NCBI GenBank assembly: GCA_964624665.1
Contig: CAZUZG010000002.1
Location: forward strand, 1-60,690
Length of the DNA stretch: 60,690 bases
DNA from: an uncultured Candidatus Saccharibacteria bacterium
GTDB lineage: Bacteria; Patescibacteriota; Minisyncoccia; Phycocordibacterales; UBA9973
Direction: 5' to 3'
This document shows, in pieces, positions 1 through 60,690 of this stretch. The position numbers and the translations under genes are program-made. Each line of letters opens with the position of its first letter. Position 1 is the stretch's first letter. The notes under the pieces are model-generated. The model ran no database searches. It was not told the origin of the DNA and saw nothing but the letters and a program-made list of their open reading frames with translations.

Positions 1-161
1 CGGAAGAAGAGGCTACCGTCGAAGAAGTGACGGAACCATATCTTTTGCAATTAGGGCTCTTAGAACGCACCCCACGCGGCCGAGTAGCTACCAGAAAAGC
101 CTATGAGCATTTAGATTTTACTTATCCGGAAAATAATTCAACTCAGGACAAGCTATTGTAG
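1..161 (+). CDS. ruvB: Holliday junction helicase RuvB, C-terminal fragment (5' end outside window)
   Basis: Frame 3 reads [39 protein letters not shown]... to TAG at 159-161. This matches the conserved RuvB C-terminal motif EPYL.Q.G...RTPRGR.AT..AY.HL. Confidence 0.8.
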
Positions 162-325
162 TAATATTTCATACTCGTTTTTTATTTATACCTTACTCCG
201 ACTGTGTGTCTAATAGCTTTAGCGAAGTGTTAACTTGGAATACTTACCTGTCCGCAGTTTTAACAAAGACGGAATGTTCGAATGAAATTAAAGACTTAAT
301 ACGAACAAATCTATATGGGAAAATC

Positions 326-931
326 CTAAGCCTTTTTTATGTACCCACCTGTAGCATTCAATAAACCCTGAATACCCCAAGGGTTATTGTTTTTATCTCG
401 TATATTGAAAACTCCCTTATGGTCTTTTTGGAGTATTCCCTCCCGTTCTTTTTCAGCAAAAAAGATTACCTTGTCACCTTCATTGAAACCGTTTTGAGAG
501 ATTAGCATATTAGTAGGATCATCTTGAGGTGGAACCTTGCCACCCATCACATCCCATTCACCATAACCCTTAGCACTAAAAATCCTCATTTGTTCTTCTG
601 AATCTTGTTTTGTGATAATTTTAATAGTTTCATTCTGGGAATTATCAAGAACAATCAATTCATAAGCAGAGGTATTGGTTTTTAGAAAAATCTGACCTTT
701 ATTTTCACCTGCTCCTGATATGCGACTTATCGTTTTAGTTCCATTATCAAGATAAATAGGTTCTCCCCATTTTATATCCTTATCTAAAATTCCTTCCATT
801 TCAGTCCCTATAGGCACATTAGAAGAAGTGAATATATGTCTTTTTATGAGTTTAATTTTTCTACCCTTAGTAAGGGCTAATTTTTCAAGAAAAACTTCCT
901 CAGAGGATTTATTTTCATAATTTTCTTTCAT
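326..931 (-). CDS. hypothetical protein (201 aa)
   Basis: Long ATG-initiated ORF with no overlap with other calls. No recognisable motif. Confidence 0.5.
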   Translation of the reverse strand: MKENYENKSSEEVFLEKLALTKGRKIKLIKRHIFTSSNVPIGTEMEGILDKDIKWGEPIYLDNGTKTISRISGAGENKGQIFLKTNTSAYELIVLDNSQNETIKIITKQDSEEQMRIFSAKGYGEWDVMGGKVPPQDDPTNMLISQNGFNEGDKVIFFAEKEREGILQKDHKGVFNIRDKNNNPWGIQGLLNATGGYIKKA

Positions 932-997
932 ATGAGTATTGTAACAATGTTAATTTTTATTGTACACACCTAGGTTCAAACTTTCTACCATGGTAAC

Positions 998-1029
998 AAA
1001 AAAAAGACCCATCCTGAGATGAGTCTTTT
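998..1029 (-). terminator. intrinsic terminator downstream of the 66-aa gene
   Basis: On the minus strand, hairpin aagactcatc/gatgggtctt (one mismatch, 4-nt loop) is followed by a T-run (A-run 998-1005 on the plus strand). Confidence 0.5.
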
Positions 1030-1047
1030 ACTTTAAAGCGCTTTGGT

Positions 1048-1248
1048 TTAATAGCGTCCTTTTTTAAAATTTTTATACTTTTTCTTTTGGCTTTTATTGT
1101 AAAGCCTGCGAGCCTTCTTTTCTGAACTTTTTTTTATTGAAGTTCCCTGAGATTGGCAAAAATTATTGGTATCGCCTTTGGGCAAAGCATAAATTGATCC
1201 GGACAGGAATAACATTCCTGCAAAGATCGAAATAATGAACTTTTTCAT
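1048..1248 (-). CDS. small secreted lysine-rich protein (66 aa)
   Basis: N-terminal signal-like segment MKKFIISIFAGMLFLSGSIYA and a K/R-rich tail. Followed by its own terminator hairpin. Confidence 0.45.
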   Translation of the reverse strand: MKKFIISIFAGMLFLSGSIYALPKGDTNNFCQSQGTSIKKSSEKKARRLYNKSQKKKYKNFKKGRY

Positions 1249-1345
1249 AATTTAATTTTTATAGGTTTCTAATTGAGAGAATAACATATTTATAATATTT
1301 GTCAAGTCTTTCATAAAACCCCTTAAAAACTATAATTAAACTGTT

Positions 1346-1822
1346 ATGAAAATAATCTCTATTGATCCAGGATATGAAAGGCTCGGCATCGCAATTTTAG
1401 AAAAAACGCATGGACAAAAGGACAACTTGATTTATTCGGAATGCTTTAAGACAAGCGCAGAAATGCCTTTCAGTGAGAGGCTCGGCAACATAGGCGAAAA
1501 AATAAGGACGGTTATAGAAAAATACTATCCAGAGGCCATGGCGATCGAAACCCTTTTCCTGACCACCAACCAAAAAACCGCCATGCGGGTTTCGGAGGCA
1601 AGGGGTGTAATCATTTATGAAGCGGCCAGAGCCGGACTCAAGATCTTTGAATTTACTCCCCTGCAAATCAAAATCGCCGTATCAAGCTACGGCAAAGCCG
1701 ACAAGAAACAAGTTTATCTGATGGTGAAAAAACTGATCGACATAAGCGAGGAGATAAAATCCGACGATGAAATTGATGCGATTGCCGTAGGTTTGACCTG
1801 CCTGGCCTCGGCAAATTTTTAA
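1346..1822 (+). CDS. ruvC: crossover junction endodeoxyribonuclease RuvC
   Basis: MKIISIDPGYERLGIAILEK... is the RuvC N-terminal catalytic Asp motif. Size is 158 aa, and a C-terminal acidic DDEIDAIAVGL motif is present. Confidence 0.9.
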   Translation: MKIISIDPGYERLGIAILEKTHGQKDNLIYSECFKTSAEMPFSERLGNIGEKIRTVIEKYYPEAMAIETLFLTTNQKTAMRVSEARGVIIYEAARAGLKIFEFTPLQIKIAVSSYGKADKKQVYLMVKKLIDISEEIKSDDEIDAIAVGLTCLASANF

Positions 1823-1918
1823 GATATCCACAGCATTTATAAACAGCTGTTGCCAAAAATAAATCTTTTTGGTAAATATTAAAAATCGTATTTTTATTAT
1901 TAATTTTTTAGAGCAAAT

Positions 1919-2059
1919 ATGTACGACGATAACATTTTAAACAGCGAAGAAGATACTGATCTTAACCCTATGGCAATCGATGATATAGATGATGAAGAAG
2001 AATTTCTAGATGATGATGTCTTGGGTTCAATAGATGAAGAGGAAGAAGAGGCATATTAA
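1919..2059 (+). CDS. unannotated hyper-acidic small ORF (46 aa)
   Basis: ATG 1919 to TAA 2057-2059 encodes MYDDNILNSEEDTDLNPMAIDDIDDEEEFLDDDVLGSIDEEEEEAY. It ends directly at a strong hairpin terminator and is below the ORF-track size cutoff. Confidence 0.35.
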   Translation: MYDDNILNSEEDTDLNPMAIDDIDDEEEFLDDDVLGSIDEEEEEAY

Positions 2060-2060
2060 A

Positions 2061-2089
2061 ACAAAACCCCCGCATTGCGGGGGTTTTGT
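2061..2089. terminator. bidirectional intrinsic terminator between the acidic ORF and tyrS
   Basis: Perfect palindrome acaaaacccccgc-att-gcgggggttttgt flanked by A- and T-runs, between convergent genes. Confidence 0.7.
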
Positions 2090-3457
2090 TTATATGACGA
2101 CTTTGACGAATCTTTTTTTGCCAATCCGGAAAATTGAGGTTTGAGAAACTTTAAAATGATAATCGGCGACAAATTCGTTATTTTCCAAATTTTCAATGGC
2201 CCTCTCGTCGACAAGCCGAGTAAATTCGCTTTTAGATTTTAAAATGTTGTTTTTAACAAGCAAATCAGAAAAATTTTCTGTTTCTAATCCCTTAATTTCC
2301 GGAATATCTATAGGGATTTCTTTTTTCTGAAAAACATTGATGAAATTTGTTTCAGCCCTTTTTGAAGATTCTTCGCCATGATAAATAGCAACGATTTCTC
2401 TGGCTAATCTCATTTTTAAATCGCGCGGATTTGTCTTGTCTGATTGCAAGCTTTTTTTGATTTCTTCAATCTCAGAAACAGGAGCATAGGTGCAGAGTTC
2501 GAAATAATTTGGAATTGAAGCATCTGGAATCGACATAACCTTGCCAAAAATTTCTTCCGGGCTGTCGGTGATGCCGATATAATTGCCCAGGCTTTTGCTC
2601 ATCTTTTCCTTGCCGTCGGTGCCCTCCAAGATTTTAAAAGAAAGCACGGCTTGGGGTTCTTTTTTGCTGATCTCCATGACTTCCCTGCCCATCAGCATAT
2701 TGAAGGTCTGGTCGCTGCCGCCGACCTCCAGATCGCATGAGCCATAAACACTGGCAATTGCATTCGAGTCAATGCCTTGAAGGATCGGATACATCATCTC
2801 GTGCATAAAAACGGGTTCGCCGTTTTTAATGCGGTCTTGAAACATGTCTCTTTCGATCAATCGATTGAAGCTGATTCTCCTTAAAAAAGAGAGGAGGTTG
2901 ATCAGGGTGTAATTGTTTATGTTGTCTTTTTGCCTTCTGGTTTCAACCCAATGCATGGCCTTGGCTTTAACATGATTGCCGGGCAAAAAACCATTTTCAT
3001 CTTTATACTTATTTTCCGGAGCCAAAACATCATTGATTGAAACAAACCAGTCTGAATTCATTGTCCACTCAAAAACCTTCGGATCTTTAAGGAGAATTTT
3101 GTCGACCTGATCCAAATAGCTCTTCATATTCTGCTGTATTTCTAAAATCTCGAGTTCTGGTCGAACTTTGCTTTTACCGGTCGGATCGCCGATAAGGGCG
3201 GTAATATCGCCAATAAGAAAAACAACCTTGCAGCCTAGATCTTGAAATTTTCGAAGTTTTCTCAAAACGACGGCATGGCCGAGATGAATATCCGGCCGAG
3301 TCGGATCTACGCCAAACTTGATAATGATATCTTTGGGATATTGGCCGTCTATTTTATTTTGGATTTTTTCCTTGAATTTGCCGTTCGGATCTATAAACTC
3401 ACCGACTCCGCGAGCAAATAAGTCATCTAGCTCGGATTCCTTTATTTTCATATGCAA
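2090..3457 (-). CDS. tyrS: tyrosine--tRNA ligase
   Basis: Class I signatures HLGH (DIHLGHAV) and KMSKS (KMSKSLGNYIG). TyrRS-like LIGDPTGKS motif and a C-terminal S4-like domain. Confidence 0.9.
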   Translation of the reverse strand: MHMKIKESELDDLFARGVGEFIDPNGKFKEKIQNKIDGQYPKDIIIKFGVDPTRPDIHLGHAVVLRKLRKFQDLGCKVVFLIGDITALIGDPTGKSKVRPELEILEIQQNMKSYLDQVDKILLKDPKVFEWTMNSDWFVSINDVLAPENKYKDENGFLPGNHVKAKAMHWVETRRQKDNINNYTLINLLSFLRRISFNRLIERDMFQDRIKNGEPVFMHEMMYPILQGIDSNAIASVYGSCDLEVGGSDQTFNMLMGREVMEISKKEPQAVLSFKILEGTDGKEKMSKSLGNYIGITDSPEEIFGKVMSIPDASIPNYFELCTYAPVSEIEEIKKSLQSDKTNPRDLKMRLAREIVAIYHGEESSKRAETNFINVFQKKEIPIDIPEIKGLETENFSDLLVKNNILKSKSEFTRLVDERAIENLENNEFVADYHFKVSQTSIFRIGKKRFVKVVI

Positions 3458-3524
3458 TATCTTAGCACATCGCGATTTTTTTGTCTGTTTTGGTTTTTTA
3501 ATGTGTTATGATATACATAACCCT

Positions 3525-6041
3525 ATGAAAAATAAAGGTCTTTTTGCCAAAAAATGGCTTGTCTTTGGTTCCAGCTTAATAATCTTCTTTTCCGGAATTA
3601 TCCTATTTTGGTTCGGCAACATCCAAATACCCGATTTCAGGTCGCTCGACGAAAGAAAAATTCAGAGCTCGACTAAAATCTACGACCGAACCGGAAAAAT
3701 ACTCTTATATGACATACATGAAAATGTAAAAAGAACCAATATCCCCTTTTCTGAAATGGGCGCTTATATAAAAAACAGCACGGTTGCGGTCGAGGACAGC
3801 GAATTCTATCAGCATGGCGGAATAAGAGTTAAATCGATCATAAGAGCTGTTTTCGTCAACCTGCTCCACGGCAAATTTTCCCAAGGCGGTTCGACCATAA
3901 CCCAGCAAATCGTAAAAAACAGCCTTCTGACAAATGAAAAAACTATTTCCAGAAAAATAAAGGAGTGGATTTTATCGGTAAAAATAGACAAAACTTTCAG
4001 CAAAGACCAAATTCTTGAGATTTATCTAAACGAGGCCCCGTATGGCGGCAACATTTATGGCATCAAAGAAGCCGCCCAAGCTTTTTTCGGCAAAGAACCA
4101 AAAAATTTAACCTTGGCTGAATCAGCTTACTTGGCGTCTATTCCGAATGCGCCGACATTTTATTCGCCTTACGGAAAAAATAAAGACAAATTAGAAGAAA
4201 GAAAGAATTTTACCTTGGGCAGAATGAAAGAATTGAATTTTATAAGTGAAGAAGAATACAATAATGCTAAAGATGAAAAAGTAATTTTTCTCCCACAGGA
4301 ACCGTTTGGCATAAAGGCTCCGCATTTCGTTTTTTTCGTCAAGGAATATTTGGAAAATCGCTACGGCCAGGATGTCATCGAGAGAGGCGGCCTAAAAGTA
4401 ACAACAACCTTAGACTACAACTTGGAACAAAAAGCTGAAGAAATTGTCTTGAAATATGCCAAGCAGAACGAAGTTAAATTTAAAGGTAAAAATGCCAGCC
4501 TGGTGGCCATGGATCCAAAAACTGGCCAAATCTTGGTCATGGTCGGATCGAGAGATTATTTTGATAAAGAAATCGACGGCAATTTCAATGTCGCTTTGGC
4601 GAACAGACAGCCGGGATCGTCTTTCAAGCCATTTGTTTACGCTACGGCCTTTAAAAAAGGCTACACTCCGAATACGGTGGTTTTTGACCTGCCGACAGAA
4701 TTCCAGACGACCTGCGATCCATACGGCAAAACCTTGCCTGAATACAAGCAAGCAGACTGCTATATGCCGGAAAACTATGACGGCAAATTCCGCGGCCCAA
4801 TGACTCTAAGAGACGCTTTAGCGCAATCGATAAACATACCCGCGGTAAAAATGTTTTATCTTTCCGGCTTGGAAGACACCTTAAAAACTGCCAGGGATCT
4901 TGGAATTACAACTTTAAACGACCCAAAAAGATACGGTTTGACTTTGGTGCTCGGCGGCGGGGAAGTTTCATTATTGGATATGACATCGGCTTATGGAGCC
5001 TTTGCCCAGAATGGAATCCGTCATCCGGTCCAAAAAATACTGAAAATTGAAGATGAGTCCGGAAACATCTTGGAAGAATTTAAAGACAGCTCACAGCAGG
5101 CATTGCCGAAAAATGTCGCTCTGATGATTTCAGAGATACTTTCCGACAGCAAGGCAAGAACTCCCTTGTTCGGGTCGAATTCAGCGGTTGATTTTGGAAA
5201 CAGAGAAGTGGCCTTAAAAACCGGTACAACCAATGATTATCGCGACACCTGGATCATGGGCTATACGCCATCGATTGTTGCCGGCGCCTGGGCTGGCAAC
5301 AATGATAATACGCCTATGGAGAAAAAAACTTCAGGCTTAATCGTCGCTCCGCTCTGGGGCGAATTTATGAAAGAAGCCCTAAAAGGGCTGCCAATAGAAA
5401 ATTTTGAAAAACTGGCAGTTCTGGACGATTTTATAATCAAGCCAGTCCTCCGAGGTTCTTGGCATGGAAACGAAAGTTTTTTTATCGATAAGATATCTGG
5501 CAAATTGGCAACTGAAAACACACCGAAAGAAACCGCTGAAGAAAAAGTCATTACGAATGTGCATTCAATATTGTATTGGGTATCTAAAAATGATCCATTG
5601 GGCCCTCAGCCGGAAAATCCAAACAATGATCCGCAATTCAAGAGATGGGAAACACCTATCCAAAACTGGTGGGCAAATCATCAAAATGAATTCCCTGTTA
5701 TAAAATCTTCTGATAAGCCTATTCTGACAGACGATATTCATGTGCCGGAAAAGAAACCGAATGTTTCCATAAATGAGCCAAATCAAAATAAAGTTTACGG
5801 CCTAAATGATGGAATTGATTTGGTTATTTCCAATAATAGTTTTTATCCGCTTAAGAAATTAGACATTTTCATCAACGGCGCATATGTCAGCTCAGTTAAA
5901 AATCCACCTTTTATCTTTCATTTTAATCCTGGTGAAATAGCCTCTATTAAAGACCAGAATGAAATAAAAATAATCGCCCAAGACGCAGTTTACAACACTT
6001 CCGTCAGCACCGGCATGTTTGCGGTCAGCCTGAATAACTAG
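3525..6041 (+). CDS. ponA: class A penicillin-binding protein (transglycosylase + transpeptidase)
   Basis: GT51 motifs (EDSEFYQHGG, GGSTITQQ) and transpeptidase motifs (SSFKP, KTGTTND) after an N-terminal TM segment. Start is moved to ATG 3525 (MKNKGLFAKKW) because the upstream part of the ORF overlaps tyrS. Confidence 0.9.
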   Translation: MKNKGLFAKKWLVFGSSLIIFFSGIILFWFGNIQIPDFRSLDERKIQSSTKIYDRTGKILLYDIHENVKRTNIPFSEMGAYIKNSTVAVEDSEFYQHGGIRVKSIIRAVFVNLLHGKFSQGGSTITQQIVKNSLLTNEKTISRKIKEWILSVKIDKTFSKDQILEIYLNEAPYGGNIYGIKEAAQAFFGKEPKNLTLAESAYLASIPNAPTFYSPYGKNKDKLEERKNFTLGRMKELNFISEEEYNNAKDEKVIFLPQEPFGIKAPHFVFFVKEYLENRYGQDVIERGGLKVTTTLDYNLEQKAEEIVLKYAKQNEVKFKGKNASLVAMDPKTGQILVMVGSRDYFDKEIDGNFNVALANRQPGSSFKPFVYATAFKKGYTPNTVVFDLPTEFQTTCDPYGKTLPEYKQADCYMPENYDGKFRGPMTLRDALAQSINIPAVKMFYLSGLEDTLKTARDLGITTLNDPKRYGLTLVLGGGEVSLLDMTSAYGAFAQNGIRHPVQKILKIEDESGNILEEFKDSSQQALPKNVALMISEILSDSKARTPLFGSNSAVDFGNREVALKTGTTNDYRDTWIMGYTPSIVAGAWAGNNDNTPMEKKTSGLIVAPLWGEFMKEALKGLPIENFEKLAVLDDFIIKPVLRGSWHGNESFFIDKISGKLATENTPKETAEEKVITNVHSILYWVSKNDPLGPQPENPNNDPQFKRWETPIQNWWANHQNEFPVIKSSDKPILTDDIHVPEKKPNVSINEPNQNKVYGLNDGIDLVISNNSFYPLKKLDIFINGAYVSSVKNPPFIFHFNPGEIASIKDQNEIKIIAQDAVYNTSVSTGMFAVSLNN

Positions 6042-6295
6042 AATATATCTTTGAATTTCCGCTTTTCAAAACAATTATTCAAATCATTTAAAATTTTTTC
6101 TTTCTTGAAAAAAATTTCGTTTTTAATATAATTGTTTTCTTTCAAGTAAATAATGTTGTTTTTTATTTCAATGTCTTTTTCTTTAATTATTACATTGATA
6201 TTTTGTTTTATAACCAGACTGATTGTTTCTCTTAGATTACTGTCATCTTTGATGATTTTCCTGAATTTTTCTAAAAAATCTGAGATATTTTGCAT
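6038..6295 (-). CDS. small protein downstream of dnaN, possibly DUF721/DciA-like
   Basis: An 85-aa ORF 10 nt after the dnaN stop. The position and the pattern IEIKNNIIYLKENNYIKNEIFFKKEKILNDLN resemble DUF721. This is weak, by-eye evidence only. Confidence 0.4.
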   Translation of the reverse strand: MQNISDFLEKFRKIIKDDSNLRETISLVIKQNINVIIKEKDIEIKNNIIYLKENNYIKNEIFFKKEKILNDLNNCFEKRKFKDIF

Positions 6296-6305
6296 TTGAT
6301 TTCAA

Positions 6306-7403
6306 CTATCTATTCATCGGCATAATCAAATAAGTAAAACTATTATTGCCAACTCCCTTAATTATCAAAGGCTTATTTGTTTGGTCAAAATAAAGAGTCA
6401 GGCTATCTTCACTAATAGACTGGAAACAGTCTAAGAAGTATTTATAATTAAAGCTTATTTCCAAATCTTTGCCTGAAAGAGCAGCTTCTATTTTTGTATT
6501 ATTTTCACCAATATCAGAATTTTGAGAGTTTATTTCAAATAATTTTTCCTTGGGCCGGATCTTTAAATTTATTTGATTAAACTTATCGGAAAAAACATTG
6601 GCGACCTTCAAAGCATTTAATAAATCCTGCTTTAAAACAACAACTTCCGTGCTAGACTCCTTTGGAATAATCTGTTTGTAATCCGGAAAAACTCCGTCTA
6701 TCACCCTGGATGTCAAATAAATGCCATCGTATGATATGGATATAATATTTTTATTGAAGCATATTCCAATATCATCATCCACATCGCCAAATAACTTAAT
6801 TATCTCGGTTATATTTTTAAACGGTATTAAAACACCGCTAAAGTCATTTAGGCTCTTATTTTTTATCTTTTTTTCAGCAAGCCTGAAAGAATCTGTGGCG
6901 ACAAAAACCAAACTATCATCCTCGGAATAAATATAAATACTTGAAATTTCAGGCTTTATATCAGAAATACTGGAACTGTAATAAACAGATTTTATGCCAT
7001 CGATAAACTTTTTAGCTGATATGTTAAAACCTGAGCCTGAAACCATCGGAATGGTCGGAAAATCCTCATGAGAATAACTTTTTATCAAAAGGTTATTATT
7101 CTTGGTTAAAACCCTGAGATTATCATTTACAAGCTCCAAAATGACCGATTTATCCTCTGATAAATTTGAAAAAATATTACTTAGGACTTCTCCCTTAATG
7201 ACAGAAATTCCTTCTTTTGAAACCTTAGCCGGTATTTCAATTTCTATGCCAATATTTAAATTGGTAGCCCTTAGCTTTAAAGAATTGCCGCTTCCAGCCA
7301 ATAAAATTGAATTCAATATTGGCAAACTCAGATTTTTACTGGTTACCCTTTCTGTCTTAAGAATCGCATTTTTTAATTTTTCCAGTGAGCATTCTATTTT
7401 CAT
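6306..7403 (-). CDS. dnaN: DNA polymerase III beta sliding clamp
   Basis: 365 aa. The N-terminus MKIECSLEKLKNAILKTERVTSKNLSLPILNSILL is typical of DnaN, and the gene sits next to dnaA. Confidence 0.95.
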   Translation of the reverse strand: MKIECSLEKLKNAILKTERVTSKNLSLPILNSILLAGSGNSLKLRATNLNIGIEIEIPAKVSKEGISVIKGEVLSNIFSNLSEDKSVILELVNDNLRVLTKNNNLLIKSYSHEDFPTIPMVSGSGFNISAKKFIDGIKSVYYSSSISDIKPEISSIYIYSEDDSLVFVATDSFRLAEKKIKNKSLNDFSGVLIPFKNITEIIKLFGDVDDDIGICFNKNIISISYDGIYLTSRVIDGVFPDYKQIIPKESSTEVVVLKQDLLNALKVANVFSDKFNQINLKIRPKEKLFEINSQNSDIGENNTKIEAALSGKDLEISFNYKYFLDCFQSISEDSLTLYFDQTNKPLIIKGVGNNSFTYLIMPMNR

Positions 7404-7600
7404 ATTAATTTAATTATTTTATATATAAATACTTACTACTATTACTAAGGCTGTGGATATGTGGATAAGCATCTTTCATCTTTATTTATAAATTGTTTTT
7501 TGTATTTTTGAATTCATTTTAAAATTTAAATTCTGTTGATTTTTATTTTTTAAATTTAATTTGGATTTTTAATCCAATACTTATTCTCATCTTTTCAACA
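7404..7600. promoter_or_regulatory. putative oriC segment (dnaA-dnaN spacer) with DnaA boxes and AT-rich tracts
   Basis: tgtggatat (7452-7460) abuts the perfect box tgtggataa (7460-7468, complement of TTATCCACA). Long A/T runs lie at 7490-7590. Confidence 0.6.
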
Positions 7601-8950
7601 TCATTTAAACATCATTCTAATCTGTTCCAATTCCTCCCCCAGCTGCGAATCATTCTTTAAATCATTTTTAATTTTGGAAAAGGAATGAATTACAGTGGTG
7701 TGATCCTTGCCACCGAGCTTTTGGCCGATTAACGGATATGAAACATTAAAATCTTCTCTCAGAATATACATGACCATTTGCCTGGCGCGGACAATTTCCT
7801 TTCGCCTAGTTTTTTCATAAATGCTTTCTTCACTGAGATTGTAAAAATCGCTGACAATTTTAACCACTTCTTTTATAGAGACATTTTTCTTCGGCTTAAT
7901 ATTGTTTTTGATCAGGTTTTTTATTTCATTTAGGTTTAAATCCTTGTTTTTTAGGCGAGCTTGGCAAATTACGGCATTTAAACTGCCTTCCAATTCCCTG
8001 ATATTGCCGCAGATTGAAGAAGCGATGTATTCCAAGGCTTCTGACGGCAGATTGAAATCATTTTCCTTCATTTTAGCTTTTAAAATAGCCAGTCTTGATT
8101 CATATTCCGGTTCTAATATATCGACGATCATGCCGGCTGAAAACCTTGATTTCAAACGGTCCTCCAGTCCGGGAATATAATTCGGATGCTTGTCGGATGA
8201 AAATATGATTTGCTTGTTGTTTTCATAAAAAACATTAAACATATGAAAAAGCTCTTCTTGTGTTTTTTCCATTTTTCCGACGAACTGGATATCATCAATG
8301 ATAATGACATCATATTTTCTATATTTTTCTTTGAAGGAATTTATTTTATTGGTTTGGATGGAGTTGATATAATCCGTGGCAAACTTTTCCAAAGTTATGT
8401 AGTAAACTTTTTTTTCAGGATATTTCGACTTGATTGTATTGCCGACAGCTTGAATCATATGAGTTTTGCCCAAGCCTGTGCCACCGTAGATAAAAAATGG
8501 ATTGTAGGCCTGGCCCGGCCTGGTGATGATGGCCTGAGACGCGGCATGGGCTAATTCATTGAATGAACCGACTATAAAAGAATTAAAAACATATCGCGGA
8601 TTCAAATTGTCTTCCTTGTTCACATAGAGATCCTTAAGAGGCAATTCCTTATTTATAAAGTCTTGCTCCGTGTTTTTAACTAAATCGGCTTTTTTTGGCT
8701 CAAATTTAGTTATGACATATTCGATATTTCTGACATCATCATAAAAGTTTCTAAAGGTTTTCAGTATCACATTGTGGTATTTTGTTGAAAGCCAGTCTTT
8801 GACGAATTCATTTGGCACGCCTATATACACAACCTTTCCTTCTTCCTTTAAAACATGAGTATTTTTAAACCAGGTACTGAAATTGGCCTTTGAAACGGTA
8901 GATTCTATTTCTAAAAGACAGTTATCCCAAAGTTGTTTAAAATCAGACAT
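7601..8950 (-). CDS. dnaA: chromosomal replication initiator DnaA
   Basis: Walker A GGTGLGKTH, Walker B IIIDDIQF and the C-terminal DNA-binding domain (HTTVIHS) are present. Confidence 0.97.
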   Translation of the reverse strand: MSDFKQLWDNCLLEIESTVSKANFSTWFKNTHVLKEEGKVVYIGVPNEFVKDWLSTKYHNVILKTFRNFYDDVRNIEYVITKFEPKKADLVKNTEQDFINKELPLKDLYVNKEDNLNPRYVFNSFIVGSFNELAHAASQAIITRPGQAYNPFFIYGGTGLGKTHMIQAVGNTIKSKYPEKKVYYITLEKFATDYINSIQTNKINSFKEKYRKYDVIIIDDIQFVGKMEKTQEELFHMFNVFYENNKQIIFSSDKHPNYIPGLEDRLKSRFSAGMIVDILEPEYESRLAILKAKMKENDFNLPSEALEYIASSICGNIRELEGSLNAVICQARLKNKDLNLNEIKNLIKNNIKPKKNVSIKEVVKIVSDFYNLSEESIYEKTRRKEIVRARQMVMYILREDFNVSYPLIGQKLGGKDHTTVIHSFSKIKNDLKNDSQLGEELEQIRMMFK

Positions 8951-9045
8951 AATGTAATTATAATCTTTTTAAAAAAATTAAAAATTTGAAAACCTTTATT
9001 AACCTGTTGATAATATGTGAACAGTAGTATATACTAGCCTTAACT

Positions 9046-9180
9046 ATGTCACAAACATATCAACCCAAAAAAGGAAAAAGGAAAAAGACCCACGGTTTCC
9101 TCGTGCGATCTTCGACCAAGTCCGGACAACAGGTATTGAAGCGCAGGATGAAAAAAGGGCGCGCCAAGCTAACTGTCTAA
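9046..9180 (+). CDS. rpmH: 50S ribosomal protein L34
   Basis: Encodes [44 protein letters not shown] (44 aa). It lies immediately upstream of rnpA and is not in the ORF track because it is shorter than 60 aa. Confidence 0.9.
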
Positions 9181-9182
9181 AA

Positions 9183-9554
9183 ATGCTGCCAAAAAAGAAC
9201 AGAATCCAAAGAGATGCGTTTGGATCTGTCTTCAAGCAGACCTCGTCTGTTAACGGTAAATATTTAACGCTAAGATTTATAAAACCTCCGCAGATTCCAG
9301 CAGAAAACTTGAAAGAGACCAAGGTTTCTTTTGTTGTGTCTAAAACTGTTGCCAAAAAGGCTGTAATTAGGAATAAGCTCAGGAGGTGGGGCTATAACAT
9401 TATCGGGCAGAATTTGCCAAAATTCAATTATCCGGCTTTTTTGATTTTTTTATTTAAAAAAGAAGCCAATAATCTTTCCAATAAAGAATTGGAGCAAGAA
9501 ATCATTTCTTTACTTGAAAAAATAAGAATCTTTGACCCCGTCGCTCGCGAGTGA
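9183..9554 (+). CDS. rnpA: ribonuclease P protein component
   Basis: 123 aa and basic. It occupies the canonical rpmH-rnpA-yidC position and has the motif AVIRNKLRRW. Confidence 0.85.
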   Translation: MLPKKNRIQRDAFGSVFKQTSSVNGKYLTLRFIKPPQIPAENLKETKVSFVVSKTVAKKAVIRNKLRRWGYNIIGQNLPKFNYPAFLIFLFKKEANNLSNKELEQEIISLLEKIRIFDPVARE

Positions 9555-9557
9555 CAG
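9538..9557. repeat. GC-rich palindrome, copy 1 (ccgtcgctcgcgagtgacag)
   Basis: Imperfect 20-nt palindrome overlapping the rnpA stop codon. It shares gtcgctcgcgag(c/t)gacag with 40273-40296. Confidence 0.5.
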
Positions 9558-9594
9558 AGTTTGATTTTAAGAGCATTTAAGATACAATTACCAG

Positions 9595-10320
9595 ATGCAT
9601 TTTCTCTGGCAAAAATTTTTCTATACGCCGCTTTATAACGCCCTTATTTTTCTGGTTTCGCATATTCCCTGGCATGATGTCGGCTTGGCCGTTGTGGTTT
9701 TAACCATAGCTGTTAAATTTATTCTTCTGCCTCTTTCCAAAAAATCCATCGTGAGCCAGATCAAAATGAAAAAGCTCGAACCGGAACTCAAAAAAATAAA
9801 AGAAGAATTTAAAGACAAAAAAGAAGAACAGGCCAAGAGAACCATGGCTTTATATAAGGAAAATAATATCAATCCTTTTTCCGGTTTTCTCCTGATCTTA
9901 ATCCAATTGCCGATTATTTTTGCGCTTTATTTTGTTTTCTTAAAAGGCTTGAGTTTCGGTCAAAATGAATTGCTTTACCCTTTTATCAAGGCTCCAGAAA
10001 ATATCAACTTAAATTTTCTCGGCTTGATTGATATGCATAGCAAAAATCTGCTTCTCGCAGTACTTGCTGGTGTATCTCAGTTCATTCAGACCAAAATTAC
10101 CATGAGCTCTGCCAGCCAGCCGGATTCTAACGACAAGTCGTTTAAAAATGAGCTTATGAAAAGCATGAATCTTCAAATGCAGTATATTTTGCCAGTATTT
10201 ATAGGCTTTATCGCTTATCAGGTTTCAGCGGCGGTTGCCTTATATTGGCTGACCAGCAATCTCTTTTCTATTGGCCAGGAACTTTTTGTGATAAAAAAAA
10301 TCAGAGCAGAGCACGCTTAA
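9595..10320 (+). CDS. yidC: membrane protein insertase YidC (short form)
   Basis: 241 aa and polytopic. LPLSKKS...MKKLEPELKKIKEEFKDKKEEQ...YKENNINPFSG is the typical YidC/Oxa1 core. Confidence 0.9.
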   Translation: MHFLWQKFFYTPLYNALIFLVSHIPWHDVGLAVVVLTIAVKFILLPLSKKSIVSQIKMKKLEPELKKIKEEFKDKKEEQAKRTMALYKENNINPFSGFLLILIQLPIIFALYFVFLKGLSFGQNELLYPFIKAPENINLNFLGLIDMHSKNLLLAVLAGVSQFIQTKITMSSASQPDSNDKSFKNELMKSMNLQMQYILPVFIGFIAYQVSAAVALYWLTSNLFSIGQELFVIKKIRAEHA

Positions 10321-10329
10321 AAATTTCAA

Positions 10330-10818
10330 ATGAATCAGGATAAAATAAGAGAATTAATAACTACATTTGTAGGCAATACCCCTTTCAGCATTGATGATAT
10401 TAAAGTTGAAAAAGAAAACAGCGATGTTTTTTGGTGCCTTATTAAAACCAAAGAACCGCATTTTTTCATAGGCCGAGGCGGTGAGAATCTTTCTGCGTTC
10501 AATCATCTGATCCAAAGAATAGCTGAGAAATTGATCGAAAAAGAGAATGGATTTGATCCAGAAACGGCTTTATTAAACAGGTCAAAAATCGTTGTTGATG
10601 TCAATGGCTACCAAAAGAATAAAATAGAAGAGTTAAAAAGCTTGGCCCACACCCTCTCAGAAAGAGCCTTGTTTTTCAAAAACACTATTGAAACCGAACC
10701 GATGTCATCCTATGATAGGAGAATTATTCATGAATTTCTTCTCGGCAAAAACAATATTCAGACAGAATCTGCCGGAGTTGAGCCATATCGCCGCGTTATC
10801 ATAAAATACACAGCTTAA
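10330..10818 (+). CDS. jag: Jag/KhpB-like R3H RNA-binding protein
   Basis: Located downstream of yidC. It has a KH-like segment (FIGRGGENLSAFNHL) and an R3H motif (YDRRIIHEFL). Confidence 0.8.
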   Translation: MNQDKIRELITTFVGNTPFSIDDIKVEKENSDVFWCLIKTKEPHFFIGRGGENLSAFNHLIQRIAEKLIEKENGFDPETALLNRSKIVVDVNGYQKNKIEELKSLAHTLSERALFFKNTIETEPMSSYDRRIIHEFLLGKNNIQTESAGVEPYRRVIIKYTA

Positions 10819-12080
10819 AGCTTGATAGTCCAAAGAGTGGAATCTTTTTTATTTGTGAAAAATAAGTAATCTTCTTTCGGACTCAGAAACATTTTTATGC
10901 CATCGATATTTTGGCCCGTTAAAGAGCTCGGATCAGCTATTAAATTTGAAGTGTTATTTTTGATATCTATTCTCCAAAGAGAATCATTAAAAGATTCTAC
11001 GCCTTGATACCAGTCGTCAGGATAGTCGCCTGTTTGGATAAATTGCGGCACGGCACAGTAAATATTCTCGCTATTTAGAGACCAAGTGCATTTTTCAGGC
11101 AGAGTTTGAAGTCCTAGGTCGATCGAGGTTTTCTGGGCCGTGTCAAAAATTTTAAGCCTTAAATCGTTTCCGCTATATAATACTATTTTGCCGCTAGGGC
11201 TCATGAGGGTCGTCAGGCCTGGAATGCCGCCGAGAATTTTACTGAAAGATTTGGTTTGAGGATCAAGGCCATACAAAAAGCCATTGTATCTGGCGGAGGC
11301 CTTGGTATTTAAGGTTATCAGTCTTGGGTTTTGCCAGCTGGTCAGCCATTCAGAAAAGGCTGATTGGAATATTTGGGTTCTGTTTTCGTCGCCGGCTGAT
11401 AAATTGATGCCAGTTACGCCATCGCCAGATTCGAAAAGATAAAAGAGGTTTTTGGCATCCGAGGAAACGCTCAAATCTGTGATGTTTTGGCTTAAAAAGG
11501 AGCCTTTAAGCTCGGTCGAGGCATCACCTCCAATAATCTCTTTGGCGATATGGCTTAAAAAGCTCTCGATTGTCATATTGTCGTTTTTCAGATAGCGCAA
11601 AATTACGCTATCGCCGCCGTTAAAAAACATCGCTTCCTCGATTTTCGGTATGGTCGTGCTGGAAATTCTTTTTTCCTTGATTTCATCGACAAAAGTCTCG
11701 TAGATATTTCCGGTTATCTTGTCGACATAGCGCACAGCCAGCGCTTGTTCCGCGCCATTTTCTTTAATTCTATCTTTTATTACCGCCACGCTGCCGGCGA
11801 TCGGCATTTGGCTGATTTGCGTTATTTTCTGCGCAGTTTTACCGGTAATAACTTGGATCGGAGTTATTGTCGCTGTTTCCGGCATTTTGTTCTCACCTAG
11901 CGCGGGTGTTTCGTTTTGGGCTGCAGGTTTTTTGCTGCCCAAGGGAATAAATTCCCTAATTGTCGGACCGACTTGATCTAAGCCCCCTTTTTTCATTGAG
12001 ACATAGAAAATAAAGCTGAAGGCTGAAATGATCAGAACTGAAGCAACGGTTATTAAAATGATAAATTTTTTATTTTGCAT
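10815..12080 (-). CDS. membrane-anchored hypothetical protein, last gene of the T4SS-like cluster
   Basis: N-terminal TM segment (FIILITVASVLIISAFSFIFYV) followed by about 390 aa of beta-rich sequence. Its stop codon overlaps the jag stop. Confidence 0.6.
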   Translation of the reverse strand: MQNKKFIILITVASVLIISAFSFIFYVSMKKGGLDQVGPTIREFIPLGSKKPAAQNETPALGENKMPETATITPIQVITGKTAQKITQISQMPIAGSVAVIKDRIKENGAEQALAVRYVDKITGNIYETFVDEIKEKRISSTTIPKIEEAMFFNGGDSVILRYLKNDNMTIESFLSHIAKEIIGGDASTELKGSFLSQNITDLSVSSDAKNLFYLFESGDGVTGINLSAGDENRTQIFQSAFSEWLTSWQNPRLITLNTKASARYNGFLYGLDPQTKSFSKILGGIPGLTTLMSPSGKIVLYSGNDLRLKIFDTAQKTSIDLGLQTLPEKCTWSLNSENIYCAVPQFIQTGDYPDDWYQGVESFNDSLWRIDIKNNTSNLIADPSSLTGQNIDGIKMFLSPKEDYLFFTNKKDSTLWTIKL

Positions 12081-12083
12081 AAA

Positions 12084-13763
12084 TTATTGAATGTGCCAAT
12101 GTTTACCCGACGTTGCAGGTGTTTGGTCGGGTGTTTCAGCTAAAAATCTTAAACCATTTTTTACATATACTTTGCCGTCGTTTGGGAATGCATTGCCAAT
12201 ATCAACTCCCGCTTTATTTTTTCCTCCGGTTATATATTTATTTAAAACAGGATCCTCTCTTGCATCAAAAACCCCGCTGCCTGGCACATGAGCCGTAGTG
12301 CTTGCATTGTGCAACCAGCATTCTGTTCCACCGCTTATTGTTATATGGTTTTTACATTGAGGACATTTGCTAAGCAGGCTTAATATTTTATCGGTCTTAA
12401 AGCCGTCAAGACTTGTACAGTGTTGGCTGCCGACCTTTTGACAGTTCGCAGCATTAACTGTTACCCCTTTTGTTGCCAGGTCGGCTCTAATCACCGCATC
12501 CTGAAGATTTAGAGCGTTAATATCTGGGGTCGGCCAATTTGCTCCATTTGTAAATTTTTTACAAACCAAACCGCCAATTGGAACTTGGGGCGTATCTTGA
12601 GCAGTGCTTTCCAGGGTGACAATAAGGGGGTCTGCTGGCGTGATTCCAATATTGAGGCTCAGCAAATCCGGATTGATTGTATTTAAAATAATCCAAGAAC
12701 CGAGAGCGAGGATTAGGCCCAAGATCGCATTTTTTATTCTTGATCTGCCGTCCTCTTTAGAATTTATGGCTTCAGCCGACATGTATTGTATGCCTCCTAT
12801 AACGATCATGACAACAGACAGGATGCCGGCTATGCCGATCAAGAGCTTGAAAACAACCTTGAGATAATCGGCGATTTTATTGGCCTTGGTATCAAAAATG
12901 GCTCCAAATCCAGGTATTGGGGCCAACAGTGTATATTTGCCGTCATATCCCGTTGTTTCAGCTGAGCCAACTCCGCTGATATTTTGGGCTTCTTCGGCCA
13001 CAAAGCTCATTTCGATACCCTTGTCGTCCCCTTCTGAATTTCTGGCCAGAGCATAAAATCTGTAGGTGTGTCCTTTAATTAAATTTTGAATTGGCGCGCT
13101 GAAATTCCCATCTGTTGTTACAGTGGCCTCCGAGGTCGAAACAATCTGAGGCGGTATGCCATAGTTTACCTGCTGAGCAGATACAGAATTCATATCATAA
13201 TATTCGAAATAAACCTTGGCTGAGACATCTTTTATTTCAACTTTTCCATTTAGTTTTGCCGAAGTTTCGGTAATGTCTGTGGGTGGCAGTGTCGTAACCT
13301 CTGGTTTTGTCGTATTCGGGTCATCTGCCGTGAAACTCCTCGCATTATTGATATCGTCGCAAGCTTGACCGAAAGAATTTTTGGCGCAAAAAACATATTT
13401 ATAGACATGGCCTTTTATTAGATTTGAAATCGGCGTCAAAACCAGGCCATTTGAAGTTCTTGTTGTTTTCTGTGTTTCGGTTGGAGAAAGCACCATGCTA
13501 AATGGATGAGGTATGTTGGTGTAGTCATAATATTTAAACCAGATTTCGGCCGAATTGTCATTCATGGTCACATTTCCCTGCAGGACAGCTGAAATATCAA
13601 GTATCTTGAAAGGGTTTAAATTTTTTACGACCGGTTTTGCGCCTGCTGGAGTAAACACGCTTTCATTTTGAACCAATTGCGCCGAGGAAATAGAAGGAAT
13701 TATTAAAATCAATAAAATAAAGATTTTAAGAAAATATTGAATTTTGTTTTTTTGAAAAATCAT
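12084..13763 (-). CDS. FN3-like x2 / T4SS-pilin-like / putative zinc peptidase fusion protein
   Basis: Signal peptide and two about 100-aa modules ending NLIKGHVYKY and NLIKGHTYRFYA. A double-TM segment LIGIAGILSVVMIVIGGIQYM...AILGLILALGSWIILNTINP resembles TrbC/VirB2-type pilins. The C-terminus carries SGGTE..H....TAHVPGSGVFD...HWH. Confidence 0.6.
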   Translation of the reverse strand: MIFQKNKIQYFLKIFILLILIIPSISSAQLVQNESVFTPAGAKPVVKNLNPFKILDISAVLQGNVTMNDNSAEIWFKYYDYTNIPHPFSMVLSPTETQKTTRTSNGLVLTPISNLIKGHVYKYVFCAKNSFGQACDDINNARSFTADDPNTTKPEVTTLPPTDITETSAKLNGKVEIKDVSAKVYFEYYDMNSVSAQQVNYGIPPQIVSTSEATVTTDGNFSAPIQNLIKGHTYRFYALARNSEGDDKGIEMSFVAEEAQNISGVGSAETTGYDGKYTLLAPIPGFGAIFDTKANKIADYLKVVFKLLIGIAGILSVVMIVIGGIQYMSAEAINSKEDGRSRIKNAILGLILALGSWIILNTINPDLLSLNIGITPADPLIVTLESTAQDTPQVPIGGLVCKKFTNGANWPTPDINALNLQDAVIRADLATKGVTVNAANCQKVGSQHCTSLDGFKTDKILSLLSKCPQCKNHITISGGTECWLHNASTTAHVPGSGVFDAREDPVLNKYITGGKNKAGVDIGNAFPNDGKVYVKNGLRFLAETPDQTPATSGKHWHIQ

Positions 13764-13765
13764 TT

Positions 13766-14761
13766 TTAAAAATTGATATTTAAATCGACTGAAGATTTTT
13801 GGAATAATTTTGACGCATTTTCTACAACTATGCCGATATTGGCGTTTCCGCCGCTATTTTTATCCAACGTTATTGATAGTTCGTTTATATTTGAAGTATT
13901 TGTCCTTTTTCCATTTATAGACCAATCATACTTTAAATTATTGATATTCTTGTTGTCTGCTGAAAAAAAGTAGGGTTCGGCGGCTATGGTTGTTGGTTCG
14001 TTCAAATCTAAAAAACTGCTCAGCGTATTTTCATGTTTTATGCCAAAGAAAGGATCTTTTTTGTAAAGAAGTATTTTTGGCTGGCCGGGCGTGATCGATA
14101 CATTCCCCTCGGCTGTATTGCCGGCGCTGAGAGAGGAAATAGCCACGCCGATATTGTCGACCGTATCCAAATAGCTGTTTTTATAAATAAATGAATTTTT
14201 GCCGAAACCAGAGGCGTTTTGGACCGGATCATAGCCTTTTTTCCATTTGAAAGAAAAATCATTTTCTTTCAATCTGACTCCATCGGCATTCTTGATGTTT
14301 GGAATGGCGACGACTTTTATCTTGCTCTCAGACACAGGCAGGGCTTTGCCACGGTAAAATCTCGGCACATAAGAATCGACAGCCTGCCAAAGCAGATCGA
14401 CTTCGCCCGGCTGGATAATGACCCTCTTGCTTAAAGCTGGCACACCGCCAAGGCTGACATCTACATCAACAGTCGACGGATTGCCGGTTTCGTTTGTGCG
14501 GAAAGAGAAATTTTTCTTGCCAACGCCTCTCAGCTCCAGTCGGCCGTCGAGCGTCCAAGAAATATCAGCCTTGTCCAAGTCGGATGAAAAGCTCGAAACT
14601 GAGACATTTACATTTTGGAGCGGTTTTGGAATTTTGGGGGTTATATCGATGGAGATGTCGGCCTTGCTTGATTGAGCTGACGCAAAAAATGGCGCGATTA
14701 AAAACATTAAAACAAAAATATTTATGTATAATGCTTTAATTTTAAAAAATTCTTTTGGCAT
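13766..14761 (-). CDS. secreted hypothetical protein (331 aa)
   Basis: Signal peptide LMFLIAPFFASA. Tightly packed in the cluster, with 2-nt and 4-nt gaps to its neighbours. Confidence 0.6.
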   Translation of the reverse strand: MPKEFFKIKALYINIFVLMFLIAPFFASAQSSKADISIDITPKIPKPLQNVNVSVSSFSSDLDKADISWTLDGRLELRGVGKKNFSFRTNETGNPSTVDVDVSLGGVPALSKRVIIQPGEVDLLWQAVDSYVPRFYRGKALPVSESKIKVVAIPNIKNADGVRLKENDFSFKWKKGYDPVQNASGFGKNSFIYKNSYLDTVDNIGVAISSLSAGNTAEGNVSITPGQPKILLYKKDPFFGIKHENTLSSFLDLNEPTTIAAEPYFFSADNKNINNLKYDWSINGKRTNTSNINELSITLDKNSGGNANIGIVVENASKLFQKSSVDLNINF

Positions 14762-14765
14762 TTTT

Positions 14766-15203
14766 CTAATTATTCAAGTTTTTCAACCTGTCCTCGAGGA
14801 TTTTTATTTTTTCCTCTATCATCTTTTTTGAATCTTCAAAGTTGGTGATTTCGCCTATTTGTTGGTCGATCTCTTTGTCCATTTCCTTTAATTCATTGAT
14901 TTTTTTAAGCTCGTTTTCAATCTTGTCTTTTAGGTCTTTCAATTCAGTCAGCTCTTTTTTGATTTTATCCTCTCTTTCATTAATGTCTTCACTAACCTCT
15001 TTTTTGACCTGTTCCAGCATTTTCAGCTTATCGCCCAAATCATCCTTGGAAGAAATTTCCCTTTTGTATTTTTCTTCAAGCTGTTTTATTTCTTCCGCCA
15101 GGTCAGGTTTCGGAGCGCCGGACACCGGAGTTTGAGCTGGATTTGCTTTCGGCAAATCCAAATCTATGTCAGTTGAAGTATTTTTTTGTTCGTTGTCTGG
15201 CAT
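14766..15203 (-). CDS. acidic/lysine-rich coiled-coil protein (145 aa)
   Basis: Heptad-like K/E-rich sequence throughout. Lies immediately downstream of virB4. Confidence 0.55.
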   Translation of the reverse strand: MPDNEQKNTSTDIDLDLPKANPAQTPVSGAPKPDLAEEIKQLEEKYKREISSKDDLGDKLKMLEQVKKEVSEDINEREDKIKKELTELKDLKDKIENELKKINELKEMDKEIDQQIGEITNFEDSKKMIEEKIKILEDRLKNLNN

Positions 15204-15248
15204 GGCCTAATTATAGCATTAAGGCCGGCCAATTAGAAATTAAACCTT

Positions 15249-17351
15249 TTATTCAATGGTTTTTTTGATTTGGTCTTCCAGGGAAGAGATTTCCTTTTCA
15301 AACATATCCAATTCTTCCAAGCTCAAGGAACCCTCAAGTATTTTTCTGGTTTTTTCCTCTTTCGTTGAAGCAATTTCCGGTTTTTCGCCTTTGGCCACGC
15401 CTGGTTCCAGTATGGTCTGGTCGATTTTCGGCCGGATTTCGATTTTTTGCTCCACTTCTGTTCTTCTTAAAAATTCTCTTTCCGCCTCTTCGGCTTTGGC
15501 CAAGAGCGTTTTTGTTTCGGTTTTGGGAATTTCTTCTGCTTGAGTTATGGTTAATTTGGCTTTTTGGGCATTTAAGATTTGCGCTGGATCGGAGGTGATG
15601 ATTTGGTCTTCGGTATAGGAGGCGATGATTTTAATCGCCACATGCTTTAAGCCGGCAAAAAATATGCCCTCGCCGATATTTGATTCCAAAAGGAGATATT
15701 TCTCTTCATCAGTCAGGTTGAATGTTTTTTGCAAGGTATCTATCGTGCTCGGTGATTGTTTTAGGAGGAGTTGAATGGAAGAGTTGGTGACGATCGGCAC
15801 GCCGTACGGAGATTTCATGAAGTCGCCGACATCTTGAGTGATGGTGCAAAGGCCGAGATAATATTTTCGGCCGCGCTTGGCGATAGAATAAAGAAATGAA
15901 GCGGTATCTTCGGATTTCATCATCCACCAGGCCTCATCGACAACCAGCAATCTTTTCTTGATATCTTTTCTAACGGCATTCCAAATGAAGTGCGTGACGA
16001 TATACATGGCGACCGGCTTCAATTCATCTTCCATGTCGCGCACGGAGAAAACCACGAATTTTTTATTGATATCGACATTGGAAGGCCGATTGATGAATCC
16101 GGCCCAAGTGCCCTTGGTGTATTTGGATAATTTCTGGACGATAGAATCGCTGCCTTCCATGCCGGAAAGAACCATTTCAAAATCAGAAAGGAGCGGCGGT
16201 TCGATATTTGAAAAATCGGAGTTTGGAGTTATGTCTTTCAAGGCATAGGTTTCTGAAATTGCCCGGTCGACGATCGCATCCTCTTCCGGGGTCAGGCCGC
16301 CCAGCATCAGCCTGAAAAGGCCGACCAGATTGATGATATTTGATCTCAAGACATCGGCAGCCGTTTCGTCTTCTCTGGGTATTGGCAGGTCAAACGGATT
16401 GATGTGATGCTGGGAAGAAAGCGAGATGTTGAAATATCGTCCGCCAACCGATTCGGCCAAGTATTCATATTCTTTTTCCGGATCGATCACGATAACGCTT
16501 GTATCGAACATCAGCGTTCTTAGAATTTCCAGCTTGGTCGCATATGATTTGCCGGCGCCAGATTTGGCAAAAATAATGGAATTATAGTTTTCCAGCGAGA
16601 AGCGGTCGAAAATCACCAAGCTGGAATTATGCCGATTGACGCCATATAAAATGCCTTTTTCAGAAGTCAGGTCGAAAGAAATAAATGGAAAGATGCTTGA
16701 AAGCGGTTCAGAGTTTAGTTTCTGATGAACATTGAGCAGATCATTGCCGAGCGGGATCGTGCTTTTAAAGCCATCTTCCTGCTGAAACAGGGCCGGTTTT
16801 ATATAGACCAATTTAGACTCCAAAATCGATCTGATTTCAGTTTCTATTTTATAAAGCTCATTTTCATTTTCAGCGTAGATGGTGATGTAAAGACCGACTT
16901 CAAAAAGCTTTTCCTGGGCTTGCTGGAGATCATCACGCAATGATTCAAGATCGCGATAAGCGGTGTCGAGTATCGGATCTCTGACCAAGCCTCTTTCCTC
17001 CCTGGCATTGATCTGGCTTTGGACCTCGGCAACTTTTTTTTGAAAGGCCTTTAAAACTTTCACTGTATTGACCGGGTGGATAAAAATCGAGACATCAAAT
17101 ATTTTATCCAGATTGATGATCGGCGAGAACCAATTGTCCGTCAAAAAACGCGGATAGGAGATTATGAAAAAGCTTCGGACTATTTTTTCTCCCAGATTTA
17201 ATGATTTGGATTCGATCTTGAGGGCCGACGGAGCGATGATGTCCTGCAGTTCCAGTGTGGCGGCCTGATAGATTTCTTCAGGCAGGATCGGCAAAACCGA
17301 CTTCTCCTCAGCTGTCTTTTTTTTGCCGAAAATTTTGTCAAAAATTGCCAT
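15249..17351 (-). CDS. virB4: VirB4/TraC-family type IV secretion ATPase
   Basis: Walker A FAKSGAGKSYATK and Walker B LLVVDEAWWMM, plus a GLCTITQ sensor-like motif. Start is set at MAIFDK (ATG 17351), 1 nt after the upstream gene's stop. Confidence 0.9.
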   Translation of the reverse strand: MAIFDKIFGKKKTAEEKSVLPILPEEIYQAATLELQDIIAPSALKIESKSLNLGEKIVRSFFIISYPRFLTDNWFSPIINLDKIFDVSIFIHPVNTVKVLKAFQKKVAEVQSQINAREERGLVRDPILDTAYRDLESLRDDLQQAQEKLFEVGLYITIYAENENELYKIETEIRSILESKLVYIKPALFQQEDGFKSTIPLGNDLLNVHQKLNSEPLSSIFPFISFDLTSEKGILYGVNRHNSSLVIFDRFSLENYNSIIFAKSGAGKSYATKLEILRTLMFDTSVIVIDPEKEYEYLAESVGGRYFNISLSSQHHINPFDLPIPREDETAADVLRSNIINLVGLFRLMLGGLTPEEDAIVDRAISETYALKDITPNSDFSNIEPPLLSDFEMVLSGMEGSDSIVQKLSKYTKGTWAGFINRPSNVDINKKFVVFSVRDMEDELKPVAMYIVTHFIWNAVRKDIKKRLLVVDEAWWMMKSEDTASFLYSIAKRGRKYYLGLCTITQDVGDFMKSPYGVPIVTNSSIQLLLKQSPSTIDTLQKTFNLTDEEKYLLLESNIGEGIFFAGLKHVAIKIIASYTEDQIITSDPAQILNAQKAKLTITQAEEIPKTETKTLLAKAEEAEREFLRRTEVEQKIEIRPKIDQTILEPGVAKGEKPEIASTKEEKTRKILEGSLSLEELDMFEKEISSLEDQIKKTIE

Positions 17352-17352
17352 A

Positions 17353-17997
17353 TTATTCTTTAACCGAGCCGGAAGTTTCGCCCGGGTTGAAAATCTTATA
17401 AAATAATTCAACGACCTCCTCCGTGCCGAGCTTCACTACGCGTATGCCCATGCGTGAAAGGCCTTGTTCGATGATGCCGACTCTTTGTTCCAGCTGAGTT
17501 CTTTTTTCTTCAAAGCTCAGAGTTTCCTCGCCTTTTTTTTCTTCAGCCGTCTTCTTTTTGCCAAATAGGCCGCTTAAAGAACCGAGCACTCCGCCACCGC
17601 TGAGCGGTGCGGCAGAATAAGGCACGACAACAAAAAAGTTTTTCGTCATGATGTTTACGGATTCATTGAAATTCCTGATGAAATCGATATATTCCCTGGT
17701 CTGGACTTTGAGCAATGGCTCTTCAATCTCTCGCAGGCGATTTTCGAGAAGCGTCAGATATGGCCGGATATCGAGCCTGCGGGATTGGATGCAGATCTCA
17801 ACTGAGAAATCCAAGGAATTTAAAAAAGATTGGAATTGCAAAATGACCGCTTTCTGCTCTTCGAAAGATTTGAGCGACAAGTTTATCGAAGAAGCGAGCA
17901 AGATCGCTCTCATGCCGCCGTCTTTCAATATCACGATTCCGTCGCGAACTTCTTTGATCGGCACAAATTCCTGGGCCGGTGTCGCATTTAAAGCCAT
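17353..17997 (-). CDS. T4SS-associated protein resembling a stand-alone VirB4 N-terminal domain
   Basis: Start at MALNATPAQEFVPIKEVRDGIVILKDGG. By eye the layout parallels the N-domain of the downstream VirB4, and it shares the peptide FGKKKTAEEK with the VirB4 N-terminus. Confidence 0.55.
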   Translation of the reverse strand: MALNATPAQEFVPIKEVRDGIVILKDGGMRAILLASSINLSLKSFEEQKAVILQFQSFLNSLDFSVEICIQSRRLDIRPYLTLLENRLREIEEPLLKVQTREYIDFIRNFNESVNIMTKNFFVVVPYSAAPLSGGGVLGSLSGLFGKKKTAEEKKGEETLSFEEKRTQLEQRVGIIEQGLSRMGIRVVKLGTEEVVELFYKIFNPGETSGSVKE

Positions 17998-18038
17998 AAT
18001 TTGATTATATAATATATGACTGCTAATTTCTAATCGCC

Positions 18039-18446
18039 CTATTTTCTTTTCATATCGAGAACATCCAAACTCCAAGAAATATCTTTCAATTTGCCTTCGG
18101 TCAGTCTTGGCGCATAGGTGATTTCCGGCTTTTTTATTTCCTCAACCTTTTTGGCTTCTTTTTTGCCGGTTTTCTTTTGCCAGACATAGAGTTTGGTCTG
18201 GGTCATGTAAGTCAAAAAAGCCTGCATTATGTTTATAAAAGGCTTTTCGTTGACTCGAATAAAAGTCAGAGCAGCTGCCAAGCTGATGACTGGCACGATA
18301 AATATTACAGCCAGGTAAAACGGCAAAGTCCTGTATAAGACATATGCAATGCCCGCGCCGCCGGCCATATAGGCGAATTGCTTGAAGGTGAAAGGTCCGA
18401 AAATTTTATCTTCAATGTCTATAAATTGTGGTACTCGAAATCTCAT
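18039..18446 (-). CDS. PrgI-family (VirB3-like) membrane protein
   Basis: MRFRVPQFIDIEDKIFGPFTFKQFAYMAGGAGIAYVL followed by two TM helices. This pattern is typical of PrgI/TcpE-type VirB3 analogues of monoderm T4SS. Confidence 0.6.
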   Translation of the reverse strand: MRFRVPQFIDIEDKIFGPFTFKQFAYMAGGAGIAYVLYRTLPFYLAVIFIVPVISLAAALTFIRVNEKPFINIMQAFLTYMTQTKLYVWQKKTGKKEAKKVEEIKKPEITYAPRLTEGKLKDISWSLDVLDMKRK

Positions 18447-18451
18447 GATTT

Positions 18452-19087
18452 TTATATAGGCCTCTCCCTATAAGGGTCGATTTTTGGGGCGTTTGCGGTT
18501 TCTTCCTTTGCCTCGCCAGAGCCTGGGGCGGCGGCGGGTTTCATGATGGAATAATCGGTCTCAACTTTTGGCAAGCTGAAATTGCCGGCCATTTTATCGC
18601 TGACGATTTTGATCGACTCTGTTCTCGGCGGGTTTTCGATGGCGCGGAGCAAATCTTCTCTTGCCATGCCATAGCCTTGGGCGTCGGCAGGTCTGGTTTC
18701 TTCATGAACTGAATCAACTGTAGACATTTCCTCTTCGGTGGTTTCTAGGTTGGCATCTTTGAATTCCTCGTCATAAATTTTTACCAATGCCTCTCTGATT
18801 GGCCTGAAGATCATTTCATTGCTGTCATTTACAATGGTTTTAATTTTGTCATCTGGCAGGCCCAGTCTTGATTTGATTTGATTTATAAAATCATCCGGAT
18901 AAACCAAGCCGATTATTACAAGAAAGATCTCATCTTGCAGGGTTGCTAATTTGTCGACATGCAGAGAGTTTTTCTGGCCGATTTCTTGAACTTTACTTTC
19001 CCAATCGAAAGATGCGACTGCTTGCCTGATTTCAGGCGGCAATTTGGCGAATTGTTCTTTGATTAAATTTTCTGTTTCATTTTCCAT
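18452..19087 (-). CDS. hypothetical protein (211 aa)
   Basis: ATG-initiated ORF lying 5 nt upstream of the prgI-like gene's start codon on the coding strand and 16 nt after the virB6-like stop. No recognised motif. Confidence 0.55.
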   Translation of the reverse strand: MENETENLIKEQFAKLPPEIRQAVASFDWESKVQEIGQKNSLHVDKLATLQDEIFLVIIGLVYPDDFINQIKSRLGLPDDKIKTIVNDSNEMIFRPIREALVKIYDEEFKDANLETTEEEMSTVDSVHEETRPADAQGYGMAREDLLRAIENPPRTESIKIVSDKMAGNFSLPKVETDYSIMKPAAAPGSGEAKEETANAPKIDPYRERPI

Positions 19088-19103
19088 TTTATTTTAAGAT
19101 TTA

Positions 19104-22100
19104 TTAATTATTTTTTTTATCTTTATCTTCTTTGGGTTTGTCCTCTTTTGGCTTATCTTCCTCCGGTTTTTCATTTTTAGGTTTTTCTTCCTCAAAAAGT
19201 TTTTTAGCTGCTTCGTACATTTTATCTTTTTCAGATTTGCTCTTGCTCAAACCCCTGATCTTGTTGGCAGATTCAAGATCGGTCGGTTTATAACTGAAGA
19301 ATGTGCCCTTTTCTATCCTTTCAGCGTAGGCGGTTTGCCTAGTTTTGTTTAGGTCTTTGATTCTTTTATCTTCTTCATCAACGGTTTTGCTGAAATCAAA
19401 AATCTTTTCTTCATCTTTGTTGAATGTTTGTTTTTCTATTTTTTCCTTTATTTTTGCAATCTTTTCTTCATTTTTTTCTTCCGCCAAATCAATTTTCAAC
19501 TGTTTTAATTCTTTCTTTCTTTTCTTTATATCAGCAAGCTGCTCATCATTTGTCATCTTAGCTAGATCGAGCTTGAGTTGATTTAAGGTTTCGAGTTCTT
19601 TACCAGAAGCCACAAGTGATTTGGCAAACTCTTCTTCATTTTTGAGAATTTCTTTTTGCTTGGCTTCGTAGCCGCCCTTGCCGGAAGCTTTGCCCAAATC
19701 CCAGCTGGCTTTTTTCATCATATAGTTGAACCACTTGCTGTCTCTAAGGTCAAAGCTTGAGCTGCCGAGATATTTGGCAATATCAAGCCCTTTCTTGCCC
19801 AAGGTGTTTTTAACATCCTCGACTGATCTGATGCCAAAGACTGTTTTAGGCGCGGCGGCGGCCATGTCTTTCAGACTTCTTGTTTCAGAGGCTTTTTTCT
19901 CTTCAGCCTTCGCTTTTTCTTCTTCTCTGGTTTTTTCGATCGCGCTTTTGGCGGCAATGTCGCCAGCTAAGGTTTGATCTGCGGTTTTTGTTTCTTCGGG
20001 TTTCTTTTCTCCTGTCAGAGCTTCAGTTTGTTTTTGTGTTGGTTGTGTTTCCACTTTGATTGTTTGTTGTTTAGGCTGTATTGGAGCGGTTGTATATATT
20101 TTTGATTCGGGCGAAGTAAATGTTTCTGTTTCTGGCGATTGAGCTGGAGCTTGCCTTATTGCCCCAGTTGGGGCAGTTGGGAAGATTGGAGCCGGGCCGG
20201 CAGGGATCGGCGCATTCCTGCCGGCGATTTGGATGCCTGATCTTTCGGCTCTGGCTTTTAATTCTTCCTCTTCTTTTCTTCTCCTTCTTTCTTCTTGCAT
20301 TCTTAAGATCGTGCCTGCTGTATTGCGAACACTTGGAACGGTGTCGACTCCGGGTCTTTGAAATAGGACAGCTGGACCAAGGTCTTCTCTTTCCGGTCTT
20401 TCTAAAGTTAGCGGTCCAGCAATGGGTCTTCTGGGGATAGGCTTAAATGGTACCCGGCCCGGAGTTACTGGCGATAGTGGCTGTATCGGCGGACGAGTTA
20501 TTCCCTCGTCCCCCCCGGTGCCAGTCGGTCCGCCTTCTCCGCCTCTGCTGGTTGCCAATGAGGCCCCAAGCCTGCCTAAGGTTGATCGGCCAACTAAAGC
20601 TGCTCCGCCAATAGCCGCTCCGCCGACAAAACCGGCGACAGCTCCGGCATATTGATTGATAGTATTGCCGATTTTTCCAGCATAGGTTTGAGCGATGCTC
20701 TTTGCTTCAATGAGCATAAACATTATCAGGGCAAATGGCAGAATGACATTCACGAAATTACCGAAAGTATTGCCTTCCAATTTTAATTTGTCGCCTATGC
20801 CGGTGAGCAGGCCGGTATCCAGGAATTTAATAATCAGCCAAAGCAGAAATATGAAAATCGGCGCCAGGGCGGTCAGGCTGGTTAAATTGCCCCACCAATT
20901 GCTCCAGCCCCAGTCTTTCAGAGCTTTATCGCCGTCGGGCAGGGCCCTGGATATGAATGCAAAAGGCGAAAAAATCATTGCCAGCATCAGGCCGACCACT
21001 CGGCCGACGAAAAGAAAAGCAACGGAGCAAAAAACATAGATCATGACCAAGTTTATGATCGTTGCTAAAATAATCACGACCAGATAGGGCGTTTTGATAG
21101 AATCCTCATTTACATTTTCATTTGTTACTCCGGCGGAGGCAATAATATTTTGCGGATTAAATTTGGCGACCAAGGCTGATGAAACTTGCGTTTCTCCTTT
21201 TTCGCTTTCGACAACGCCGCCATTTTGATTAAGTATTGTTACGCCAATATCATTATATAAAACTCCGGCCAAAATGTTGCCGGCGTCGACTATGGCTTTT
21301 GTAAAGAATAGGCTGAAATTGATCAACAGCGCTATAATTATCACGTTTTTGATCAACTTGTCGCTGCCACCCAGATCAAGGATAGTTTTGATTGCCGCAA
21401 AAATTAAGACAAAAATAAAGGCGATATTGGAAAGATCCCTGACGACTCCCCAGCCCTGAGTTACAAAAGTCGATCCGCTATAAGATGAGCTTTGAATAGA
21501 ATAGAAAACAAAGAAATCCAAGAATTTTGCCGCCAGTCCGGCTAGCCAGCTCGTCGGCACCCAGAAGAGATAGTAGACGACTTGAATGACACAGCCGTAG
21601 ATTGATGAACCGCTTGAAATTAAGCCACAGCTTGGAAGTATGTCTTCGTTTGCTTTATTTTGCTCCGGGGCATTCTGAAGCTGGTCTATTATCCCGCCAC
21701 CTACGCCAGTAGCAGTTGGTATTATGGCAGTGTCGCTGTTTTGAAAATTAGCGTTGACCGAATTAGGATCGCCAAATTTAAATGAAATAACATTTGAATA
21801 TGTAGTCACGAGTGACGCATCGGTATATTGAGCCCTGGCATAATAGAGTTTGTTGGCGGTAAGCTGTTTGCTTAAAACAACCCCCAGAGTTTGTTGGCCA
21901 GCTGTTTGTTGTAATTGTATCGGAGTGACGGTTGTGTACGGTGAGCCGAAATTATTATTGCTCGGATTATATGAATCATAAACAGCAAGCCCAAAATTAC
22001 CATTAGTTATTTCGGCAACATTGGCATTAACTATCATGCCAAAAGATGCGTAATTACTGACCACATTTGACGCGGTAATCCTTAAAGCAACAGCTGCTTC

Positions 22101-22187
22101 CGCTTTTTTTGTACCACCAAAACCGATCGGCAAAAAAGCCGACAAGACAATAACTGCCAATAAAATATAAGGTAGAATCTTCCTCAT
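19104..22187 (-). CDS. giant VirB6/TrbL-like polytopic membrane protein with FN3-like head and low-complexity tail
   Basis: Signal peptide at MRKILPYILLAVIVL and an FN3-like module (...KLYYARAQY). A long multi-TM block spans about aa 210-560. It is followed by a G/P-rich linker and a K/E-rich coiled-coil tail ending KPKEDKPKEDKDKKNN. The longer ORF start would run through a terminator hairpin. Confidence 0.65.
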   Translation of the reverse strand: MRKILPYILLAVIVLSAFLPIGFGGTKKAEAAVALRITASNVVSNYASFGMIVNANVAEITNGNFGLAVYDSYNPSNNNFGSPYTTVTPIQLQQTAGQQTLGVVLSKQLTANKLYYARAQYTDASLVTTYSNVISFKFGDPNSVNANFQNSDTAIIPTATGVGGGIIDQLQNAPEQNKANEDILPSCGLISSGSSIYGCVIQVVYYLFWVPTSWLAGLAAKFLDFFVFYSIQSSSYSGSTFVTQGWGVVRDLSNIAFIFVLIFAAIKTILDLGGSDKLIKNVIIIALLINFSLFFTKAIVDAGNILAGVLYNDIGVTILNQNGGVVESEKGETQVSSALVAKFNPQNIIASAGVTNENVNEDSIKTPYLVVIILATIINLVMIYVFCSVAFLFVGRVVGLMLAMIFSPFAFISRALPDGDKALKDWGWSNWWGNLTSLTALAPIFIFLLWLIIKFLDTGLLTGIGDKLKLEGNTFGNFVNVILPFALIMFMLIEAKSIAQTYAGKIGNTINQYAGAVAGFVGGAAIGGAALVGRSTLGRLGASLATSRGGEGGPTGTGGDEGITRPPIQPLSPVTPGRVPFKPIPRRPIAGPLTLERPEREDLGPAVLFQRPGVDTVPSVRNTAGTILRMQEERRRRKEEEELKARAERSGIQIAGRNAPIPAGPAPIFPTAPTGAIRQAPAQSPETETFTSPESKIYTTAPIQPKQQTIKVETQPTQKQTEALTGEKKPEETKTADQTLAGDIAAKSAIEKTREEEKAKAEEKKASETRSLKDMAAAAPKTVFGIRSVEDVKNTLGKKGLDIAKYLGSSSFDLRDSKWFNYMMKKASWDLGKASGKGGYEAKQKEILKNEEEFAKSLVASGKELETLNQLKLDLAKMTNDEQLADIKKRKKELKQLKIDLAEEKNEEKIAKIKEKIEKQTFNKDEEKIFDFSKTVDEEDKRIKDLNKTRQTAYAERIEKGTFFSYKPTDLESANKIRGLSKSKSEKDKMYEAAKKLFEEEKPKNEKPEEDKPKEDKPKEDKDKKNN

Positions 22188-22250
22188 TGTATTTCTAAGT
22201 ATAACAAGTAAATTGTGAAAACTTAAGTTAATATTTGCCTTTTTGTGGAC

Positions 22251-22286
22251 AAAAAAATCCCGCAAAATATTTTGCGGGATTTTTTG
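22251..22286. terminator. hairpin terminator inside the T4SS-like cluster
   Basis: aaaaaaatcccgcaaaata/tattttgcgggattttttg is a perfect stem with A/T runs on both sides, located between the FN3 protein gene and the virB6-like gene. Confidence 0.65.
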
Positions 22287-23660
22287 CTATCTGAATCTAT
22301 AATAGTATTCGTAGTCATGTGGCGGAGTTTTTAAGATCGGTTTGATCTGTCGGCTTTCTATCAATACGCCGAGCAAGTATTCATTTACGATAATGCTGCC
22401 GTTTGATTGCATTTTAAGCTCATAAGCTGCAACATCCGGATAAGAAACGCGGACTTCTTTGCCCATATTGTCGACATAGCCCAAGATTCCAGCCAAGAAA
22501 TGGGCCGTGTCGGCAGAAAATAGATTCATGTCCATGCCGGTTTGATAGCCGTACAATCTAGCTAGGCTTGGAATGCCGATGATCTGTCTTTGAAAAACAT
22601 GTTCGACGCCTTCATGGTAGCGGACGACAATGTCGATACCATTATTGGTAACATTGACCGAACCATTCGGCCCATTTGAAATGATCAAGCCGGTTTCCGG
22701 GCCGTATGTGCCGCCCACTGTTCCCGGTCCGGTAATGCCGGATCCTGTGGGTGAAACAATTCCGCCACCCGTATTTGTAGTTGTGCCTCCTCCGGTGGTA
22801 TCGATTGGTCCTGTACCCGGAGAATTGGTCGGCGGGCAAGGATTGCTAGGGGTTGGCGGTATAACCGGTCCGCCATAGCCTGGATCATAGGTGATCGGCG
22901 TGCCGGGCGGACAGTCAGCGCTCGAAGTTTGGCCCAAAGTCGTGAAGCTAAAAATCGATCCTCTAAGCTTCTGGCTGCCCAATTTAGCCCAGGCTCTGTA
23001 GTAGTAAGTTTTGCCAGGCGTTAGATTGGTGATTTTTTTTGCAACCTCATCGTATTTATTGGCCTGCATTTGAATATTGACTGTCAGTGTTCCGACACCC
23101 TGGACCACTTTTGTGTAATCATCGCTATATTCAAAATAAATGGCTCCGCCGGAGCTGGTTGCATTATTGTATGCGGCTTTCAGATTGGCCCATGTATTGT
23201 TCACATTAAAGGCATATTCTGTCGCGATTGTTGTTTGGCCGCAAGTTTGGCAAGGCTTGGTCACAAAACTGCCGACTGTATTATTCAAGTAGGTTATCAA
23301 TTTTTTGTCCGATACGATTGCGCAGTAGTAATATTTTGTATCTGGTTCGAGGCCGGCGATGTCTTGGCTAAAGGCATGAGTGCTGCCATTGCCTGTGCCG
23401 AGAACAATGTCCTTGGTCGATATCATGTTTGAGCCGTAAATATCCTTGCAGAAAACCGGCGCCGGATATTGCTTGGCATATCGGAAATAAGCGATATTTT
23501 TCAGGCCTTCATTGCCCAGGACTGCCACGCCGGAGAGTGTTGCGCTGTTCTCGGTAATATTGCTTGCCGGATAAAGGCTGACAGATGAAGGCGAGGCGAA
23601 ACCCGCGATCGGCAGTGTGGCTGAAATTAAAATAAAAATTTTTAAGATATTTTTTTGCAT
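22287..23660 (-). CDS. secreted protein with two FN3-like modules, P/G/T-rich linker and C-terminal domain
   Basis: Signal peptide MQKNILKIFILISATLPIAGFA. The modules end DTKYYYCAIV and TPGKTYYYRAWA, and the linker is PPTPSNPCPPTNSPGTGPIDTTGGGTTTNTGGG. Confidence 0.65.
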   Translation of the reverse strand: MQKNILKIFILISATLPIAGFASPSSVSLYPASNITENSATLSGVAVLGNEGLKNIAYFRYAKQYPAPVFCKDIYGSNMISTKDIVLGTGNGSTHAFSQDIAGLEPDTKYYYCAIVSDKKLITYLNNTVGSFVTKPCQTCGQTTIATEYAFNVNNTWANLKAAYNNATSSGGAIYFEYSDDYTKVVQGVGTLTVNIQMQANKYDEVAKKITNLTPGKTYYYRAWAKLGSQKLRGSIFSFTTLGQTSSADCPPGTPITYDPGYGGPVIPPTPSNPCPPTNSPGTGPIDTTGGGTTTNTGGGIVSPTGSGITGPGTVGGTYGPETGLIISNGPNGSVNVTNNGIDIVVRYHEGVEHVFQRQIIGIPSLARLYGYQTGMDMNLFSADTAHFLAGILGYVDNMGKEVRVSYPDVAAYELKMQSNGSIIVNEYLLGVLIESRQIKPILKTPPHDYEYYYRFR

Positions 23661-23664
23661 ATGT

Positions 23665-26136
23665 TTAATAAATGCCAAGCGCCTTTTCCCAATTATTGCC
23701 GTTGCCTCCACCTCCTGAATCTTTAAGTTTTAATATTGTATTTATCGGAATAGTTTCCAGAGCCCAAGTGCTGTTCCGCCATGCAATAAAATCCAAAAAT
23801 CCAGTATTGGTTCCGCCGGGCGCTTTGGTTTCATCGCTGCCAGTATATCCGGGAACATAACCAACTCTATTTGGGTAGCTATATAAAATAGGTTTAAGAT
23901 ATTTAGGCCTTATTTGATTATATTGTTGCCAAAGCAGGCTTTGCATCCGGTTTTCCAGGTCTTTTTCGCAGCCATCCGGTCCTTGTAATAAAACATCATA
24001 GATGTAATTTTTCTTGTCTCGGGCCTGCTTGTAGAGATTGTCCATGTTGGCCACATCGTCTCCGGTCGAGAAATTCGCTGATAATCTGGCAAACTGGGTG
24101 ACGATCGGCGAACTAGGATCAAAACTATTATCGTAGTCGGCCGCCGCCGGGTCGAGCGCGTCAATTTTTGATTTCAGTGTTTGCAATCTTTGAATGACGC
24201 TCTTTCTGAAAGCAATATCATCCTTATTGTTTTGGATGATTTTTTCATAACCTGGAATTTTTTTAAATTCCACTGACGCTTCTTCTGCTACTCCGGGCAG
24301 TACTTGAAAATTGTAATATTTATTCATCAATTTGGCGTGTTCATTGAAAACAAAAGTCAGCAGGTCCGCAAAGCTTTGTTTTGAACAAAGGGCGGCATTT
24401 TTATCATCGTTTATGTCAAAGGCGTCAAAGCCAGTCATGCTGTAAAAAATATTTTTATAAAATTTTGAACCCTTTTTAGCTCCATCGTCACCGCAAGCAG
24501 ATTCCGCCTCAGCCACATCATAACCGAAGTTTAGAGCTATACCGATCGCCCCGGTCTTTTCTGATAATTGCATTAAAGAACCCAAAAAAGTATCGCTAAA
24601 GCCCGTGAAACTTGCCGGAAATGTTTGGATTATCAAATCCAAATTTCTTCTGGCGTCATTTTCCCAGCCAGGGTGCGGACCCGGGATGCAGTAATCCAGC
24701 TGATAGATATTTTTTATCAGATTTTCCAGCTCAGAATTGTATTGATCTATTTTATCTAAATAAGTTCTTTGTTCATCGATGAAGGCTTGAGTCAGATCGG
24801 TTTTTAAATTGAAATCCATATGGGAAGCAAGCCAAGAGCTTGGATTTGAAAAGCTTTGGAACTGCACGCTTTGTGTCGGTCCAAAAATCGAAGGATCGTT
24901 CAGGTCGGTGATTTGGGTATTGTCGGGGCCGCTCAGCCCCTTCAGTCCTTTTGTTGTTAAATCGGAAATAAATTTATTTAAAGCCGCATCGCCGATCGCC
25001 GCCAAGGCCGAATTGATATCGTCAGCCACCTCCAAGCTTCTTTCGGAAGAATTAGCAGAATAGGTTAATTTGTCGGCGATCAGTTTGCCCGGGGTGACAT
25101 ATTCCCATCTATTGCAAAGCCGAGCGCCAGGTTCGCCGCGAAGTGCCGCGCTGTTTTCAGCGTGAGTGACTCCTTCCGGATCGGCGCAGCGTTCGTCGCC
25201 TAAGAAGCCGCCGGCATCGCGGATAGAGTCTTTAATCTGGGTCGCCCTAGAATCAAATGTGCCTTGCAGATTAACCGATAAGGCATTGGAAGCCATCAAG
25301 CTGAAGCCGATCGGATTGTTTTGCGGATATTGAGTCATGCCGAGCCAGGCATTCCAGCCGCCGATATTGAAATTGGTATAAAAATCGGCCGAGACCGATC
25401 CAGGGTTAGTCCTTTGAATGAAATTATTTAAAGAATATTGGGCGTTGGTTGCAAATTTATTTCTAAAACCGCCGATGAAGTTTTGCATGAAATTCTTGCC
25501 GAATGGAAATAAATTCGGATCATTGATGCTATTGCCGAAAGCCAAGATCTCGTCTTGAGCGATATTCTTAAAGAAAGAGCCGGGATCTTCCAAAAAGAAA
25601 GGCTTGCCTTCGTAGCCGGTATTGATCCAATCTATGATTCCCATGGTAATTTTTTGAATGAAGTTTTTGATGATGATTTTTGCGAGGCTGTCCAAGCAGC
25701 CGCCTTTTTTGCTGAGATAGCCTGTTGCTTTTTTTACATCAGTAGTTTTTTCATTGATAGCATCAATTTTTCTATTAAGAGATGTGCTGTATACAGGCAC
25801 AGAGAGTTCATTGCTTGTTTCATCAAGCGCTATGCCATCAAGATTGCCATTTCCTCCAGTATTTCCGGAACCTGTTTCAGTTCCAAAGAGTTCTTTAATT
25901 CCATCGCCGAGCAGCTTGCCACAGCTTTTTGTTTTCCAGTCTTCGGCGGCCGAATTAGATGTGTTTATCGTATCAGATGATGGAATATCTATCGATTCAG
26001 CTGTCGCGCCAAAGCTTGTAGTGTCGGCGATGTTTTCAGCATTTGCTTTACGAACTGGCCAAAGCAAAAAAGACGGAGCGATCAAACCCAGGATTAAAAT
26101 AGGCAAAATCAGATTTTGGGAATTTTTTCTATTCAT
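23665..26136 (-). CDS. large secreted hypothetical protein (about 823 aa)
   Basis: ATG at 26136 (MNRKNSQNLILPILILGLIAPSFLLWPVRKANA signal peptide). No recognised domain. Confidence 0.65.
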   Translation of the reverse strand: MNRKNSQNLILPILILGLIAPSFLLWPVRKANAENIADTTSFGATAESIDIPSSDTINTSNSAAEDWKTKSCGKLLGDGIKELFGTETGSGNTGGNGNLDGIALDETSNELSVPVYSTSLNRKIDAINEKTTDVKKATGYLSKKGGCLDSLAKIIIKNFIQKITMGIIDWINTGYEGKPFFLEDPGSFFKNIAQDEILAFGNSINDPNLFPFGKNFMQNFIGGFRNKFATNAQYSLNNFIQRTNPGSVSADFYTNFNIGGWNAWLGMTQYPQNNPIGFSLMASNALSVNLQGTFDSRATQIKDSIRDAGGFLGDERCADPEGVTHAENSAALRGEPGARLCNRWEYVTPGKLIADKLTYSANSSERSLEVADDINSALAAIGDAALNKFISDLTTKGLKGLSGPDNTQITDLNDPSIFGPTQSVQFQSFSNPSSWLASHMDFNLKTDLTQAFIDEQRTYLDKIDQYNSELENLIKNIYQLDYCIPGPHPGWENDARRNLDLIIQTFPASFTGFSDTFLGSLMQLSEKTGAIGIALNFGYDVAEAESACGDDGAKKGSKFYKNIFYSMTGFDAFDINDDKNAALCSKQSFADLLTFVFNEHAKLMNKYYNFQVLPGVAEEASVEFKKIPGYEKIIQNNKDDIAFRKSVIQRLQTLKSKIDALDPAAADYDNSFDPSSPIVTQFARLSANFSTGDDVANMDNLYKQARDKKNYIYDVLLQGPDGCEKDLENRMQSLLWQQYNQIRPKYLKPILYSYPNRVGYVPGYTGSDETKAPGGTNTGFLDFIAWRNSTWALETIPINTILKLKDSGGGGNGNNWEKALGIY

Positions 26137-26169
26137 TCGAAGCAAACTGACGACAAAATAATCAAAAAA

Positions 26170-27081
26170 TTACCTTTCTATTATACCATTATTGATCAAA
26201 TATGTCCTTAATTCTTCGGAAGCATTGATGAATTCTTCGCTGTATCTTTGATATTGGGAAAAGCCGACGAGAACAGTCAGCGGATCATCGGTGATTTTTG
26301 AGAATTTGACGATCGATTCACCTGTATTATAAGCGCTATTTGCTATATCCAAGTGTTTTTGAATCAGATTTTCCGGCACTTTTAATCCCTGGACCTCTTT
26401 TGAAAAATCTTTATAGGCTTCAGATATTTTTATAAGCTTTTCCGGATCTGTTTCGCCGCTGATCGGGTCGACAAAGCTTAATTCATCGCCAAGACCCTGT
26501 TCTTTGTATTTTATAAACGCTTTTTTGGCTTCGTTGTAATATTTTGCTTGCGTTTCTCTGTCTGAGCTATCCGCTTTATTAATCTCTTCTAAAACATAAA
26601 TGTCTCCAAGCGTTACGCTGGTAATTTTTTCTCCAAGCAGACTTGAAACATTGCTGATCGCGTCTTTGTTTAAATTGCCGGATTGCTTTAGGGCATTGAT
26701 GGTTGTAAATAATTCGCGGGAGAATTTTTCGGTTTCATTCAATTCTTCATCTGACTTGATTGCTGTATCAGCATTTTCGATCTTCAGCTCTTCTTTTTTT
26801 TGCTTGACCCAGTCGGCATCAGATACGCCTTCATGAGTGTATCTATTTTTGGGATCCAGGCCCCACAAAGATTCTTCCCAGTCGGCAATGCCGTCATTGT
26901 CGGTATCTTTTTCCGACAACTCTTTAATGCTCATGTTTTGGGCTAAAATTTCGGCCGATCTTTTGCTTGATGATTCTTTATTTTTTTTAATGAAATAGCT
27001 GGCAAGCAAAACAACGATAAAAACGCCGATGGCGCTTCCGGCAATAATCATGAATTTTTTGCTTGGCAGATAATTTTTCAT
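26170..27081 (-). CDS. membrane-anchored protein with thrombospondin type-3-like Ca-binding motif
   Basis: TM segment FMIIAGSAIGVFIVVLLASYFI. The motif DTDNDGIADWEESLWGLDP matches the D.D.DG..D TSP3 pattern. Confidence 0.6.
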   Translation of the reverse strand: MKNYLPSKKFMIIAGSAIGVFIVVLLASYFIKKNKESSSKRSAEILAQNMSIKELSEKDTDNDGIADWEESLWGLDPKNRYTHEGVSDADWVKQKKEELKIENADTAIKSDEELNETEKFSRELFTTINALKQSGNLNKDAISNVSSLLGEKITSVTLGDIYVLEEINKADSSDRETQAKYYNEAKKAFIKYKEQGLGDELSFVDPISGETDPEKLIKISEAYKDFSKEVQGLKVPENLIQKHLDIANSAYNTGESIVKFSKITDDPLTVLVGFSQYQRYSEEFINASEELRTYLINNGIIER

Positions 27082-27486
27082 TTATTTAGAAGTTCCATAC
27101 ATGGTTATAGGAGTAAGTTCGACTATTTCTGTCGCCCCTGTTGCCACTTCTGTGCAAGTTATAATTGCTGGCGTCGGATTATAAGTGCCGAGGATCCATT
27201 GGCCGACCCTTGCCGCATTTTTTGTTTTGGAAATAATGCCCGTCGGGATCAAGTAACTGGTCGGCGCTTTATTGATTGGCCTGATGGTAATAGATGTTCC
27301 AGGCACAAGACATTCAAAGCTGGCTGCTTCCAGCGCTTCTATCTCGACTGCTTTGGTGTTCAAAACTTTTCCGCCGAAGGGCATTTTTGCCGCCCGAGTT
27401 AAGTTTTGAGCCCTGGCAATACTTAGAGAACCCATGGAAAAAATAAAAAAACCAAAAATAATTAGAAAAATAAAACCTCTTTTCAT
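27082..27486 (-). CDS. small secreted protein (134 aa), first gene of the T4SS-like cluster
   Basis: Signal peptide FIFLIIFGFFIFSMGSLSIARA. Its start codon lies 7 nt downstream of the rsmA stop. Confidence 0.55.
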   Translation of the reverse strand: MKRGFIFLIIFGFFIFSMGSLSIARAQNLTRAAKMPFGGKVLNTKAVEIEALEAASFECLVPGTSITIRPINKAPTSYLIPTGIISKTKNAARVGQWILGTYNPTPAIITCTEVATGATEIVELTPITMYGTSK

Positions 27487-27493
27487 GCCCGCA

Positions 27494-28291
27494 TTATATC
27501 AATGTTGATCGGCATAAACAAACCCAATCTTCGAGAGATAAATCTTCCGCCCTGGATTTTTGGTCTATTTTGCAATTTAAAAGATGTTCCGCGGTCCGGC
27601 TGCCAAGCAATGATTTCAGATTTGAGGCCAGCATTTTGCGTTTGTGTGAGAAGCCGGCCTTTACGATCTCAAAGAATTTTTCTTCGCTGATTTTATTTTC
27701 CGTGAAAATCTTTCTAGAAATCTCGCCTATTTTCAATATGGCTGAATCGACTTTTGGTTCCGGCGAAAAGTATCTTTTTTGGACAGTGGCGATATATTTC
27801 GGCTTGCCGTAGGCTTTGACCGAGATTGAAAGGATGCTTTCTTTCTTGTCGCGCGCAACGATTCTTTCGACCACTTCTTTTTGCAAAAGCAGGACCATGG
27901 TATCCGGCTGATATTCTGCTTCCAAGAACTTTCTGATGATCGCGCCGGTGATGTAATACGGAATATTAGCGATTATTTTATATGGCATTTCGTAAGATAT
28001 CAAAATATTCGGATCAAATTCCAAAATATCTTTTTCCAATATTTCCAATCTGCCTATGGCGATTTCGGTATTAAATTTTTCTTTCAATATTTCGATCAGT
28101 TCCGGATCTTTTTCGACAGCAATGACTTTGCCGGCAAATTTCAGCAATCGTTCAGTCAGTGCTCCCTTGCCCGGACCGATTTCCAAAATCAAATCTCCGG
28201 CATTTACATCCCCTGCATCGATAATATCGGCAAGCGCTTTTTGCGATTTCAGGAAATTCTGCCCCAGTGATTTTTTTGCTTGATAGTTCAT
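27494..28291 (-). CDS. rsmA: 16S rRNA (adenine1518/1519-N6)-dimethyltransferase
   Basis: KKSLGQNFL and EIGPGKGALT SAM-binding motifs; NIPYYIT motif. Confidence 0.95.
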   Translation of the reverse strand: MNYQAKKSLGQNFLKSQKALADIIDAGDVNAGDLILEIGPGKGALTERLLKFAGKVIAVEKDPELIEILKEKFNTEIAIGRLEILEKDILEFDPNILISYEMPYKIIANIPYYITGAIIRKFLEAEYQPDTMVLLLQKEVVERIVARDKKESILSISVKAYGKPKYIATVQKRYFSPEPKVDSAILKIGEISRKIFTENKISEEKFFEIVKAGFSHKRKMLASNLKSLLGSRTAEHLLNCKIDQKSRAEDLSLEDWVCLCRSTLI

Positions 28292-30301
28292 TTATATATA
28301 AATAGATTTTATGCTCAAATATTGCTTTTTTTCTTTTTCAATCAAATCTTCCGGTATGTCGAAAAGAAATTCCGACGGCGTATTGAATTGCCTTTTGCCG
28401 AAAATCATTCGAGTGTTTGCAAAAGATAAATAAAGTTTTTCTCGGGCGCGGGTCAGGGCGACATAAAAAAGCCTTCGTTCTTCTTCCTTTTCCTCCGAGC
28501 TGGCATTTTCGTCTCTGGCGTGCGGAAAAAGGTCTTGCTCCAAGCCGACGATAAAAACTTGCTTGAATTCAAGGCCTTTTGAAGCATGGACGGTCATCAG
28601 TCGAACGCCATTCTTCTCATCTTTCAATGTATCTTGATCGCTCATCAAGGCCGCCTCCTCGAGTAATTTTTCCAGGCCTTCCTCCGGATCGAAGCCGTCG
28701 TATTTTTTGGTCAGGGTCACTAATTCTTTGATGTTTTCCAGTCTTTCCAAATCTTCGCCGTCGCCGCCTGCAAGCATCTTTTCCATTTCTGTTTCTTTGA
28801 TGATGAAGCGCATTGTTTCCGAGACTGGGTGAATAAGGGCGTATTCTTTTATCTTTTCCAATAAATTATAAAAAGAAAGTATTTTGATCTGCATCTTTTC
28901 CGGCAAGCTTTCTTTTTGGCCGGCGAAGATTTTGGCGATGGTTGTTTTGCCTATTCCCCTTGCTGGCAAGTTGATGACTCTTTTGATATCAGACAGGCTG
29001 TCCTGATTTAAAGCCGCTCTTAAATACGACAAAAGGTCTTTGATCTCTTTTCGCTCAAAGAATTTTACACCCAAAACTTGATAAGGGATATTGTAAGTCA
29101 AAAGCGCTTCTTCCAAGACTCGAGATTGGAAATTGGCTCTGTATAAAATCGCCATGTCATTTAATTCGGTAAAAATAACAGAATTTTCTCGGGCAGAGCC
29201 GCTAGGCAATTTTTCAAGGTCTGGCTGACCCCCTTCCGAGGACCTGAAAAATTGCCTAGCGGCGGCGTTGTTATCCATAATCTCTAAAATCTTTGTCGCG
29301 ACAAAATCAGCTTCATCATTTTCATCAAAAGCTTCGTAAAGATTTATTTTTTCGCCTGTGCCGGATTTAGTAAAAAGATTTTTATCTATGCGCTGTTTAT
29401 TTTTTTTGATAACCTCATTGGCTGCCTCGAGGATGTTTTGCGTTGAACGGTAATTCTCTTCGAGAATTATAACTTTGGCTCCCGGATAATCTTTTTCGAA
29501 ATGCAGAATATTTTTCAAATTGGCTCCGCGCCAGCTGTAAATATTTTGATCGCTGTCTCCGACGACGCAGATATTTTTATTTTCTCCGGTCAGCAATTTG
29601 CACAGCTCGTATTGGATCTGATTGGTGTCCTGATATTCGTCGACATGGATATATTTGAAGCGGTTCTGATAATTTTTTTTCAATTCCTCATTTCTCTTCA
29701 GCAGTAAAACAGTTTTCAATAGCAGGTCATCGAAATCCAAAGCTTTCTCTTTGTTTTTCAATTCGTCATATTTTCTCCAAACTCGGGCGGTTAATTTTTC
29801 TATAAATTCCGAAGCGTCTTTTTCAAATTGCTCCAAGGTTATAAAATTTCCTTTTTGCCGAGAAATGATGTTTTTAAATCTTCTGGCTTCGTATTGTTTC
29901 GGATCCAAATTGTTTTCCTTGATTGATTCTCTTAAAAGGCTTGTGGCATCCGAATCATCCAAAATGCTAAATTGCTTGGGTAATCCCAGCTCTCTAAAAT
30001 TTTCCCTCAAGATTTTTACGCCGAGCGAATGAAAAGTGCTGATCAGCGGTTTTTGATCGCTTTGTAATCCGCTTTTTTCAATCAATCCCAAAGTCCGCTC
30101 CCGCATTTCGCTCGCGGCCTTATTGGTAAAGGTAATAGCCAGGATGTTTTCCGGATTCACGCCTTTTTTGATTAGATTGATGATCCGGTGCGTCAGAGTT
30201 TTGGTCTTGCCCGATCCGGCGCCGGCAAAAACTAAAAGAGGGCCGTCTTTGTGCAAAACAGCCTCTCTTTGTTCGTTGTTTAAATTTGCCAAGTGATCCA
30301 T
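28292..30301 (-). CDS. pcrA: UvrD/PcrA-family ATP-dependent DNA helicase
   Basis: Walker A AGAGSGKTKTLTHRI, DEYQDTN, YRS.Q.IL and TVHASKGLEF motifs. Confidence 0.95.
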   Translation of the reverse strand: MDHLANLNNEQREAVLHKDGPLLVFAGAGSGKTKTLTHRIINLIKKGVNPENILAITFTNKAASEMRERTLGLIEKSGLQSDQKPLISTFHSLGVKILRENFRELGLPKQFSILDDSDATSLLRESIKENNLDPKQYEARRFKNIISRQKGNFITLEQFEKDASEFIEKLTARVWRKYDELKNKEKALDFDDLLLKTVLLLKRNEELKKNYQNRFKYIHVDEYQDTNQIQYELCKLLTGENKNICVVGDSDQNIYSWRGANLKNILHFEKDYPGAKVIILEENYRSTQNILEAANEVIKKNKQRIDKNLFTKSGTGEKINLYEAFDENDEADFVATKILEIMDNNAAARQFFRSSEGGQPDLEKLPSGSARENSVIFTELNDMAILYRANFQSRVLEEALLTYNIPYQVLGVKFFERKEIKDLLSYLRAALNQDSLSDIKRVINLPARGIGKTTIAKIFAGQKESLPEKMQIKILSFYNLLEKIKEYALIHPVSETMRFIIKETEMEKMLAGGDGEDLERLENIKELVTLTKKYDGFDPEEGLEKLLEEAALMSDQDTLKDEKNGVRLMTVHASKGLEFKQVFIVGLEQDLFPHARDENASSEEKEEERRLFYVALTRAREKLYLSFANTRMIFGKRQFNTPSEFLFDIPEDLIEKEKKQYLSIKSIYI
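29197..29264. repeat. near-perfect palindromic insertion lying in-frame inside pcrA
   Basis: Arms ccgctaggcaatttttcaaggtc (29199-29221) and gacctgaaaaattgcctagcgg (29241-29262) are complementary except for one bulged A, with a 19-nt loop. It encodes ARQFFRSSEGGQPDLEKLPSG. Confidence 0.6.
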
Positions 30302-30548
30302 TCTCTAAAATCTATCACATCTTGCTAGCAATTTATATCTTTACACAAGTCGTTGACTTTTTGGCTCATTTTGCTACCATATATCCCGCACTGAACTTTC
30401 CGGAGGACGCCGAAATGACATTAAAAAAATTAGACTTATTTTACCTAAAAATCAAAAATCAGAGACCTCCATATCTTACATTTCAAGGAATCTGATAAAA
30501 AAAGCCTTATTTTACAAGCCTCTAATACTAAAGGCTTCTTTTGTTTTT

Positions 30549-31535
30549 TTGGCTGTTTTATTTTTATTTTCGTCCAAAACAGCCGAAGCCAGCTTTTTTT
30601 CAAAGATTTTTGGATCAAATGACGCTCAGGCAGCTGATATTCAGGTTATTCCTAGCGCTGAAAATTCCCAAACCCTGCCGATCTTGCAGGCCAATATTTC
30701 GCCAAATCGGGATGCTAAAGGTGGCGGCGATATAACCATTGAAAATTCGGCTCTTTTGCCGGAAATCGGCCCTCTTGGCACGGCCAAGGATGTAAAATCG
30801 GAATTCGTTTCCGACGAAATCGTGAATTATGTCGTTAGAAAGGGTGATACCCTGGCCGGCATTGCTAAAATGTTTGATGTTTCTCAAAACACCATTATTT
30901 GGGCGAATGGTTTGAAAAAAGGCCAAGCTTTGACAGAAGGAGATAATTTGCTGATTTTACCGGTTACTGGCGTTAAATACACGGTTAAAAAAGGAGATAC
31001 TTTAAAAAATATCGCCAAGAAATTCAAGGGCGACGTTGAAGAAATCGGCAGATTTAACGGCATTACCGAGGAAACTCTTTTAGCTATTGGCGATACTTTG
31101 ATTATTCCGGATGGCGATTTTTCCGCCGGCGAAGATGGTCCGGTCAAAAATCCCAAAAATCCGGTCAAAACTTATAGCGGCCCATCTTATGCCGGATATT
31201 ATATGCGCCCGATTGCAGGCGGCCGAAGAACTCAAGGTGTTCATGGCCATAATGGCGTCGACCTGGCTGATTCTGTCGGTACGCCAGTCATGGCTTCCGC
31301 TTCCGGCACAGTCATTATTAGCAGAAATTCTGGCTGGAATGGTGGTTACGGCAAATATATTGTTATCTCTCATGAAAACGGCACTCAGACGCTTTATAGC
31401 CATTTGAGTGAAACAAGAGTTTCTGTTGGCGAACAAGTGAATCAAGGTCAAACGATTGGCTTGTTGGGCAATACCGGCAAATCAACCGGCGCCCACCTCC
31501 ACTTCGAAATCCGCGGCGCCAAGAATCCATTTTAA
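30549..31535 (+). CDS. LysM-domain M23 family metallopeptidase (murein endopeptidase)
   Basis: Three LysM-like repeats (YVVRKGDTLAGIAK, YTVKKGDTLKNIAKKF, ...). M23 motifs HNGVDLA and HLHFEIR. The listed start is TTG; the reading frame stays open upstream and may begin near 30495 (see findings). Confidence 0.9.
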   Translation: MAVLFLFSSKTAEASFFSKIFGSNDAQAADIQVIPSAENSQTLPILQANISPNRDAKGGGDITIENSALLPEIGPLGTAKDVKSEFVSDEIVNYVVRKGDTLAGIAKMFDVSQNTIIWANGLKKGQALTEGDNLLILPVTGVKYTVKKGDTLKNIAKKFKGDVEEIGRFNGITEETLLAIGDTLIIPDGDFSAGEDGPVKNPKNPVKTYSGPSYAGYYMRPIAGGRRTQGVHGHNGVDLADSVGTPVMASASGTVIISRNSGWNGGYGKYIVISHENGTQTLYSHLSETRVSVGEQVNQGQTIGLLGNTGKSTGAHLHFEIRGAKNPF

Positions 31536-31560
31536 AAAATCCCGCATTGTGGGATTTTTT
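31534..31560. terminator. bidirectional terminator between the M23 peptidase gene and comM
   Basis: aaaaaatcccgcattgtgggatttttt: a hairpin with flanking A/T runs between convergent genes. Confidence 0.6.
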
Positions 31561-31565
31561 ATTTT

Positions 31566-33131
31566 CTAATTTGTTCTCGGCCTGTATTGCAAGGCTTCCA
31601 TGATGTGCGCAGTTTCTATGTCTTCTGAATCAGCCAAGTCGGCAATGGTTCGCGCCAGTTTGATGATCCGATGATATGCCCTGGCTGAGAGATTCAATTT
31701 TTCAGCACTTGAATTCAAAATATTTTTAACTTCATCTTTGATCCGCATTTGGTCGATATCTTTCACATTCATCTCGCCGTTATTTTTTATCTTGCGTCCG
31801 AGCTTTTCAAATCTCCGCGCTTGGATTTCTCTAGCCTTCTTAACTCTCTGGCTTATATTATTGGTGCTTTCGCCGACTTTATTTTTATCGGACAGCTTGT
31901 CATAATCAATGCTTTCAACCCTGAGCCAAATATCGACGCGGTCGATGATCGGTCCGGAGATTTTTCTTTTATATCTATCTAGATCTGTCGGCCGGCAAAT
32001 GCATTCTTTTTGCTTGGAGCCTTGGAAACCGCAAGGACAAGGATTCATTGCCGCGACTAGAATGAATTGCGCCGGGAATCTGGCCGTACCCTTGGATCTG
32101 GAAATATTCACGACTCGGTCTTCAAGCGGCTGGCGGAGCGATTCAATCACCTTTTTATCAAATTCCGGAAATTCATCCAGGAAAAGAACTCCGCGATGAG
32201 CCAGGGTCACTTCGCCCGGCTTTGGAAAACTACCCCCGCCGACAATTGAGACATAAGAAGATGTATGATGAGGCGACCTGAACGGCGGAGTAATGATGAG
32301 TTCATCGTTTAATGCGCCGGCGATGGAATGAATGCCGGTGATTTCAAAAATTTCTTCCGGATCGAGGCTCGGCAATAAATACGAGAAAGCCCTGGCGAGC
32401 ATTGTTTTGCCAGTGCCGGGTGGGCCGGACATGGCGACATTGTGTCCGCCGGCCGCGGCGATCTCCAATCCCCTTTTTGCGCCTTCTTGACCCTTGATGT
32501 CGGAAAAATTTACGGCCGGATTTATTATCGAATCATAATTTATTTCAGTTTTTGGCTGGGTCAGGATTTTAAAAATTTTCACTTCTTCACCCTCTTTGGC
32601 TTTTGCCCGGCCTTTTTCGTTCAAATGCCTGATGACCTCAAGCGCATTTTTAGCGCCAAAAACTTTGATGCCATCGATCAGCGCGGCTTCTTTGGCGTTG
32701 CCGATCGGCACATAAATTTCTTCAAAGCCATTCGCTTTGGCTGTTTGAACCAATGGCAAGACGCCTCTGATATTTTGCAAATCGCCGTTTAGCGACAATT
32801 CGCCCAAGAAAATTTTTTTCTCCGGATCAAACTTTATTTCCTCGACGCACAAAAGATAGCCCAGGGCGATTGCCAGGTCAAAAAATGATCCTTCTTTCTT
32901 GATCTCAGCCGGAGCCAGCGAGATGATGGTTTTCTGGTTGACGCTTTTAGGCGATGTGAAGCCGGAATTTTTGAGAGCCGAACCGACGCGGTCTTTGGCT
33001 TCGTCGACGGCCTTGTCCGGCAGACCGACAATAGAAAAAGAGTTTAAGCCGCGAAAAGTGTCGATTTCGACGGTAATGATCTGACCTTTGAGAAGATGCG
33101 TTTGAGCTGAATAAACTCTTGCAAAAGCCAT
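31566..33131 (-). CDS. comM: YifB/ComM family Mg-chelatase-like AAA+ protein
   Basis: N-terminal Lon-like domain ([25 protein letters not shown]). Walker [12 protein letters not shown] and Walker [12 protein letters not shown], plus the C-terminal ChlI tail. Confidence 0.9.
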
Positions 33132-33159
33132 AAGAAAATTTCTAATTTATGTTTATAAA

Positions 33160-33522
33160 TTACTCCATGTGATCCTTGCAGTTTCTGGCTGCCGGATTCG
33201 CTTCAAGCCTGTCGGCTTCGATTTCTTTATTGCATGTTTCACAGAGGCCGTATTTTCCTTCATCAATTTTTTGCATTGCCGAATCAACTTCATTCAGGCG
33301 TGTTTCTAGGGAATTCAAAGTCGAGCTTCTGGTTTGGAAATCTTCGTCATGGTCGGCCAAGTCGTTTTCGTCGGCTTCGTGGACGGTTGTTTCTTCGATG
33401 ATCGGCACCGCTTGCCAGTCGTTAGTTTTTTCATCAAATCGTCCCAAGCTGCTCAATTCTTCAATTAAAATTTTTTTCTCTGCTTCTAATTTTTCTCTGA
33501 AATTTTTTGTGTCCGTTATCAT
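33160..33522 (-). CDS. DksA/TraR-family C4 zinc-finger protein
   Basis: C-terminal CETCNKEIEADRLEANPAARNCKDH after a coiled-coil region. Start is set at MITDTK (ATG 33522), after the upstream gene's stop. Confidence 0.75.
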   Translation of the reverse strand: MITDTKNFREKLEAEKKILIEELSSLGRFDEKTNDWQAVPIIEETTVHEADENDLADHDEDFQTRSSTLNSLETRLNEVDSAMQKIDEGKYGLCETCNKEIEADRLEANPAARNCKDHME

Positions 33523-33559
33523 GATGTCATGATAACATTTTATTGTCTTTTGCCGCAAA

Positions 33560-34438
33560 TTATTTGATAATTTGAGAAGTGTATAACCGCAGCAATGCCT
33601 CCGCAATCAGATCGCTGTTTTGAGTTATGAGAATTGTTTGTTCATCTAGAAAGAGATACATCAAGGCAATTTTTCCGTTTTCATCTTTTAAGATCCTGAT
33701 ATCTTTATTGTTTATAAAACCGTCTTCAAACTTAGTTCCAAATATATTTGCTCCATAGTCTGAAATTTTTATATTGAAAAGCTTAAACAGATCGTCAAGA
33801 ATATATTTTTCCCAGTCGAGCAGGCCGGATGACGCGTTCTGAAATGAATCGGTTTTCAGTATTAAAAAAGGCCATTTCTGCCCATTCGAATAAAAGCCAA
33901 ACATAAATTTGTTTTGGATAAATGGCTTCAGATTTTCCGGCAAATCGATTTTTAAAATTGAAAAAAACTTATCCAGGTAAATTTTTTGGCTTCCGGTGTT
34001 TGTTTTTTCAGCTGGGTTTATTTCAGTAATCTGGCCATTTTTTGAAGCTGATCCGCCAGTTTCTTTTCTTATCAAATTTAAAACTTTTTCTCCGGACAGC
34101 TCGGTGATATCGATTTGTTCTTGATTGTCAGGAAAAATAATTGATTTTTCGGCTGTTGTTTGGATATTTACTAAAACCGCTTTATTTTTATTTGAGTTGA
34201 TTAGAAAAACGATTCCACCAAGCAAAAGGATTCCGCTAAATATGGCAAAGGCTATATTCATCTTTAATTTTCTTGATTCAAGAGCCAGGCTTTCCTCTTT
34301 TTCTTTATGTTCGATTCTAGCCAGCCTGATAGCTTCGCCGCCTTTTTCTGTGATTACGCGAGCCATGTCCTCGGCATAGGTCCGAATTGTTTTTTTAGGC
34401 TCATTGTCCGCTTTTTCTTTTTGATTATCTTCCAACAA
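33560..34438 (-). CDS. membrane-anchored hypothetical protein
   Basis: Single TM segment (IAFAIFSGILLLGGIVFLI). The start is uncertain: TTG 34495 overlaps the NYN gene, and the alternatives are TTG 34438 or ATG 34366. Confidence 0.5.
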   Translation of the reverse strand: MLEDNQKEKADNEPKKTIRTYAEDMARVITEKGGEAIRLARIEHKEKEESLALESRKLKMNIAFAIFSGILLLGGIVFLINSNKNKAVLVNIQTTAEKSIIFPDNQEQIDITELSGEKVLNLIRKETGGSASKNGQITEINPAEKTNTGSQKIYLDKFFSILKIDLPENLKPFIQNKFMFGFYSNGQKWPFLILKTDSFQNASSGLLDWEKYILDDLFKLFNIKISDYGANIFGTKFEDGFINNKDIRILKDENGKIALMYLFLDEQTILITQNSDLIAEALLRLYTSQIIK

Positions 34439-34445
34439 GTTAGAT

Positions 34446-34958
34446 TTATTTATACCCAATAAGATATTTCTTTGGATTATGATCCAAGTCGACAAAATCG
34501 TCGGTTACTTCTCTCAGTTTTGAGGAGGTGGATTTGCCGAAGGCTACAACTTCGACTTGGGCGCCGGAGTGAATTTGCAAGTATTCTACAAGCGGAATAA
34601 AGTCGCCGTCGCCGGAAAAGATGATTACCGCATCCAGTTTTGGAGACATGGTGATGGCGTCTACGGCCAAGCCGACATCCCAGTCGGCTTTTTTGGTGCC
34701 ACCGGGGAAAATCTGCAAATCTTTTCTTTTGGTTTCTATGCCCAATTTTTCCAGAGCCTCAAAAAAAGCTCTTTCGTCTTGGCTTTCGGTATTTATGACA
34801 TAGGCCAAGGCTCGGACAAGTTTGCGTCCAGCCACGACATCTCTCAGCAAAGCGCCAAAATTAACCCTTCTTTTATAAAGGTTTTTTGCGCTGTGGTAAA
34901 GGTTCTGAGTGTCGATAAAGACACCCACCCTCTGTTCTTTATGTTTAATAATTGCCAT
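34446..34958 (-). CDS. NYN-domain (LabA-like) protein
   Basis: RVGVFIDTQNLYHSAKNLY...ADWDVGLAVDAI...IIFSGDGDFIPLVEYL matches the NYN/LabA acidic catalytic pattern. Confidence 0.8.
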   Translation of the reverse strand: MAIIKHKEQRVGVFIDTQNLYHSAKNLYKRRVNFGALLRDVVAGRKLVRALAYVINTESQDERAFFEALEKLGIETKRKDLQIFPGGTKKADWDVGLAVDAITMSPKLDAVIIFSGDGDFIPLVEYLQIHSGAQVEVVAFGKSTSSKLREVTDDFVDLDHNPKKYLIGYK

Positions 34959-34960
34959 TC

Positions 34961-35224
34961 TTAGTCGAGTTTAACTTTTTTAACCAAAGCATCATAGCGA
35001 GCCTTGTCTTTTCTTTCCAAGAATTTCAAATGGGTCCTTCTGTCGGCAACCATTTTTATCAAACCTCTTCTGGAGTGGTTATCTTTCTTGTGCTTTTTAA
35101 GGTGAATAGCTAATTCATCGATCAATTTAGTTAAAATAGCCACCTGGACCTCGGGTGAACCGGTGTCTTTGTCGTGGATTTGGCTCTTTTTTATAATTAC
35201 TTGTTTCTTTTTAGTCGTTAACAT
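34961..35224 (-). CDS. rpsO: 30S ribosomal protein S15
   Basis: MLTTKKKQVIIKKSQIHDKDTGSPEVQVAILT..INELA.HLKKHKKDNHSRRGL is the S15 signature. 87 aa counted from ATG 35224. Confidence 0.9.
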   Translation of the reverse strand: MLTTKKKQVIIKKSQIHDKDTGSPEVQVAILTKLIDELAIHLKKHKKDNHSRRGLIKMVADRRTHLKFLERKDKARYDALVKKVKLD

Positions 35225-35323
35225 GCCCGTAATCTTACCAGAAAGAGCCATTTTTTGCAAGCTCTGCCGCAATGTGGGCTTTGTTGATTATTGTGCGACA
35301 TTGATTTGATGTATAATTTCGGC

Positions 35324-36262
35324 ATGGCTTCAGATATTAAAAAAATCAAGCGGGACTTTTTAGAATATATAGAAATAGAGCGCGGTCAGGCCATAAGAAC
35401 CGTGGAAAATTATGACCATTATCTCTCGAGGTATTTTGATTTTGCAAACATTAATGACGTCGAAGATCTTACCGTTGAGTCGGTGAAGAATTTCAGGCTT
35501 TGGCTTAATCGCCAGTCAACCGGCAATAATCGAGCCACTGGCAAGACCCTTTCAAGAAAGACTCAAAATTATTATTTAATAGCGATTAGGGTTTTTTTAA
35601 AATATCTTAATAAAAAAGGCATAAAAGCCATACCGGCAGACCAAATCGAACTTGCTAAAATTCCAGAAAGGCAGATAGATTTGATCACCGCCGGCGAGCT
35701 GGGCCGCCTTTTGAACGCTCCCCAAGGAGACGACCTTAAGACCTTGCGCGACAAGGCAATTTTGGAGCTTTTATTCTCGACCGGCCTTCGGGTTTCTGAA
35801 CTATGTTCCTTAAACAGCGATATAGATTTGTCGGTCGATGAATTTTCCATTCGGGGCAAGGGCGGAAAGGTTAGAGTTGTATTTTTATCAGATGAGGCTA
35901 AGGATATTCTGAAAAAATACCTTTCTAAGCGCAAAGACATGGAAGAGGCGCTTTTTGTCCAGGTTGGAAAAGAGCTCAGGAAAAACGCAAATGGAGCCGT
36001 GGATGGCAAAACCAGCTCGCTGACAAGGCGTTCAATAGAAAGAATAGTAAAATACCACGCAATAAAGGCCGGAATTTCAAAAAAAGTCACTCCCCATGTC
36101 ATCAGGCATTGTTTTGCGACCGATCTTCTTTCGAATGGAGCCGATATTAGGTCGGTCCAGATGATGCTAGGGCATGCCAATATTGCCACAACTCAGATTT
36201 ACACCCATGTGACAGACAAACACCTGCTCGATGTCCATAAAAAATTCCACTCCAAAAGGTAG
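35324..36262 (+). CDS. xerC: Xer-type tyrosine recombinase
   Basis: Catalytic motifs RD..ILELLFSTGLRVSE, HVIRHCFAT and LGHANIATTQIYTHV. Start chosen at MASDIKKIKRDF. Confidence 0.85.
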   Translation: MASDIKKIKRDFLEYIEIERGQAIRTVENYDHYLSRYFDFANINDVEDLTVESVKNFRLWLNRQSTGNNRATGKTLSRKTQNYYLIAIRVFLKYLNKKGIKAIPADQIELAKIPERQIDLITAGELGRLLNAPQGDDLKTLRDKAILELLFSTGLRVSELCSLNSDIDLSVDEFSIRGKGGKVRVVFLSDEAKDILKKYLSKRKDMEEALFVQVGKELRKNANGAVDGKTSSLTRRSIERIVKYHAIKAGISKKVTPHVIRHCFATDLLSNGADIRSVQMMLGHANIATTQIYTHVTDKHLLDVHKKFHSKR

Positions 36263-36376
36263 CTTTATTTGACTTTTATAAAAAACATGCTATAATTAAA
36301 AGAGACGGTAAACCTCTCGCTGTCTTCAGTATAATATTGAGCAGGGGCATCTTCTTTTACAAAAAAAACAAACAAA

Positions 36377-37015
36377 ATGAGAACAAAAACTCTCGAGCAG
36401 ATCACGGCGCAAGATTTCGCTGGGCTGCAAGTTGACCAATTGCAAAAACTTCGCAACGGCAACATGACATTTGAACAGGTGAAATGGTTTAACAATCTTT
36501 CATTCGCAGAGCGTGAAGCGTTGATGGGCAAGCAACCTGAAAAGGCACTTATCCTGAAACTGATTTCCGAGGCACATGAGATTATTATCGAAACCTGTGA
36601 CGGCTCTCAAATCATTGCAAATGCTAAAGAAACCTTTAAATCATGGATCGATAACGATTTCAGAAACTGGGGTACCAACAAGGCTGGCAAATCAACCCAG
36701 AAAACACCGATACAGGTTCACGAAATGGTAAAGAATGCCACCTTTGCGCAAATGTTTAATTCGCTTTCGATCGATCTGGATAAACTGTGTCTGACACAGC
36801 ACCAGATAAAAACATTTTGCGAGGTTCATAAAGAGTGGTTACGCAAAGACGGATATGCGACTTTCTTCTTGTTTAAGGTTGAAGATCAATTCTTCGTTGC
36901 TCGCGTGCGCGTGTACTCTGGCGGCTTGCGCGTCAATGTGAGCCGGTTCGGGCGCGACTGCGTTTGGCCTGCCGGGTACTCTCTTCGCGTGGTGGTTCCG
37001 CAACTGGCCGCTTAG
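36377..37015 (+). CDS. hypothetical protein with GC-rich 3' end (212 aa)
   Basis: ATG ORF with its own terminator. The last 120 nt or so are visibly far more GC-rich than the surrounding sequence (…gcgtgcgcgtgtactctggcggcttgcgcg…). Confidence 0.5.
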
Positions 37016-37043
37016 AACCTTTTGTTCTGACACTTATTTGCTT

Positions 37044-37078
37044 AATCCCTTTGATTCTTCGGAATTGAAGGGATTTTT
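37044..37078 (+). terminator. terminator of the 36377-37015 gene
   Basis: Long hairpin aatccctt...aagggatt with inner stem attc/gaat capped by a ttcg tetraloop, followed by ttttt. Confidence 0.6.
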
Positions 37079-37116
37079 GACTTTTTGCAATTTCGGGTTA
37101 ATATGTAGATTGTTAG

Positions 37117-37140
37117 TCCGTTCTCGAACGGGCTTTTTTT
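37117..37140 (+). terminator. second hairpin plus T7 run in the nusA leader (possible attenuator)
   Basis: ccgtt-ctcg-aacgg (extendable by a G.U pair) followed by ttttttt. It is preceded by ttgact-16 nt-taatat (37077-37104). Confidence 0.5.
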
Positions 37141-37155
37141 ATAAAAAAATTGATA

Positions 37156-37257
37156 GTTTGAAACTATTCTTCGTCAGGTCGCATAATTTTCTGCTGAAAA
37201 TTTGCTCGTGCTCGGCTCGTCAGCCTGCGCAAAGCCTGTCAAATAATAGTTCCAAAC
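37156..37257 (+). repeat. 102-nt structured intergenic element, copy A (candidate ncRNA)
   Basis: Shares its core with 47227-47328 (+) and 56982-57083 (-). Outer 13-nt arms gtttgaaactatt / aatagttccaaac are complementary. Ends 15 nt before the nusA ATG. Confidence 0.6.
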
Positions 37258-37272
37258 ATCCTAAAACTAAAT

Positions 37273-38529
37273 ATGTTAGACCTAAAAGTGATGAAATCAG
37301 CGCTCGAACAGCTTGAAGAAGAGCGCAAAATTCCAAAAGAAAAAATAATTGAGGCTATCGAACTGGCTCTAGCTGCCGCTTACAAGAAAGATTACGGTAA
37401 AAAAGACCAAATTATAAGGGCTAAATTCGATATGGATACCGGAACCACGGATTTTTCTCAGATCAAGATTGTTGTAGACGAGTCTACCGTCAGAATGCCG
37501 GAAGAAGATGAGGGTGAAATAGAAACTGAGGAAGAGGGCGAATTGGAGGAAAAAGTCCGTTTTAATGAAGAAAAGCACATCCTGCTTGAAGATGCCAAGA
37601 AAATCAAAAAAGATGCCAAGCTGGAAGACGAAATCGTTTTTTCGCTTGAGCCGAAAGATGATTATGGCCGAATCGCCGCCCAGACCGCCAAGCAGGTTAT
37701 AATTCAGCGTATCAGAGAAGCTGAAAGAACTTCAATTTTAGGTGAATACGGCGACAAGGAAGGTGAAATTATCAGCGGTTTCGTTCAAAAAATCGAACGG
37801 GGCGCTATTTTTGTCGATTTCAATCGGGCGGTCGGCATTATTTCGTCGGAAGAACAAATTCCAGGTGAAAACTTCAGTCGAGGTCAAAGGATCAAGGCTT
37901 ATCTCTATCAAGTCGAAGAAGGTCCGCGCGGAGTCAATTTGCGTTTATCTCGCACTCATCCAAAGTTTTTGGAAAAACTTTTTGCCATGGAGGCGCCTGA
38001 AATTGCCTCTGGCGTGGTTGAAATCAAAAGCATTGCCCGAGAAGCCGGTTCCAGATCAAAAATCGCCGTTATGTCGCATGATGAAAATGTCGATCCGGTC
38101 GGATCATGTGTCGGCCAGAAAGGCATCAGGGTCACCACGGTCATGAGCGAACTGTCCGGCGAGAAAATAGATCTGATTCCATGGTCGGCTGATCCGAAAG
38201 AGTTTGTAATAAATTCTTTGTCCCCGGCGAAAGTTTTGGAAATAAATATAAACGAAGAAGAGCATAAAGCGACAATTGAAGTCGCCAATGACCAGCTGTC
38301 TTTGGCGATCGGCAAAGGTGGACAAAATGTAAGATTGGCGGCCAAGCTAACCGGTTGGAAGATCGATATCAAGGGTGTCGGCGGAGAGGAGGCCCTTGAG
38401 CCGGCAGAAGAAGCAGGAATGGAAAACGATCAATTGGAGGCTGAAATGAAAAATGATGAAACCGATACCGCAACAGCAGACCAGTCTTTAAAAGAAATGA
38501 TCGAAGAATCAAAGAAGTCCGAAGAGTAA
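37273..38529 (+). CDS. nusA: transcription termination/antitermination factor NusA
   Basis: N-terminal NusA domain, S1 domain (GEIISGFVQKIERGAIFVDF) and two KH domains (VGSCVGQKGIRV, AIGKGGQNVRLAAKLTGWKIDI). Confidence 0.95.
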   Translation: MLDLKVMKSALEQLEEERKIPKEKIIEAIELALAAAYKKDYGKKDQIIRAKFDMDTGTTDFSQIKIVVDESTVRMPEEDEGEIETEEEGELEEKVRFNEEKHILLEDAKKIKKDAKLEDEIVFSLEPKDDYGRIAAQTAKQVIIQRIREAERTSILGEYGDKEGEIISGFVQKIERGAIFVDFNRAVGIISSEEQIPGENFSRGQRIKAYLYQVEEGPRGVNLRLSRTHPKFLEKLFAMEAPEIASGVVEIKSIAREAGSRSKIAVMSHDENVDPVGSCVGQKGIRVTTVMSELSGEKIDLIPWSADPKEFVINSLSPAKVLEININEEEHKATIEVANDQLSLAIGKGGQNVRLAAKLTGWKIDIKGVGGEEALEPAEEAGMENDQLEAEMKNDETDTATADQSLKEMIEESKKSEE

Positions 38530-38554
38530 TTATTATCTAATTTAATATTAAAAT

Positions 38555-39088
38555 ATGAATCTTTTACACGATGTATCAATGGGCAAAGATGTGCCGGAAG
38601 TTATCAATGTAATTATTGAAATAAACAAGGGTTCAAAAAATAAATACGAAATAGACAAGGAAACAGGCCTTATCACGCTCGACCGGGCAATGTATACGGC
38701 CCAGGATTATCCTTTTGATTATGGATTTGTGCCTCAAACATACTGGGATGATGGCGATGCTTTGGATGTGGTTGTTTTGACAACTTATCCTCTGGCGCCG
38801 GGCATCTTGGTTAGGGCAAGGCCGGTGGCTATTATGCGCATGGTCGATGGCGGCGAAGCGGATGAAAAAGTTATTGCCGTGCCTAAAGATGACCCAAGAT
38901 GGAATGATGTCAAAGATTTAGCCGATGTAAATGAACACACACTCAAGGAAATCGAGCATTTCTTCATGACGTATAAGAATTTACAGAATAAAAAAGTTGA
39001 AGTTGGCGGGTTTGAAGGCGCAGCCTCGGCCAAGGAAGCCATTCTTCGAAGCCAGAAGCTTTATCATGATAAATTCGGATCTAAATAG
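38555..39088 (+). CDS. ppa: inorganic pyrophosphatase (family I)
   Basis: EINKGSKNKYE, YPFDYGFVPQT and DGDALDVVVL motifs. Confidence 0.95.
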   Translation: MNLLHDVSMGKDVPEVINVIIEINKGSKNKYEIDKETGLITLDRAMYTAQDYPFDYGFVPQTYWDDGDALDVVVLTTYPLAPGILVRARPVAIMRMVDGGEADEKVIAVPKDDPRWNDVKDLADVNEHTLKEIEHFFMTYKNLQNKKVEVGGFEGAASAKEAILRSQKLYHDKFGSK

Positions 39089-39198
39089 ACTAATAGATCC
39101 GCATGTCTTATAATAAGAGCTGGGAGTCGGTTTTATAATTTAAATTAAAAAACATCGTGTTTTATATGGGTATTATGCGATGTTATTGACGAAATTAA

Positions 39199-39966
39199 AT
39201 GAAAAAATACTTAAGTTTATTTATGGTTTTGGCGTTTATGCTTTCTTTTTCTTTTGCTTCGGCTGAAGAAATTGAAACAACTGACAGTACAACTAGCACT
39301 GTCGATGCGGCCGTTCCGGCTTTTGGCCAAGCTATTAAAGCCAAGAGAGAAGCTTACGAAGCTAAAATAAAAGCTGAAAGAGAAGCTTTCAAGAATAATC
39401 TAGAGGCTAAAAAGAGCGAATTTAAAGATAAAAAAATGGCTGAGCGCGAGGCTTTCAGAGCTGAGATTAAAGCCAAACAGGAAGAATTTAAATCAAAAAT
39501 AGATGCCGAGAGATCCGCTTTCAAGGAAGAAGTCGAAGCTAAAAAGGCTGAATTCAAGGCCAATATTGCTGAAAAAAGATCAGAATTCAGAGCTAAAGCT
39601 GAAGAAATGATGAGCAAGAATTTTGAAGCTCAGACTGTAAATATTGAAAGACTTCAAACTCGAGTTTCCGATGAGATCGAGAAATTAAAAGCAGCCGGCG
39701 CGGACACTGAAAAGGCTGTCGAATACCTTGCTGTTTCCAAGCAGAAATTGGATGAGGCCAAGGCAAAAATCGCCGAGGTTAAGGCTTTGATTCCAACGAC
39801 CGACTCAAAGGTCACTGTTGAAACTTTCGAAAAAGTTAAGCTTGGCGCCAGAGATGCAAAGAATTTGTTGAAGGAGTCTCATTCTAATTTGGTTGAGGCG
39901 CTGAAGACTGTGAAAATGATAAAGGTCGCAAACCCTGCTACAACCGCTGTTCCAGCTAATCAATAA
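39199..39966 (+). CDS. secreted protein with eight tandem 11-residue repeats
   Basis: Signal peptide LFMVLAFMLSFSFASA. From aa 47 to 134 there are 8 x 11 aa repeats of the pattern .A(K/E)R.EFK..I. Confidence 0.6.
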   Translation: MKKYLSLFMVLAFMLSFSFASAEEIETTDSTTSTVDAAVPAFGQAIKAKREAYEAKIKAEREAFKNNLEAKKSEFKDKKMAEREAFRAEIKAKQEEFKSKIDAERSAFKEEVEAKKAEFKANIAEKRSEFRAKAEEMMSKNFEAQTVNIERLQTRVSDEIEKLKAAGADTEKAVEYLAVSKQKLDEAKAKIAEVKALIPTTDSKVTVETFEKVKLGARDAKNLLKESHSNLVEALKTVKMIKVANPATTAVPANQ

Positions 39967-39970
39967 TTAT

Positions 39971-40207
39971 ATGGAAAAAAAATCAAACAGCTTTAAGATA
40001 ATCATAATTATTGCGGCGCTTATTTTGATCGCCGGCGGAATCTATTTATATAAAAATAGAGCTTCTAAACAAGGACAGCCGATTTATAATCAGGCTGCAA
40101 CCAATCCCGCAAAGGATTCAACTGTTTCAGGTGGTAACGACAACGTTTCCAGCATTGAGGCAGATTTGAATAAATTGGACATAGACAGCCTAGACCAAGG
40201 CATCTAA
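39971..40207 (+). CDS. small single-TM protein (78 aa)
   Basis: TM segment FKIIIIIAALILIAGGIYLY. Begins 4 nt after the upstream gene and is followed by a terminator. Confidence 0.45.
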   Translation: MEKKSNSFKIIIIIAALILIAGGIYLYKNRASKQGQPIYNQAATNPAKDSTVSGGNDNVSSIEADLNKLDIDSLDQGI

Positions 40208-40225
40208 GCTAGGGATGTAAAAATT

Positions 40226-40260
40226 AAAAAATAGCGGACACAGAGTGTTCGCTATTTTTT
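40226..40260 (+). terminator. intrinsic terminator
   Basis: aaaaaatagcggacac-agag-tgttcgctatttttt (one G.T pair). Confidence 0.6.
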
Positions 40261-40272
40261 ATTGCAAACTTA

Positions 40273-40296
40273 CCCTGTCGCTCGCGAGCGACAGGG
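40273..40296. repeat. GC-rich perfect palindrome, copy 2 (ccctgtcgctcgcgagcgacaggg)
   Basis: 24-nt perfect palindrome followed by tttt. Related to 9538-9557. Confidence 0.5.
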
Positions 40297-40333
40297 TTTT
40301 GACAAAAGAATTTAGGAAGGCTAGACTAGTGCC

Positions 40334-41344
40334 ATGGAAATTAAAATAAATAATTTAGGTCAGAGTGAGCTTGAAATCGAAGGCGTTTTGCCTTGGGATC
40401 AGTTTGAAAAATTTGAAAAAGAAGCCTTGGGAAATTTGGGTGAAAATCTTGAATTGCCCGGTTTTCGCAAGGGTCATATTCCGGAAAATGTGCTGATGAA
40501 ACAAATTCCAGAGAGCCGACTGCTTGAAGAAATGGCTGAGATTGCTTTAGCTCGGGAATATTCAAAAATCTTAATAGAAAATAAAATCGACGCGATCGGC
40601 CGGCCGGAAATAATCTTGACCAAACTGGCTAAGGGCAATCCGCTGGAATTCAAGATCAAGACCGCAGTTTTGCCGGAGGTAAAATTGCCTGAATATAAAG
40701 AAATTGCCAAAAAAGCCGAAAAAATCAAAGAAGTTGAAGTTGGTGAAGAGGAATTGGAAAAAACTATTCTTCAGATTAGAAAATTGAAGGCCGGCAAAAA
40801 AGAATCTGATGAAGTTAAAGAGGAAGAATTGCCTGTTTTGGATGAAGAATTCGTCAAAAGTCTCGGCAATTTTTCCGATATGGAAGATTTTAAAAATAAG
40901 CTCAGGGAAAATATCTTGCTAGAGAAGAATAACAAAGAAAGAGAAAAGAGAAGAATTAAAATCATTGAAGATATTTTGTCGGAAGTCTCGATTGATTTGC
41001 CGAAAATTTTGATTGACCTTGAGCTGGAAAAAATGATTGCCCGATTGAAAAATGATGTTGAGTCGGCCGGTTTGAAGTTTGATGCTTATTTGGAGCAAAT
41101 TAAAAAAACCGAAGATGATATCAAAAAAGATTGGCTTGATGGCGCGACCAAAAAAGCCAAAATCGAGCTTATTATCAACAAGATTTCCGATACGGAAAAA
41201 ATAGATGTTGCGAGCCAGGACATCGAGCACGAAGTCTCTCACCTGCTGGAGGTTTACAAAGATGCCGATCCGGAGAGAGCTAAGGCTTATGTTGAAAATG
41301 TCTTGAGAAATGAAAAAGTCCTCCAGCTTTTAGAAAATCAATAA
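40334..41344 (+). CDS. tig: trigger factor (short form, apparently lacking the PPIase domain)
   Basis: N-terminal ribosome-binding motif GFRKGHIP and a TF C-terminal domain. At 336 aa it is too short to contain the FKBP insert. Located upstream of clpP. Confidence 0.85.
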   Translation: MEIKINNLGQSELEIEGVLPWDQFEKFEKEALGNLGENLELPGFRKGHIPENVLMKQIPESRLLEEMAEIALAREYSKILIENKIDAIGRPEIILTKLAKGNPLEFKIKTAVLPEVKLPEYKEIAKKAEKIKEVEVGEEELEKTILQIRKLKAGKKESDEVKEEELPVLDEEFVKSLGNFSDMEDFKNKLRENILLEKNNKEREKRRIKIIEDILSEVSIDLPKILIDLELEKMIARLKNDVESAGLKFDAYLEQIKKTEDDIKKDWLDGATKKAKIELIINKISDTEKIDVASQDIEHEVSHLLEVYKDADPERAKAYVENVLRNEKVLQLLENQ

Positions 41345-41362
41345 ATTTGCTAAGATAAAAAT

Positions 41363-41959
41363 ATGTTAATTCCAACAGTAATAGAAAAATCGCAATTCGG
41401 CGAACGGGCTTATGATATCTTTTCTCGCCTGCTCAAGGAGCGTATTATTTTTATGGGCGATGAAATCAATGATTACACCGCTAATCTGGTTATTGCTCAA
41501 TTGCTTCATCTGGAGCAAGAGGATCCAAAAAAGGACATATATTTGTATATCAATTCTCCGGGCGGTTCAGTGAGTTCAACCTTGGCCATTATTGATACAA
41601 TGAATTATATTAGGCCTGATGTCTCGACTATTTGTGTTGGCATGGCGGCTTCCGGCGGAGCCTGGATGCTTTCTTCTGGCGCCAAGGGCAAAAGGATGAT
41701 CCTCCCCCATTCCAAAGTAATGATCCACCAGCCTTTGGGCGGAGCCGGCGGCCAGGCTACTGATTTGAAAATCCAAGTTGAAGAAATTTTAAAATCAAAA
41801 AAACTCCTGATAGAAATGCTTGCCAAAAATACCGGACAAAAAGTCGACCGAATTTCCCAAGATATTGAAAGAGATTATTGGATGTCGGCCGATGAGGCTA
41901 AAAAATACGGCATCGTTGATGAAATTATCCAAAAAGCCAAAGCCGTCAGGGAAAAATAA
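41363..41959 (+). CDS. clpP: ATP-dependent Clp protease proteolytic subunit
   Basis: The catalytic Ser context GMAAS and the MIHQPLGG motif are present. 198 aa. Confidence 0.95.
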
Positions 41960-41971
41960 AATAATTCTCAT

Positions 41972-42006
41972 AAAAACTCCAATTTTATCCAAAAGTTGGA
42001 GTTTTT
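41972..42006 (+). terminator. intrinsic terminator after clpP
   Basis: aaaaactccaa ... ttggagttttt stem followed by a T-run. Confidence 0.6.
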
Positions 42007-42206
42007 ATTTTGTTATTGTATATTGAAAGTGTTGATATCGAATTTAAAATTAATTGAATGCTTTAAGAATAATACCGAATACTACTTCCAAATTTAAAAT
42101 CATGATTGATAACACGACAAAATTGATAATATGCTAGAAATAAAGTTTAGACCGTCGAGCTTTTAGTTTGATAATATTGGGTGTTTTCTTGTAAGCGCGG
42201 ACGCTT

Positions 42207-43733
42207 ATGAGTTTAGAGATAATCCTGTTTTCAGGAGGCGCTCTCCTTGCGGGGGCGGCTTTGGGCTACTATCTCCGTTTGATGATCGCTTTGAGCAAGC
42301 ATGGCTCGATGGAGATCGAAATCAAGCAGATGATGATCGTGGCCAAAGAAGAGGCGCAAAAGATCACCGAGGAGGCCAATAAGAAAATCGAAGAGAAGAT
42401 GGAGGAGATCAAGGGCGAGGAAAAGATTAAAGAATTGGAATTCAAAAAGACCGAAGATCGCCTGATTAAAAAAGAAGCATTGCTTGATTCCAGGCAGCTG
42501 GAAATCGACAAAGAGGTCGAGCATATCAAGTTGAAGATCGAGGAAATCAAGGATATTCGGGAAAAGGCTGAAAATTTGGAAAAAGAAAAATTTGCCAAGC
42601 TTGAAGCTATCGCCAGGCTGACTGAAACCGAAGCCAAGGAAGAATTATTCAAGACAATCGAGAAAAAAGCCGAAGAAGACTTGATGGTCCGAATGCAAAA
42701 ACTCGAAATATCCGGCCAGGAGAAACTCAATCGCCGAGCCAAAGACATTTTGGCGACTTCGATTCAGCGCTTGGCTTCTTCGACGGCCTCAGAACATATG
42801 ACGACCTTGGTCGCTATTCCATCTGACGACATCAAAGGTAAAATTATCGGCAAGGAAGGCCGAAATATCAGGGCTTTTGAAAGGGCCGCCGGTGTTGAAT
42901 TGATCGTCGACGATACTCCGGGTTCGATTGTTATTTCTTCTTTTGATCCTGTTCGTCGACAAGTTGCTCGCGTGGCACTGGAAAACCTTATAACAGACAG
43001 CCGTATTCAACCGGCTAAAATAGAAGAAATGGTTGATAAGGCTAAAGAAGAAATCAATAAAATTATTAAAGAAAGGGGTGAGCAGGCCGTCTATGAATGC
43101 GGTATTTTCAACCTTGATCCGCGCATTGTCGCCATTGTCGGCCGATTGCACTTCAGGACGAGTTACGGACAGAATGTCTTGCAACACTCTATTGAAATGA
43201 CTCATGTTGCCGGCATGTTGGCGGAAGAATTGGGCGCCGATGTGGCAATCGCCAAGGCTGGCGCCTTGGTTCATGATATCGGCAAGGCTTTGGATCATGA
43301 AGTCCAAGGCACCCATATCGATATTGGCATGCGAATCTTGCAAAAATTCGGCGCTGATCCGAGAGTTATTACCGCGATGAAAAGCCACCATGAGGATTAT
43401 CCGTATGAAACGATTGAGTCGATCATCGTTCAGACCGCCGATGCGATCTCTGGCGGCCGTCCTGGCGCTCGTAGAGATAGTGTAGAAAATTATCTCAAAC
43501 GCTTGGCCGATCTCGAAGCCATTGTGAATTCTTTCCAGGGTGTCCAGAAATCTTATGCTTTGCAGGCTGGCCGCGAGATTCGAGTCTTTGTCAGCCCAGA
43601 TCAGATTACCGACTTTGAAGCTCGAAACCTGGCCCGCGATGTCGCGACCCGTATCGAGCAAGAATTGAAATATCCGGGTGAAATCAAGGTTACAGTTATC
43701 CGCGAAACCAGAATAATCGACTTCGCTAGATAG
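42207..43733 (+). CDS. rny: ribonuclease Y
   Basis: N-terminal TM segment, K/E coiled coil, KH domain (GKIIGKEGRNIRAFE) and HD domain (ALVHDIGKA...HH). Confidence 0.95.
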   Translation: MSLEIILFSGGALLAGAALGYYLRLMIALSKHGSMEIEIKQMMIVAKEEAQKITEEANKKIEEKMEEIKGEEKIKELEFKKTEDRLIKKEALLDSRQLEIDKEVEHIKLKIEEIKDIREKAENLEKEKFAKLEAIARLTETEAKEELFKTIEKKAEEDLMVRMQKLEISGQEKLNRRAKDILATSIQRLASSTASEHMTTLVAIPSDDIKGKIIGKEGRNIRAFERAAGVELIVDDTPGSIVISSFDPVRRQVARVALENLITDSRIQPAKIEEMVDKAKEEINKIIKERGEQAVYECGIFNLDPRIVAIVGRLHFRTSYGQNVLQHSIEMTHVAGMLAEELGADVAIAKAGALVHDIGKALDHEVQGTHIDIGMRILQKFGADPRVITAMKSHHEDYPYETIESIIVQTADAISGGRPGARRDSVENYLKRLADLEAIVNSFQGVQKSYALQAGREIRVFVSPDQITDFEARNLARDVATRIEQELKYPGEIKVTVIRETRIIDFAR

Positions 43734-43740
43734 AAAAATA

Positions 43741-43771
43741 AAAAACCACCTGAATAATTCAGGTGGTTTTT
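43741..43771. terminator. bidirectional terminator
   Basis: aaaaaccacctgaat-a-attcaggtggttttt, a perfect stem between convergent genes. Confidence 0.7.
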
Positions 43772-43781
43772 GCAATTACTT

Positions 43782-44096
43782 TTACTTTTTGTTGATCATT
43801 TCAACTTTCTTGAAAATCTCATCTCCTATTTTTACAGCATGATGCATGTGTAATAAGTGATAGCTACTTCGATTTAAATAAGAAGTCTCATAATATCCTC
43901 TTGTTAATAATTTATTAAAATCATGAATACCTAGACAAGATTCTTCACAGATTTGCTTGAAAGCTTCTTCTGTTTCTGAATTTTTTTCGATAAACCAAGA
44001 TCTAATATCTTCTTGTTCAGTATCCTCAGGATAACTACCATACCATGCTTCAACCAATAGGAAATATCCAATTATTGGTTCAGTTTTCGTTTCCAT
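43782..44096 (-). CDS. hypothetical protein (104 aa)
   Basis: ATG ORF in a very AT-rich stretch. No motif recognised. Confidence 0.45.
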   Translation of the reverse strand: METKTEPIIGYFLLVEAWYGSYPEDTEQEDIRSWFIEKNSETEEAFKQICEESCLGIHDFNKLLTRGYYETSYLNRSSYHLLHMHHAVKIGDEIFKKVEMINKK

Positions 44097-44260
44097 GTTT
44101 TTATATTTTGGTTATTTTTTCTTTGACCAATAAACATAAAATTCAATAAAATAAAAACTTTTTGGACTTTTTACAAAGAACAATCTCACAATCAGACCAC
44201 TAATTACTTAATGAGCTGAATAATGAGGGCGATTTTACTATAGGCTCGCCCATTTTCCTT

Positions 44261-44635
44261 TTACGATTTTAATATCGTGATACCGAGATGTTCGGGTTTA
44301 AAAGTAAAATTTCCAGCATTTACAGAATCTTTCTGATCTATAAACATGGAGTTATTTTCAGAAATAATCGTAATTCTTTTGAAGAAGTATTTTACAAAAT
44401 CTTTCCCTTCTTCATGATCGTATACTTCTTTTATAATTACTTTTTTGCCTAAATTTAATTCCCCTATTTGTTTTTCAGAAATCTTTTCCTGTTTGAATTG
44501 CGTTCCAAACCAGACTTTTCCTAAATCACAAACATTTATTAAACAATAAGTTTTTGTTTTAATGTGAGTATTAAAAGCATTAAAACGATCATAACGAGAA
44601 ACCAAAACCATTTGTTTTTTTATCAAGCCGTTCAT
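44261..44635 (-). CDS. hypothetical protein (124 aa)
   Basis: ATG ORF in a very AT-rich stretch. No motif recognised. Confidence 0.45.
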   Translation of the reverse strand: MNGLIKKQMVLVSRYDRFNAFNTHIKTKTYCLINVCDLGKVWFGTQFKQEKISEKQIGELNLGKKVIIKEVYDHEEGKDFVKYFFKRITIISENNSMFIDQKDSVNAGNFTFKPEHLGITILKS

Positions 44636-44933
44636 TTTGTGAGATTTAATTGGTTAGGTGAGGTTTCTAGAATTGCCTCGCACAACCAATCAAATCTTTC
44701 TTCAAGAAGACTTTATTAGAAATACAGGTCAACGGTCTATATTTCCAATAAAGTCCCCTCAAGAATTTTTTAAAAAGAACATATCAGGTTTCTTATCTCA
44801 TCCTGACAAGCGTAATGTAGCAGATATAGTTGACTATGTCAACTATTCTTGTTATGCTATATTTGCTAAAATCAATAAAAATAAGCATTTTCAATAATTT
44901 TTTATAAATTTATCAAAAATATTTGTCAAATTT

Positions 44934-45716
44934 ATGATCGAAATTCCAGAAGAAATCAAACAAACTTTAAGTGAAATCGGCCTCGATCGGACCCAAATTC
45001 AAGTCTATATGCTCCTCTTGAAAAAGGGCCTTTTGAGCATTCAGGATATCACCAACGAGCTCAAACTCCCCCGCTCTTCGATTCACTTAGCTTGTGAAGG
45101 CTTGCTGGCTAGAGGCGTTATCAATGTTTCTATTTCCGGCAAAAGGCGCAATTTTTATATCGAACAGCCCAAGAATATCGAGAATTTTTTGACCCAAAAG
45201 GAAAATGAAATCAAAGCGCACAAGCTGGCTCTCGGTTCTATTTTGCCAAAGCTTACAGCTTTTTATGCCGTATCAAATGAATCAGAGCCGATCGATATCG
45301 AAGAATTGCATGGCGAAGACGGCTTTGTCGAGACTTTTTATCGATCTTTGAATCAGCCAAAAGATGGCGAAGTTTTGCGTTTTGGCGGCGATCCGACCCT
45401 TTTTACCGTAGCCCGCGATCGATTGGTTAAATATCGCAAAGAACGAGAAAAGAAAAGGATATTTAGTCGAATGCTTCAACCAAAATCTCCTTTTTCAGAA
45501 GAAGAAATAAAGGACGCCAAGCTCAAAATGCGTGAAGTTAGGATTTTACCTAAAGAGATTTATGATCCAAAATTACAGATGTCCGTCTGGGCCGACAATC
45601 TGGCGGTCACTGTCTGGGATAAGGGCCTGCATTCAGTCATGATCCGCAATAAAGCTATTGCCGATTTCATGAGACAGATGTTTGAGATCGCCTGGAAGCA
45701 GGCCGGAGGCGAATAA
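44934..45716 (+). CDS. TrmB-family transcriptional regulator
   Basis: N-terminal winged HTH: LSEIGLDRTQIQVYMLLLKKGLLSIQDITNELKLPRSSIHLACEGLLARGVI. Confidence 0.75.
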   Translation: MIEIPEEIKQTLSEIGLDRTQIQVYMLLLKKGLLSIQDITNELKLPRSSIHLACEGLLARGVINVSISGKRRNFYIEQPKNIENFLTQKENEIKAHKLALGSILPKLTAFYAVSNESEPIDIEELHGEDGFVETFYRSLNQPKDGEVLRFGGDPTLFTVARDRLVKYRKEREKKRIFSRMLQPKSPFSEEEIKDAKLKMREVRILPKEIYDPKLQMSVWADNLAVTVWDKGLHSVMIRNKAIADFMRQMFEIAWKQAGGE

Positions 45717-45745
45717 AATTTCCAGACGGCAATTTTGCTTTTATA

Positions 45746-45774
45746 TTGCTTGTTTTTTTGGGATTGGTTATAAT
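45746..45774 (+). promoter_or_regulatory. sigma70-like promoter upstream of hup
   Basis: ttgctt (45746-45751), a 17-nt spacer, then tataat (45769-45774). Confidence 0.4.
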
Positions 45775-45833
45775 ATAAACGCATTAAAAAAATAGTCGAG
45801 TTAGTAAATTATTAGGTAATATTTTTATATATA

Positions 45834-46106
45834 ATGAATAAACAAGCACTCGTTGAATGGGTACATGAAAAAATCGGTGGAACAAAAGTTCAGGCCGAAG
45901 AAGTTGTTGATGGTTTGATCAACGCTATTATCAGCACCCTAAAGAAAGGCGGAGAAGTTTCAATTGCCGGTCTAGGCATCTTCTCAGTTAAGCCAAGGGC
46001 CGCTAGAACAGCTCGAAATCCAAAAACTGGCGAGACTGTAAATGTTCCAGCTACAAAGGTTCCAAAGTTCCGAGCAGCCAAAGCTTTAAAGGACGCTGTA
46101 AAATAA
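45834..46106 (+). CDS. hup: HU-family DNA-binding protein
   Basis: 90 aa. GFGIF-like GLGIFSVKPRAARTARNPKTGE arm motif. Confidence 0.95.
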   Translation: MNKQALVEWVHEKIGGTKVQAEEVVDGLINAIISTLKKGGEVSIAGLGIFSVKPRAARTARNPKTGETVNVPATKVPKFRAAKALKDAVK

Positions 46107-46124
46107 ATTTTTTACAGATAAAAA

Positions 46125-46155
46125 TAAAAAACCCTTATTCTATAAGGGTTTTTTA
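46125..46155. terminator. terminator after hup (also faces the tRNA genes)
   Basis: aaaaaacccttat-tc-tataagggtttttt. Confidence 0.7.
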
Positions 46156-46160
46156 TTTTG

Positions 46161-46231
46161 TGCGGGATAAGGGAATCGAACCCTTGACATCAGTTTGGAA
46201 AACTGAAGTTATACCATTTAACTAATCCCGC
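46161..46231 (-). tRNA. tRNA-Gly (anticodon UCC)
   Basis: The reverse complement folds as gcgggat-ta-gtta-aatggta-taac-t-tcagt-tttccaa-actga-tgtc-aaggg-ttcgatt-ccctt-atcccgc-a. No CCA is encoded. Confidence 0.85.
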
Positions 46232-46236
46232 TACTA

Positions 46237-46308
46237 TCGGGCTACTGGGATTCGAACCCAGACTAAATGCTCCCAAAGCAATCGTGCTAGCCGTTACACT
46301 ATAGCCCG
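46237..46308 (-). tRNA. tRNA-Pro (anticodon UGG)
   Basis: The reverse complement folds as cgggcta-ta-gtgt-aacggcta-gcac-g-attgc-tttggga-gcatt-tagt-ctggg-ttcgaat-cccag-tagcccg-a. There is one U.U mismatch in the anticodon stem. Confidence 0.8.
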
Positions 46309-46354
46309 TTTCAAAATTCTTACAAAAAAATGCCTACATATATTAGCATATTAT

Positions 46355-46780
46355 TTATAAAATCACATCCTCCATCACGGAAACCTTGGCCACTCGCCTT
46401 TCCATATCTAAAAAGACAGAACAAACATCAAATTGCCAAAACTTCTGCTCCGGGACTTTTCTGTCCAAAAGATAAGTTTGAATGACTCGACCGAGCCTTT
46501 TTAATTTCCATGGATGAATATTGTCTGTCGGTTTATAGGAATCTCTACTTCCTATCTGCGCAGGTAGATTTGAAACTCGATTCAGTGTTTTACATGAAAC
46601 GCTTTTAACTTCTATGAAATGGATCTTATTATCCTTTTCTGCCACAATATCAATTTCACCCCATTTTTTGGTGTAATTTTGCTCTAAAATCAAGTAATCT
46701 TGTTTCACAAGAAACTTACAGGCAATATCTTCGCCCAATTTACCAATTTTTTGTTTTTCAGATGTAAAGATTTTAGGCAT
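46355..46780 (-). CDS. yraN: YraN-family (UPF0102) endonuclease-like protein
   Basis: GKLGEDIACKFLVKQDYLILEQNY...GEIDIVAEKDNKIHFIEVKS is the YraN core. Confidence 0.8.
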   Translation of the reverse strand: MPKIFTSEKQKIGKLGEDIACKFLVKQDYLILEQNYTKKWGEIDIVAEKDNKIHFIEVKSVSCKTLNRVSNLPAQIGSRDSYKPTDNIHPWKLKRLGRVIQTYLLDRKVPEQKFWQFDVCSVFLDMERRVAKVSVMEDVIL

Positions 46781-46998
46781 TTTGTTTAGTTACATGTGTA
46801 ACAAATTGTAACAAATCAAACCTGATTTTTTTATGTTTCACATGAAACAAATAATCCTTTATTGGACAGAAAAAATATTTTCTAATCTTGAAAATATTTA
46901 AAAAAGCTTATATTTCAATACCATTCTTGCAAGAAGCCTTTTTTCGGACAAATAAAATTTATTTTTCATTTACTGTCTTTTAAACAATGTCCACAAAG

Positions 46999-47007
46999 TT
47001 ATCCACA
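46999..47007 (+). promoter_or_regulatory. perfect DnaA box TTATCCACA outside oriC
   Basis: Exact 9-mer in the yraN / tRNA-Gly spacer. A degenerate box atgtccaca lies 3 nt upstream. Confidence 0.4.
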
Positions 47008-47103
47008 GATTACTTTGATTTTTAATGTGTTTTTAGCTCTAAAGTACAGTCAAATTAGATCTTTTATTAAAGACATATAATTGTCTTTAATTTTGGTTTT
47101 CTG

Positions 47104-47174
47104 TGCGGGTAGGGAGAATCGAACTCCCGTCTCATCCTTGGCAAGGACGTGTTCTACCACTAAACCATACCCGC
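47104..47174 (-). tRNA. tRNA-Gly (anticodon GCC)
   Basis: The reverse complement folds as gcgggta-tg-gttt-agtggta-gaac-a-cgtcc-ttgccaa-ggatg-agac-gggag-ttcgatt-ctccc-tacccgc-a. Confidence 0.85.
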
Positions 47175-47226
47175 ATAATATTTAATTAGGAATATTATAG
47201 CATGAAATTTATTTTGATACATATCC

Positions 47227-47328
47227 ATTCAGATTTATTATTTTTCAGACGCGTATAATTTTTTGCTAAAAATTTACTATGCTCGGTCTGTCGACCTGCG
47301 CAATGTCTTTAAAACAATAAATCTGAAT
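47227..47328 (+). repeat. 102-nt structured intergenic element, copy B
   Basis: Outer arms attcagatttatt / aataaatctgaat are perfectly complementary. The core gcgtataattttttgctaaaaattt...gctcggtctgtcgacctgcgcaatgtct is shared with copies A and C. Confidence 0.6.
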
Positions 47329-47367
47329 TTGCTATATCGTTTAAAGTTCTTTGCTTGCTTTTTCTTG

Positions 47368-47439
47368 TGCACCCAGCAGGATTCGAACCCACAATAACGG
47401 TTCCGAAGACCGTTGTGATATCCATTTCACCATAGGTGC
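47368..47439 (-). tRNA. tRNA-Arg (anticodon UCG)
   Basis: The reverse complement folds as gcaccta-tg-gtga-aatggata-tcac-a-acggt-cttcgga-accgt-tatt-gtggg-ttcgaat-cctgc-tgggtgc-a. Confidence 0.8.
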
Positions 47440-47513
47440 CTCTCTTTTCTAAGAACTTATAGATTATATAGATAAATTGTGAAAAAACAAATAAATAATG
47501 TAGAATTTGCAAT

Positions 47514-49001
47514 ATGGAAGGTAAATATTCAATTCCAAATGAAGCTAAGCAGGTGTTGGCAACTCTCGAGCAAGCCGGTTTTGAGGCTTATTTGGTGGGC
47601 GGCTGTGTCAGGGATTTGCTGATGAATAAAAGCCCGAAAGATTGGGATATTACAACTAACGCCAAGCCTGAGGAAATTATCAGCCTTTTTCCAAAAACTA
47701 TTTATGAGAATAATTTTGGCACAGTGGCTATTGTGCAAGAAGATGCCCAAATAGACAGTTTAAAAGTTATAGAAGTAACTCCTTATCGGATCGAGGAAAA
47801 GTATAGCGACAATCGGCATCCTGACAGAGTCTTGTTCAGTCAAAATTTAAAGGACGATTTACAAAGACGAGATTTTACTGTTAATGCCATGACCATGGAT
47901 AGCAAGGGGCAAGTGATAGATCTCTTTGGTGGCTTAAAGGACATAAAGGACAAAATACTCCGAACCGTTGGCGAGCCAGATAAAAGGTTTCAAGAAGATG
48001 CTTTAAGACTGATGAGGGCCATAAGGTTTAGTACTCAGCTTGGATTTACTGTTTCACAAGAAACAGCCGAGGCCATATCTAGAAACAGCAGGCTGATTAT
48101 TAATATTTCAGCTGAAAGGGTCAGGGATGAGTTTATAAAGATTATTTCGTCAAATGAGCCAATGATGGGCATGGTTTTATTGGAAAGGCTCGGTCTTTTG
48201 CAGTATATTATTCCGGAATTAATGGAAAGTGTTGGTATTGATCAGAAAGGCGAACATATTTACGATGTTTGGGAGCACCTGCTCCGTTCTTTGCAACATA
48301 GCGCCGACAAAGAGTGGCCTTTAGCTATAAGGATTTCAGCCCTGTTTCATGATGTTGGTAAACCTCGCACAAGACGTGAAGCATCTTCGCGGATCGGGTC
48401 AAAAACTAAAAAAATGTATACCTTTTACGGACACGAGGTTGTCGGGGCAAAAATGGCAGCCAAAATAATGGACAGAATGAAGTTTCCAAATAAGTTGTCC
48501 GATATGGTAGTTAAACTTGTCCGTTACCATATGTTTTTTTCTGATCCGGAACAAATCACTCTTTCGGCGGTTAGGCGATTGGTAAAAAATGTTGGACCGG
48601 AATTGGTTTGGGATTTGATGAAAGTCCGCATTTGCGATCGGATCGGCATGGGCAAGCCAAAAGAAGAACCTTATCGTTTGCGCAAATATGAATCGATGAT
48701 TGAGGAGGCGATGAGGGCGCCGGTTTCTGTTGGCATGCTTAAAATCGACGGCGCGCGGATTATGGAAATAACAGGGGAGAAACCAGGGCCAAAGATTGGC
48801 CTGATTCTCCATGCTCTTTTGGAAGAAATGCTTGAAGATCCAAGTTTGAACACTGAAGAGTATTTGGAAAAACGATCTAAAGAGCTGATTCTTTTGCCGA
48901 TTGAAGATTTGAAAAAATTAGGCGAGGCCGGCAAAGAAAAGAAAGAAATAGAGGAAGAAAAGGAATTATTGGAAATCAGAAAGAGATATAATGTGAAATA
49001 A
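47514..49001 (+). CDS. cca: CCA-adding enzyme / tRNA nucleotidyltransferase with HD domain
   Basis: GGCVRDLL...DWDI nucleotidyltransferase motif, RDFTVNAM, and an HD domain (LFHDVGKP). Confidence 0.9.
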   Translation: MEGKYSIPNEAKQVLATLEQAGFEAYLVGGCVRDLLMNKSPKDWDITTNAKPEEIISLFPKTIYENNFGTVAIVQEDAQIDSLKVIEVTPYRIEEKYSDNRHPDRVLFSQNLKDDLQRRDFTVNAMTMDSKGQVIDLFGGLKDIKDKILRTVGEPDKRFQEDALRLMRAIRFSTQLGFTVSQETAEAISRNSRLIINISAERVRDEFIKIISSNEPMMGMVLLERLGLLQYIIPELMESVGIDQKGEHIYDVWEHLLRSLQHSADKEWPLAIRISALFHDVGKPRTRREASSRIGSKTKKMYTFYGHEVVGAKMAAKIMDRMKFPNKLSDMVVKLVRYHMFFSDPEQITLSAVRRLVKNVGPELVWDLMKVRICDRIGMGKPKEEPYRLRKYESMIEEAMRAPVSVGMLKIDGARIMEITGEKPGPKIGLILHALLEEMLEDPSLNTEEYLEKRSKELILLPIEDLKKLGEAGKEKKEIEEEKELLEIRKRYNVK

Positions 49002-49028
49002 AAAAACCCAACATTTGTTGGGTTTTTT
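49001..49028. terminator. bidirectional terminator after cca
   Basis: aaaaaacccaaca-tt-tgttgggtttttt. Confidence 0.7.
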
Positions 49029-49039
49029 GCAAATATTAT

Positions 49040-49765
49040 TTACATACTTGCAGTGCGAATCCCGATTCCAATTCCTCTGTTTGGACTATGTCCAAGATAG
49101 CTTTCCATTTCTTTTTTCATCTGTATTGAGCCTTTGTAAAAGTCATTTGCTTCAATCTGGCAAGGTTCTTGTAATATTTCTTTAACTAGAATCGTTAAAA
49201 CCATTTTCGATTTCTTTGCTTCTTTGCAAATATCATACAAGCTTTCGAAAGATATGGTCGGCTTTTCACCATAATTTTTCTTTAATGAAGGGCAAATCAT
49301 GGTTTTTTCTATGTCGGCATTGATGTCTTCCAGGGCGCAATACCGAAAGGATTGCGGGTTTTTAGCATCAACTCTTTTTCCAAAAAATCCCAAAACATAT
49401 TCTATTAACTGCTCAGGATAGGTTTTTTGGTATGTTATTCCTAAAAAATGAGCCATTTCAAGCGCTTCAATCTTAATTCCTTCTTTTTGAATTAATTTTT
49501 TTATTTCACGCAATAAATTTTTTTGGTGGGTATCTGGGTTAATTACGCTTTTGCGCATAGAGATGCGTATTTCTCTATAATGGATGATTTCTTCAGTAGT
49601 TGGTCGATTTTTATTAAAATAGCTACCAACCATTTTTTTAACGGTATCACTTCTTTCAGTTTGATACTCATTAGTTTTGATGAAATCAATTTTTTCTAAT
49701 GTTTCATTAACCTTTTCAGGTTTAACAACATAAGTGTGTGGCTTTTTACTGATTTCTAATACCAT
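49040..49765 (-). CDS. hypothetical protein
   Basis: Long ORF. Start is set at ATG 49765 (MVLEISKK) because the ORF-track start is a TTG. No motif recognised. Confidence 0.5.
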   Translation of the reverse strand: MVLEISKKPHTYVVKPEKVNETLEKIDFIKTNEYQTERSDTVKKMVGSYFNKNRPTTEEIIHYREIRISMRKSVINPDTHQKNLLREIKKLIQKEGIKIEALEMAHFLGITYQKTYPEQLIEYVLGFFGKRVDAKNPQSFRYCALEDINADIEKTMICPSLKKNYGEKPTISFESLYDICKEAKKSKMVLTILVKEILQEPCQIEANDFYKGSIQMKKEMESYLGHSPNRGIGIGIRTASM

Positions 49766-49854
49766 ATAAGCTTTTTTTAAAGGGTTAAAGAACAATTTTT
49801 CTCAGAACCAGAAGATAACAAACTGCCAGGCTTTTGTCAAATCTTAAAAAATCC

Positions 49855-50640
49855 TTATTTGTCAAGGATAATAGGGCAATGGTCGGAGCCGTAAACATCA
49901 CTTAAGATTTTTACAGACTTTATGCTTGGCAGCATATTGGAACTGGCAAAAAAGTAATCGATCCTCCAGCCGACATTACGGTTCCGAGCAAAGGTTTTCA
50001 TGTCCCAGTAAGTATAAGCCTCTTTTTTGTTGGGGTAGAAATGCCTGAAAACATCGACATAGCCATGATTGACGACTTCGTCGAGCCAGGCCCTTTCTTC
50101 CGGCAAAAAGCCCGTATTTTTCTCATTTTCTTTTGGCCGAGCCAAGTCTATCGCTTCATGAGCGGTATTTACATCGCCGCAGAAAATAATGCCCTTGCCC
50201 TCAGACTTCTGTAATTTATCGATGAATTTCAGGAAAGCATCATAAAACTCAAGCTTATATTTAAGGCGTTCCGGACCGCCGCCGCCGTTTGGAAAGTAAA
50301 TATTTAAGATAATAAAATCCTTGTAATAAGCGATAATAATTCGGCCCTCGTCATCAAATTTTTTAATACCCATGCCATATTCGATTTTTTCCGGTTTTAC
50401 TTTTGAATAAATAGCCACGCCGCTATAACCTTTTTTTACCTTGGAAGATGAAAAATAAGAAAAATATCCAGTCGGATTTCTGACTTCTTCCGATAATTGC
50501 TCGGCTTCAGCTTTTGTTTCCTGCAGGCAAAAAATATCCGGTTTTTCTTTTAAAAAGAAAAACCAACCTGCCTGCGCGAGCAGGTAGTCTGGTTTATAAA
50601 TTGAACGGAGACCATTCACATTCCAAGAGACTATTTTCAT
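49855..50640 (-). CDS. xth: exodeoxyribonuclease III
   Basis: MKIVSWNVNGLRS, CLQETK, NTAHEAIDL and SDHCPI motifs. Confidence 0.95.
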   Translation of the reverse strand: MKIVSWNVNGLRSIYKPDYLLAQAGWFFFLKEKPDIFCLQETKAEAEQLSEEVRNPTGYFSYFSSSKVKKGYSGVAIYSKVKPEKIEYGMGIKKFDDEGRIIIAYYKDFIILNIYFPNGGGGPERLKYKLEFYDAFLKFIDKLQKSEGKGIIFCGDVNTAHEAIDLARPKENEKNTGFLPEERAWLDEVVNHGYVDVFRHFYPNKKEAYTYWDMKTFARNRNVGWRIDYFFASSNMLPSIKSVKILSDVYGSDHCPIILDK

Positions 50641-50670
50641 GTGTTTATTATAACAATAAACATGAGCGTG

Positions 50671-50679
50671 TTATCCACA
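50671..50679 (+). promoter_or_regulatory. perfect DnaA box TTATCCACA outside oriC
   Basis: Exact 9-mer in the divergent spacer between xth and the surface-protein cluster. Confidence 0.4.
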
Positions 50680-50728
50680 GATAAATTTTCATTTCATGTA
50701 TTTGAAAAATGCTATAATGAGCTTGAAA

Positions 50729-51010
50729 ATGAATAATTCTATTTTTAAAAAAATTTATTTTTCTGTGATTGCGCTCTTGGTGATAGCCTATCTGGCCTTG
50801 GTTTATTTATCTTACAAAACAAAAACGCCAAAATCGATTGTTGAAGACAAGGAAATGCAGGCGCTGAATAATTTGAATTTGTCAGCTCAGAATTCAGGCA
50901 TCACCGCGGATCAAAAGGCTGATATTTTGAATTCTTTGGCAGAAGAGAGTTCTGGGGCCAAAGAATTAACCGATGAAGAAAAGGCAAAAATTATCGAATC
51001 TTTTAATTAA
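50729..51010 (+). CDS. small single-TM protein, first gene of the surface-protein cluster
   Basis: MNNSIFKKIYFSVIALLVIAYLALVYLSY TM anchor. Its stop abuts the next start (51010/51011). Confidence 0.5.
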   Translation: MNNSIFKKIYFSVIALLVIAYLALVYLSYKTKTPKSIVEDKEMQALNNLNLSAQNSGITADQKADILNSLAEESSGAKELTDEEKAKIIESFN

Positions 51011-52027
51011 ATGACTGGAATAAATAAATTTTTTTTGGGGTTGATATCGCTTGCTTTGGTTTTTGCCGTTTATTTTTCTGGCAATTATTCTAAGCCGGCG
51101 CCGGCCCTTGCCAGCTCTTTAGACAATCTTTCCGGCTGGGCTTGGAGTGACAATATTGGATGGATCAGTTTTAATTGCACAACTGGTGGCATATTCAGCG
51201 CCAATATCTGCTCTTCTTCAAATTATGGCGTCAACATTGACGCCAATGGTAATTTGGTCGGCTATGCTTGGAATAGTAGTGTCGGCTGGGTTCAGTTTGG
51301 TAATTTATCCGGTTTTCCAGAGCTTGTTGGCAGGGGGTCGGGAAATGCCAAATATAGTCTCAGCACAGGCAATCTTTCCGGCTGGGCTAGGGCGATTTCG
51401 GCAGTAAATGCTGGATCAAATTCTGGCCATTGGGATGGCTGGATTAGTTTGAGCGGTTCTAATTATGGCGTAAATTTTTCAAATACCGGCAATGGTTCAG
51501 GTTATGCTTTGGGCAGCACTGATTCAGACATCAGTTCAAATGCCTCCGTGATTGGCTGGATTGATTTTTCCGGGGTCAGATACAATCCCGGCCAGCCAGG
51601 TTTGACTTTGACTGCTAATCCTAATAATTTCAGCTGTTCAACAAGTTTGCCTACTACGGTCACCCTATCTTGGCAGACGCAAAATGTTACAAGTTGTACG
51701 ACACCAGTGACGACTCCACTGATCAGTCCAGTTTGGTCATCTGTAGCTTTGCCCAATGGTTCAAAAACTGGAGTTCAGGTTTCAAGCTTCCCTCAATCGT
51801 ACACCATGACCTGCACCGGCACGAGCGGTCCGGTTTCTAGTACGGCAGTTGTCAGTTGCATTCCTCCTGTTGTTCCGCCGATTGAAGCTGAGTGTTTGCC
51901 GCCGAATACTTTAGTGCGCGGAGTGTGTGTGCCGCCGACCAATCCAAATCCCACAACTTGCACTCCGCCGCAGGTTTTGCGAAATGGAGCTTGTGTCGCG
52001 CCGAATCCAAAATTTGAAGAATTTTAA
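51011..52027 (+). CDS. secreted protein with GW-type repeats and Cys/Pro-rich tail
   Basis: Signal/TM segment, then repeats LSGWAWSDNIGWISFN, VGYAWNSSVGWVQFG, LSGWARAIS, WDGWISLSG and VIGWIDFSG. The tail is CIPPVVPPIEAECLPPNTLVRGVCVPPTNPNPTTCTPPQVLRNGACV. Confidence 0.6.
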   Translation: MTGINKFFLGLISLALVFAVYFSGNYSKPAPALASSLDNLSGWAWSDNIGWISFNCTTGGIFSANICSSSNYGVNIDANGNLVGYAWNSSVGWVQFGNLSGFPELVGRGSGNAKYSLSTGNLSGWARAISAVNAGSNSGHWDGWISLSGSNYGVNFSNTGNGSGYALGSTDSDISSNASVIGWIDFSGVRYNPGQPGLTLTANPNNFSCSTSLPTTVTLSWQTQNVTSCTTPVTTPLISPVWSSVALPNGSKTGVQVSSFPQSYTMTCTGTSGPVSSTAVVSCIPPVVPPIEAECLPPNTLVRGVCVPPTNPNPTTCTPPQVLRNGACVAPNPKFEEF

Positions 52028-52045
52028 AGAATTTAACCAAATCAA

Positions 52046-54013
52046 ATGAAAAATAATTTTTTGAAAAATTTAAAAGTTATAGTTCTGAGCATGGCGCTGG
52101 CCTTTTTTATCAGTTTTATCAGGGTGAATGCCGGCTTAAATGCCGCAGATCAAGCCCCGTCAGCGCCACCGGCAAATGATGCTCCGGCGCTTGTAAATAG
52201 CGGTTCTCTTTATCAGTGGAAGCAGGGCGGCCTAGCTGTCGGTTCAAATTCTTTGCCGTTTTCCACTTTGGTTAATTTGGATATTAAGGGTTCTGTCGGC
52301 TCATTTGCTGTTACCAGTCTTTTTAGCGATTATGTCGCCACTCGCGGCATTTTAAGAATTTTAAACTCCGATCCTTCTTTTAATCCGAGCGGAACAAGTT
52401 TGGTTAAAGTGAATGGAACGGTTCGCTCTTCCAATTTGGCGAATACTTCGATGAAGGGAGTCTGCGCCAATAGTTATGGAGGCTTTGTCTTATGCGGGCA
52501 AGTACCGTCAAAGGTGCTTCATGTGAATTTTAACGGCAATGGCGTTGGTGGTGTCACGACAAATCCAGCCGGCCTATACAGCTGTTTTACCTATCATGCT
52601 TCTACTTGTTCAGCCAATTTTGCCAACAATGCGACAGTAACTCTGATACCTAATTCTACTGATTCAAGTTTTGGCGGCTGGAACGGCACCATTGACGCAA
52701 ATGGCAATCCCTGTACGACTCAACCAACCTGCACGATTTTAATGGATTCAGATAAAACTGTGACTGTCACTTTTACTCTTTTTCCTAAATTGACTATTTC
52801 GAAAACCGGCAGCGGATCTGGCACAGTAACAAGTTCATCTAATCTCATAAACTGCGGAAGCACTTGCAGTAATTATTACGATCCAGCCGAAGCGCAAGAA
52901 ACTTTATATGCAACACCTGACACAGATTCTTTTTTTGACAGGTATTCAAATTGCACAGGTTCTTCAGGCAATCAATGCAACGTTACAGTTAATAGCAATA
53001 TTGTCAGATATGTAAGTTTTGAGAAAAAAACATATGGCACTTGCGGTACAGCAAATGGCGTATCGACTTTAACCAAGCCAACATCCAATCTCTGTTCTGT
53101 GGGAACAGCTTCTTCTGTAACAGGGTCCGGCCCTTGGAGCTGGACATGCGCTGGAAATAGCGGATCAGCGGTTGCCTGCGGGGCGCCGGTGATGACATCG
53201 CCTTTTACTCAGGGCTCTTATTCTTGCAATAGTGTCGGCACTGAGTCTATTACCGTATGCAAGTCCGGTTGCGCTATTAATGGCTTGCCTGGCCAGGTGT
53301 TCACTATGGTGACCGAAGTTTGGGGATCTGGCGGAGGCGGCGCGGCTGGCGGAACTTATAGCGCTGGAAGCGCTGGCTCAGGTCCCGGCGGCGGCGGCGG
53401 CGGCGGCGGCGGCTATGCTACAAGAACAGGTTCAGTTACTGTGCCAGCCAGCGGGGTTTACACTATGTCTTGTACGGTTGGTGCCGGCGGTTTGGGTGGC
53501 ACATATTTCCCTCAAACATATCCTACAGCAGGTGAGCAGACCAAAATAGCCGATTCCCAGGGTAGAATTCTCAGCGCCGGCGGCGGTGCCGGCGGCGGAG
53601 TTATTGGAAATAATGGCTGTCGCACTTGCGGCACTAAATCCGGAGCTGATGGCGGCGCCGGCGGTTCTTGGGGATACAATGCTTCCGGTGGCGGCTATAG
53701 CGGCATGAATGGTTCCGCTGGTGGAGCGAGTGTCGGCAGTAGTTGGTGCAAGGGCGGCCATGGCGGTCAGGGTGGCACAGCCGCCAATAGCGGTATTCTC
53801 GGTTATGATGGCGCCGGCGGGGCTGGCGGTCAAGACGGATTTAATGGCAGCGCCTGGATGGGCCCTGGTCCTGGCCATGCTTTTGGCGGCGGCGGCGGCG
53901 GCGGAAATGGAGGCTACAACGACTCCTTATTTTGCGCAGATGCATTACCGAATTATGGTATTAGTGACGGTGCTAACGGCGAGCGAGGCTATGCTCGTTT
54001 TACATGGTATTAA
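52046..54013 (+). CDS. large secreted protein: shared N-module, two InlB-B-repeat-like domains, Cys-knot-like segment and glycine-rich C-terminal domain
   Basis: Signal peptide. The PPANDAPALVN...Q.K.GGL motif and VCANSYGGFVLCG are shared with the two downstream paralogues. Also present are two GSG.V....I.CG..C segments, TCGTANG...LC..G...GSGPWSWTC, and poly-Gly tracts. Confidence 0.65.
   Translation: MKNNFLKNLKVIVLSMALAFFISFIRVNAGLNAADQAPSAPPANDAPALVNSGSLYQWKQGGLAVGSNSLPFSTLVNLDIKGSVGSFAVTSLFSDYVATRGILRILNSDPSFNPSGTSLVKVNGTVRSSNLANTSMKGVCANSYGGFVLCGQVPSKVLHVNFNGNGVGGVTTNPAGLYSCFTYHASTCSANFANNATVTLIPNSTDSSFGGWNGTIDANGNPCTTQPTCTILMDSDKTVTVTFTLFPKLTISKTGSGSGTVTSSSNLINCGSTCSNYYDPAEAQETLYATPDTDSFFDRYSNCTGSSGNQCNVTVNSNIVRYVSFEKKTYGTCGTANGVSTLTKPTSNLCSVGTASSVTGSGPWSWTCAGNSGSAVACGAPVMTSPFTQGSYSCNSVGTESITVCKSGCAINGLPGQVFTMVTEVWGSGGGGAAGGTYSAGSAGSGPGGGGGGGGGYATRTGSVTVPASGVYTMSCTVGAGGLGGTYFPQTYPTAGEQTKIADSQGRILSAGGGAGGGVIGNNGCRTCGTKSGADGGAGGSWGYNASGGGYSGMNGSAGGASVGSSWCKGGHGGQGGTAANSGILGYDGAGGAGGQDGFNGSAWMGPGPGHAFGGGGGGGNGGYNDSLFCADALPNYGISDGANGERGYARFTWY
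53387..53413 (+). repeat. (GGC)9 trinucleotide repeat encoding Gly9
   Basis: Nine perfect ggc units. A second (ggc)6 tract lies at 53885-53902. Confidence 0.9.
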
Positions 54014-54031
54014 AATAAACGATCCCGTTAA

Positions 54032-54178
54032 ATAAATCATATGAAAAATTACATACAATCAATTAAAATAATCATCCTAGGTTCAATTATCGCCGGCGGT
54101 TTTGGCTTGGCTTCTGCTTGGGTCGTGCCAGCCACAACACCTCCCGGTGGCAATGTTCCAGCGCCGATCAATGTTTCG
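54032..54178 (+). repeat. 147-bp perfect direct repeat, copy 1
   Basis: Identical base-for-base to 54463-54609. It covers 9 nt upstream of the ATG plus the first 46 codons. Confidence 0.9.
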
Positions 54179-54466
54179 AATAGTCCTCAGTATAAGATTG
54201 GCAAGATGGGTCTCGGTTCCGGCGTTATGCCAAGAGCGACTTTTGATGTAAGCGGCGTCGCAAAACTAGACCAGATGCTGGTTTTTAACAATTCTGTCAT
54301 TGGCGGCAAATTGGTTGTCGGCAGCGCCAATGCCCCAACAGCTTCCTCGGCAAGCCTTGATGTGACCGGAGAAATTGTCGCCAGTTCTTTGAATGATCCT
54401 TCGACTGGTTCCGGCTTGCGCTCGCTCTGCGCTGATGTGAGCGGTCGCATTATTCTTTGTCCATAA
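54041..54466 (+). CDS. secreted paralogue 1 (141 aa) with PPGGN.PAPIN N-module and C-terminal C..G..ILCP motif
   Basis: MKNYIQSIKIIILGSIIAGGFGLASAWVVPATTPPGGNVPAPINVS... ending LCADVSGRIILCP. Confidence 0.6.
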   Translation: MKNYIQSIKIIILGSIIAGGFGLASAWVVPATTPPGGNVPAPINVSNSPQYKIGKMGLGSGVMPRATFDVSGVAKLDQMLVFNNSVIGGKLVVGSANAPTASSASLDVTGEIVASSLNDPSTGSGLRSLCADVSGRIILCP

Positions 54467-54609
54467 ATCATATGAAAAATTACATACAATCAATTAAAAT
54501 AATCATCCTAGGTTCAATTATCGCCGGCGGTTTTGGCTTGGCTTCTGCTTGGGTCGTGCCAGCCACAACACCTCCCGGTGGCAATGTTCCAGCGCCGATC
54601 AATGTTTCG
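54463..54609 (+). repeat. 147-bp perfect direct repeat, copy 2
   Basis: Identical to 54032-54178, at an offset of 431 nt. Confidence 0.9.
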
Positions 54610-54963
54610 GGCAATGCGCAGTATAAGGTGGGTGGGTTGGCTATAGGTGAAGGTGTCAGCGTAGCTCCTTTGGTTAATAATTCGGCCAGTCTTGTTGTCG
54701 GCGGTCTCAGCGCGGCTCAAAGTTTTGTCGCTCAAGCAAATGCCATTGCGGCGGACCATTATACTGTCGGTCCGAATAGCGCTATTTATGCCGATATTGG
54801 ATCAGGCGGTTTTGACATAGAAGCTTCTGTTGCAGGCAATGATAGTTTGTTGCTTTCATCTAACCTTGATCAAGCCCACAATCCGGGTGCGACTTATCCG
54901 GCCCGTCTTTGCGCCGACGGCCAAGGCGGGATCGTTTTGTGTCCAGATAACCAAGTTCAGTAA
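54472..54963 (+). CDS. secreted paralogue 2 (163 aa)
   Basis: The first 46 residues are the same as in paralogue 1. The body diverges and ends LCADGQGGIVLCPDNQVQ. Start is set at ATG 54472. Confidence 0.6.
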   Translation: MKNYIQSIKIIILGSIIAGGFGLASAWVVPATTPPGGNVPAPINVSGNAQYKVGGLAIGEGVSVAPLVNNSASLVVGGLSAAQSFVAQANAIAADHYTVGPNSAIYADIGSGGFDIEASVAGNDSLLLSSNLDQAHNPGATYPARLCADGQGGIVLCPDNQVQ

Positions 54964-54977
54964 GTTTCATAAATAGA

Positions 54978-55745
54978 ATGAAGCAAAATAAAAAAATAAT
55001 TGTTGCCAACTGGAAAATGAACCCGGAAAAAGAAACCGGGGCTATTGTTTTAGCTAAAGCTCTAAATAAGAAAAATGTCATCATTTGCCCGCCATTTGTT
55101 TATTTGTCCGCCGTTTCAAAAATACTGAAAAGCAAAAATTCAAAAACAAAGGCTGTTTTAGGCGCGCAAAATTTTTTTACTGAAAACAGTGGATCTTATA
55201 CCGGACAGATTTCTATTGGAATGCTAAAAAATTTCGGCGTGAAATTTGTAATTTTAGGCCATTCGGAAAACAGAATAACGGGGGAATCTAGCGAATATGT
55301 AAATTTAAAAATAAAAAGCGCTTTGAAAGCCGGCATTACGCCCATTGTTTGCATCGGCGAAAAATCCAGAGATGAGCAGATGTCTTATTTGAATTTCGTC
55401 AGTGATCAGATTAAGGAAACTTTTTCTGGTATTTCAAAAAATAATATGAATAAAATCATCATCGCTTATGAACCGATCTGGGCCATCGGCAAGAATGCCG
55501 ACCGCGAAGCCACTCCGGAAGAATCAAATGAAATGATGATCTTTATCAAGAAAGTTTTGAGCGACATGTTTGGCTTGGTGAATATTAAAAAAATCAGAAT
55601 TTTATATGGCGGTTCGGTTGGCCCAAAAAATGCCGCTTTATTTTTGAAAAATGGCGGAGCCGACGGCCTTTTGGTCGGCCGGGCGTCCTTGGATCCGAAG
55701 AAATTTAATGAAATAGTTTATATGGCTGAAAATGCAATCAATTAA
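54978..55745 (+). CDS. tpiA: triosephosphate isomerase
   Basis: VANWKMN, ILGHSE.R, AYEPIWAIG and YGGSV motifs. Confidence 0.95.
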   Translation: MKQNKKIIVANWKMNPEKETGAIVLAKALNKKNVIICPPFVYLSAVSKILKSKNSKTKAVLGAQNFFTENSGSYTGQISIGMLKNFGVKFVILGHSENRITGESSEYVNLKIKSALKAGITPIVCIGEKSRDEQMSYLNFVSDQIKETFSGISKNNMNKIIIAYEPIWAIGKNADREATPEESNEMMIFIKKVLSDMFGLVNIKKIRILYGGSVGPKNAALFLKNGGADGLLVGRASLDPKKFNEIVYMAENAIN

Positions 55746-56868
55746 AAAATTAAAAAATTTAAAGAATAAAAAAGTTATTGTCAGGGTTGATTTTAATGTG
55801 CCGATCAGAAACGGCAAGATTTTGGATGATTATCGAATCAAGAAAGCTCTGCCGACGATAAATTTTTTGCGGAAAAAAGGCGCCAAGATTATTTTAATTT
55901 CGCATTTGGGCGACGAGAGCGGACGGACATTAAAACCGGTTGCGACATATCTCAATAAATTTTTCAAAGTCGATTTTTGTCCGCTCGATCAAAATCCAAA
56001 ATTAGAATCGAGTAATGTGGTTTTGCTCGAGAATTTAAGAATAAATATGGGTGAAGAAAAAAACAATATTTCTTTTGCCAAGAAATTGGCTTCATATGCC
56101 GATATATATGTGAATGAAGCTTTTTCTGTTTGCCATAGGAAACATGCTTCGATCGTCAGCCTGCCGAAATATTTGCCGAGCTATGCCGGACTGCAATTGG
56201 AAGAAGAAATAAAAAATTTGAAGTCCGTGCTTATTAAACCGTTAAAACCATTTTTGTTTATATTGGGCGGCGCCAAGTTTGAAACCAAAATTCCGCTTAT
56301 CAATAAATTCATAGGCCACGCTTCAAAGGACGGTGCGCGACATGATCTCGCTAGATCAGCCGATCAGGTTTTTATTGGTGGCGCCCTAGCCAATAATTTT
56401 TTCAAAGAGCGGGGTTGGGAGATAGGGCAATCTTTAGTTGACGAGAAAAATTTCGGCTTGAAGAAAATTTTAAGAAATGAAAAACTGATTCTGCCGATCG
56501 ATGTTTTGGTTTTCAAGAATAAAAAAAGTTTTATTAAAAAGCCATATGAAGTAGCTGAAGATGAATATATTGCCGACATCGGGCCGGAATCGGTCGCTTT
56601 GGCGGAATCTCTGATGAAAAAAGCCAAGATGATTCTTTGGAACGGGCCGATGGGCAATTATGAGCAGGGATTTGGTCGGGCGACTGAAGACATGTTGAAA
56701 GTCATGGCTAAAGTAAAAGGCAAGACGATTGTTGGCGGCGGGGATACCGTAGCCCTTATTTCAAAATTGAAGCTCGAAAATAAATTGACCTTTGTCTCGA
56801 CCGGCGGCGGCGCAACTTTGGAATTTTTAGCCAGAGGTACTTTGCCTGGAATTGAAGTTCTAAATTAA
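55732..56868 (+). CDS. pgk: phosphoglycerate kinase
   Basis: VRVDFNVP, ISHLG, LENLR, GGAKF..KI and STGGGA motifs. Overlaps tpiA by 14 nt. Confidence 0.95.
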   Translation: MQSIKKLKNLKNKKVIVRVDFNVPIRNGKILDDYRIKKALPTINFLRKKGAKIILISHLGDESGRTLKPVATYLNKFFKVDFCPLDQNPKLESSNVVLLENLRINMGEEKNNISFAKKLASYADIYVNEAFSVCHRKHASIVSLPKYLPSYAGLQLEEEIKNLKSVLIKPLKPFLFILGGAKFETKIPLINKFIGHASKDGARHDLARSADQVFIGGALANNFFKERGWEIGQSLVDEKNFGLKKILRNEKLILPIDVLVFKNKKSFIKKPYEVAEDEYIADIGPESVALAESLMKKAKMILWNGPMGNYEQGFGRATEDMLKVMAKVKGKTIVGGGDTVALISKLKLENKLTFVSTGGGATLEFLARGTLPGIEVLN

Positions 56869-56981
56869 ACCTGAGTATTTCTCTGGGTACGGATTTTTTG
56901 AAGCTTAAAAAATCCTGAAGTTTTCGTGTCGACACGCTCAAAACCCCCTCCGAAAAACTAGGTTTAATTAGATTATGAAAA

Positions 56982-57083
56982 TTTGAATTTATTCTTTCGA
57001 AGACATTGCACGGGTCGACTGAACCGAGTATGGTAAATTTTCAGCAGAAAATTATACGCGTTTGAGAAACAATAGAATTCAAA
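56982..57083 (-). repeat. 102-nt structured intergenic element, copy C (inverted orientation)
   Basis: The reverse complement reads tttgaattctatt...gcgtataattttctgctgaaaatttaccatactcggttcagtcgacccgtgcaatgtct...aataaattcaaa. Located between convergent pgk and the HIT gene. Confidence 0.6.
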
Positions 57084-57089
57084 TTGTAA

Positions 57090-57770
<681 letters not shown>

Positions 57771-57800
57771 AACCTGTAAGGTACCCAGGGACCAGTGTTA

Positions 57801-58262
57801 TTATTTTAATTCAGCCATGCCAAATCCGACATGGAAAGATCGGCACCAAACCCAAACTTCATTGTAATCATTAATATTTATTGATGAAGGCAATTCATAG
57901 TTTTGGGAACCAATGTTGCCTTTAAGTTCCGCTATTTTGGCATTTGAATAATATTGACCGCCCTTACCGAGATAAACTAATAAATCAGGACCATTCGTGA
58001 TTTTGAAATCATTTTCAAAGCGGATTATGTATTTATCTCCAGATTTGATTAAGTCAGCAGTACCCTCCGCATGATGGCCGGATACTCCAGTAAATTGTCC
58101 TGAATGGATAGTTTCAATCACTTGCTGACCTTGTCCTTTGTCGGGTTGTATGGAATCTATGCTCTCATTCACTCTTATATTTCTAAAAATGGGCGAAATA
58201 AGCCAATAAGCGAGTGATAAAGCAGTTACGCCTATAAGTATATAAATTATCTTCTTTTTCAC
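57801..58262 (-). CDS. DM13-domain protein with N-terminal anchor
   Basis: TM/signal segment, then GQFTGVSGHHAEGTADLI...FENDFKITNGPDLLVYL...WVWCRSFHVGFG, which is the typical DM13 pattern. Confidence 0.75.
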   Translation of the reverse strand: MKKKIIYILIGVTALSLAYWLISPIFRNIRVNESIDSIQPDKGQGQQVIETIHSGQFTGVSGHHAEGTADLIKSGDKYIIRFENDFKITNGPDLLVYLGKGGQYYSNAKIAELKGNIGSQNYELPSSININDYNEVWVWCRSFHVGFGMAELK

Positions 58263-58316
58263 TCATAAATTATAACATACATTTCTTTTAAGGAAATTTA
58301 TTTGATAAGTGTTATA

Positions 58317-58775
58317 ATGGATTTAATGCATTTATTTCACAAAAAGACATTAAATTACGACTATATCACCGATGGGATTTTTATCGGCACTAATCAGTGC
58401 TGTACAATGGGTCTTTCAAATATGCTCAAAAGAGAAGGTGTAACAGCGGAAATTTCACTTGAAGAAGAAAGATTGGATCAGCCTTTCGGAGTCGAGGAGT
58501 ATGTGTGGATTCCAGTGCGAAACAATACGCCTCCCAGCTCGGATCAATTATCTTTTGGTGTGTCAGTGTTGGAAAAATTAGTCACTCAAAAAAAGAAAGT
58601 TTTTGTTCATTGTCGGAACGGCCACGGTCGTGCTCCAACTTTGGTTTCAGCATATTTGATTAAAAAAGGAATGAGTCCGAAAGAAGCTGTTGAATTTGTG
58701 AAATCCAAGCGGCCTGTTGTGCATCTTGAAGATAGTCAGATGCTTGCGCTTGAAAATTATGCTGGATCTTTATAG
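58317..58775 (+). CDS. dual-specificity protein phosphatase
   Basis: Active-site loop VHCRNGHGRAPT (HC.....R). Start is set at ATG 58317. Confidence 0.8.
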   Translation: MDLMHLFHKKTLNYDYITDGIFIGTNQCCTMGLSNMLKREGVTAEISLEEERLDQPFGVEEYVWIPVRNNTPPSSDQLSFGVSVLEKLVTQKKKVFVHCRNGHGRAPTLVSAYLIKKGMSPKEAVEFVKSKRPVVHLEDSQMLALENYAGSL

Positions 58776-58818
58776 TTCAGGTGGATTTTATTAAAATTAA
58801 TATCTAAATACAAAATTT

Positions 58819-59193
58819 ATGGAAAATTTTAAGGTAATTACTCACGAAGAATTAAAAAAGAAAATAGACAATAAGGAAAATTTCGCCTTGATTGATACAT
58901 TGGGGCAATTTTCTTATGATCGAGCACATTTACCTAGGGCGGTAATGATTGATGCCCATCAAAGTGATTTTGTTGTCCAAGTGGAGAAAATGTTTCCAGA
59001 TAAGAATCAAGAAATTGTCGTTTACTGCGCCAGTTTTTCTTGTCCACTCTCTGGCGAGGCAGCCAATAGATTAGCCCTAGCGGGTTATAAAAATGTTTAC
59101 GCTTTTGAGGGAGGACTCATGGATTGGGCTCAGGCAGGCTATGATTTGGAAGGCAATCAAGGAAAGGAAATGAAAGAGAAATGGAGTAAATAG
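58819..59193 (+). CDS. rhodanese-domain protein
   Basis: Single rhodanese fold: LIDTLG...AHLPRA, active-site loop VVYCASFSC, and GGLMDWAQAGY. Confidence 0.85.
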   Translation: MENFKVITHEELKKKIDNKENFALIDTLGQFSYDRAHLPRAVMIDAHQSDFVVQVEKMFPDKNQEIVVYCASFSCPLSGEAANRLALAGYKNVYAFEGGLMDWAQAGYDLEGNQGKEMKEKWSK

Positions 59194-59199
59194 TCTTTC

Positions 59200-59589
59200 T
59201 TACTTAATTAAACTCATTCGAACATCGTCCCAAGTTCGGAGCATCATAGAAAAAGCAGGCGAGAAATCGTCTGTTTTTTCATTTAAGCCTTGTGGAGCAA
59301 CGCAGAATCTAGGTTCGAACTTTGGAAATTCTGACTTTATACGTTTTATGCCTTCAATTAAAGTATCTATTGATTTATTGCAGTGAATACTAAGTATTTC
59401 ATCATTCCATACTAGGTTCGAACCAGCTTGAGAAAGAATACTTCTTTTTGATTCGTTAGTCCCATCTTCCATAACTTCATTTATTTTTTGTATAACATCT
59501 GTTATCTCAATCATCCCTGTGTACCAGTTGTTATTATCTTCAATTTTATTTTGAGTATCCCCGTATTCGGGGATTTCCATCACAAACAA
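59200..59589 (-). CDS. hypothetical protein, possibly the C-terminal remnant of a large serine recombinase
   Basis: ESKRSILSQAGSNLVWNDEILSI......FEPR......MLRTWDDVR resembles, from memory only, the tail region of large serine recombinases. No catalytic domain is present. Confidence 0.35.
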   Translation of the reverse strand: MFVMEIPEYGDTQNKIEDNNNWYTGMIEITDVIQKINEVMEDGTNESKRSILSQAGSNLVWNDEILSIHCNKSIDTLIEGIKRIKSEFPKFEPRFCVAPQGLNEKTDDFSPAFSMMLRTWDDVRMSLIK

Positions 59590-59701
59590 TACATTAAAAT
59601 CATTTACAAATCAATGATTGGGTACTTTGTGAAGGTTATAGGGGATAAGAGAAATAAAAAAAGCCCTCACATTTTTGTGGGGCTTTTTGATAAAAGACTT
59701 T

Positions 59702-60100
59702 TTACAATTCTTTTATTTTGGAAAAAACAGGAGAACCTATTTTTTCGTTCCATGCATAAGCTTTTACAAATTTTAACGGCTGATTTTTGTTTTCTTTAAT
59801 GAAGAAAACAGCGTGACCTCTTTTGTTTTTAATATGTCGAGTCGTTCGCAATTTATTATTTGTAATATCTTTACCATTAATAAAATAGTTCTCTGTCAGA
59901 TCTAAATTTTTATTAGCATCATATCCAGTTAGTACTAATTGAGTTTTCGGATTAATATTACCACTGTAATTTACAACAATAGCAATTAAGCCACTGTTCA
60001 TTTTAATGACCCTATCAACTTTAACTTCTAAGCTCGGTTTGCCATGGGTTAGTGATTGGATCGCAATAGCTGCTAAAAATAAAAGAATTATCTTTTTCAT
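59702..60100 (-). CDS. secreted hypothetical protein
   Basis: Signal peptide MKKIILLFLAAIAIQSLTHG counted from ATG 60100. A terminator-like hairpin lies at about 59661-59692. Confidence 0.5.
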   Translation of the reverse strand: MKKIILLFLAAIAIQSLTHGKPSLEVKVDRVIKMNSGLIAIVVNYSGNINPKTQLVLTGYDANKNLDLTENYFINGKDITNNKLRTTRHIKNKRGHAVFFIKENKNQPLKFVKAYAWNEKIGSPVFSKIKEL

Positions 60101-60266
60101 GGTTTTTAGTTTTAATTGGTTACCACAAACCCCAGTAGATAGGACTTCTGACAACCAATCAAAACCATTTCAAGGTACTTTAAACTAACCAAAGCATAGC
60201 ATATATCTATTGACAAGTCAAGTATATTGTGATACACTTCAAACGTAATAAAGTTCATTAAAAATA

Positions 60267-60617
60267 TTGGTTTTTAGGCTAGATTTGTTTGAATCACTTT
60301 GTATTTCCGATATGGAATTTAGGGTAATTCAAATAAATCATAAACAAGTTAAAACTAAACCCATGGAAAAGATTGCCAATGAATTAAAATCTGAAATAAT
60401 TAACCACCTTACCGGAATATCAAATCAAGATGTGTCTGTACCTATTACAGGTCATAAAGATATTTCTGTTAAGGATTTAATTAATGAAGTAAAAAATGAA
60501 TCCCCAATAGCAATCGCGTATGCGTGCGAATATGTTGAAACTATTTCATTGATCAAAAAAGCAAGAGAAGAGAAGACTAGTAAAAGATGGTCTTTAAAAA
60601 ACTTGTTTAATCGCTAG
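60267..60617 (+). CDS. hypothetical protein (start uncertain)
   Basis: The ORF starts at a TTG. In-frame ATGs give MEFRV... or MEKIANE.... It is followed by a terminator. Confidence 0.4.
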   Translation: MVFRLDLFESLCISDMEFRVIQINHKQVKTKPMEKIANELKSEIINHLTGISNQDVSVPITGHKDISVKDLINEVKNESPIAIAYACEYVETISLIKKAREEKTSKRWSLKNLFNR

Positions 60618-60635
60618 TCAAAAAACTGTGTAAAC

Positions 60636-60666
60636 AAAAAAGCGTCCCGATTTTGGGGCGCTTTAA
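60636..60666 (+). terminator. intrinsic terminator
   Basis: aaaaagcgtccc-gatttt-ggggcgcttt. Confidence 0.6.
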
Positions 60667-60690
60667 AATTTAATTTTATGCTGGTATTTT

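What the first reader, a model, noticed from the sequence alone, without database searches (positions are those of the whole stretch)
10815..27486. 13-gene VirB4 / PrgI / VirB6-like / pilin-like cluster with no relaxase or coupling protein, joined to the pcrA-rsmA housekeeping operon
Seen in the sequence: thirteen minus-strand ORFs are packed with gaps of 0-45 nt, except for one hairpin-containing gap of about 100 nt at 22188-22286. The first ORF starts 7 nt after rsmA, and the last shares its stop with jag. The recognisable parts are as follows.
- VirB4 ATPase (15249-17351), with Walker A GAGKSY and Walker B LLVVDEAWWMM.
- A PrgI/VirB3-like protein (18039-18446).
- A 1027-aa polytopic VirB6/TrbL-like protein (19104-22187).
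- A protein with a TrbC/VirB2-like double-TM pilin segment (12084-13763).
The remaining eight or nine proteins (134 to about 823 aa) all carry signal peptides or TM anchors, or are coiled coils, and I recognise no family for them. Established knowledge: minimal monoderm conjugative T4SSs need VirB4, VirB3-, VirB6- and VirB8-like proteins, a hydrolase and a VirD4-type coupling ATPase, plus a relaxase for DNA transfer. Absent here: any second ATPase (VirD4/TcpA/VirB11), relaxase, integrase, or flanking tRNA or repeats. Inference: this is a chromosomal, non-conjugative envelope machine, possibly for host attachment, protein delivery or DNA/nucleotide uptake in an episymbiotic CPR cell. Most of its components are undescribed.
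Basis: partly seen in the sequence, partly recalled or inferred. Interest (0 to 1): 0.75.

Follow-up and report, generated by a model that had tools for sequence, protein, structure and literature searches.

The report
Chromosomal type IV secretion cluster of Patescibacteria
This is the origin-proximal, relaxase-free type IV secretion gene cluster already described for ultrasmall Patescibacteria (CPR) bacteria; the one feature here that I did not find in the literature searched is that its only pilin is fused to swappable cell-wall-cutting enzyme modules.

Summary
There are 13 tightly packed minus-strand ORFs at 10815-27486, lying between rsmA/pcrA and jag/yidC/rnpA/rpmH/dnaA/dnaN.

- **Family calls.** VirB4, PrgI/VirB3 and a VirB2-type pilin domain pass curated HMM cut-offs. 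The VirB6 call fails every HMM threshold, but the AlphaFold model of its membrane core has R388 TrwI/VirB6 as its five best PDB matches.
- **Context.** No relaxase, coupling ATPase or att repeats occur in the 60-kb window, which is otherwise housekeeping. The gene order is conserved next to dnaA in about 80 Paceibacteria species genomes, so this is not an ICE.
- **Prior work.** It matches the Patescibacteria-clade T4SS of Wang et al. 2023 (essential for epibiotic growth) and Quinonero-Coronel et al. 2025 (MPF-FATA-derived, relaxase-free, near dnaA/ksgA).
- **Details added here.**
  - VirB4 is split: a separate TrsD-like protein carries its N-domain.
  - The only pilin gene encodes a 559-aa multidomain protein.
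  - The pilin's C-terminal slot holds NlpC/P60, VanY, YkuD, M15 or SLT domains in orthologues. Here it holds an uncharacterised Cys/His domain with no fold match.
  - A strong terminator splits the cluster.
- **Orphans.** Five conserved proteins stay unannotated.

The parts
27082..27486 (-). g1: 134-aa secreted protein (signal peptide). Accessory; starts 7 nt after rsmA.
   Evidence: ORF and translation; hydropathy. Homologue found in only 5 of 80 loci. No Pfam hit.
26170..27081 (-). g2: 303-aa N-terminally membrane-anchored protein with a DTDNDG (TSP3-like) motif. Conserved orphan.
   Evidence: TM at aa 10-28. Present in 26 of the 29 loci that reach rsmA. No Pfam, NCBIfam or PDB match.
23665..26136 (-). 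g3: 823-aa N-terminally anchored or secreted protein. Conserved orphan; the conserved core is about aa 125-420.
   Evidence: Found in 44 loci. No Pfam, NCBIfam or PDB match.
22287..23660 (-). g4: 457-aa secreted protein with two Fn3-like (purple-acid-phosphatase-N-like) repeats. It occupies a variable cassette slot.
   Evidence: Pur_ac_phosph_N 2.1e-6, below the cut-off. Weak similarity to the g12 repeats (BLAST 0.002-0.007). Homologue in 12 loci; the slot is empty or holds other genes elsewhere.
22252..22285 (-). Intrinsic-terminator-like hairpin: 15-bp stem with an A-run upstream and a U-run downstream, between g4 and g5.
   Evidence: Sequence. RNA fold dG -21.4 kcal/mol, z -5.88. Comparable hairpins occur upstream of g5 in only some relatives.
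19104..22187 (-). g5: 1027-aa 'extended VirB6-like' polytopic membrane protein. It has a variable N-terminal ectodomain, a conserved core of about 6-7 TM helices (aa ~190-540) and a charged, low-complexity C-terminal half.
   Evidence: Hydropathy and conservation map. No TrbL/VirB6 HMM hit in it or in 54 orthologues. Remote homologue P0020 hits TrbL at 2.2e-4, below the cut-off. The AF2 core model has pLDDT 79.5, and its top 5 PDB hits are all TrwI/VirB6 of R388 (prob 0.85-0.99, E 0.02-0.1, TM 0.24-0.41).
18452..19087 (-). g6: 211-aa soluble (cytoplasmic) conserved orphan with an invariant C-terminal D-P-Y-R motif.
   Evidence: No TM segment. Found in 55 loci. Alignment A9. No Pfam, NCBIfam or PDB match.
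18039..18446 (-). g7: PrgI/VirB3-like small membrane protein.
   Evidence: Pfam PrgI 4.5e-9, 37.2 bits against a cut-off of 27. Found in 74 loci.
17353..17997 (-). g8: 214-aa TrsD-like protein, i.e. the detached N-terminal domain of VirB4.
   Evidence: NCBIfam: VirB4_plasma positions 105-233 (2.7e-10), TrsD (1.4e-7) and CD1110 positions 2-102 (1.3e-4), all below cut-off. VirB4 itself covers CD1110 positions 182-733 only. 62% median identity across 79 loci.
15249..17351 (-). g9: VirB4 ATPase with Walker A GAGKSY and Walker B VVDEAW; the C-terminal tail is charged.
   Evidence: conju_CD1110 2.2e-110, 370 bits against 325. P-loop_TraG 6.5e-25 and AAA_10. 76-84% identity to 80 Patescibacteria loci.
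14766..15203 (-). g10: 145-aa K/E-rich coiled-coil ORF. Lineage-specific, and possibly not a real component.
   Evidence: Only weak coiled-coil Pfam hits. No homologue in 80 loci, where virB4 abuts g11.
13766..14761 (-). g11: 331-aa secreted or anchored conserved orphan.
   Evidence: Signal/TM at aa 10-28. Found in 77 of 80 loci over its full length. Only a weak PKD_3 hit. No PDB match.
12084..13763 (-). g12: the only pilin-domain protein. Layout: signal peptide, two tandem Fn3-like repeats (aa ~40-262), VirB2-type two-TM pilin core (aa ~275-375), then a C-terminal Cys/His-rich 'HWH' domain (aa 376-559; window 12087-12638).
   Evidence: T4SS_pilin above cut-off; Mbov_0395 pilin-like 2e-6. Repeats match each other at 8e-20. 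It is the single pilin ORF in the window and in 69 of 73 sources (the window plus related loci) with a hit. C-domain invariants are C66 C74 E106 W108 H110 D125 H180 H182, with H117 nearly invariant; 151 homologues, most of the 120 listed annotated as pilin fusions. AF2 pLDDT 79.8, no fold match. Orthologues carry NlpC/P60, VanY, YkuD, M15_4 or SLT in this slot.
10815..12080 (-). g13: 421-aa membrane-anchored conserved orphan. Its C-terminal part shows PD40/TolB-like repeat motifs by eye. Some orthologues add a peptidoglycan-binding domain.
   Evidence: TM at aa 6-24. Found in 68 loci. PG_binding_1 is present in L042, L046, L056 and L061 orthologues. No Pfam, NCBIfam or PDB match for the window protein.

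Best explanation
This is the chromosomal, origin-proximal 'Patescibacteria-clade' type IV secretion system, in its Paceibacteria/Nomurabacteria form. It is a vertically inherited derivative of the monoderm (MPF-FATA) conjugation machinery that no longer serves conjugation.

Shown here:
- A cytoplasmic-membrane engine made of VirB4 (g9), a detached TrsD-like VirB4 N-domain (g8), PrgI/VirB3 (g7) and an extended VirB6-like polytopic protein (g5).
- A single VirB2-type pilin-domain protein (g12).
- Five conserved envelope or cytoplasmic orphans (g2, g3, g6, g11, g13).

Inferred mechanism:
- VirB4/TrsD, docked on PrgI and VirB6, power assembly of a wall-spanning conduit or short pilus built from, or anchored by, the pilin core of g12.
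- Both extra parts of g12 face outward: the N-terminal Fn3-like repeats and the C-terminal enzyme-like module. They would mediate contact and local peptidoglycan remodelling, taking the VirB1 role.
- The apparatus mediates contact-dependent exchange with the host cell on which the episymbiont lives. Protein or other macromolecule translocation is most likely; cargo and direction are unknown.
For: - **Component calls above curated cut-offs.** VirB4, PrgI and T4SS_pilin.
- **Split VirB4.** The TrsD-like g8 covers the N-terminal CD1110 and VirB4_plasma profile positions that g9 lacks.
- **VirB6.** The five best PDB fold matches of the g5 core are all TrwI/VirB6. A remote homologue gives a sub-threshold TrbL hit.
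- **Vertical inheritance.** The same gene order between rsmA and jag/yidC/rnpA | dnaA/dnaN occurs in nearly all of 80 species-level genomes.
- **No mobility genes.** There is no relaxase, T4CP, att repeat or adjacent tRNA.
- **Strong constraint.** VirB4 has 81% median identity against DnaA 71%, DnaN 60% and PcrA 57% in the same loci. Caveat: the loci were ranked by VirB4 similarity.
- **Hydrolase role of the pilin C-terminus.** 32 Pfam matches to peptidoglycan-enzyme families (NlpC/P60, VanY, YkuD, M15_4, SLT, SLT_2) fall in that slot among 72 syntenic orthologues. g13 orthologues carry PG_binding_1.
- **Literature.** The homologous Saccharibacteria cluster is essential for epibiotic growth and lacks relaxase and T4CP (PMC10633639). 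Its core order, VirB6-x-x-PrgI-(gene at the TrsD position)-VirB4, is close to the order here. The clade is relaxase-free and lies near dnaA/ksgA/rnpA/rpmH (PMC12102498).
Against: - Function is inferred entirely from homology and context. No Paceibacteria T4SS has been tested.
- The VirB6 call fails all HMM thresholds, and the Foldseek E-values (0.02-0.1) and TM-scores (0.24-0.41) are weak.
- No VirB8-like protein was recognised.
- The window's own pilin C-domain has no detectable relation to any hydrolase.
- A 559-aa pilin may be unable to polymerise like VirB2.
- A T4CP or relaxase could be encoded elsewhere in the genome.
- g10 may not be a real gene.
Confidence: 0.72

Rival explanations
1. 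It is an ordinary integrative conjugative element (or a decayed one) whose T4SS exports DNA.
For: The VirB4, PrgI and TrsD families come from Firmicutes and Mycoplasma conjugative elements. A tyrosine recombinase lies at 35291-36262. PcrA, which from my own recollection (not checked) is needed for ICEBs1 transfer, sits directly upstream.
Against: The chromosomal position and gene order are identical in about 80 species. No relaxase, T4CP, att repeats or adjacent tRNA were found. GC content is not distinct from the flanks. The recombinase is embedded among rpsO, NYN and nusA housekeeping genes. PMC12102498 found relaxases in only 103 of 3,035 Patescibacteria genomes.
Confidence: 0.03
2. It is a DNA-uptake machine, analogous to Helicobacter ComB or archaeal Ced, that imports host DNA as a source of nucleotides or genes.
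For: Known relaxase- and T4CP-free T4SSs include DNA importers. There is a weak partial CedB hit (1.7e-9, 37 bits against a cut-off of 700). ComM-like and PcrA helicase genes lie nearby. These organisms cannot make nucleotides (PMC10633639).
Against: In S. epibionticum, competence depends on T4P/ComEC and a comEC deletion is viable, while the T4SS is essential (review PMC12857230). The CedB score is far below its cut-off. No DNA-binding component was recognised in the cluster.
Confidence: 0.12
3. It is only an adhesion or pilus-assembly device, used for attachment to the host with no substrate translocation.
For: The outward-facing parts are variable adhesin-like modules: Fn3-like, TIG, CBM_10 and Big_1 in g12 orthologues, plus g4 and the g5 N-terminus. 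No effector or T4CP was recognised.
Against: Type IV pili already provide attachment in the studied Patescibacteria (PMC10633639; PMC11623550 abstract). Conservation is highest for the ATPase and channel parts. The peptidoglycan-enzyme modules point to wall penetration rather than mere binding.
Confidence: 0.1

Closest known systems
Patescibacteria-clade T4SS (Ca. Southlakia epibionticum SEML1_0006-0019, Wang et al. 2023, PMC10633639; survey by Quinonero-Coronel et al. 2025, PMC12102498)
   Same: Both are chromosomal and lack a relaxase or T4CP in the cluster. Both have VirB4, a gene at the TrsD position, PrgI, a ~1000-aa VirB6-like protein and PF18895 pilins. The core order in Se, VirB6-x-x-PrgI-(SEML1_0009)-VirB4, is close to the order here. 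The location near dnaA, ksgA, rnpA and rpmH matches.
   Different: Se has an array of six small pilins, a separate lysozyme/peptidase and an NTF2 (VirB8-like) protein. This cluster has one large multidomain pilin with a fused C-terminal module, no recognisable VirB8-like protein, and a different set of orphans (g2, g3, g6, g11, g13).
MPF-FATA conjugative T4SSs of Firmicutes (pCF10 Prg/Pcf, pGO1 Trs, C. difficile CTn CD1110 type)
   Same: VirB4 scores above the CD1110-family cut-off, and PrgI and TrsD-like proteins are present. The architecture is monoderm, with no VirB7, VirB9 or VirB10.
   Different: There is no relaxase, T4CP (PcfC/TcpA), PrgK-type hydrolase, VirB8-like PrgL or adhesin PrgB. 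A VirB2-type pilin is present, which Gram-positive systems lack. The cluster is fixed in the chromosome.
Mycoplasma ICE conjugation genes (Mbov_0395 pilin-like, Mbov_0396, Mbov_0397 VirB4)
   Same: There are sub-threshold hits of g12 to Mbov_0395 (2e-6), of VirB4 to VirB4_plasma (1.4e-77) and of g8 to its N-terminal part.
   Different: All scores are below the equivalog cut-offs. The Mycoplasma genes belong to mobile ICEs with a DDE recombinase, and those cells have no wall and hence no hydrolase modules.
R388 Trw / Agrobacterium VirB T4SS (TrwI/VirB6 stalk, VirB2 pilus, VirB1 transglycosylase)
   Same: The g5 core gives its best fold matches to TrwI/VirB6. The pilin core has the two-helix VirB2/TrbC topology; 6 orthologues also hit TrbC. 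A peptidoglycan enzyme is associated with the system.
   Different: There is no outer-membrane core complex and no VirB5, VirB8, VirB11 or VirD4. The hydrolase is fused to the pilin instead of being a separate VirB1.
T4CP-less T4SSs (Bordetella Ptl, Brucella VirB, Helicobacter ComB, archaeal Ced)
   Same: They work without a relaxase, and without a coupling protein in the locus.
   Different: Those are diderm or archaeal systems with unrelated accessory sets. No cargo is known here.

Membership tests
Patescibacteria-clade T4SS (PMC12102498) | VirB4 ATPase of the MPF-FATA-related type with intact Walker motifs | tested here: met
   conju_CD1110 2.2e-110, 370 bits against a cut-off of 325. P-loop_TraG 6.5e-25. 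Motifs are visible in the translation.
Patescibacteria-clade T4SS (PMC12102498) | VirB4 falls inside the monophyletic Patescibacteria clade | not tested
   No phylogeny was built. Indirect support only: 76-84% identity to 80 Patescibacteria MAG VirB4 genes, with 582 relatives confirmed.
Patescibacteria-clade T4SS (PMC12102498) | PrgI/VirB3-like and TrsD-like genes adjacent to virB4 | tested here: met
   PrgI is above cut-off. TrsD 1.4e-7 and VirB4-N-domain hits are sub-threshold but occupy the expected position. Both are conserved in 74-79 of 80 loci.
Patescibacteria-clade T4SS (PMC12102498) | VirB2-like pilin (PF18895) near virB4 | tested here: met
   30.4 bits against 26.6. 62 of 72 orthologues hit PF18895.
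Patescibacteria-clade T4SS (PMC12102498) | VirB6-like polytopic protein | tested here: inconclusive
   No Pfam or NCBIfam hit for g5, no Pfam hit in 54 orthologues, and no PDB sequence hit. Homologue P0020 hits TrbL at 2.2e-4, below the cut-off. The top 5 Foldseek hits are TrwI/VirB6 but with E 0.02-0.1.
Patescibacteria-clade T4SS (PMC12102498) | Chromosomal, near dnaA/dnaN/ksgA/rnpA/rpmH, with no relaxase nearby | tested here: met
   Flanking genes were identified. Synteny holds in 80 loci. No relaxase or T4CP family appears in any scanned ORF of the window.
Patescibacteria-clade T4SS (PMC12102498) | Required for epibiotic growth | not testable with these tools
   Known only for S. epibionticum by Tn-seq (PMC10633639).
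Conjugative T4SS / ICE | MOB relaxase and VirD4/TcpA coupling ATPase | tested here: not met
   None among the ORFs of the 60-kb window scanned against Pfam. The rest of the genome was not available.
Conjugative T4SS / ICE | Integrase with attachment repeats or a tRNA at the borders, and variable genomic position | tested here: not met
   No flanking direct repeats. The nearest tRNAs are at 46-47 kb. The position is fixed across 80 genomes. The Xer-type recombinase is 7.8 kb away among housekeeping genes.
Conjugative T4SS / ICE | VirB8-like (NTF2-fold) bitopic protein | tested here: inconclusive
   No sequence-level hit for any orphan against Pfam, NCBIfam or PDB profiles.
LAS zinc metallopeptidases (M15/M23/VanY-like), for the g12 C-terminal domain | H-x(3-7)-D and H-x-H (or E-x-x-H) zinc-site motifs on the Hedgehog/DD-peptidase fold | tested here: inconclusive
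   Motifs are present: D125, H180-W-H182, E106 and H110 invariant and H117 nearly invariant in 83 sequences. However, there is no Pfam hit, no PDB sequence hit and no Foldseek match in PDB or BFVD for a pLDDT 79.8 model. hhalign against the VanY module gives E 0.058; the control VanY versus M15_4 gives only E 0.002.

The most novel reading that the evidence does not exclude
In Paceibacteria the T4SS has merged VirB2 and VirB1 into one modular surface protein. It consists of a two-helix pilin core flanked by a fast-swapping N-terminal adhesin module and a fast-swapping C-terminal peptidoglycan-cutting module. The C-terminal options include a previously undescribed Cys/His 'HWH' enzyme family with no known fold relatives. 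The module swapping among close relatives would reflect adaptation to the cell wall of different host bacteria. On this reading the machine is a host-wall-breaching pilus or needle through which the episymbiont taps its host.
Probability: 0.25. Interest if true: 0.72.

Novelty: new member of a known kind. Interest (0 to 1): 0.38.

Why it matters
Patescibacteria make up a large share of bacterial diversity and live attached to other microbes. Their T4SS is the first shown to be essential for the bacterium carrying it, yet its cargo and mechanism are unknown.

This window adds nothing to the fact that the system exists. It does give a clean, complete Paceibacteria-type example and a parts list:
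- a split VirB4;
- an extended VirB6-like protein;
- five syntenic orphans;
- a single pilin fused to interchangeable cell-wall enzymes.

The pilin-enzyme fusion gives a concrete, testable handle on how the machine crosses a wall, whether its own or the host's. It also defines a candidate new peptidoglycan-enzyme family with 151 detected members.

Tried and rejected
- **Ordinary ICE.** Rejected by synteny, the absence of mobility genes and the absence of att repeats.
- **VirB6 by sequence.** Pfam and NCBIfam on g5, Pfam on 54 orthologues, and PDB profile searches with two alignments gave nothing except low-complexity hits.
- **g8 as a VirB4 N-domain by hhalign against the g9 alignment.** No signal, as expected once NCBIfam showed that g9 lacks that region. 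phmmer of g8 against PDB gave nothing.
- **g12 C-domain as an LAS peptidase.**
  - PDB profile search gave only a spurious talin hit.
  - Foldseek against PDB and BFVD found nothing.
  - hhalign against the VanY, M15_4, NlpC/P60 and YkuD modules was not significant.
  - The first hhalign attempt was confounded by the shared pilin tail.
- **Homologue search for the C-domain.** The single-sequence search found nothing; the profile search worked.
- **Orphans g2, g3, g6, g11, g13.** PDB profile searches and a pooled Pfam scan of 74 sequences (the seven window orphans and their orthologues) gave no family, apart from PG_binding_1 in some g13 orthologues.
- **Paralogy among cluster proteins by hhalign.** Only weak similarity between the g4 and g12 Fn3-like repeats.
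- **Rfam.** Nothing but 4 tRNAs.
- **First all-against-all hhalign script.** Timed out.

Full report
**1. Observation**

The ORF map shows 13 consecutive minus-strand ORFs between 27486 and 10815, at exactly the coordinates given.
- Intergenic gaps are 0-45 nt, except for 22188-22286.
- That gap contains a perfect 15-bp hairpin flanked by an A-run and a U-run (22252-22285). Its dG is -21.4 kcal/mol, z -5.9, and none of 200 shuffles folds as well. It looks like a strong intrinsic terminator.
- The first ORF starts 7 nt after the stop of a ribosomal RNA adenine dimethylase (RsmA/KsgA, 6.8e-59). RsmA directly follows a UvrD/PcrA helicase.
- The last ORF overlaps by 4 nt the end of a convergent Jag-like gene with R3H/KH domains.

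**2. Recognisable parts**
- **VirB4 (15249-17351).** It scores 370 bits on the NCBIfam CD1110-family VirB4 model against a cut-off of 325 (2.2e-110). It also hits Pfam P-loop_TraG and AAA_10.
- **PrgI (18039-18446).** Above the Pfam cut-off.
- **Pilin (12084-13763).** The 559-aa protein contains a T4SS_pilin (PF18895) domain at aa 297-363, above cut-off. It also gives a sub-threshold hit to the Mycoplasma ICE pilin-like family.
- **Split VirB4.** The window's VirB4 aligns only to positions 182-733 of the 752-position CD1110 model. The upstream 214-aa ORF (17353-17997) aligns to positions 2-102 of that model, to positions 105-233 of the Mycoplasma VirB4 model (2.7e-10) and to TrsD (1.4e-7). VirB4 is therefore split, with its N-domain encoded as a separate TrsD-like protein.
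- **VirB6 call (19104-22187).**
  - It is not supported by any HMM, in this protein or in 54 orthologues.
  - The protein does have a conserved core of about 6-7 TM helices (aa ~190-540) between variable hydrophilic ends.
  - A remote homologue reaches TrbL at 2.2e-4.
  - An AlphaFold model of the core (pLDDT 79.5) has TrwI/VirB6 chains of the R388 T4SS as its five best PDB matches (prob 0.85-0.99). E-values (0.02-0.1) and TM-scores (0.24-0.41) are weak.
  - I treat the VirB6 call as probable but below formal thresholds.

**3. Context**

The rest of the window is housekeeping or matches no family.
- Left of the cluster: TyrRS-type synthetase, PBP1, DnaN, DnaA, rpmH, RnpA, YidC and Jag.
- Right of the cluster: RsmA, PcrA, an M23+LysM peptidase, a ComM-like ATPase, DksA-like, NYN and S15 genes, a Xer-type recombinase, NusA, pyrophosphatase, trigger factor, ClpP, RNase Y, the CCA enzyme, Exo III, TIM and PGK.
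- No relaxase, VirD4/TcpA or VirB11 family was hit.
- No direct repeats bracket the block.
- The only tRNAs are at 46-47 kb.
- GC content is unremarkable.

**4. Conservation**

A scan of one genome per GTDB species found 582 relatives of this VirB4. The best 80 (76-84% identity) are all Patescibacteria MAGs labelled Nomurabacteria, Paceibacteria, Kaiserbacteria, Wolfebacteria, Zambryskibacteria and so on.

tblastn of the window's proteins against these loci shows the same order almost everywhere:

pcrA - rsmA - (g1) - g2 - g3 - (g4) - g5 - g6 - prgI - trsD-like - virB4 - g11 - pilin - g13 | jag - yidC - rnpA | dnaA - dnaN

| Protein | Median identity |
|---|---|
| VirB4 | 81% |
| TrsD-like g8 | 62% |
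| PrgI | 49% |
| Pilin core | 43% |
| g13 | 40% |
| g5 core | 37% |
| g11 | 35% |
| g2, g3, g6 | 28-29% |
| DnaA (same loci) | 71% |
| DnaN (same loci) | 60% |
| PcrA (same loci) | 57% |
| RsmA (same loci) | 55% |

The loci were ranked by VirB4 similarity, which inflates the VirB4 figure somewhat.
- g1 and g4 are sporadic.
- The g4 position is a variable cassette.
- The coiled-coil ORF g10 has no counterpart anywhere.
- A terminator-like hairpin in front of g5 is seen in some relatives but not all.

This is a vertically inherited chromosomal locus next to the replication origin, not a mobile element.

**5. What is already known**

The literature tools show that this system is published.
- Wang et al. 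2023 (PMC10633639) found an 'apparent T4SS' in the saccharibacterium S. epibionticum. It is essential for epibiotic growth, resembles Gram-positive conjugative systems, carries essential pilins and lacks relaxase and coupling proteins.
- Their structure-based table lists a ~1090-aa VirB6-like protein, an NTF2-like protein, PrgI, a 293-aa unannotated protein at the TrsD position, VirB4 and a lysozyme. The core order is close to the one here.
- Quinonero-Coronel et al. 2025 (PMC12102498) surveyed 3,035 genomes.
  - A monophyletic Patescibacteria VirB4 clade sits within MPF-FATA.
  - TrsD was the most abundant companion, with PrgI, some VirB6 and VirB2-like pilins also near virB4.
  - Almost no relaxases were found, and T4CPs usually lie far from virB4.
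  - In Paceibacteria the cluster lies close to dnaA, dnaN, ksgA, rnpA and rpmH.
- A 2025 review calls these systems 'the most exciting newcomers' (PMC12857230).

**6. What this analysis adds**

(a) The split-VirB4 reading of g8/g9 (section 2).

(b) The pilin.
- A family-specific HMM finds only one pilin-domain ORF in the whole window, and only one in 69 of the 73 sources (the window plus related loci) with a hit. Saccharimonadia, by contrast, have arrays of small pilins.
- It is always large: 64 of 70 orthologues have a 120-270 aa extension after the second TM helix, plus variable N-terminal extensions.
- With a cleaved signal peptide and a basic inter-helix loop, both extensions should face outward. 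This is inferred from the VirB2 topology.
- Pfam scans of the 72 syntenic orthologues identify the C-terminal extension as follows:

| C-terminal module | Orthologues |
|---|---|
| NlpC/P60 | 11 |
| VanY | 9 |
| YkuD | 5 |
| Peptidase_M15_4 | 3 |
| SLT | 2 |
| SLT_2 | 2 |

- All ten examples inspected individually were above the gathering cut-off for their enzyme domain. N-terminal modules include TIG, Fn3-like, CBM_10 and Big_1.
- The window's own C-terminal domain (aa 376-559) belongs to a sixth type, shared with 11 of the loci and 151 database proteins. Most of the 120 listed are ~280-340 aa and annotated with the pilin domain.
- This domain has invariant C66, C74, E106, W108, H110, D125 and H180-W-H182, and nearly invariant H117. 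Its AlphaFold model is confident (pLDDT 79.8).
- It has no sequence or fold relative in Pfam, NCBIfam, PDB or BFVD.
- Its H-x7-D...H-x-H motif order recalls LAS zinc peptidases, but profile comparison with the VanY and M15_4 modules is not significant.
- By positional equivalence I infer a peptidoglycan-acting enzyme of an undescribed family. This is inference, not demonstration.
- I found no mention of pilin-hydrolase fusions in the searched literature. PMC12102498 treats VirB1 and VirB2 separately.

(c) Some g13 orthologues carry a PG_binding_1 domain, which places that orphan in the wall.

(d) The orphans g2, g3, g6, g11 and g13 resist all sequence-based annotation. No VirB8-like protein was recognised.

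**7. Mechanism**

Shown:
- A conserved VirB4/TrsD/PrgI/VirB6-like membrane module.
- One pilin-core protein with outward enzyme and adhesin modules.
- No DNA-processing genes in the window.

Inferred:
- VirB4 energises assembly of a wall-spanning conduit or short pilus.
- The pilin-borne enzyme opens peptidoglycan.
- The machine mediates contact-dependent exchange with the host cell, as the essentiality data in Saccharibacteria suggest.

Cargo and direction are unknown. Rivals are a DNA importer (about 0.12), an adhesion-only device (about 0.10) and an ICE (about 0.03).

**8. Verdict**

This is a new member of a known kind. The pilin-hydrolase module swapping and the unassigned 'HWH' domain are the parts worth following up.

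Noticed in passing
window 12087-12638 (g12 aa 376-559); loci L002, L007, L016, L017, L027, L044, L047, L050, L058, L071, L074: A Cys/His-rich 'HWH' domain is fused to the pilin C-terminus. It has 151 database homologues and a confident AF2 model, but no Pfam, PDB or BFVD relative. It sits in the slot where syntenic orthologues carry NlpC/P60, VanY, YkuD, M15_4 or SLT domains.
   Followed up: yes
window 17304-17330 and 17539-17565: A 27-nt direct repeat (81% identical) encodes the identical peptide FGKKKTAEEK in both the VirB4 N-terminus and the linker of the TrsD-like protein. A looser (I/L)F-x-x-LF(G/S)KK motif recurs at both positions in relatives. It may be a shared docking motif or a trace of the gene split.
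   Followed up: partly
window 30549-31535 (+): A LysM x2 + Peptidase_M23 protein is divergently transcribed from pcrA, just outside the cluster. The same gene lies next to pcrA in the few related loci that reach that far (L068, L073, L079), and a homologue also occurs in L070. It could act as a VirB1-type hydrolase for the system or be an ordinary cell-division peptidase.
   Followed up: partly
It is flanked by rpsO, NYN and nusA, so it is probably the housekeeping XerC/D rather than an element integrase.
   Followed up: partly
window 50696-54963 (+): A block of five secreted or anchored proteins with no Pfam match, in the highest-GC part of the window (0.50). It includes a 655-aa protein with a long Gly-rich C-terminus. 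Two tandem paralogues (54041-54466 and 54457-54963) share an almost identical ~50-aa N-terminus.
   Followed up: no
window 7601-10818 versus 10815-30301: dnaA/dnaN (minus strand) and rpmH-rnpA-yidC-jag (plus strand) diverge from a 95-nt spacer, as at a typical oriC. If the origin is there, the whole 19.5-kb T4SS-rsmA-pcrA block is transcribed head-on to the rightward replication fork. GC skew in the window is too weak to settle this.
   Followed up: no
loci L001-L080 versus window: VirB4 (median 81% identity) is more conserved than DnaA (71%), DnaN (60%), PcrA (57%) or RsmA (55%) in the same genomes. The loci were selected by VirB4 similarity, so part of the difference is selection bias.
   Followed up: partly
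loci L042, L046, L056, L061 (g13 orthologues): Some orthologues of the orphan g13 carry an N-terminal PG_binding_1 domain that the window's g13 lacks.
   Followed up: partly
window 22287-23660 slot; loci L023, L035, L041, L046, L047, L051-L053, L056, L057, L069: The position between g3 and g5 is a variable cassette. It holds a g4 homologue in 12 loci, unrelated inserts of 0.8-2.2 kb in about a dozen, and nothing in the rest.
   Followed up: partly

Follow-up and report, generated by a model that had tools for sequence, protein, structure and literature searches.

A previously undescribed gene-less, hairpin-shaped repeat widespread in Patescibacteria genomes

The analysed stretch of DNA (the window; 60,690 nucleotides) contains four copies of an element that belongs to a previously undescribed family of gene-less, hairpin-shaped interspersed repeats, which is widespread in the genomes of Patescibacteria. 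Patescibacteria (CPR) have tiny, streamlined genomes, and to our knowledge almost no non-coding or mobile elements have been characterised in them. The family comprises more than 150 copies in about 110 species in the sample alone, shows textbook covariation and is absent from Rfam and from the literature found. Its copies occupy 5′ leaders and 3′ ends of core genes, including nusA, PGK and tRNA operons, and the covariance models R1 and R2 can be used for annotating the element.

Window copies and the fold of the core

The initial annotation had reported three copies of the element, and all three (A, B and C) were present. Copy A (37156–37257) sits in the 5′ leader of nusA, ending 15 nt before the ATG at 37273, and was recovered by R1 on the minus strand, the probable folded strand, with 83.9 bits (E = 1.5e-16). 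By pairing and fold, its closing stem P1 is made of the arms gtttgaaactatt (37156–37168) and aatagttccaaac (37245–37257) with one mismatch, which is A·C on the plus strand and G·U on the minus strand. Within the core, fold and covariance model placed two hairpins on the minus strand. Hairpin H1 (37181–37205) has a loop of 4 nt (tgct on plus, AGCA on minus) and a 3 + 7 bp stem rich in A/U, in which a single base is bulged (T37184 on the plus strand, an A on the minus strand). Hairpin H2 (37209–37231) has a 3 + 4 bp stem with a conserved 3 × 2 internal loop (G-S-A / G-A) and the loop GACG, both read on the minus strand.

Copy B (47227–47328, minus strand; R1 80.6 bits and fold) has a perfectly paired closing stem, attcagatttatt/aataaatctgaat. 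It lies between tRNA-Arg(tcg) (47367–47439) and tRNA-Gly(gcc) (47103–47174), both on the minus strand, so that its folded strand has the same orientation as both tRNAs; a direct repeat of the tRNA 3′ end was looked for at copy B and was not found. Copy C (56982–57083), whose probable folded strand is the plus strand (R1 66.6 bits on plus), begins 7 nt past the stop codon of a HIT-family gene (57090–57554, minus), and its closing stem tttgaattctatt/aataaattcaaa contains a single C·A mismatch. The three copies have a mean column identity of 80% and covariance-model E-values between 1e-16 and 1e-12, and each folds into a long hairpin closing on a three-way junction, with z-scores of −5.6 (A), −5.7 (B) and −1.8 (C) on the strand read in the initial annotation (hereafter the annotated strand) and −6.2, −7.8 and −1.9 on the opposite strand. 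Independent folding recovered the boundaries at 37152–37260, 47227–47328 and 56980–57085. The 21-nt core pattern occurred three times in the window against 0.25 expected, a count reached in 0 of 100 shuffles.

The covariance-model search for further copies that the initial annotation had proposed revealed a fourth, divergent copy in the window; over 838 kb, the models recovered 153 copies, exceeding the yield of the pattern alone by about 33. The fourth copy, D (56859–56972, minus strand; R1, R2 and fold), is of another subfamily, which also contains L015:3684–3759, and its score rose from 21.8 bits (E = 0.006) with R1 to 38.9 bits (E = 2.6e-6) with R2, the broader model. Its H1, GGAUUUUUU-AAGCUUC-AAAAAAUCC, is without a bulge, and it has its own closing stem of 20 bp. 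Copy D adjoins copy C back to back, and its distal arm reaches into PGK (55732–56868), covering the stop codon and the few codons before it. A public short contig terminates within copy D, an instance of the element breaking short-read assemblies. Exact-protein look-ups returned no entry for NusA and one 2.2-kb contig only for PGK.

Paired changes among the window copies, as described before, were confirmed by reading the sequence. The outer stems of A, B and C differ and still pair; H1 is aattttC-tgct-Gaaaatt in A and C with T...A as the closing pair in B; H2 is ggCT-cgtc-AGcc in A versus ggTC-tgtc-GAcc in B; and the inner stem is agGT/GCct in A versus agAC/GTct in B. Complementary but different outer stems are by themselves no proof of selection on RNA; arm-to-arm correction of a DNA palindrome would produce the same pattern. 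That the element is structured, with genuine covariation in several helices, was borne out by the family alignments. In the seed alignment, 97.3% of the cells were paired, with 133 double-change cells versus 33 in shuffles. In an alignment of 64 copies, which takes in copies outside the pattern, 96.5% of the cells were paired and 207 double-change cells were found, with double changes at 14 of the 17 pairs (8/10 in H1 and 6/7 in H2); these values were reached in 0 of 500 shuffles, and slid controls paired in 36–59% of the cells. A hand-set structure on the core alignment was used for this analysis, MAFFT and RNAalifold on raw flanks having recovered the structure in part.

Across the family, the conserved core of about 60 nt consists of H1, whose A/U-rich stem of 10 bp contains one bulged base and carries an ANCA-type loop, and H2, whose stem of 7 bp is interrupted by the conserved G-S-A / G-A internal loop and carries a GNCG-type loop. 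Several unpaired bases were nearly invariant among the 64 copies, namely the H1 loop AGCA (48/64), the bulged A (53/64) and the GA side of the H2 internal loop (60/64). The closing stem, 12–59 bp long, varies freely in sequence while complementarity is kept.

Family distribution, insertion sites and strand

At least 119 loci matched the core pattern. They came from about 110 genomes of Patescibacteria, most of them Paceibacteria, and nearly all were in Patescibacteria MAGs; since the family was gathered with an exact core pattern, its apparent sequence invariance is inflated. The window carries four copies in 61 kb, and many 8-kb loci carry two to four. With arms, the length is 88–176 bp (median 116 bp). 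The earlier statement that the motif lies outside the described RNA families held in a search of Rfam 15, which returned no family for the element either at the gathering score or at E ≤ 10: the whole window gave four tRNAs only at the gathering score, and copy A at E ≤ 10 gave just weak matches, all on the terminator hairpin upstream. Likewise, 18 loci with tRNA-linked copies gave only tRNA, tmRNA, 5S and 23S, and locus L046 at E ≤ 5 gave no match on the element. Viral contigs contained no match to the core pattern, blastn against phage and plasmid collections gave no match, and searching the literature, both by topic and with the core sequence, yielded no relevant work.

Clustering of 647 neighbouring ORFs revealed no recurrent protein family, the top family being present at 6 of the 119 loci. 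The neighbours proved to be housekeeping genes when nearby families were scanned against Pfam, and the intergenic contexts were unrelated to one another. Copies within one genome share arms (L094 copies; window copies A–C), so that arms and core move as one unit. In nine pairs of loci, both flanks correspond; these pairs thus represent orthologous sites, which are occupied in different species. At a flank identity of 66–82%, all their cores were intact and their arms still fully complementary. The intact cores suggest purifying selection on individual copies, which fits a host-level, perhaps RNA, function. Such persistence of the core is unusual for purely selfish DNA.

Just 5′ of copy A, a separate conserved hairpin with a T-run is located at 37115–37145. 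In 11 contigs of relatives (L121–L132), whose NusA is 73–82% identical where measured, the promoter-like site and this leader hairpin, identical or near-identical, are kept and the element is absent; the hairpin is followed directly by the ATG or by unrelated hairpins. Reading of the sequences showed that excision of 37156–37257 would leave 31 nt, the same length as the empty site in L121. The model search found no copy in 90 kb of relatives versus four in 61 kb here (Poisson probability 0.003). Because the orthologous leaders are empty, copy A is, judged by this comparison, an insertion into the nusA leader and neither a part of that leader nor a control element of nusA. That copy A acts as a cis-regulatory leader RNA of nusA, as its designation "nusA leader" had implied, would agree with its position in the 5′ leader so close to the ATG, but is hardly credible given that relatives have the same leader without it and that the remaining window copies and 150 more sit in unrelated contexts. 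The idea that the arms of copy A were copied from its insertion target was rejected, since both arms are missing from the empty sites and copies A–C have related arms at unrelated loci.

The strand asymmetry of the element was evident from its mismatches. Among transition mismatches in the outer stem, 67 were G·T on the reverse strand versus 17 on the annotated strand (P = 3e-8). In the core helices on the reverse strand, G·U outnumbered A·C by 34 to 15, and one core pair showed 23 G·U. Relative to the element, 39 tRNAs lay in one orientation and 3 in the other (P = 6e-9). This co-orientation and the wobble pairs together point to the reverse complement of the annotated strand as the probable folded strand. 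The orientation bias toward protein genes is opposite to that toward tRNAs: the annotated strand was co-directional with the gene reading into the element in 64 cases versus 26, 71% of window-type copies (those whose closing stem encloses the core) directly follow a gene reading into them, and the wobble-favoured strand was antisense to surrounding co-directional genes in 32 cases versus 13. Replication-strand bias was rejected as the single cause of the orientations, tRNA-linked and protein-gene-linked copies being oppositely biased.

The overall interpretation given in the initial annotation is thus retained for the conserved, covarying structure and abandoned for the nusA-leader role, the strand and the argument against a MITE. 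The last is at odds with the dispersed insertion behaviour, with presence and absence at orthologous sites, with the occurrence of several copies per genome and with the direct repeats of integration type at tRNA-linked copies.

Single-stranded DNA, RNA and other readings

The tRNA-linked copies in other genomes are informative as to how the element may have arrived. In nine of 20 such copies, at least 12 nt of the tRNA 3′ end recur exactly, as a direct repeat, just past the core, compared with 5 of 71 control tRNAs (Fisher P = 2e-4), and at least two of these five controls (L005, L044) precede variant copies. The repeat starts at the T-loop "CGA" (C56), and the opposite arm is its reverse complement, resulting in the order tRNA, spacer loop, reverse complement of the tRNA 3′ end, core, and direct copy of the tRNA 3′ end from C56. 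Only about 110–130 bp lie between the repeats, without an ORF or an integrase gene. In L005, where the element is located between the tRNA and its terminator, direct repeats run up to 10 nt beyond the tRNA; therefore, they are DNA duplications and not RNA features. The repeats expected of a tRNA-targeting element were found at tRNA-linked copies elsewhere and at none of the four window copies. By sequence, they resemble the pattern left by site-specific integration.

In the reading that we favour, at about even chances, the element is a non-autonomous DNA element, mobile or at least duplicative, that is active as a folded single strand. Its active form would be the folded strand complementary to the annotated one, with the conserved core serving as the handle for a protein supplied in trans, e.g., a recombinase or transposase, and with pairing alone being required of the closing stem. 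Circular or dumbbell-shaped molecules (in the order arm, core, arm, loop) might recombine via one arm with an identical tRNA 3′ end, which would leave exactly the observed tRNA-linked layout. Inserted copies persist for a long time and are perhaps tolerated or co-opted as UTR or terminator-like hairpins. The features of a MITE were found, i.e., inverted repeats (arms of 12–59 bp), absence of genes and dispersion with polymorphism (empty sites). A target-site duplication was not found at window-type copies; the longest direct repeat from flank to flank had a median of 6 nt, seemingly at chance level, and the 15-nt flanks at the edges shared 3–4 nt without a consistent motif. As the arm boundaries are imprecise, a target-site duplication of 2–3 bp is compatible with the flank data. 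A scan of 29 window ORFs did not reveal a transposase, HUH nuclease, reverse transcriptase or Y1 transposase. The sole recombinase found in the window is an Xer-like integrase (35291–36262), which is syntenic in relatives without the element. Other observations also count against mobile DNA: no single mechanism fits both the tRNA and the protein-gene orientations, and arms conserved within and different between genomes are the reverse of the MITE/REPIN situation. If it is mobile DNA, the architecture would be new, with a conserved structured centre, free arms and no transposase nearby, and its association with tRNA 3′ ends would be a hint of chemistry like that of integrases acting on a single strand.

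More tentatively, the copies might represent a class of miniature gene-less elements in the form of a rod- or dumbbell-shaped single-stranded circle, composed of loop, stem and three-way-junction core. Integration of such a circle would fall to a recombinase of the host or of a helper, with the core serving as handle and the stem replicating the target. This would explain the tRNA 3′-end duplications that start in the T-loop, together with stems of free sequence, and would make the circle a single-stranded counterpart to integron cassettes or the CTX phage, though of only about 130 nt and distributed among Patescibacteria. An equally novel alternative could be a widespread class of Patescibacteria small RNAs riding tRNA transcription units and cut from long processing stems.

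A structured RNA family is likewise possible, if rather doubtful. Here, the core with its two hairpins would act as a small RNA or RNA module that binds a protein and is freed either from a long processing stem of free sequence by RNase III, as in rRNA, or from tRNA precursors by tRNA-processing enzymes; in a cis version, the element would be a UTR hairpin that stabilises or ends transcripts, with new copies arising via duplication. Functional RNAs typically show such covariation and such conserved bases in loops, bulges and internal loops, and the G·U excess lies on the very strand that is co-oriented with tRNA genes. The L005 copy, being located ahead of the tRNA terminator, would be co-transcribed. 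Orthologous copies retain core and arms despite diverged flanks, most window-type copies come right after a gene reading in, and copies C and D occupy the entire convergent gap between the HIT-family gene and PGK, where no canonical terminator is predicted. However, the wobble-favoured strand is mostly antisense to the genes and, therefore, most copies would need their own promoter; a conserved promoter was not seen, and none is possible upstream if the whole hairpin is the inserted unit. A U-tract after the hairpin is missing both ways (T4 or more in 10–13% of the copies), perfect stems of up to 59 bp are unusual among stable RNAs, and the distribution among relatives is patchy. If it is RNA, the family would be among the most abundant lineage-specific RNAs of the phylum.

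Intrinsic (Rho-independent) terminators consist of a G+C-rich hairpin followed directly by a U-tract. The element was rejected as such a terminator, T4+ being present within 12 nt in 8/83 copies on the reverse strand and 11/83 on the annotated strand, and the arms being A/T-rich.

It appears improbable that the element is a double-stranded DNA site, whether a palindromic operator to which a dimeric DNA-binding protein attaches or a portable promoter formed by the CATAAT/TATAAT of H1 and a −35 located in the arm. Copy A carries TTGAAA-18-CATAAT (10/12 matches) directed toward nusA, and H1 is a 7-4-7 inverted repeat. However, the −35 would sit in the variable arm, the spacing in copies B and C is 20 nt, and variant copies keep the hairpin while losing the −10-like hexamer (e.g., L094, GCTGTCTTTTTC); with hexamers this inconsistent among copies, the promoter idea was dropped. 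Moreover, tRNA genes run antisense to the promoter direction in the same 39:3 ratio, and a loop that is not palindromic, a bulge and an asymmetry of wobble pairs are properties of a single strand.

Comparison with known systems

The family shares with ERIC, REP/BIME/REPIN, Correia, RUP, BOX and MITEs its short, gene-less, intergenic nature and its several to many copies, as well as the long hairpin, the insertion polymorphism among relatives and the frequent location after stop codons. REP/REPIN sequences are imperfect palindromes of 20–40 nt tagged at the end with GTAG or CGTC; they form doublets in which the ends are conserved and the centre varies, and are associated with a RAYT gene. The GTAG/CGTC tag was not found among the listed arm ends, CGTC occurring only as the H2 loop, and neither a cognate transposase nor a RAYT was found among the scanned window ORFs. 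In contrast to MITEs and REPINs, a two-hairpin three-way-junction centre is conserved class-wide here and the arms vary between genomes, no target-site duplication was recognised, and the core is kept at orthologous sites over deep divergence.

With the PATEs of IS200/IS605, the element has in common the lack of a recognisable target-site duplication, hairpins with bulged bases and a strand-specific single-strand logic, and a circular single-strand intermediate is a plausible form for both. Unlike in PATEs, the whole element is one hairpin instead of two subterminal ones, a conserved target tetranucleotide was not seen, TnpA/TnpB were not found and there was no match to the Rfam IS605/HEARO families. 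Processing stems of the rRNA type, an analogy relevant to the RNA reading only, also bracket a conserved structured core with a variable complementary stem, but the element is present in several dispersed copies per genome with insertion polymorphism.

Prophages, ICEs and genomic islands that target tRNAs resemble the tRNA/tmRNA-linked copies in the direct repeat from the T-loop to the 3′ end, sometimes beyond, and in the fixed orientation. The insert differs from theirs in being about 110–130 bp long, in coding for nothing and in carrying the reverse complement of the repeat as well, and most copies, including all four in the window, are located away from tRNA 3′ ends and lack the repeat.

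Integron attC sites and attP(+) of the CTX phage are comparable in combining a conserved structure with free stem sequence, a conserved extrahelical base and a favoured strand. In integrons, R″/R′ core sites (RYYYAAC / GTTRRRY) lie at the base of the attC stem, and cassette arrays lie beside intI. No conserved heptamer was present at the arm ends here, and the copies are single or in inverted pairs among housekeeping genes, as opposed to cassette arrays with intI. While attC sites conserve almost no sequence, the core of the element is conserved in sequence; as in attC and attP(+), the stem of the tRNA-linked copies reproduces the sequence of the double-stranded target.

Copies in the window and the site upstream of nusA

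The 102-nt elements described in the initial annotation were all found at 37156-37257 (copy A), 47227-47328 (copy B) and 56982-57083 (copy C), and each of the four sets of paired substitutions reported for their stems was present. Alignment revealed a mean identity of 80%, and every copy folded into a long hairpin closing a three-way junction from which two inner hairpins branch, the boundaries being recovered within a few bases when the copies were folded with their flanks. On either strand, the fold of copies A and B was well beyond that of shuffled sequences (z = -5.6 to -7.8); copy C folded less strongly (z = -1.8 and -1.9 for the two strands). The 21-nt core pattern occurred three times in the window compared with 0.25 occurrences expected. 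Searching the window with the covariance model R2 confirmed a fourth copy, D (56859-56972, minus strand; 38.9 bits), representing a second subfamily also present in L015, a locus from another genome, and revealed no copy beyond A-D.

Upstream of copy A, a sigma-70-like site (TTGACT-16-TAATAT, 37077-37104) is followed by the leader hairpin AGTCCGTTCTCGAACGGGCT with a T-run (37115-37145). The leader hairpin was found in 11 contigs from relatives (L121-L132), identical in eight and near-identical in three, with the element at the nusA leader of none of them; NusA identity was 73-82% for those retrieved by a NusA search. In L121, L123, L124 and L125, the hairpin is followed by 26-35 nt and the ATG; in L126/L130/L132, L127/L129 and L128/L131, it is followed by unrelated hairpins of 27-80 nt. 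Without 37156-37257, the window retains 31 nt between T-run and ATG, as does L121 at the same place. R1, a second covariance model, and R2 detected 0 copies in 90 kb of these relatives versus four in the 61 kb of the window (Poisson P = 0.003). The empty leaders and the lack of copies in the 90 kb together show that copy A was inserted, together with its arms, into the 5′ leader of nusA. Its original designation as the nusA leader was therefore rejected, given that the relatives keep the leader hairpin without the element and that L121 has the 31-nt empty site. The true leader consists of the sigma-70-like site followed by the AGTCCGTTCTCGAACGGGCT hairpin and T-run; this hairpin resembles an attenuator or terminator that is conserved, possibly serving NusA autoregulation.

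The unrelated inserts at the leader position measured about 55 nt in L127/L129 (z = -4.6), about 80 nt in L128/L131 (z = -4.9) and about 27 nt in L126/L130/L132 (z = -3.1); some relatives have no hairpin insert between leader hairpin and ATG. This position is either a hotspot of small palindromic insertions or one that tolerates them, and further repeat families are probably present in these genomes. Between the Xer-like integrase gene (35291-36262) and the nusA leader lies a 212-aa ORF (36377-37015) without a Pfam match; it is missing at this position from L124 and L125, in both of which the leader directly follows the integrase gene.

The surroundings of the other copies are unrelated to the nusA site. 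Copy B lies between two tRNA genes, and copies C and D, arranged back to back, share the interval separating the convergent HIT-family and PGK genes. An identical PGK protein is encoded by just one public contig (L001; Logan contig SRR12113420_109200), which is short and stops 47 nt past the PGK stop, within copy D, consistent with assembly breakage at a repeat. An extended -10 motif, TGCTATAAT, was located at 47194-47202 (minus strand) between copy B and tRNA-Gly(gcc); since it is 19 nt upstream of this tRNA, tRNA-Gly(gcc) is probably transcribed from a promoter of its own, in which case the tRNA-Arg transcription unit would end with copy B. Around the UPF0102 gene, tRNA order and orientation at 46160-47439 differ from those of the syntenic L121/L123 segment (17268-18852), with tRNA-Arg(tcg) inverted and the two tRNA-Gly genes swapped in the window; this rearrangement adjoins copy B.

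Other features of the window were noted in passing. A 186-nt direct repeat of 92% identity (54032-54217 and 54463-54648) spans the starts of the adjacent ORFs 54041-54466 and 54457-54963, neither of which matched Pfam, and the upstream ORF 52046-54013 holds long GGC (glycine-rich) repeats at 53384-53918. A PrgI-family protein (18039-18446) is encoded among very large minus-strand ORFs (about 15.2-26.1 kb), a region possibly representing a cluster for type IV secretion or of a conjugation-like kind.

A repeat family of Patescibacteria

The family was ascertained through its exact core pattern, AATTTTNTGCTNAAAATT-N(4-16)-CTCGG, which matched at least 119 loci in a one-genome-per-species collection and had 0 matches in viral contigs. 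The matches listed were nearly all to Patescibacteria MAGs, mostly Paceibacteria (Nomura-, Kaiser-, Adler-, Zambryski-, Taylor-, Vogel-, Yonath-, Lloydbacteria and others), and the two free N positions were C..G or T..A in every match listed. A covariance model detected further copies: R1, with rough E-values, found 153 in 838 kb of loci, about 33 beyond the pattern alone. Two to four copies were present at many loci, frequently in tandem or in inverted pairs with a spacing of about 120 nt; omitting the index copy, the density was about one copy per 25 kb. Rfam 15 matched only four tRNAs in the whole window, and the element itself had no match even at E ≤ 10, in line with the initial annotation, in which the motif was not recognised as any described RNA family. 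No similar sequence was found in phage and plasmid collections, and literature searches by core sequence and by topic gave no relevant match. The element represents a genuine structured repeat family that is widespread and had not been described before.

Across the 119 loci listed, in which ORFs were called crudely, each family of neighbouring proteins was seen at six loci at most; the neighbours were housekeeping genes (release factor, SerRS, DprA, RuvC, UDG, EF-P, TGT). Scanning 29 window ORFs revealed no transposase, HUH nuclease or reverse transcriptase, and the sole recombinase, the Xer-like integrase, is syntenic in relatives without the element. Genes for tRNAs within 300 nt were co-oriented with the reverse strand, i.e., the reverse complement of the originally annotated orientation, in 39 cases versus 3. 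The bias at protein genes runs opposite, the annotated strand having the same direction as the gene that reads into the element in 64 cases versus 26.

Core structure, covariation and folded strand

For 78 cores aligned on the reverse strand, a structure was set by hand, comprising hairpin H2 (3+4 bp around an internal loop) and hairpin H1 (3+7 bp with one bulge). It was found that 97.3% of cells were paired, compared with only 32-56% in slid controls, and that 133 cells carried double changes compared with 33 in shuffles. In a second alignment of 64 copies from multi-copy loci, many outside the pattern, 96.5% of cells were paired and double-sided changes affected 14 of 17 pairs (207 cells); none of 500 shuffles reached any one of the observed measures. 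The stem covariation proposed from the three window copies was supported in the larger set. R2 was built from the broader alignment. Conserved on the reverse strand were an ANCA loop in H1 (AGCA in 48/64), a bulged A in H1 (53/64), a GNCG loop in H2 (GACG, GGCG or GUCG in 44/64) and an H2 internal loop with G(C/G)A on one side and GA on the other (GA in 60/64).

The fold is biased towards the reverse strand, and the originally annotated orientation was accordingly revised. In stem-enclosed copies, transition mismatches of the outer stem were G.T on the reverse strand in 67 cases versus 17 on the annotated strand (P = 3e-8). One H1 pair, A.C on the annotated strand, was G.U on the reverse strand in 23 of 78 copies, and the core helices overall showed 34 G.U versus 15 A.C. 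A simple deamination bias of the coding or lagging-template strand was rejected as it would predict the opposite wobble asymmetry, and the asymmetry is thus read as selection on a single-stranded fold, which may be of RNA or of single-stranded DNA.

Nine locus pairs share both flanks at 66-82% nucleotide identity, and therefore represent orthologous sites at which different species have a copy. The core and roughly 10 bp of inner stem are conserved there; the outer arms vary both in sequence and in length, though each is almost perfectly self-complementary. Such arms fit both selection on pairing, as for RNA, and arm-to-arm correction in a DNA palindrome. A function at the RNA level, as a processed small RNA or UTR hairpin, is the main rival to the mobile-element reading given below, and we regard it as possible but less likely. 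An intrinsic terminator was rejected because no U-tract follows the hairpin, and a consistent promoter was rejected among the copies examined. The intact cores retained at orthologous sites argue for constraint on single copies; of the evidence against a purely selfish element, this is the strongest.

tRNA-linked copies and known integrative elements

In class I (about 94 of the 123 pattern matches listed, including all window copies), a closing stem encloses the core. The median length of this stem is 27 aligned bp (maximum 59), and its sequence varies from genome to genome. Copies of one genome share related arms, as seen for window copies A-C and for three copies in L094, so the arms move with the unit. 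Neither flanking repeats nor target-site duplications were found for class I copies.

Class II (about 29 of the 123) occurs mostly in G+C-richer genomes, and most of its copies lie within 300 nt of tRNA genes; one adjoins a tmRNA gene and two are near 5S rRNA genes. On the tRNA-sense strand, the complete tRNA is followed by a short flank and loop, the reverse complement of the flank and tRNA 3′ end, H2 and then H1 (ending ...GUGAC), and the 3′ end of that tRNA repeated in direct orientation, from the T-loop 'CGA' (C56) as far as the discriminator or a maximum of 10 nt past it. Exact repeats at single class II loci measured 15-26 nt. Repeats of at least 12 nt followed 9 of 20 element-linked tRNAs versus 5 of 71 other tRNAs (P = 2e-4), and at least two of these five controls (L005, L044) precede variant copies. 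The arm sequence follows the local tRNA, as in L005 (GACTTGAA vs tRNA TTCAAGTC) and L106 (GGACTCGAA vs tRNA TTCGAGTCC). These data show that repeats of the integration type accompany the tRNA-linked members of the family.

The order X - loop - X′ - core - X, where X is the tRNA 3′ end plus flank, X′ its reverse complement and the last X a second direct copy, was seen at the tRNA- or tmRNA-linked loci L005, L011, L025, L035, L038, L044, L046, L072, L102, L106 and L114; consequently, the tRNA acceptor 3′ strand can pair there with the element arm ('hairpin 0', up to 29 bp). At L070:2781-3010, a copy lies between two 5S rRNA gene segments, the second partly masked by N, with a 34-nt exact repeat; this duplication may be an analogue of that of the tRNA 3′ end.

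We give an even chance to the reading that the family is a non-autonomous mobile or duplicative element acting as a folded single strand, with its core recognised by a protein in trans. For such a mobile element, a circle (arm - core - arm - loop) recombining via one arm with an identical tRNA 3′ end would yield the class II layout. The family lacks the defining features of attC sites, REP/REPIN and classical MITEs. The class II layout is the same classical footprint as that of T-loop-targeting integrative elements, but differs in that its 'island' measures about 110-130 bp and has no coding content.
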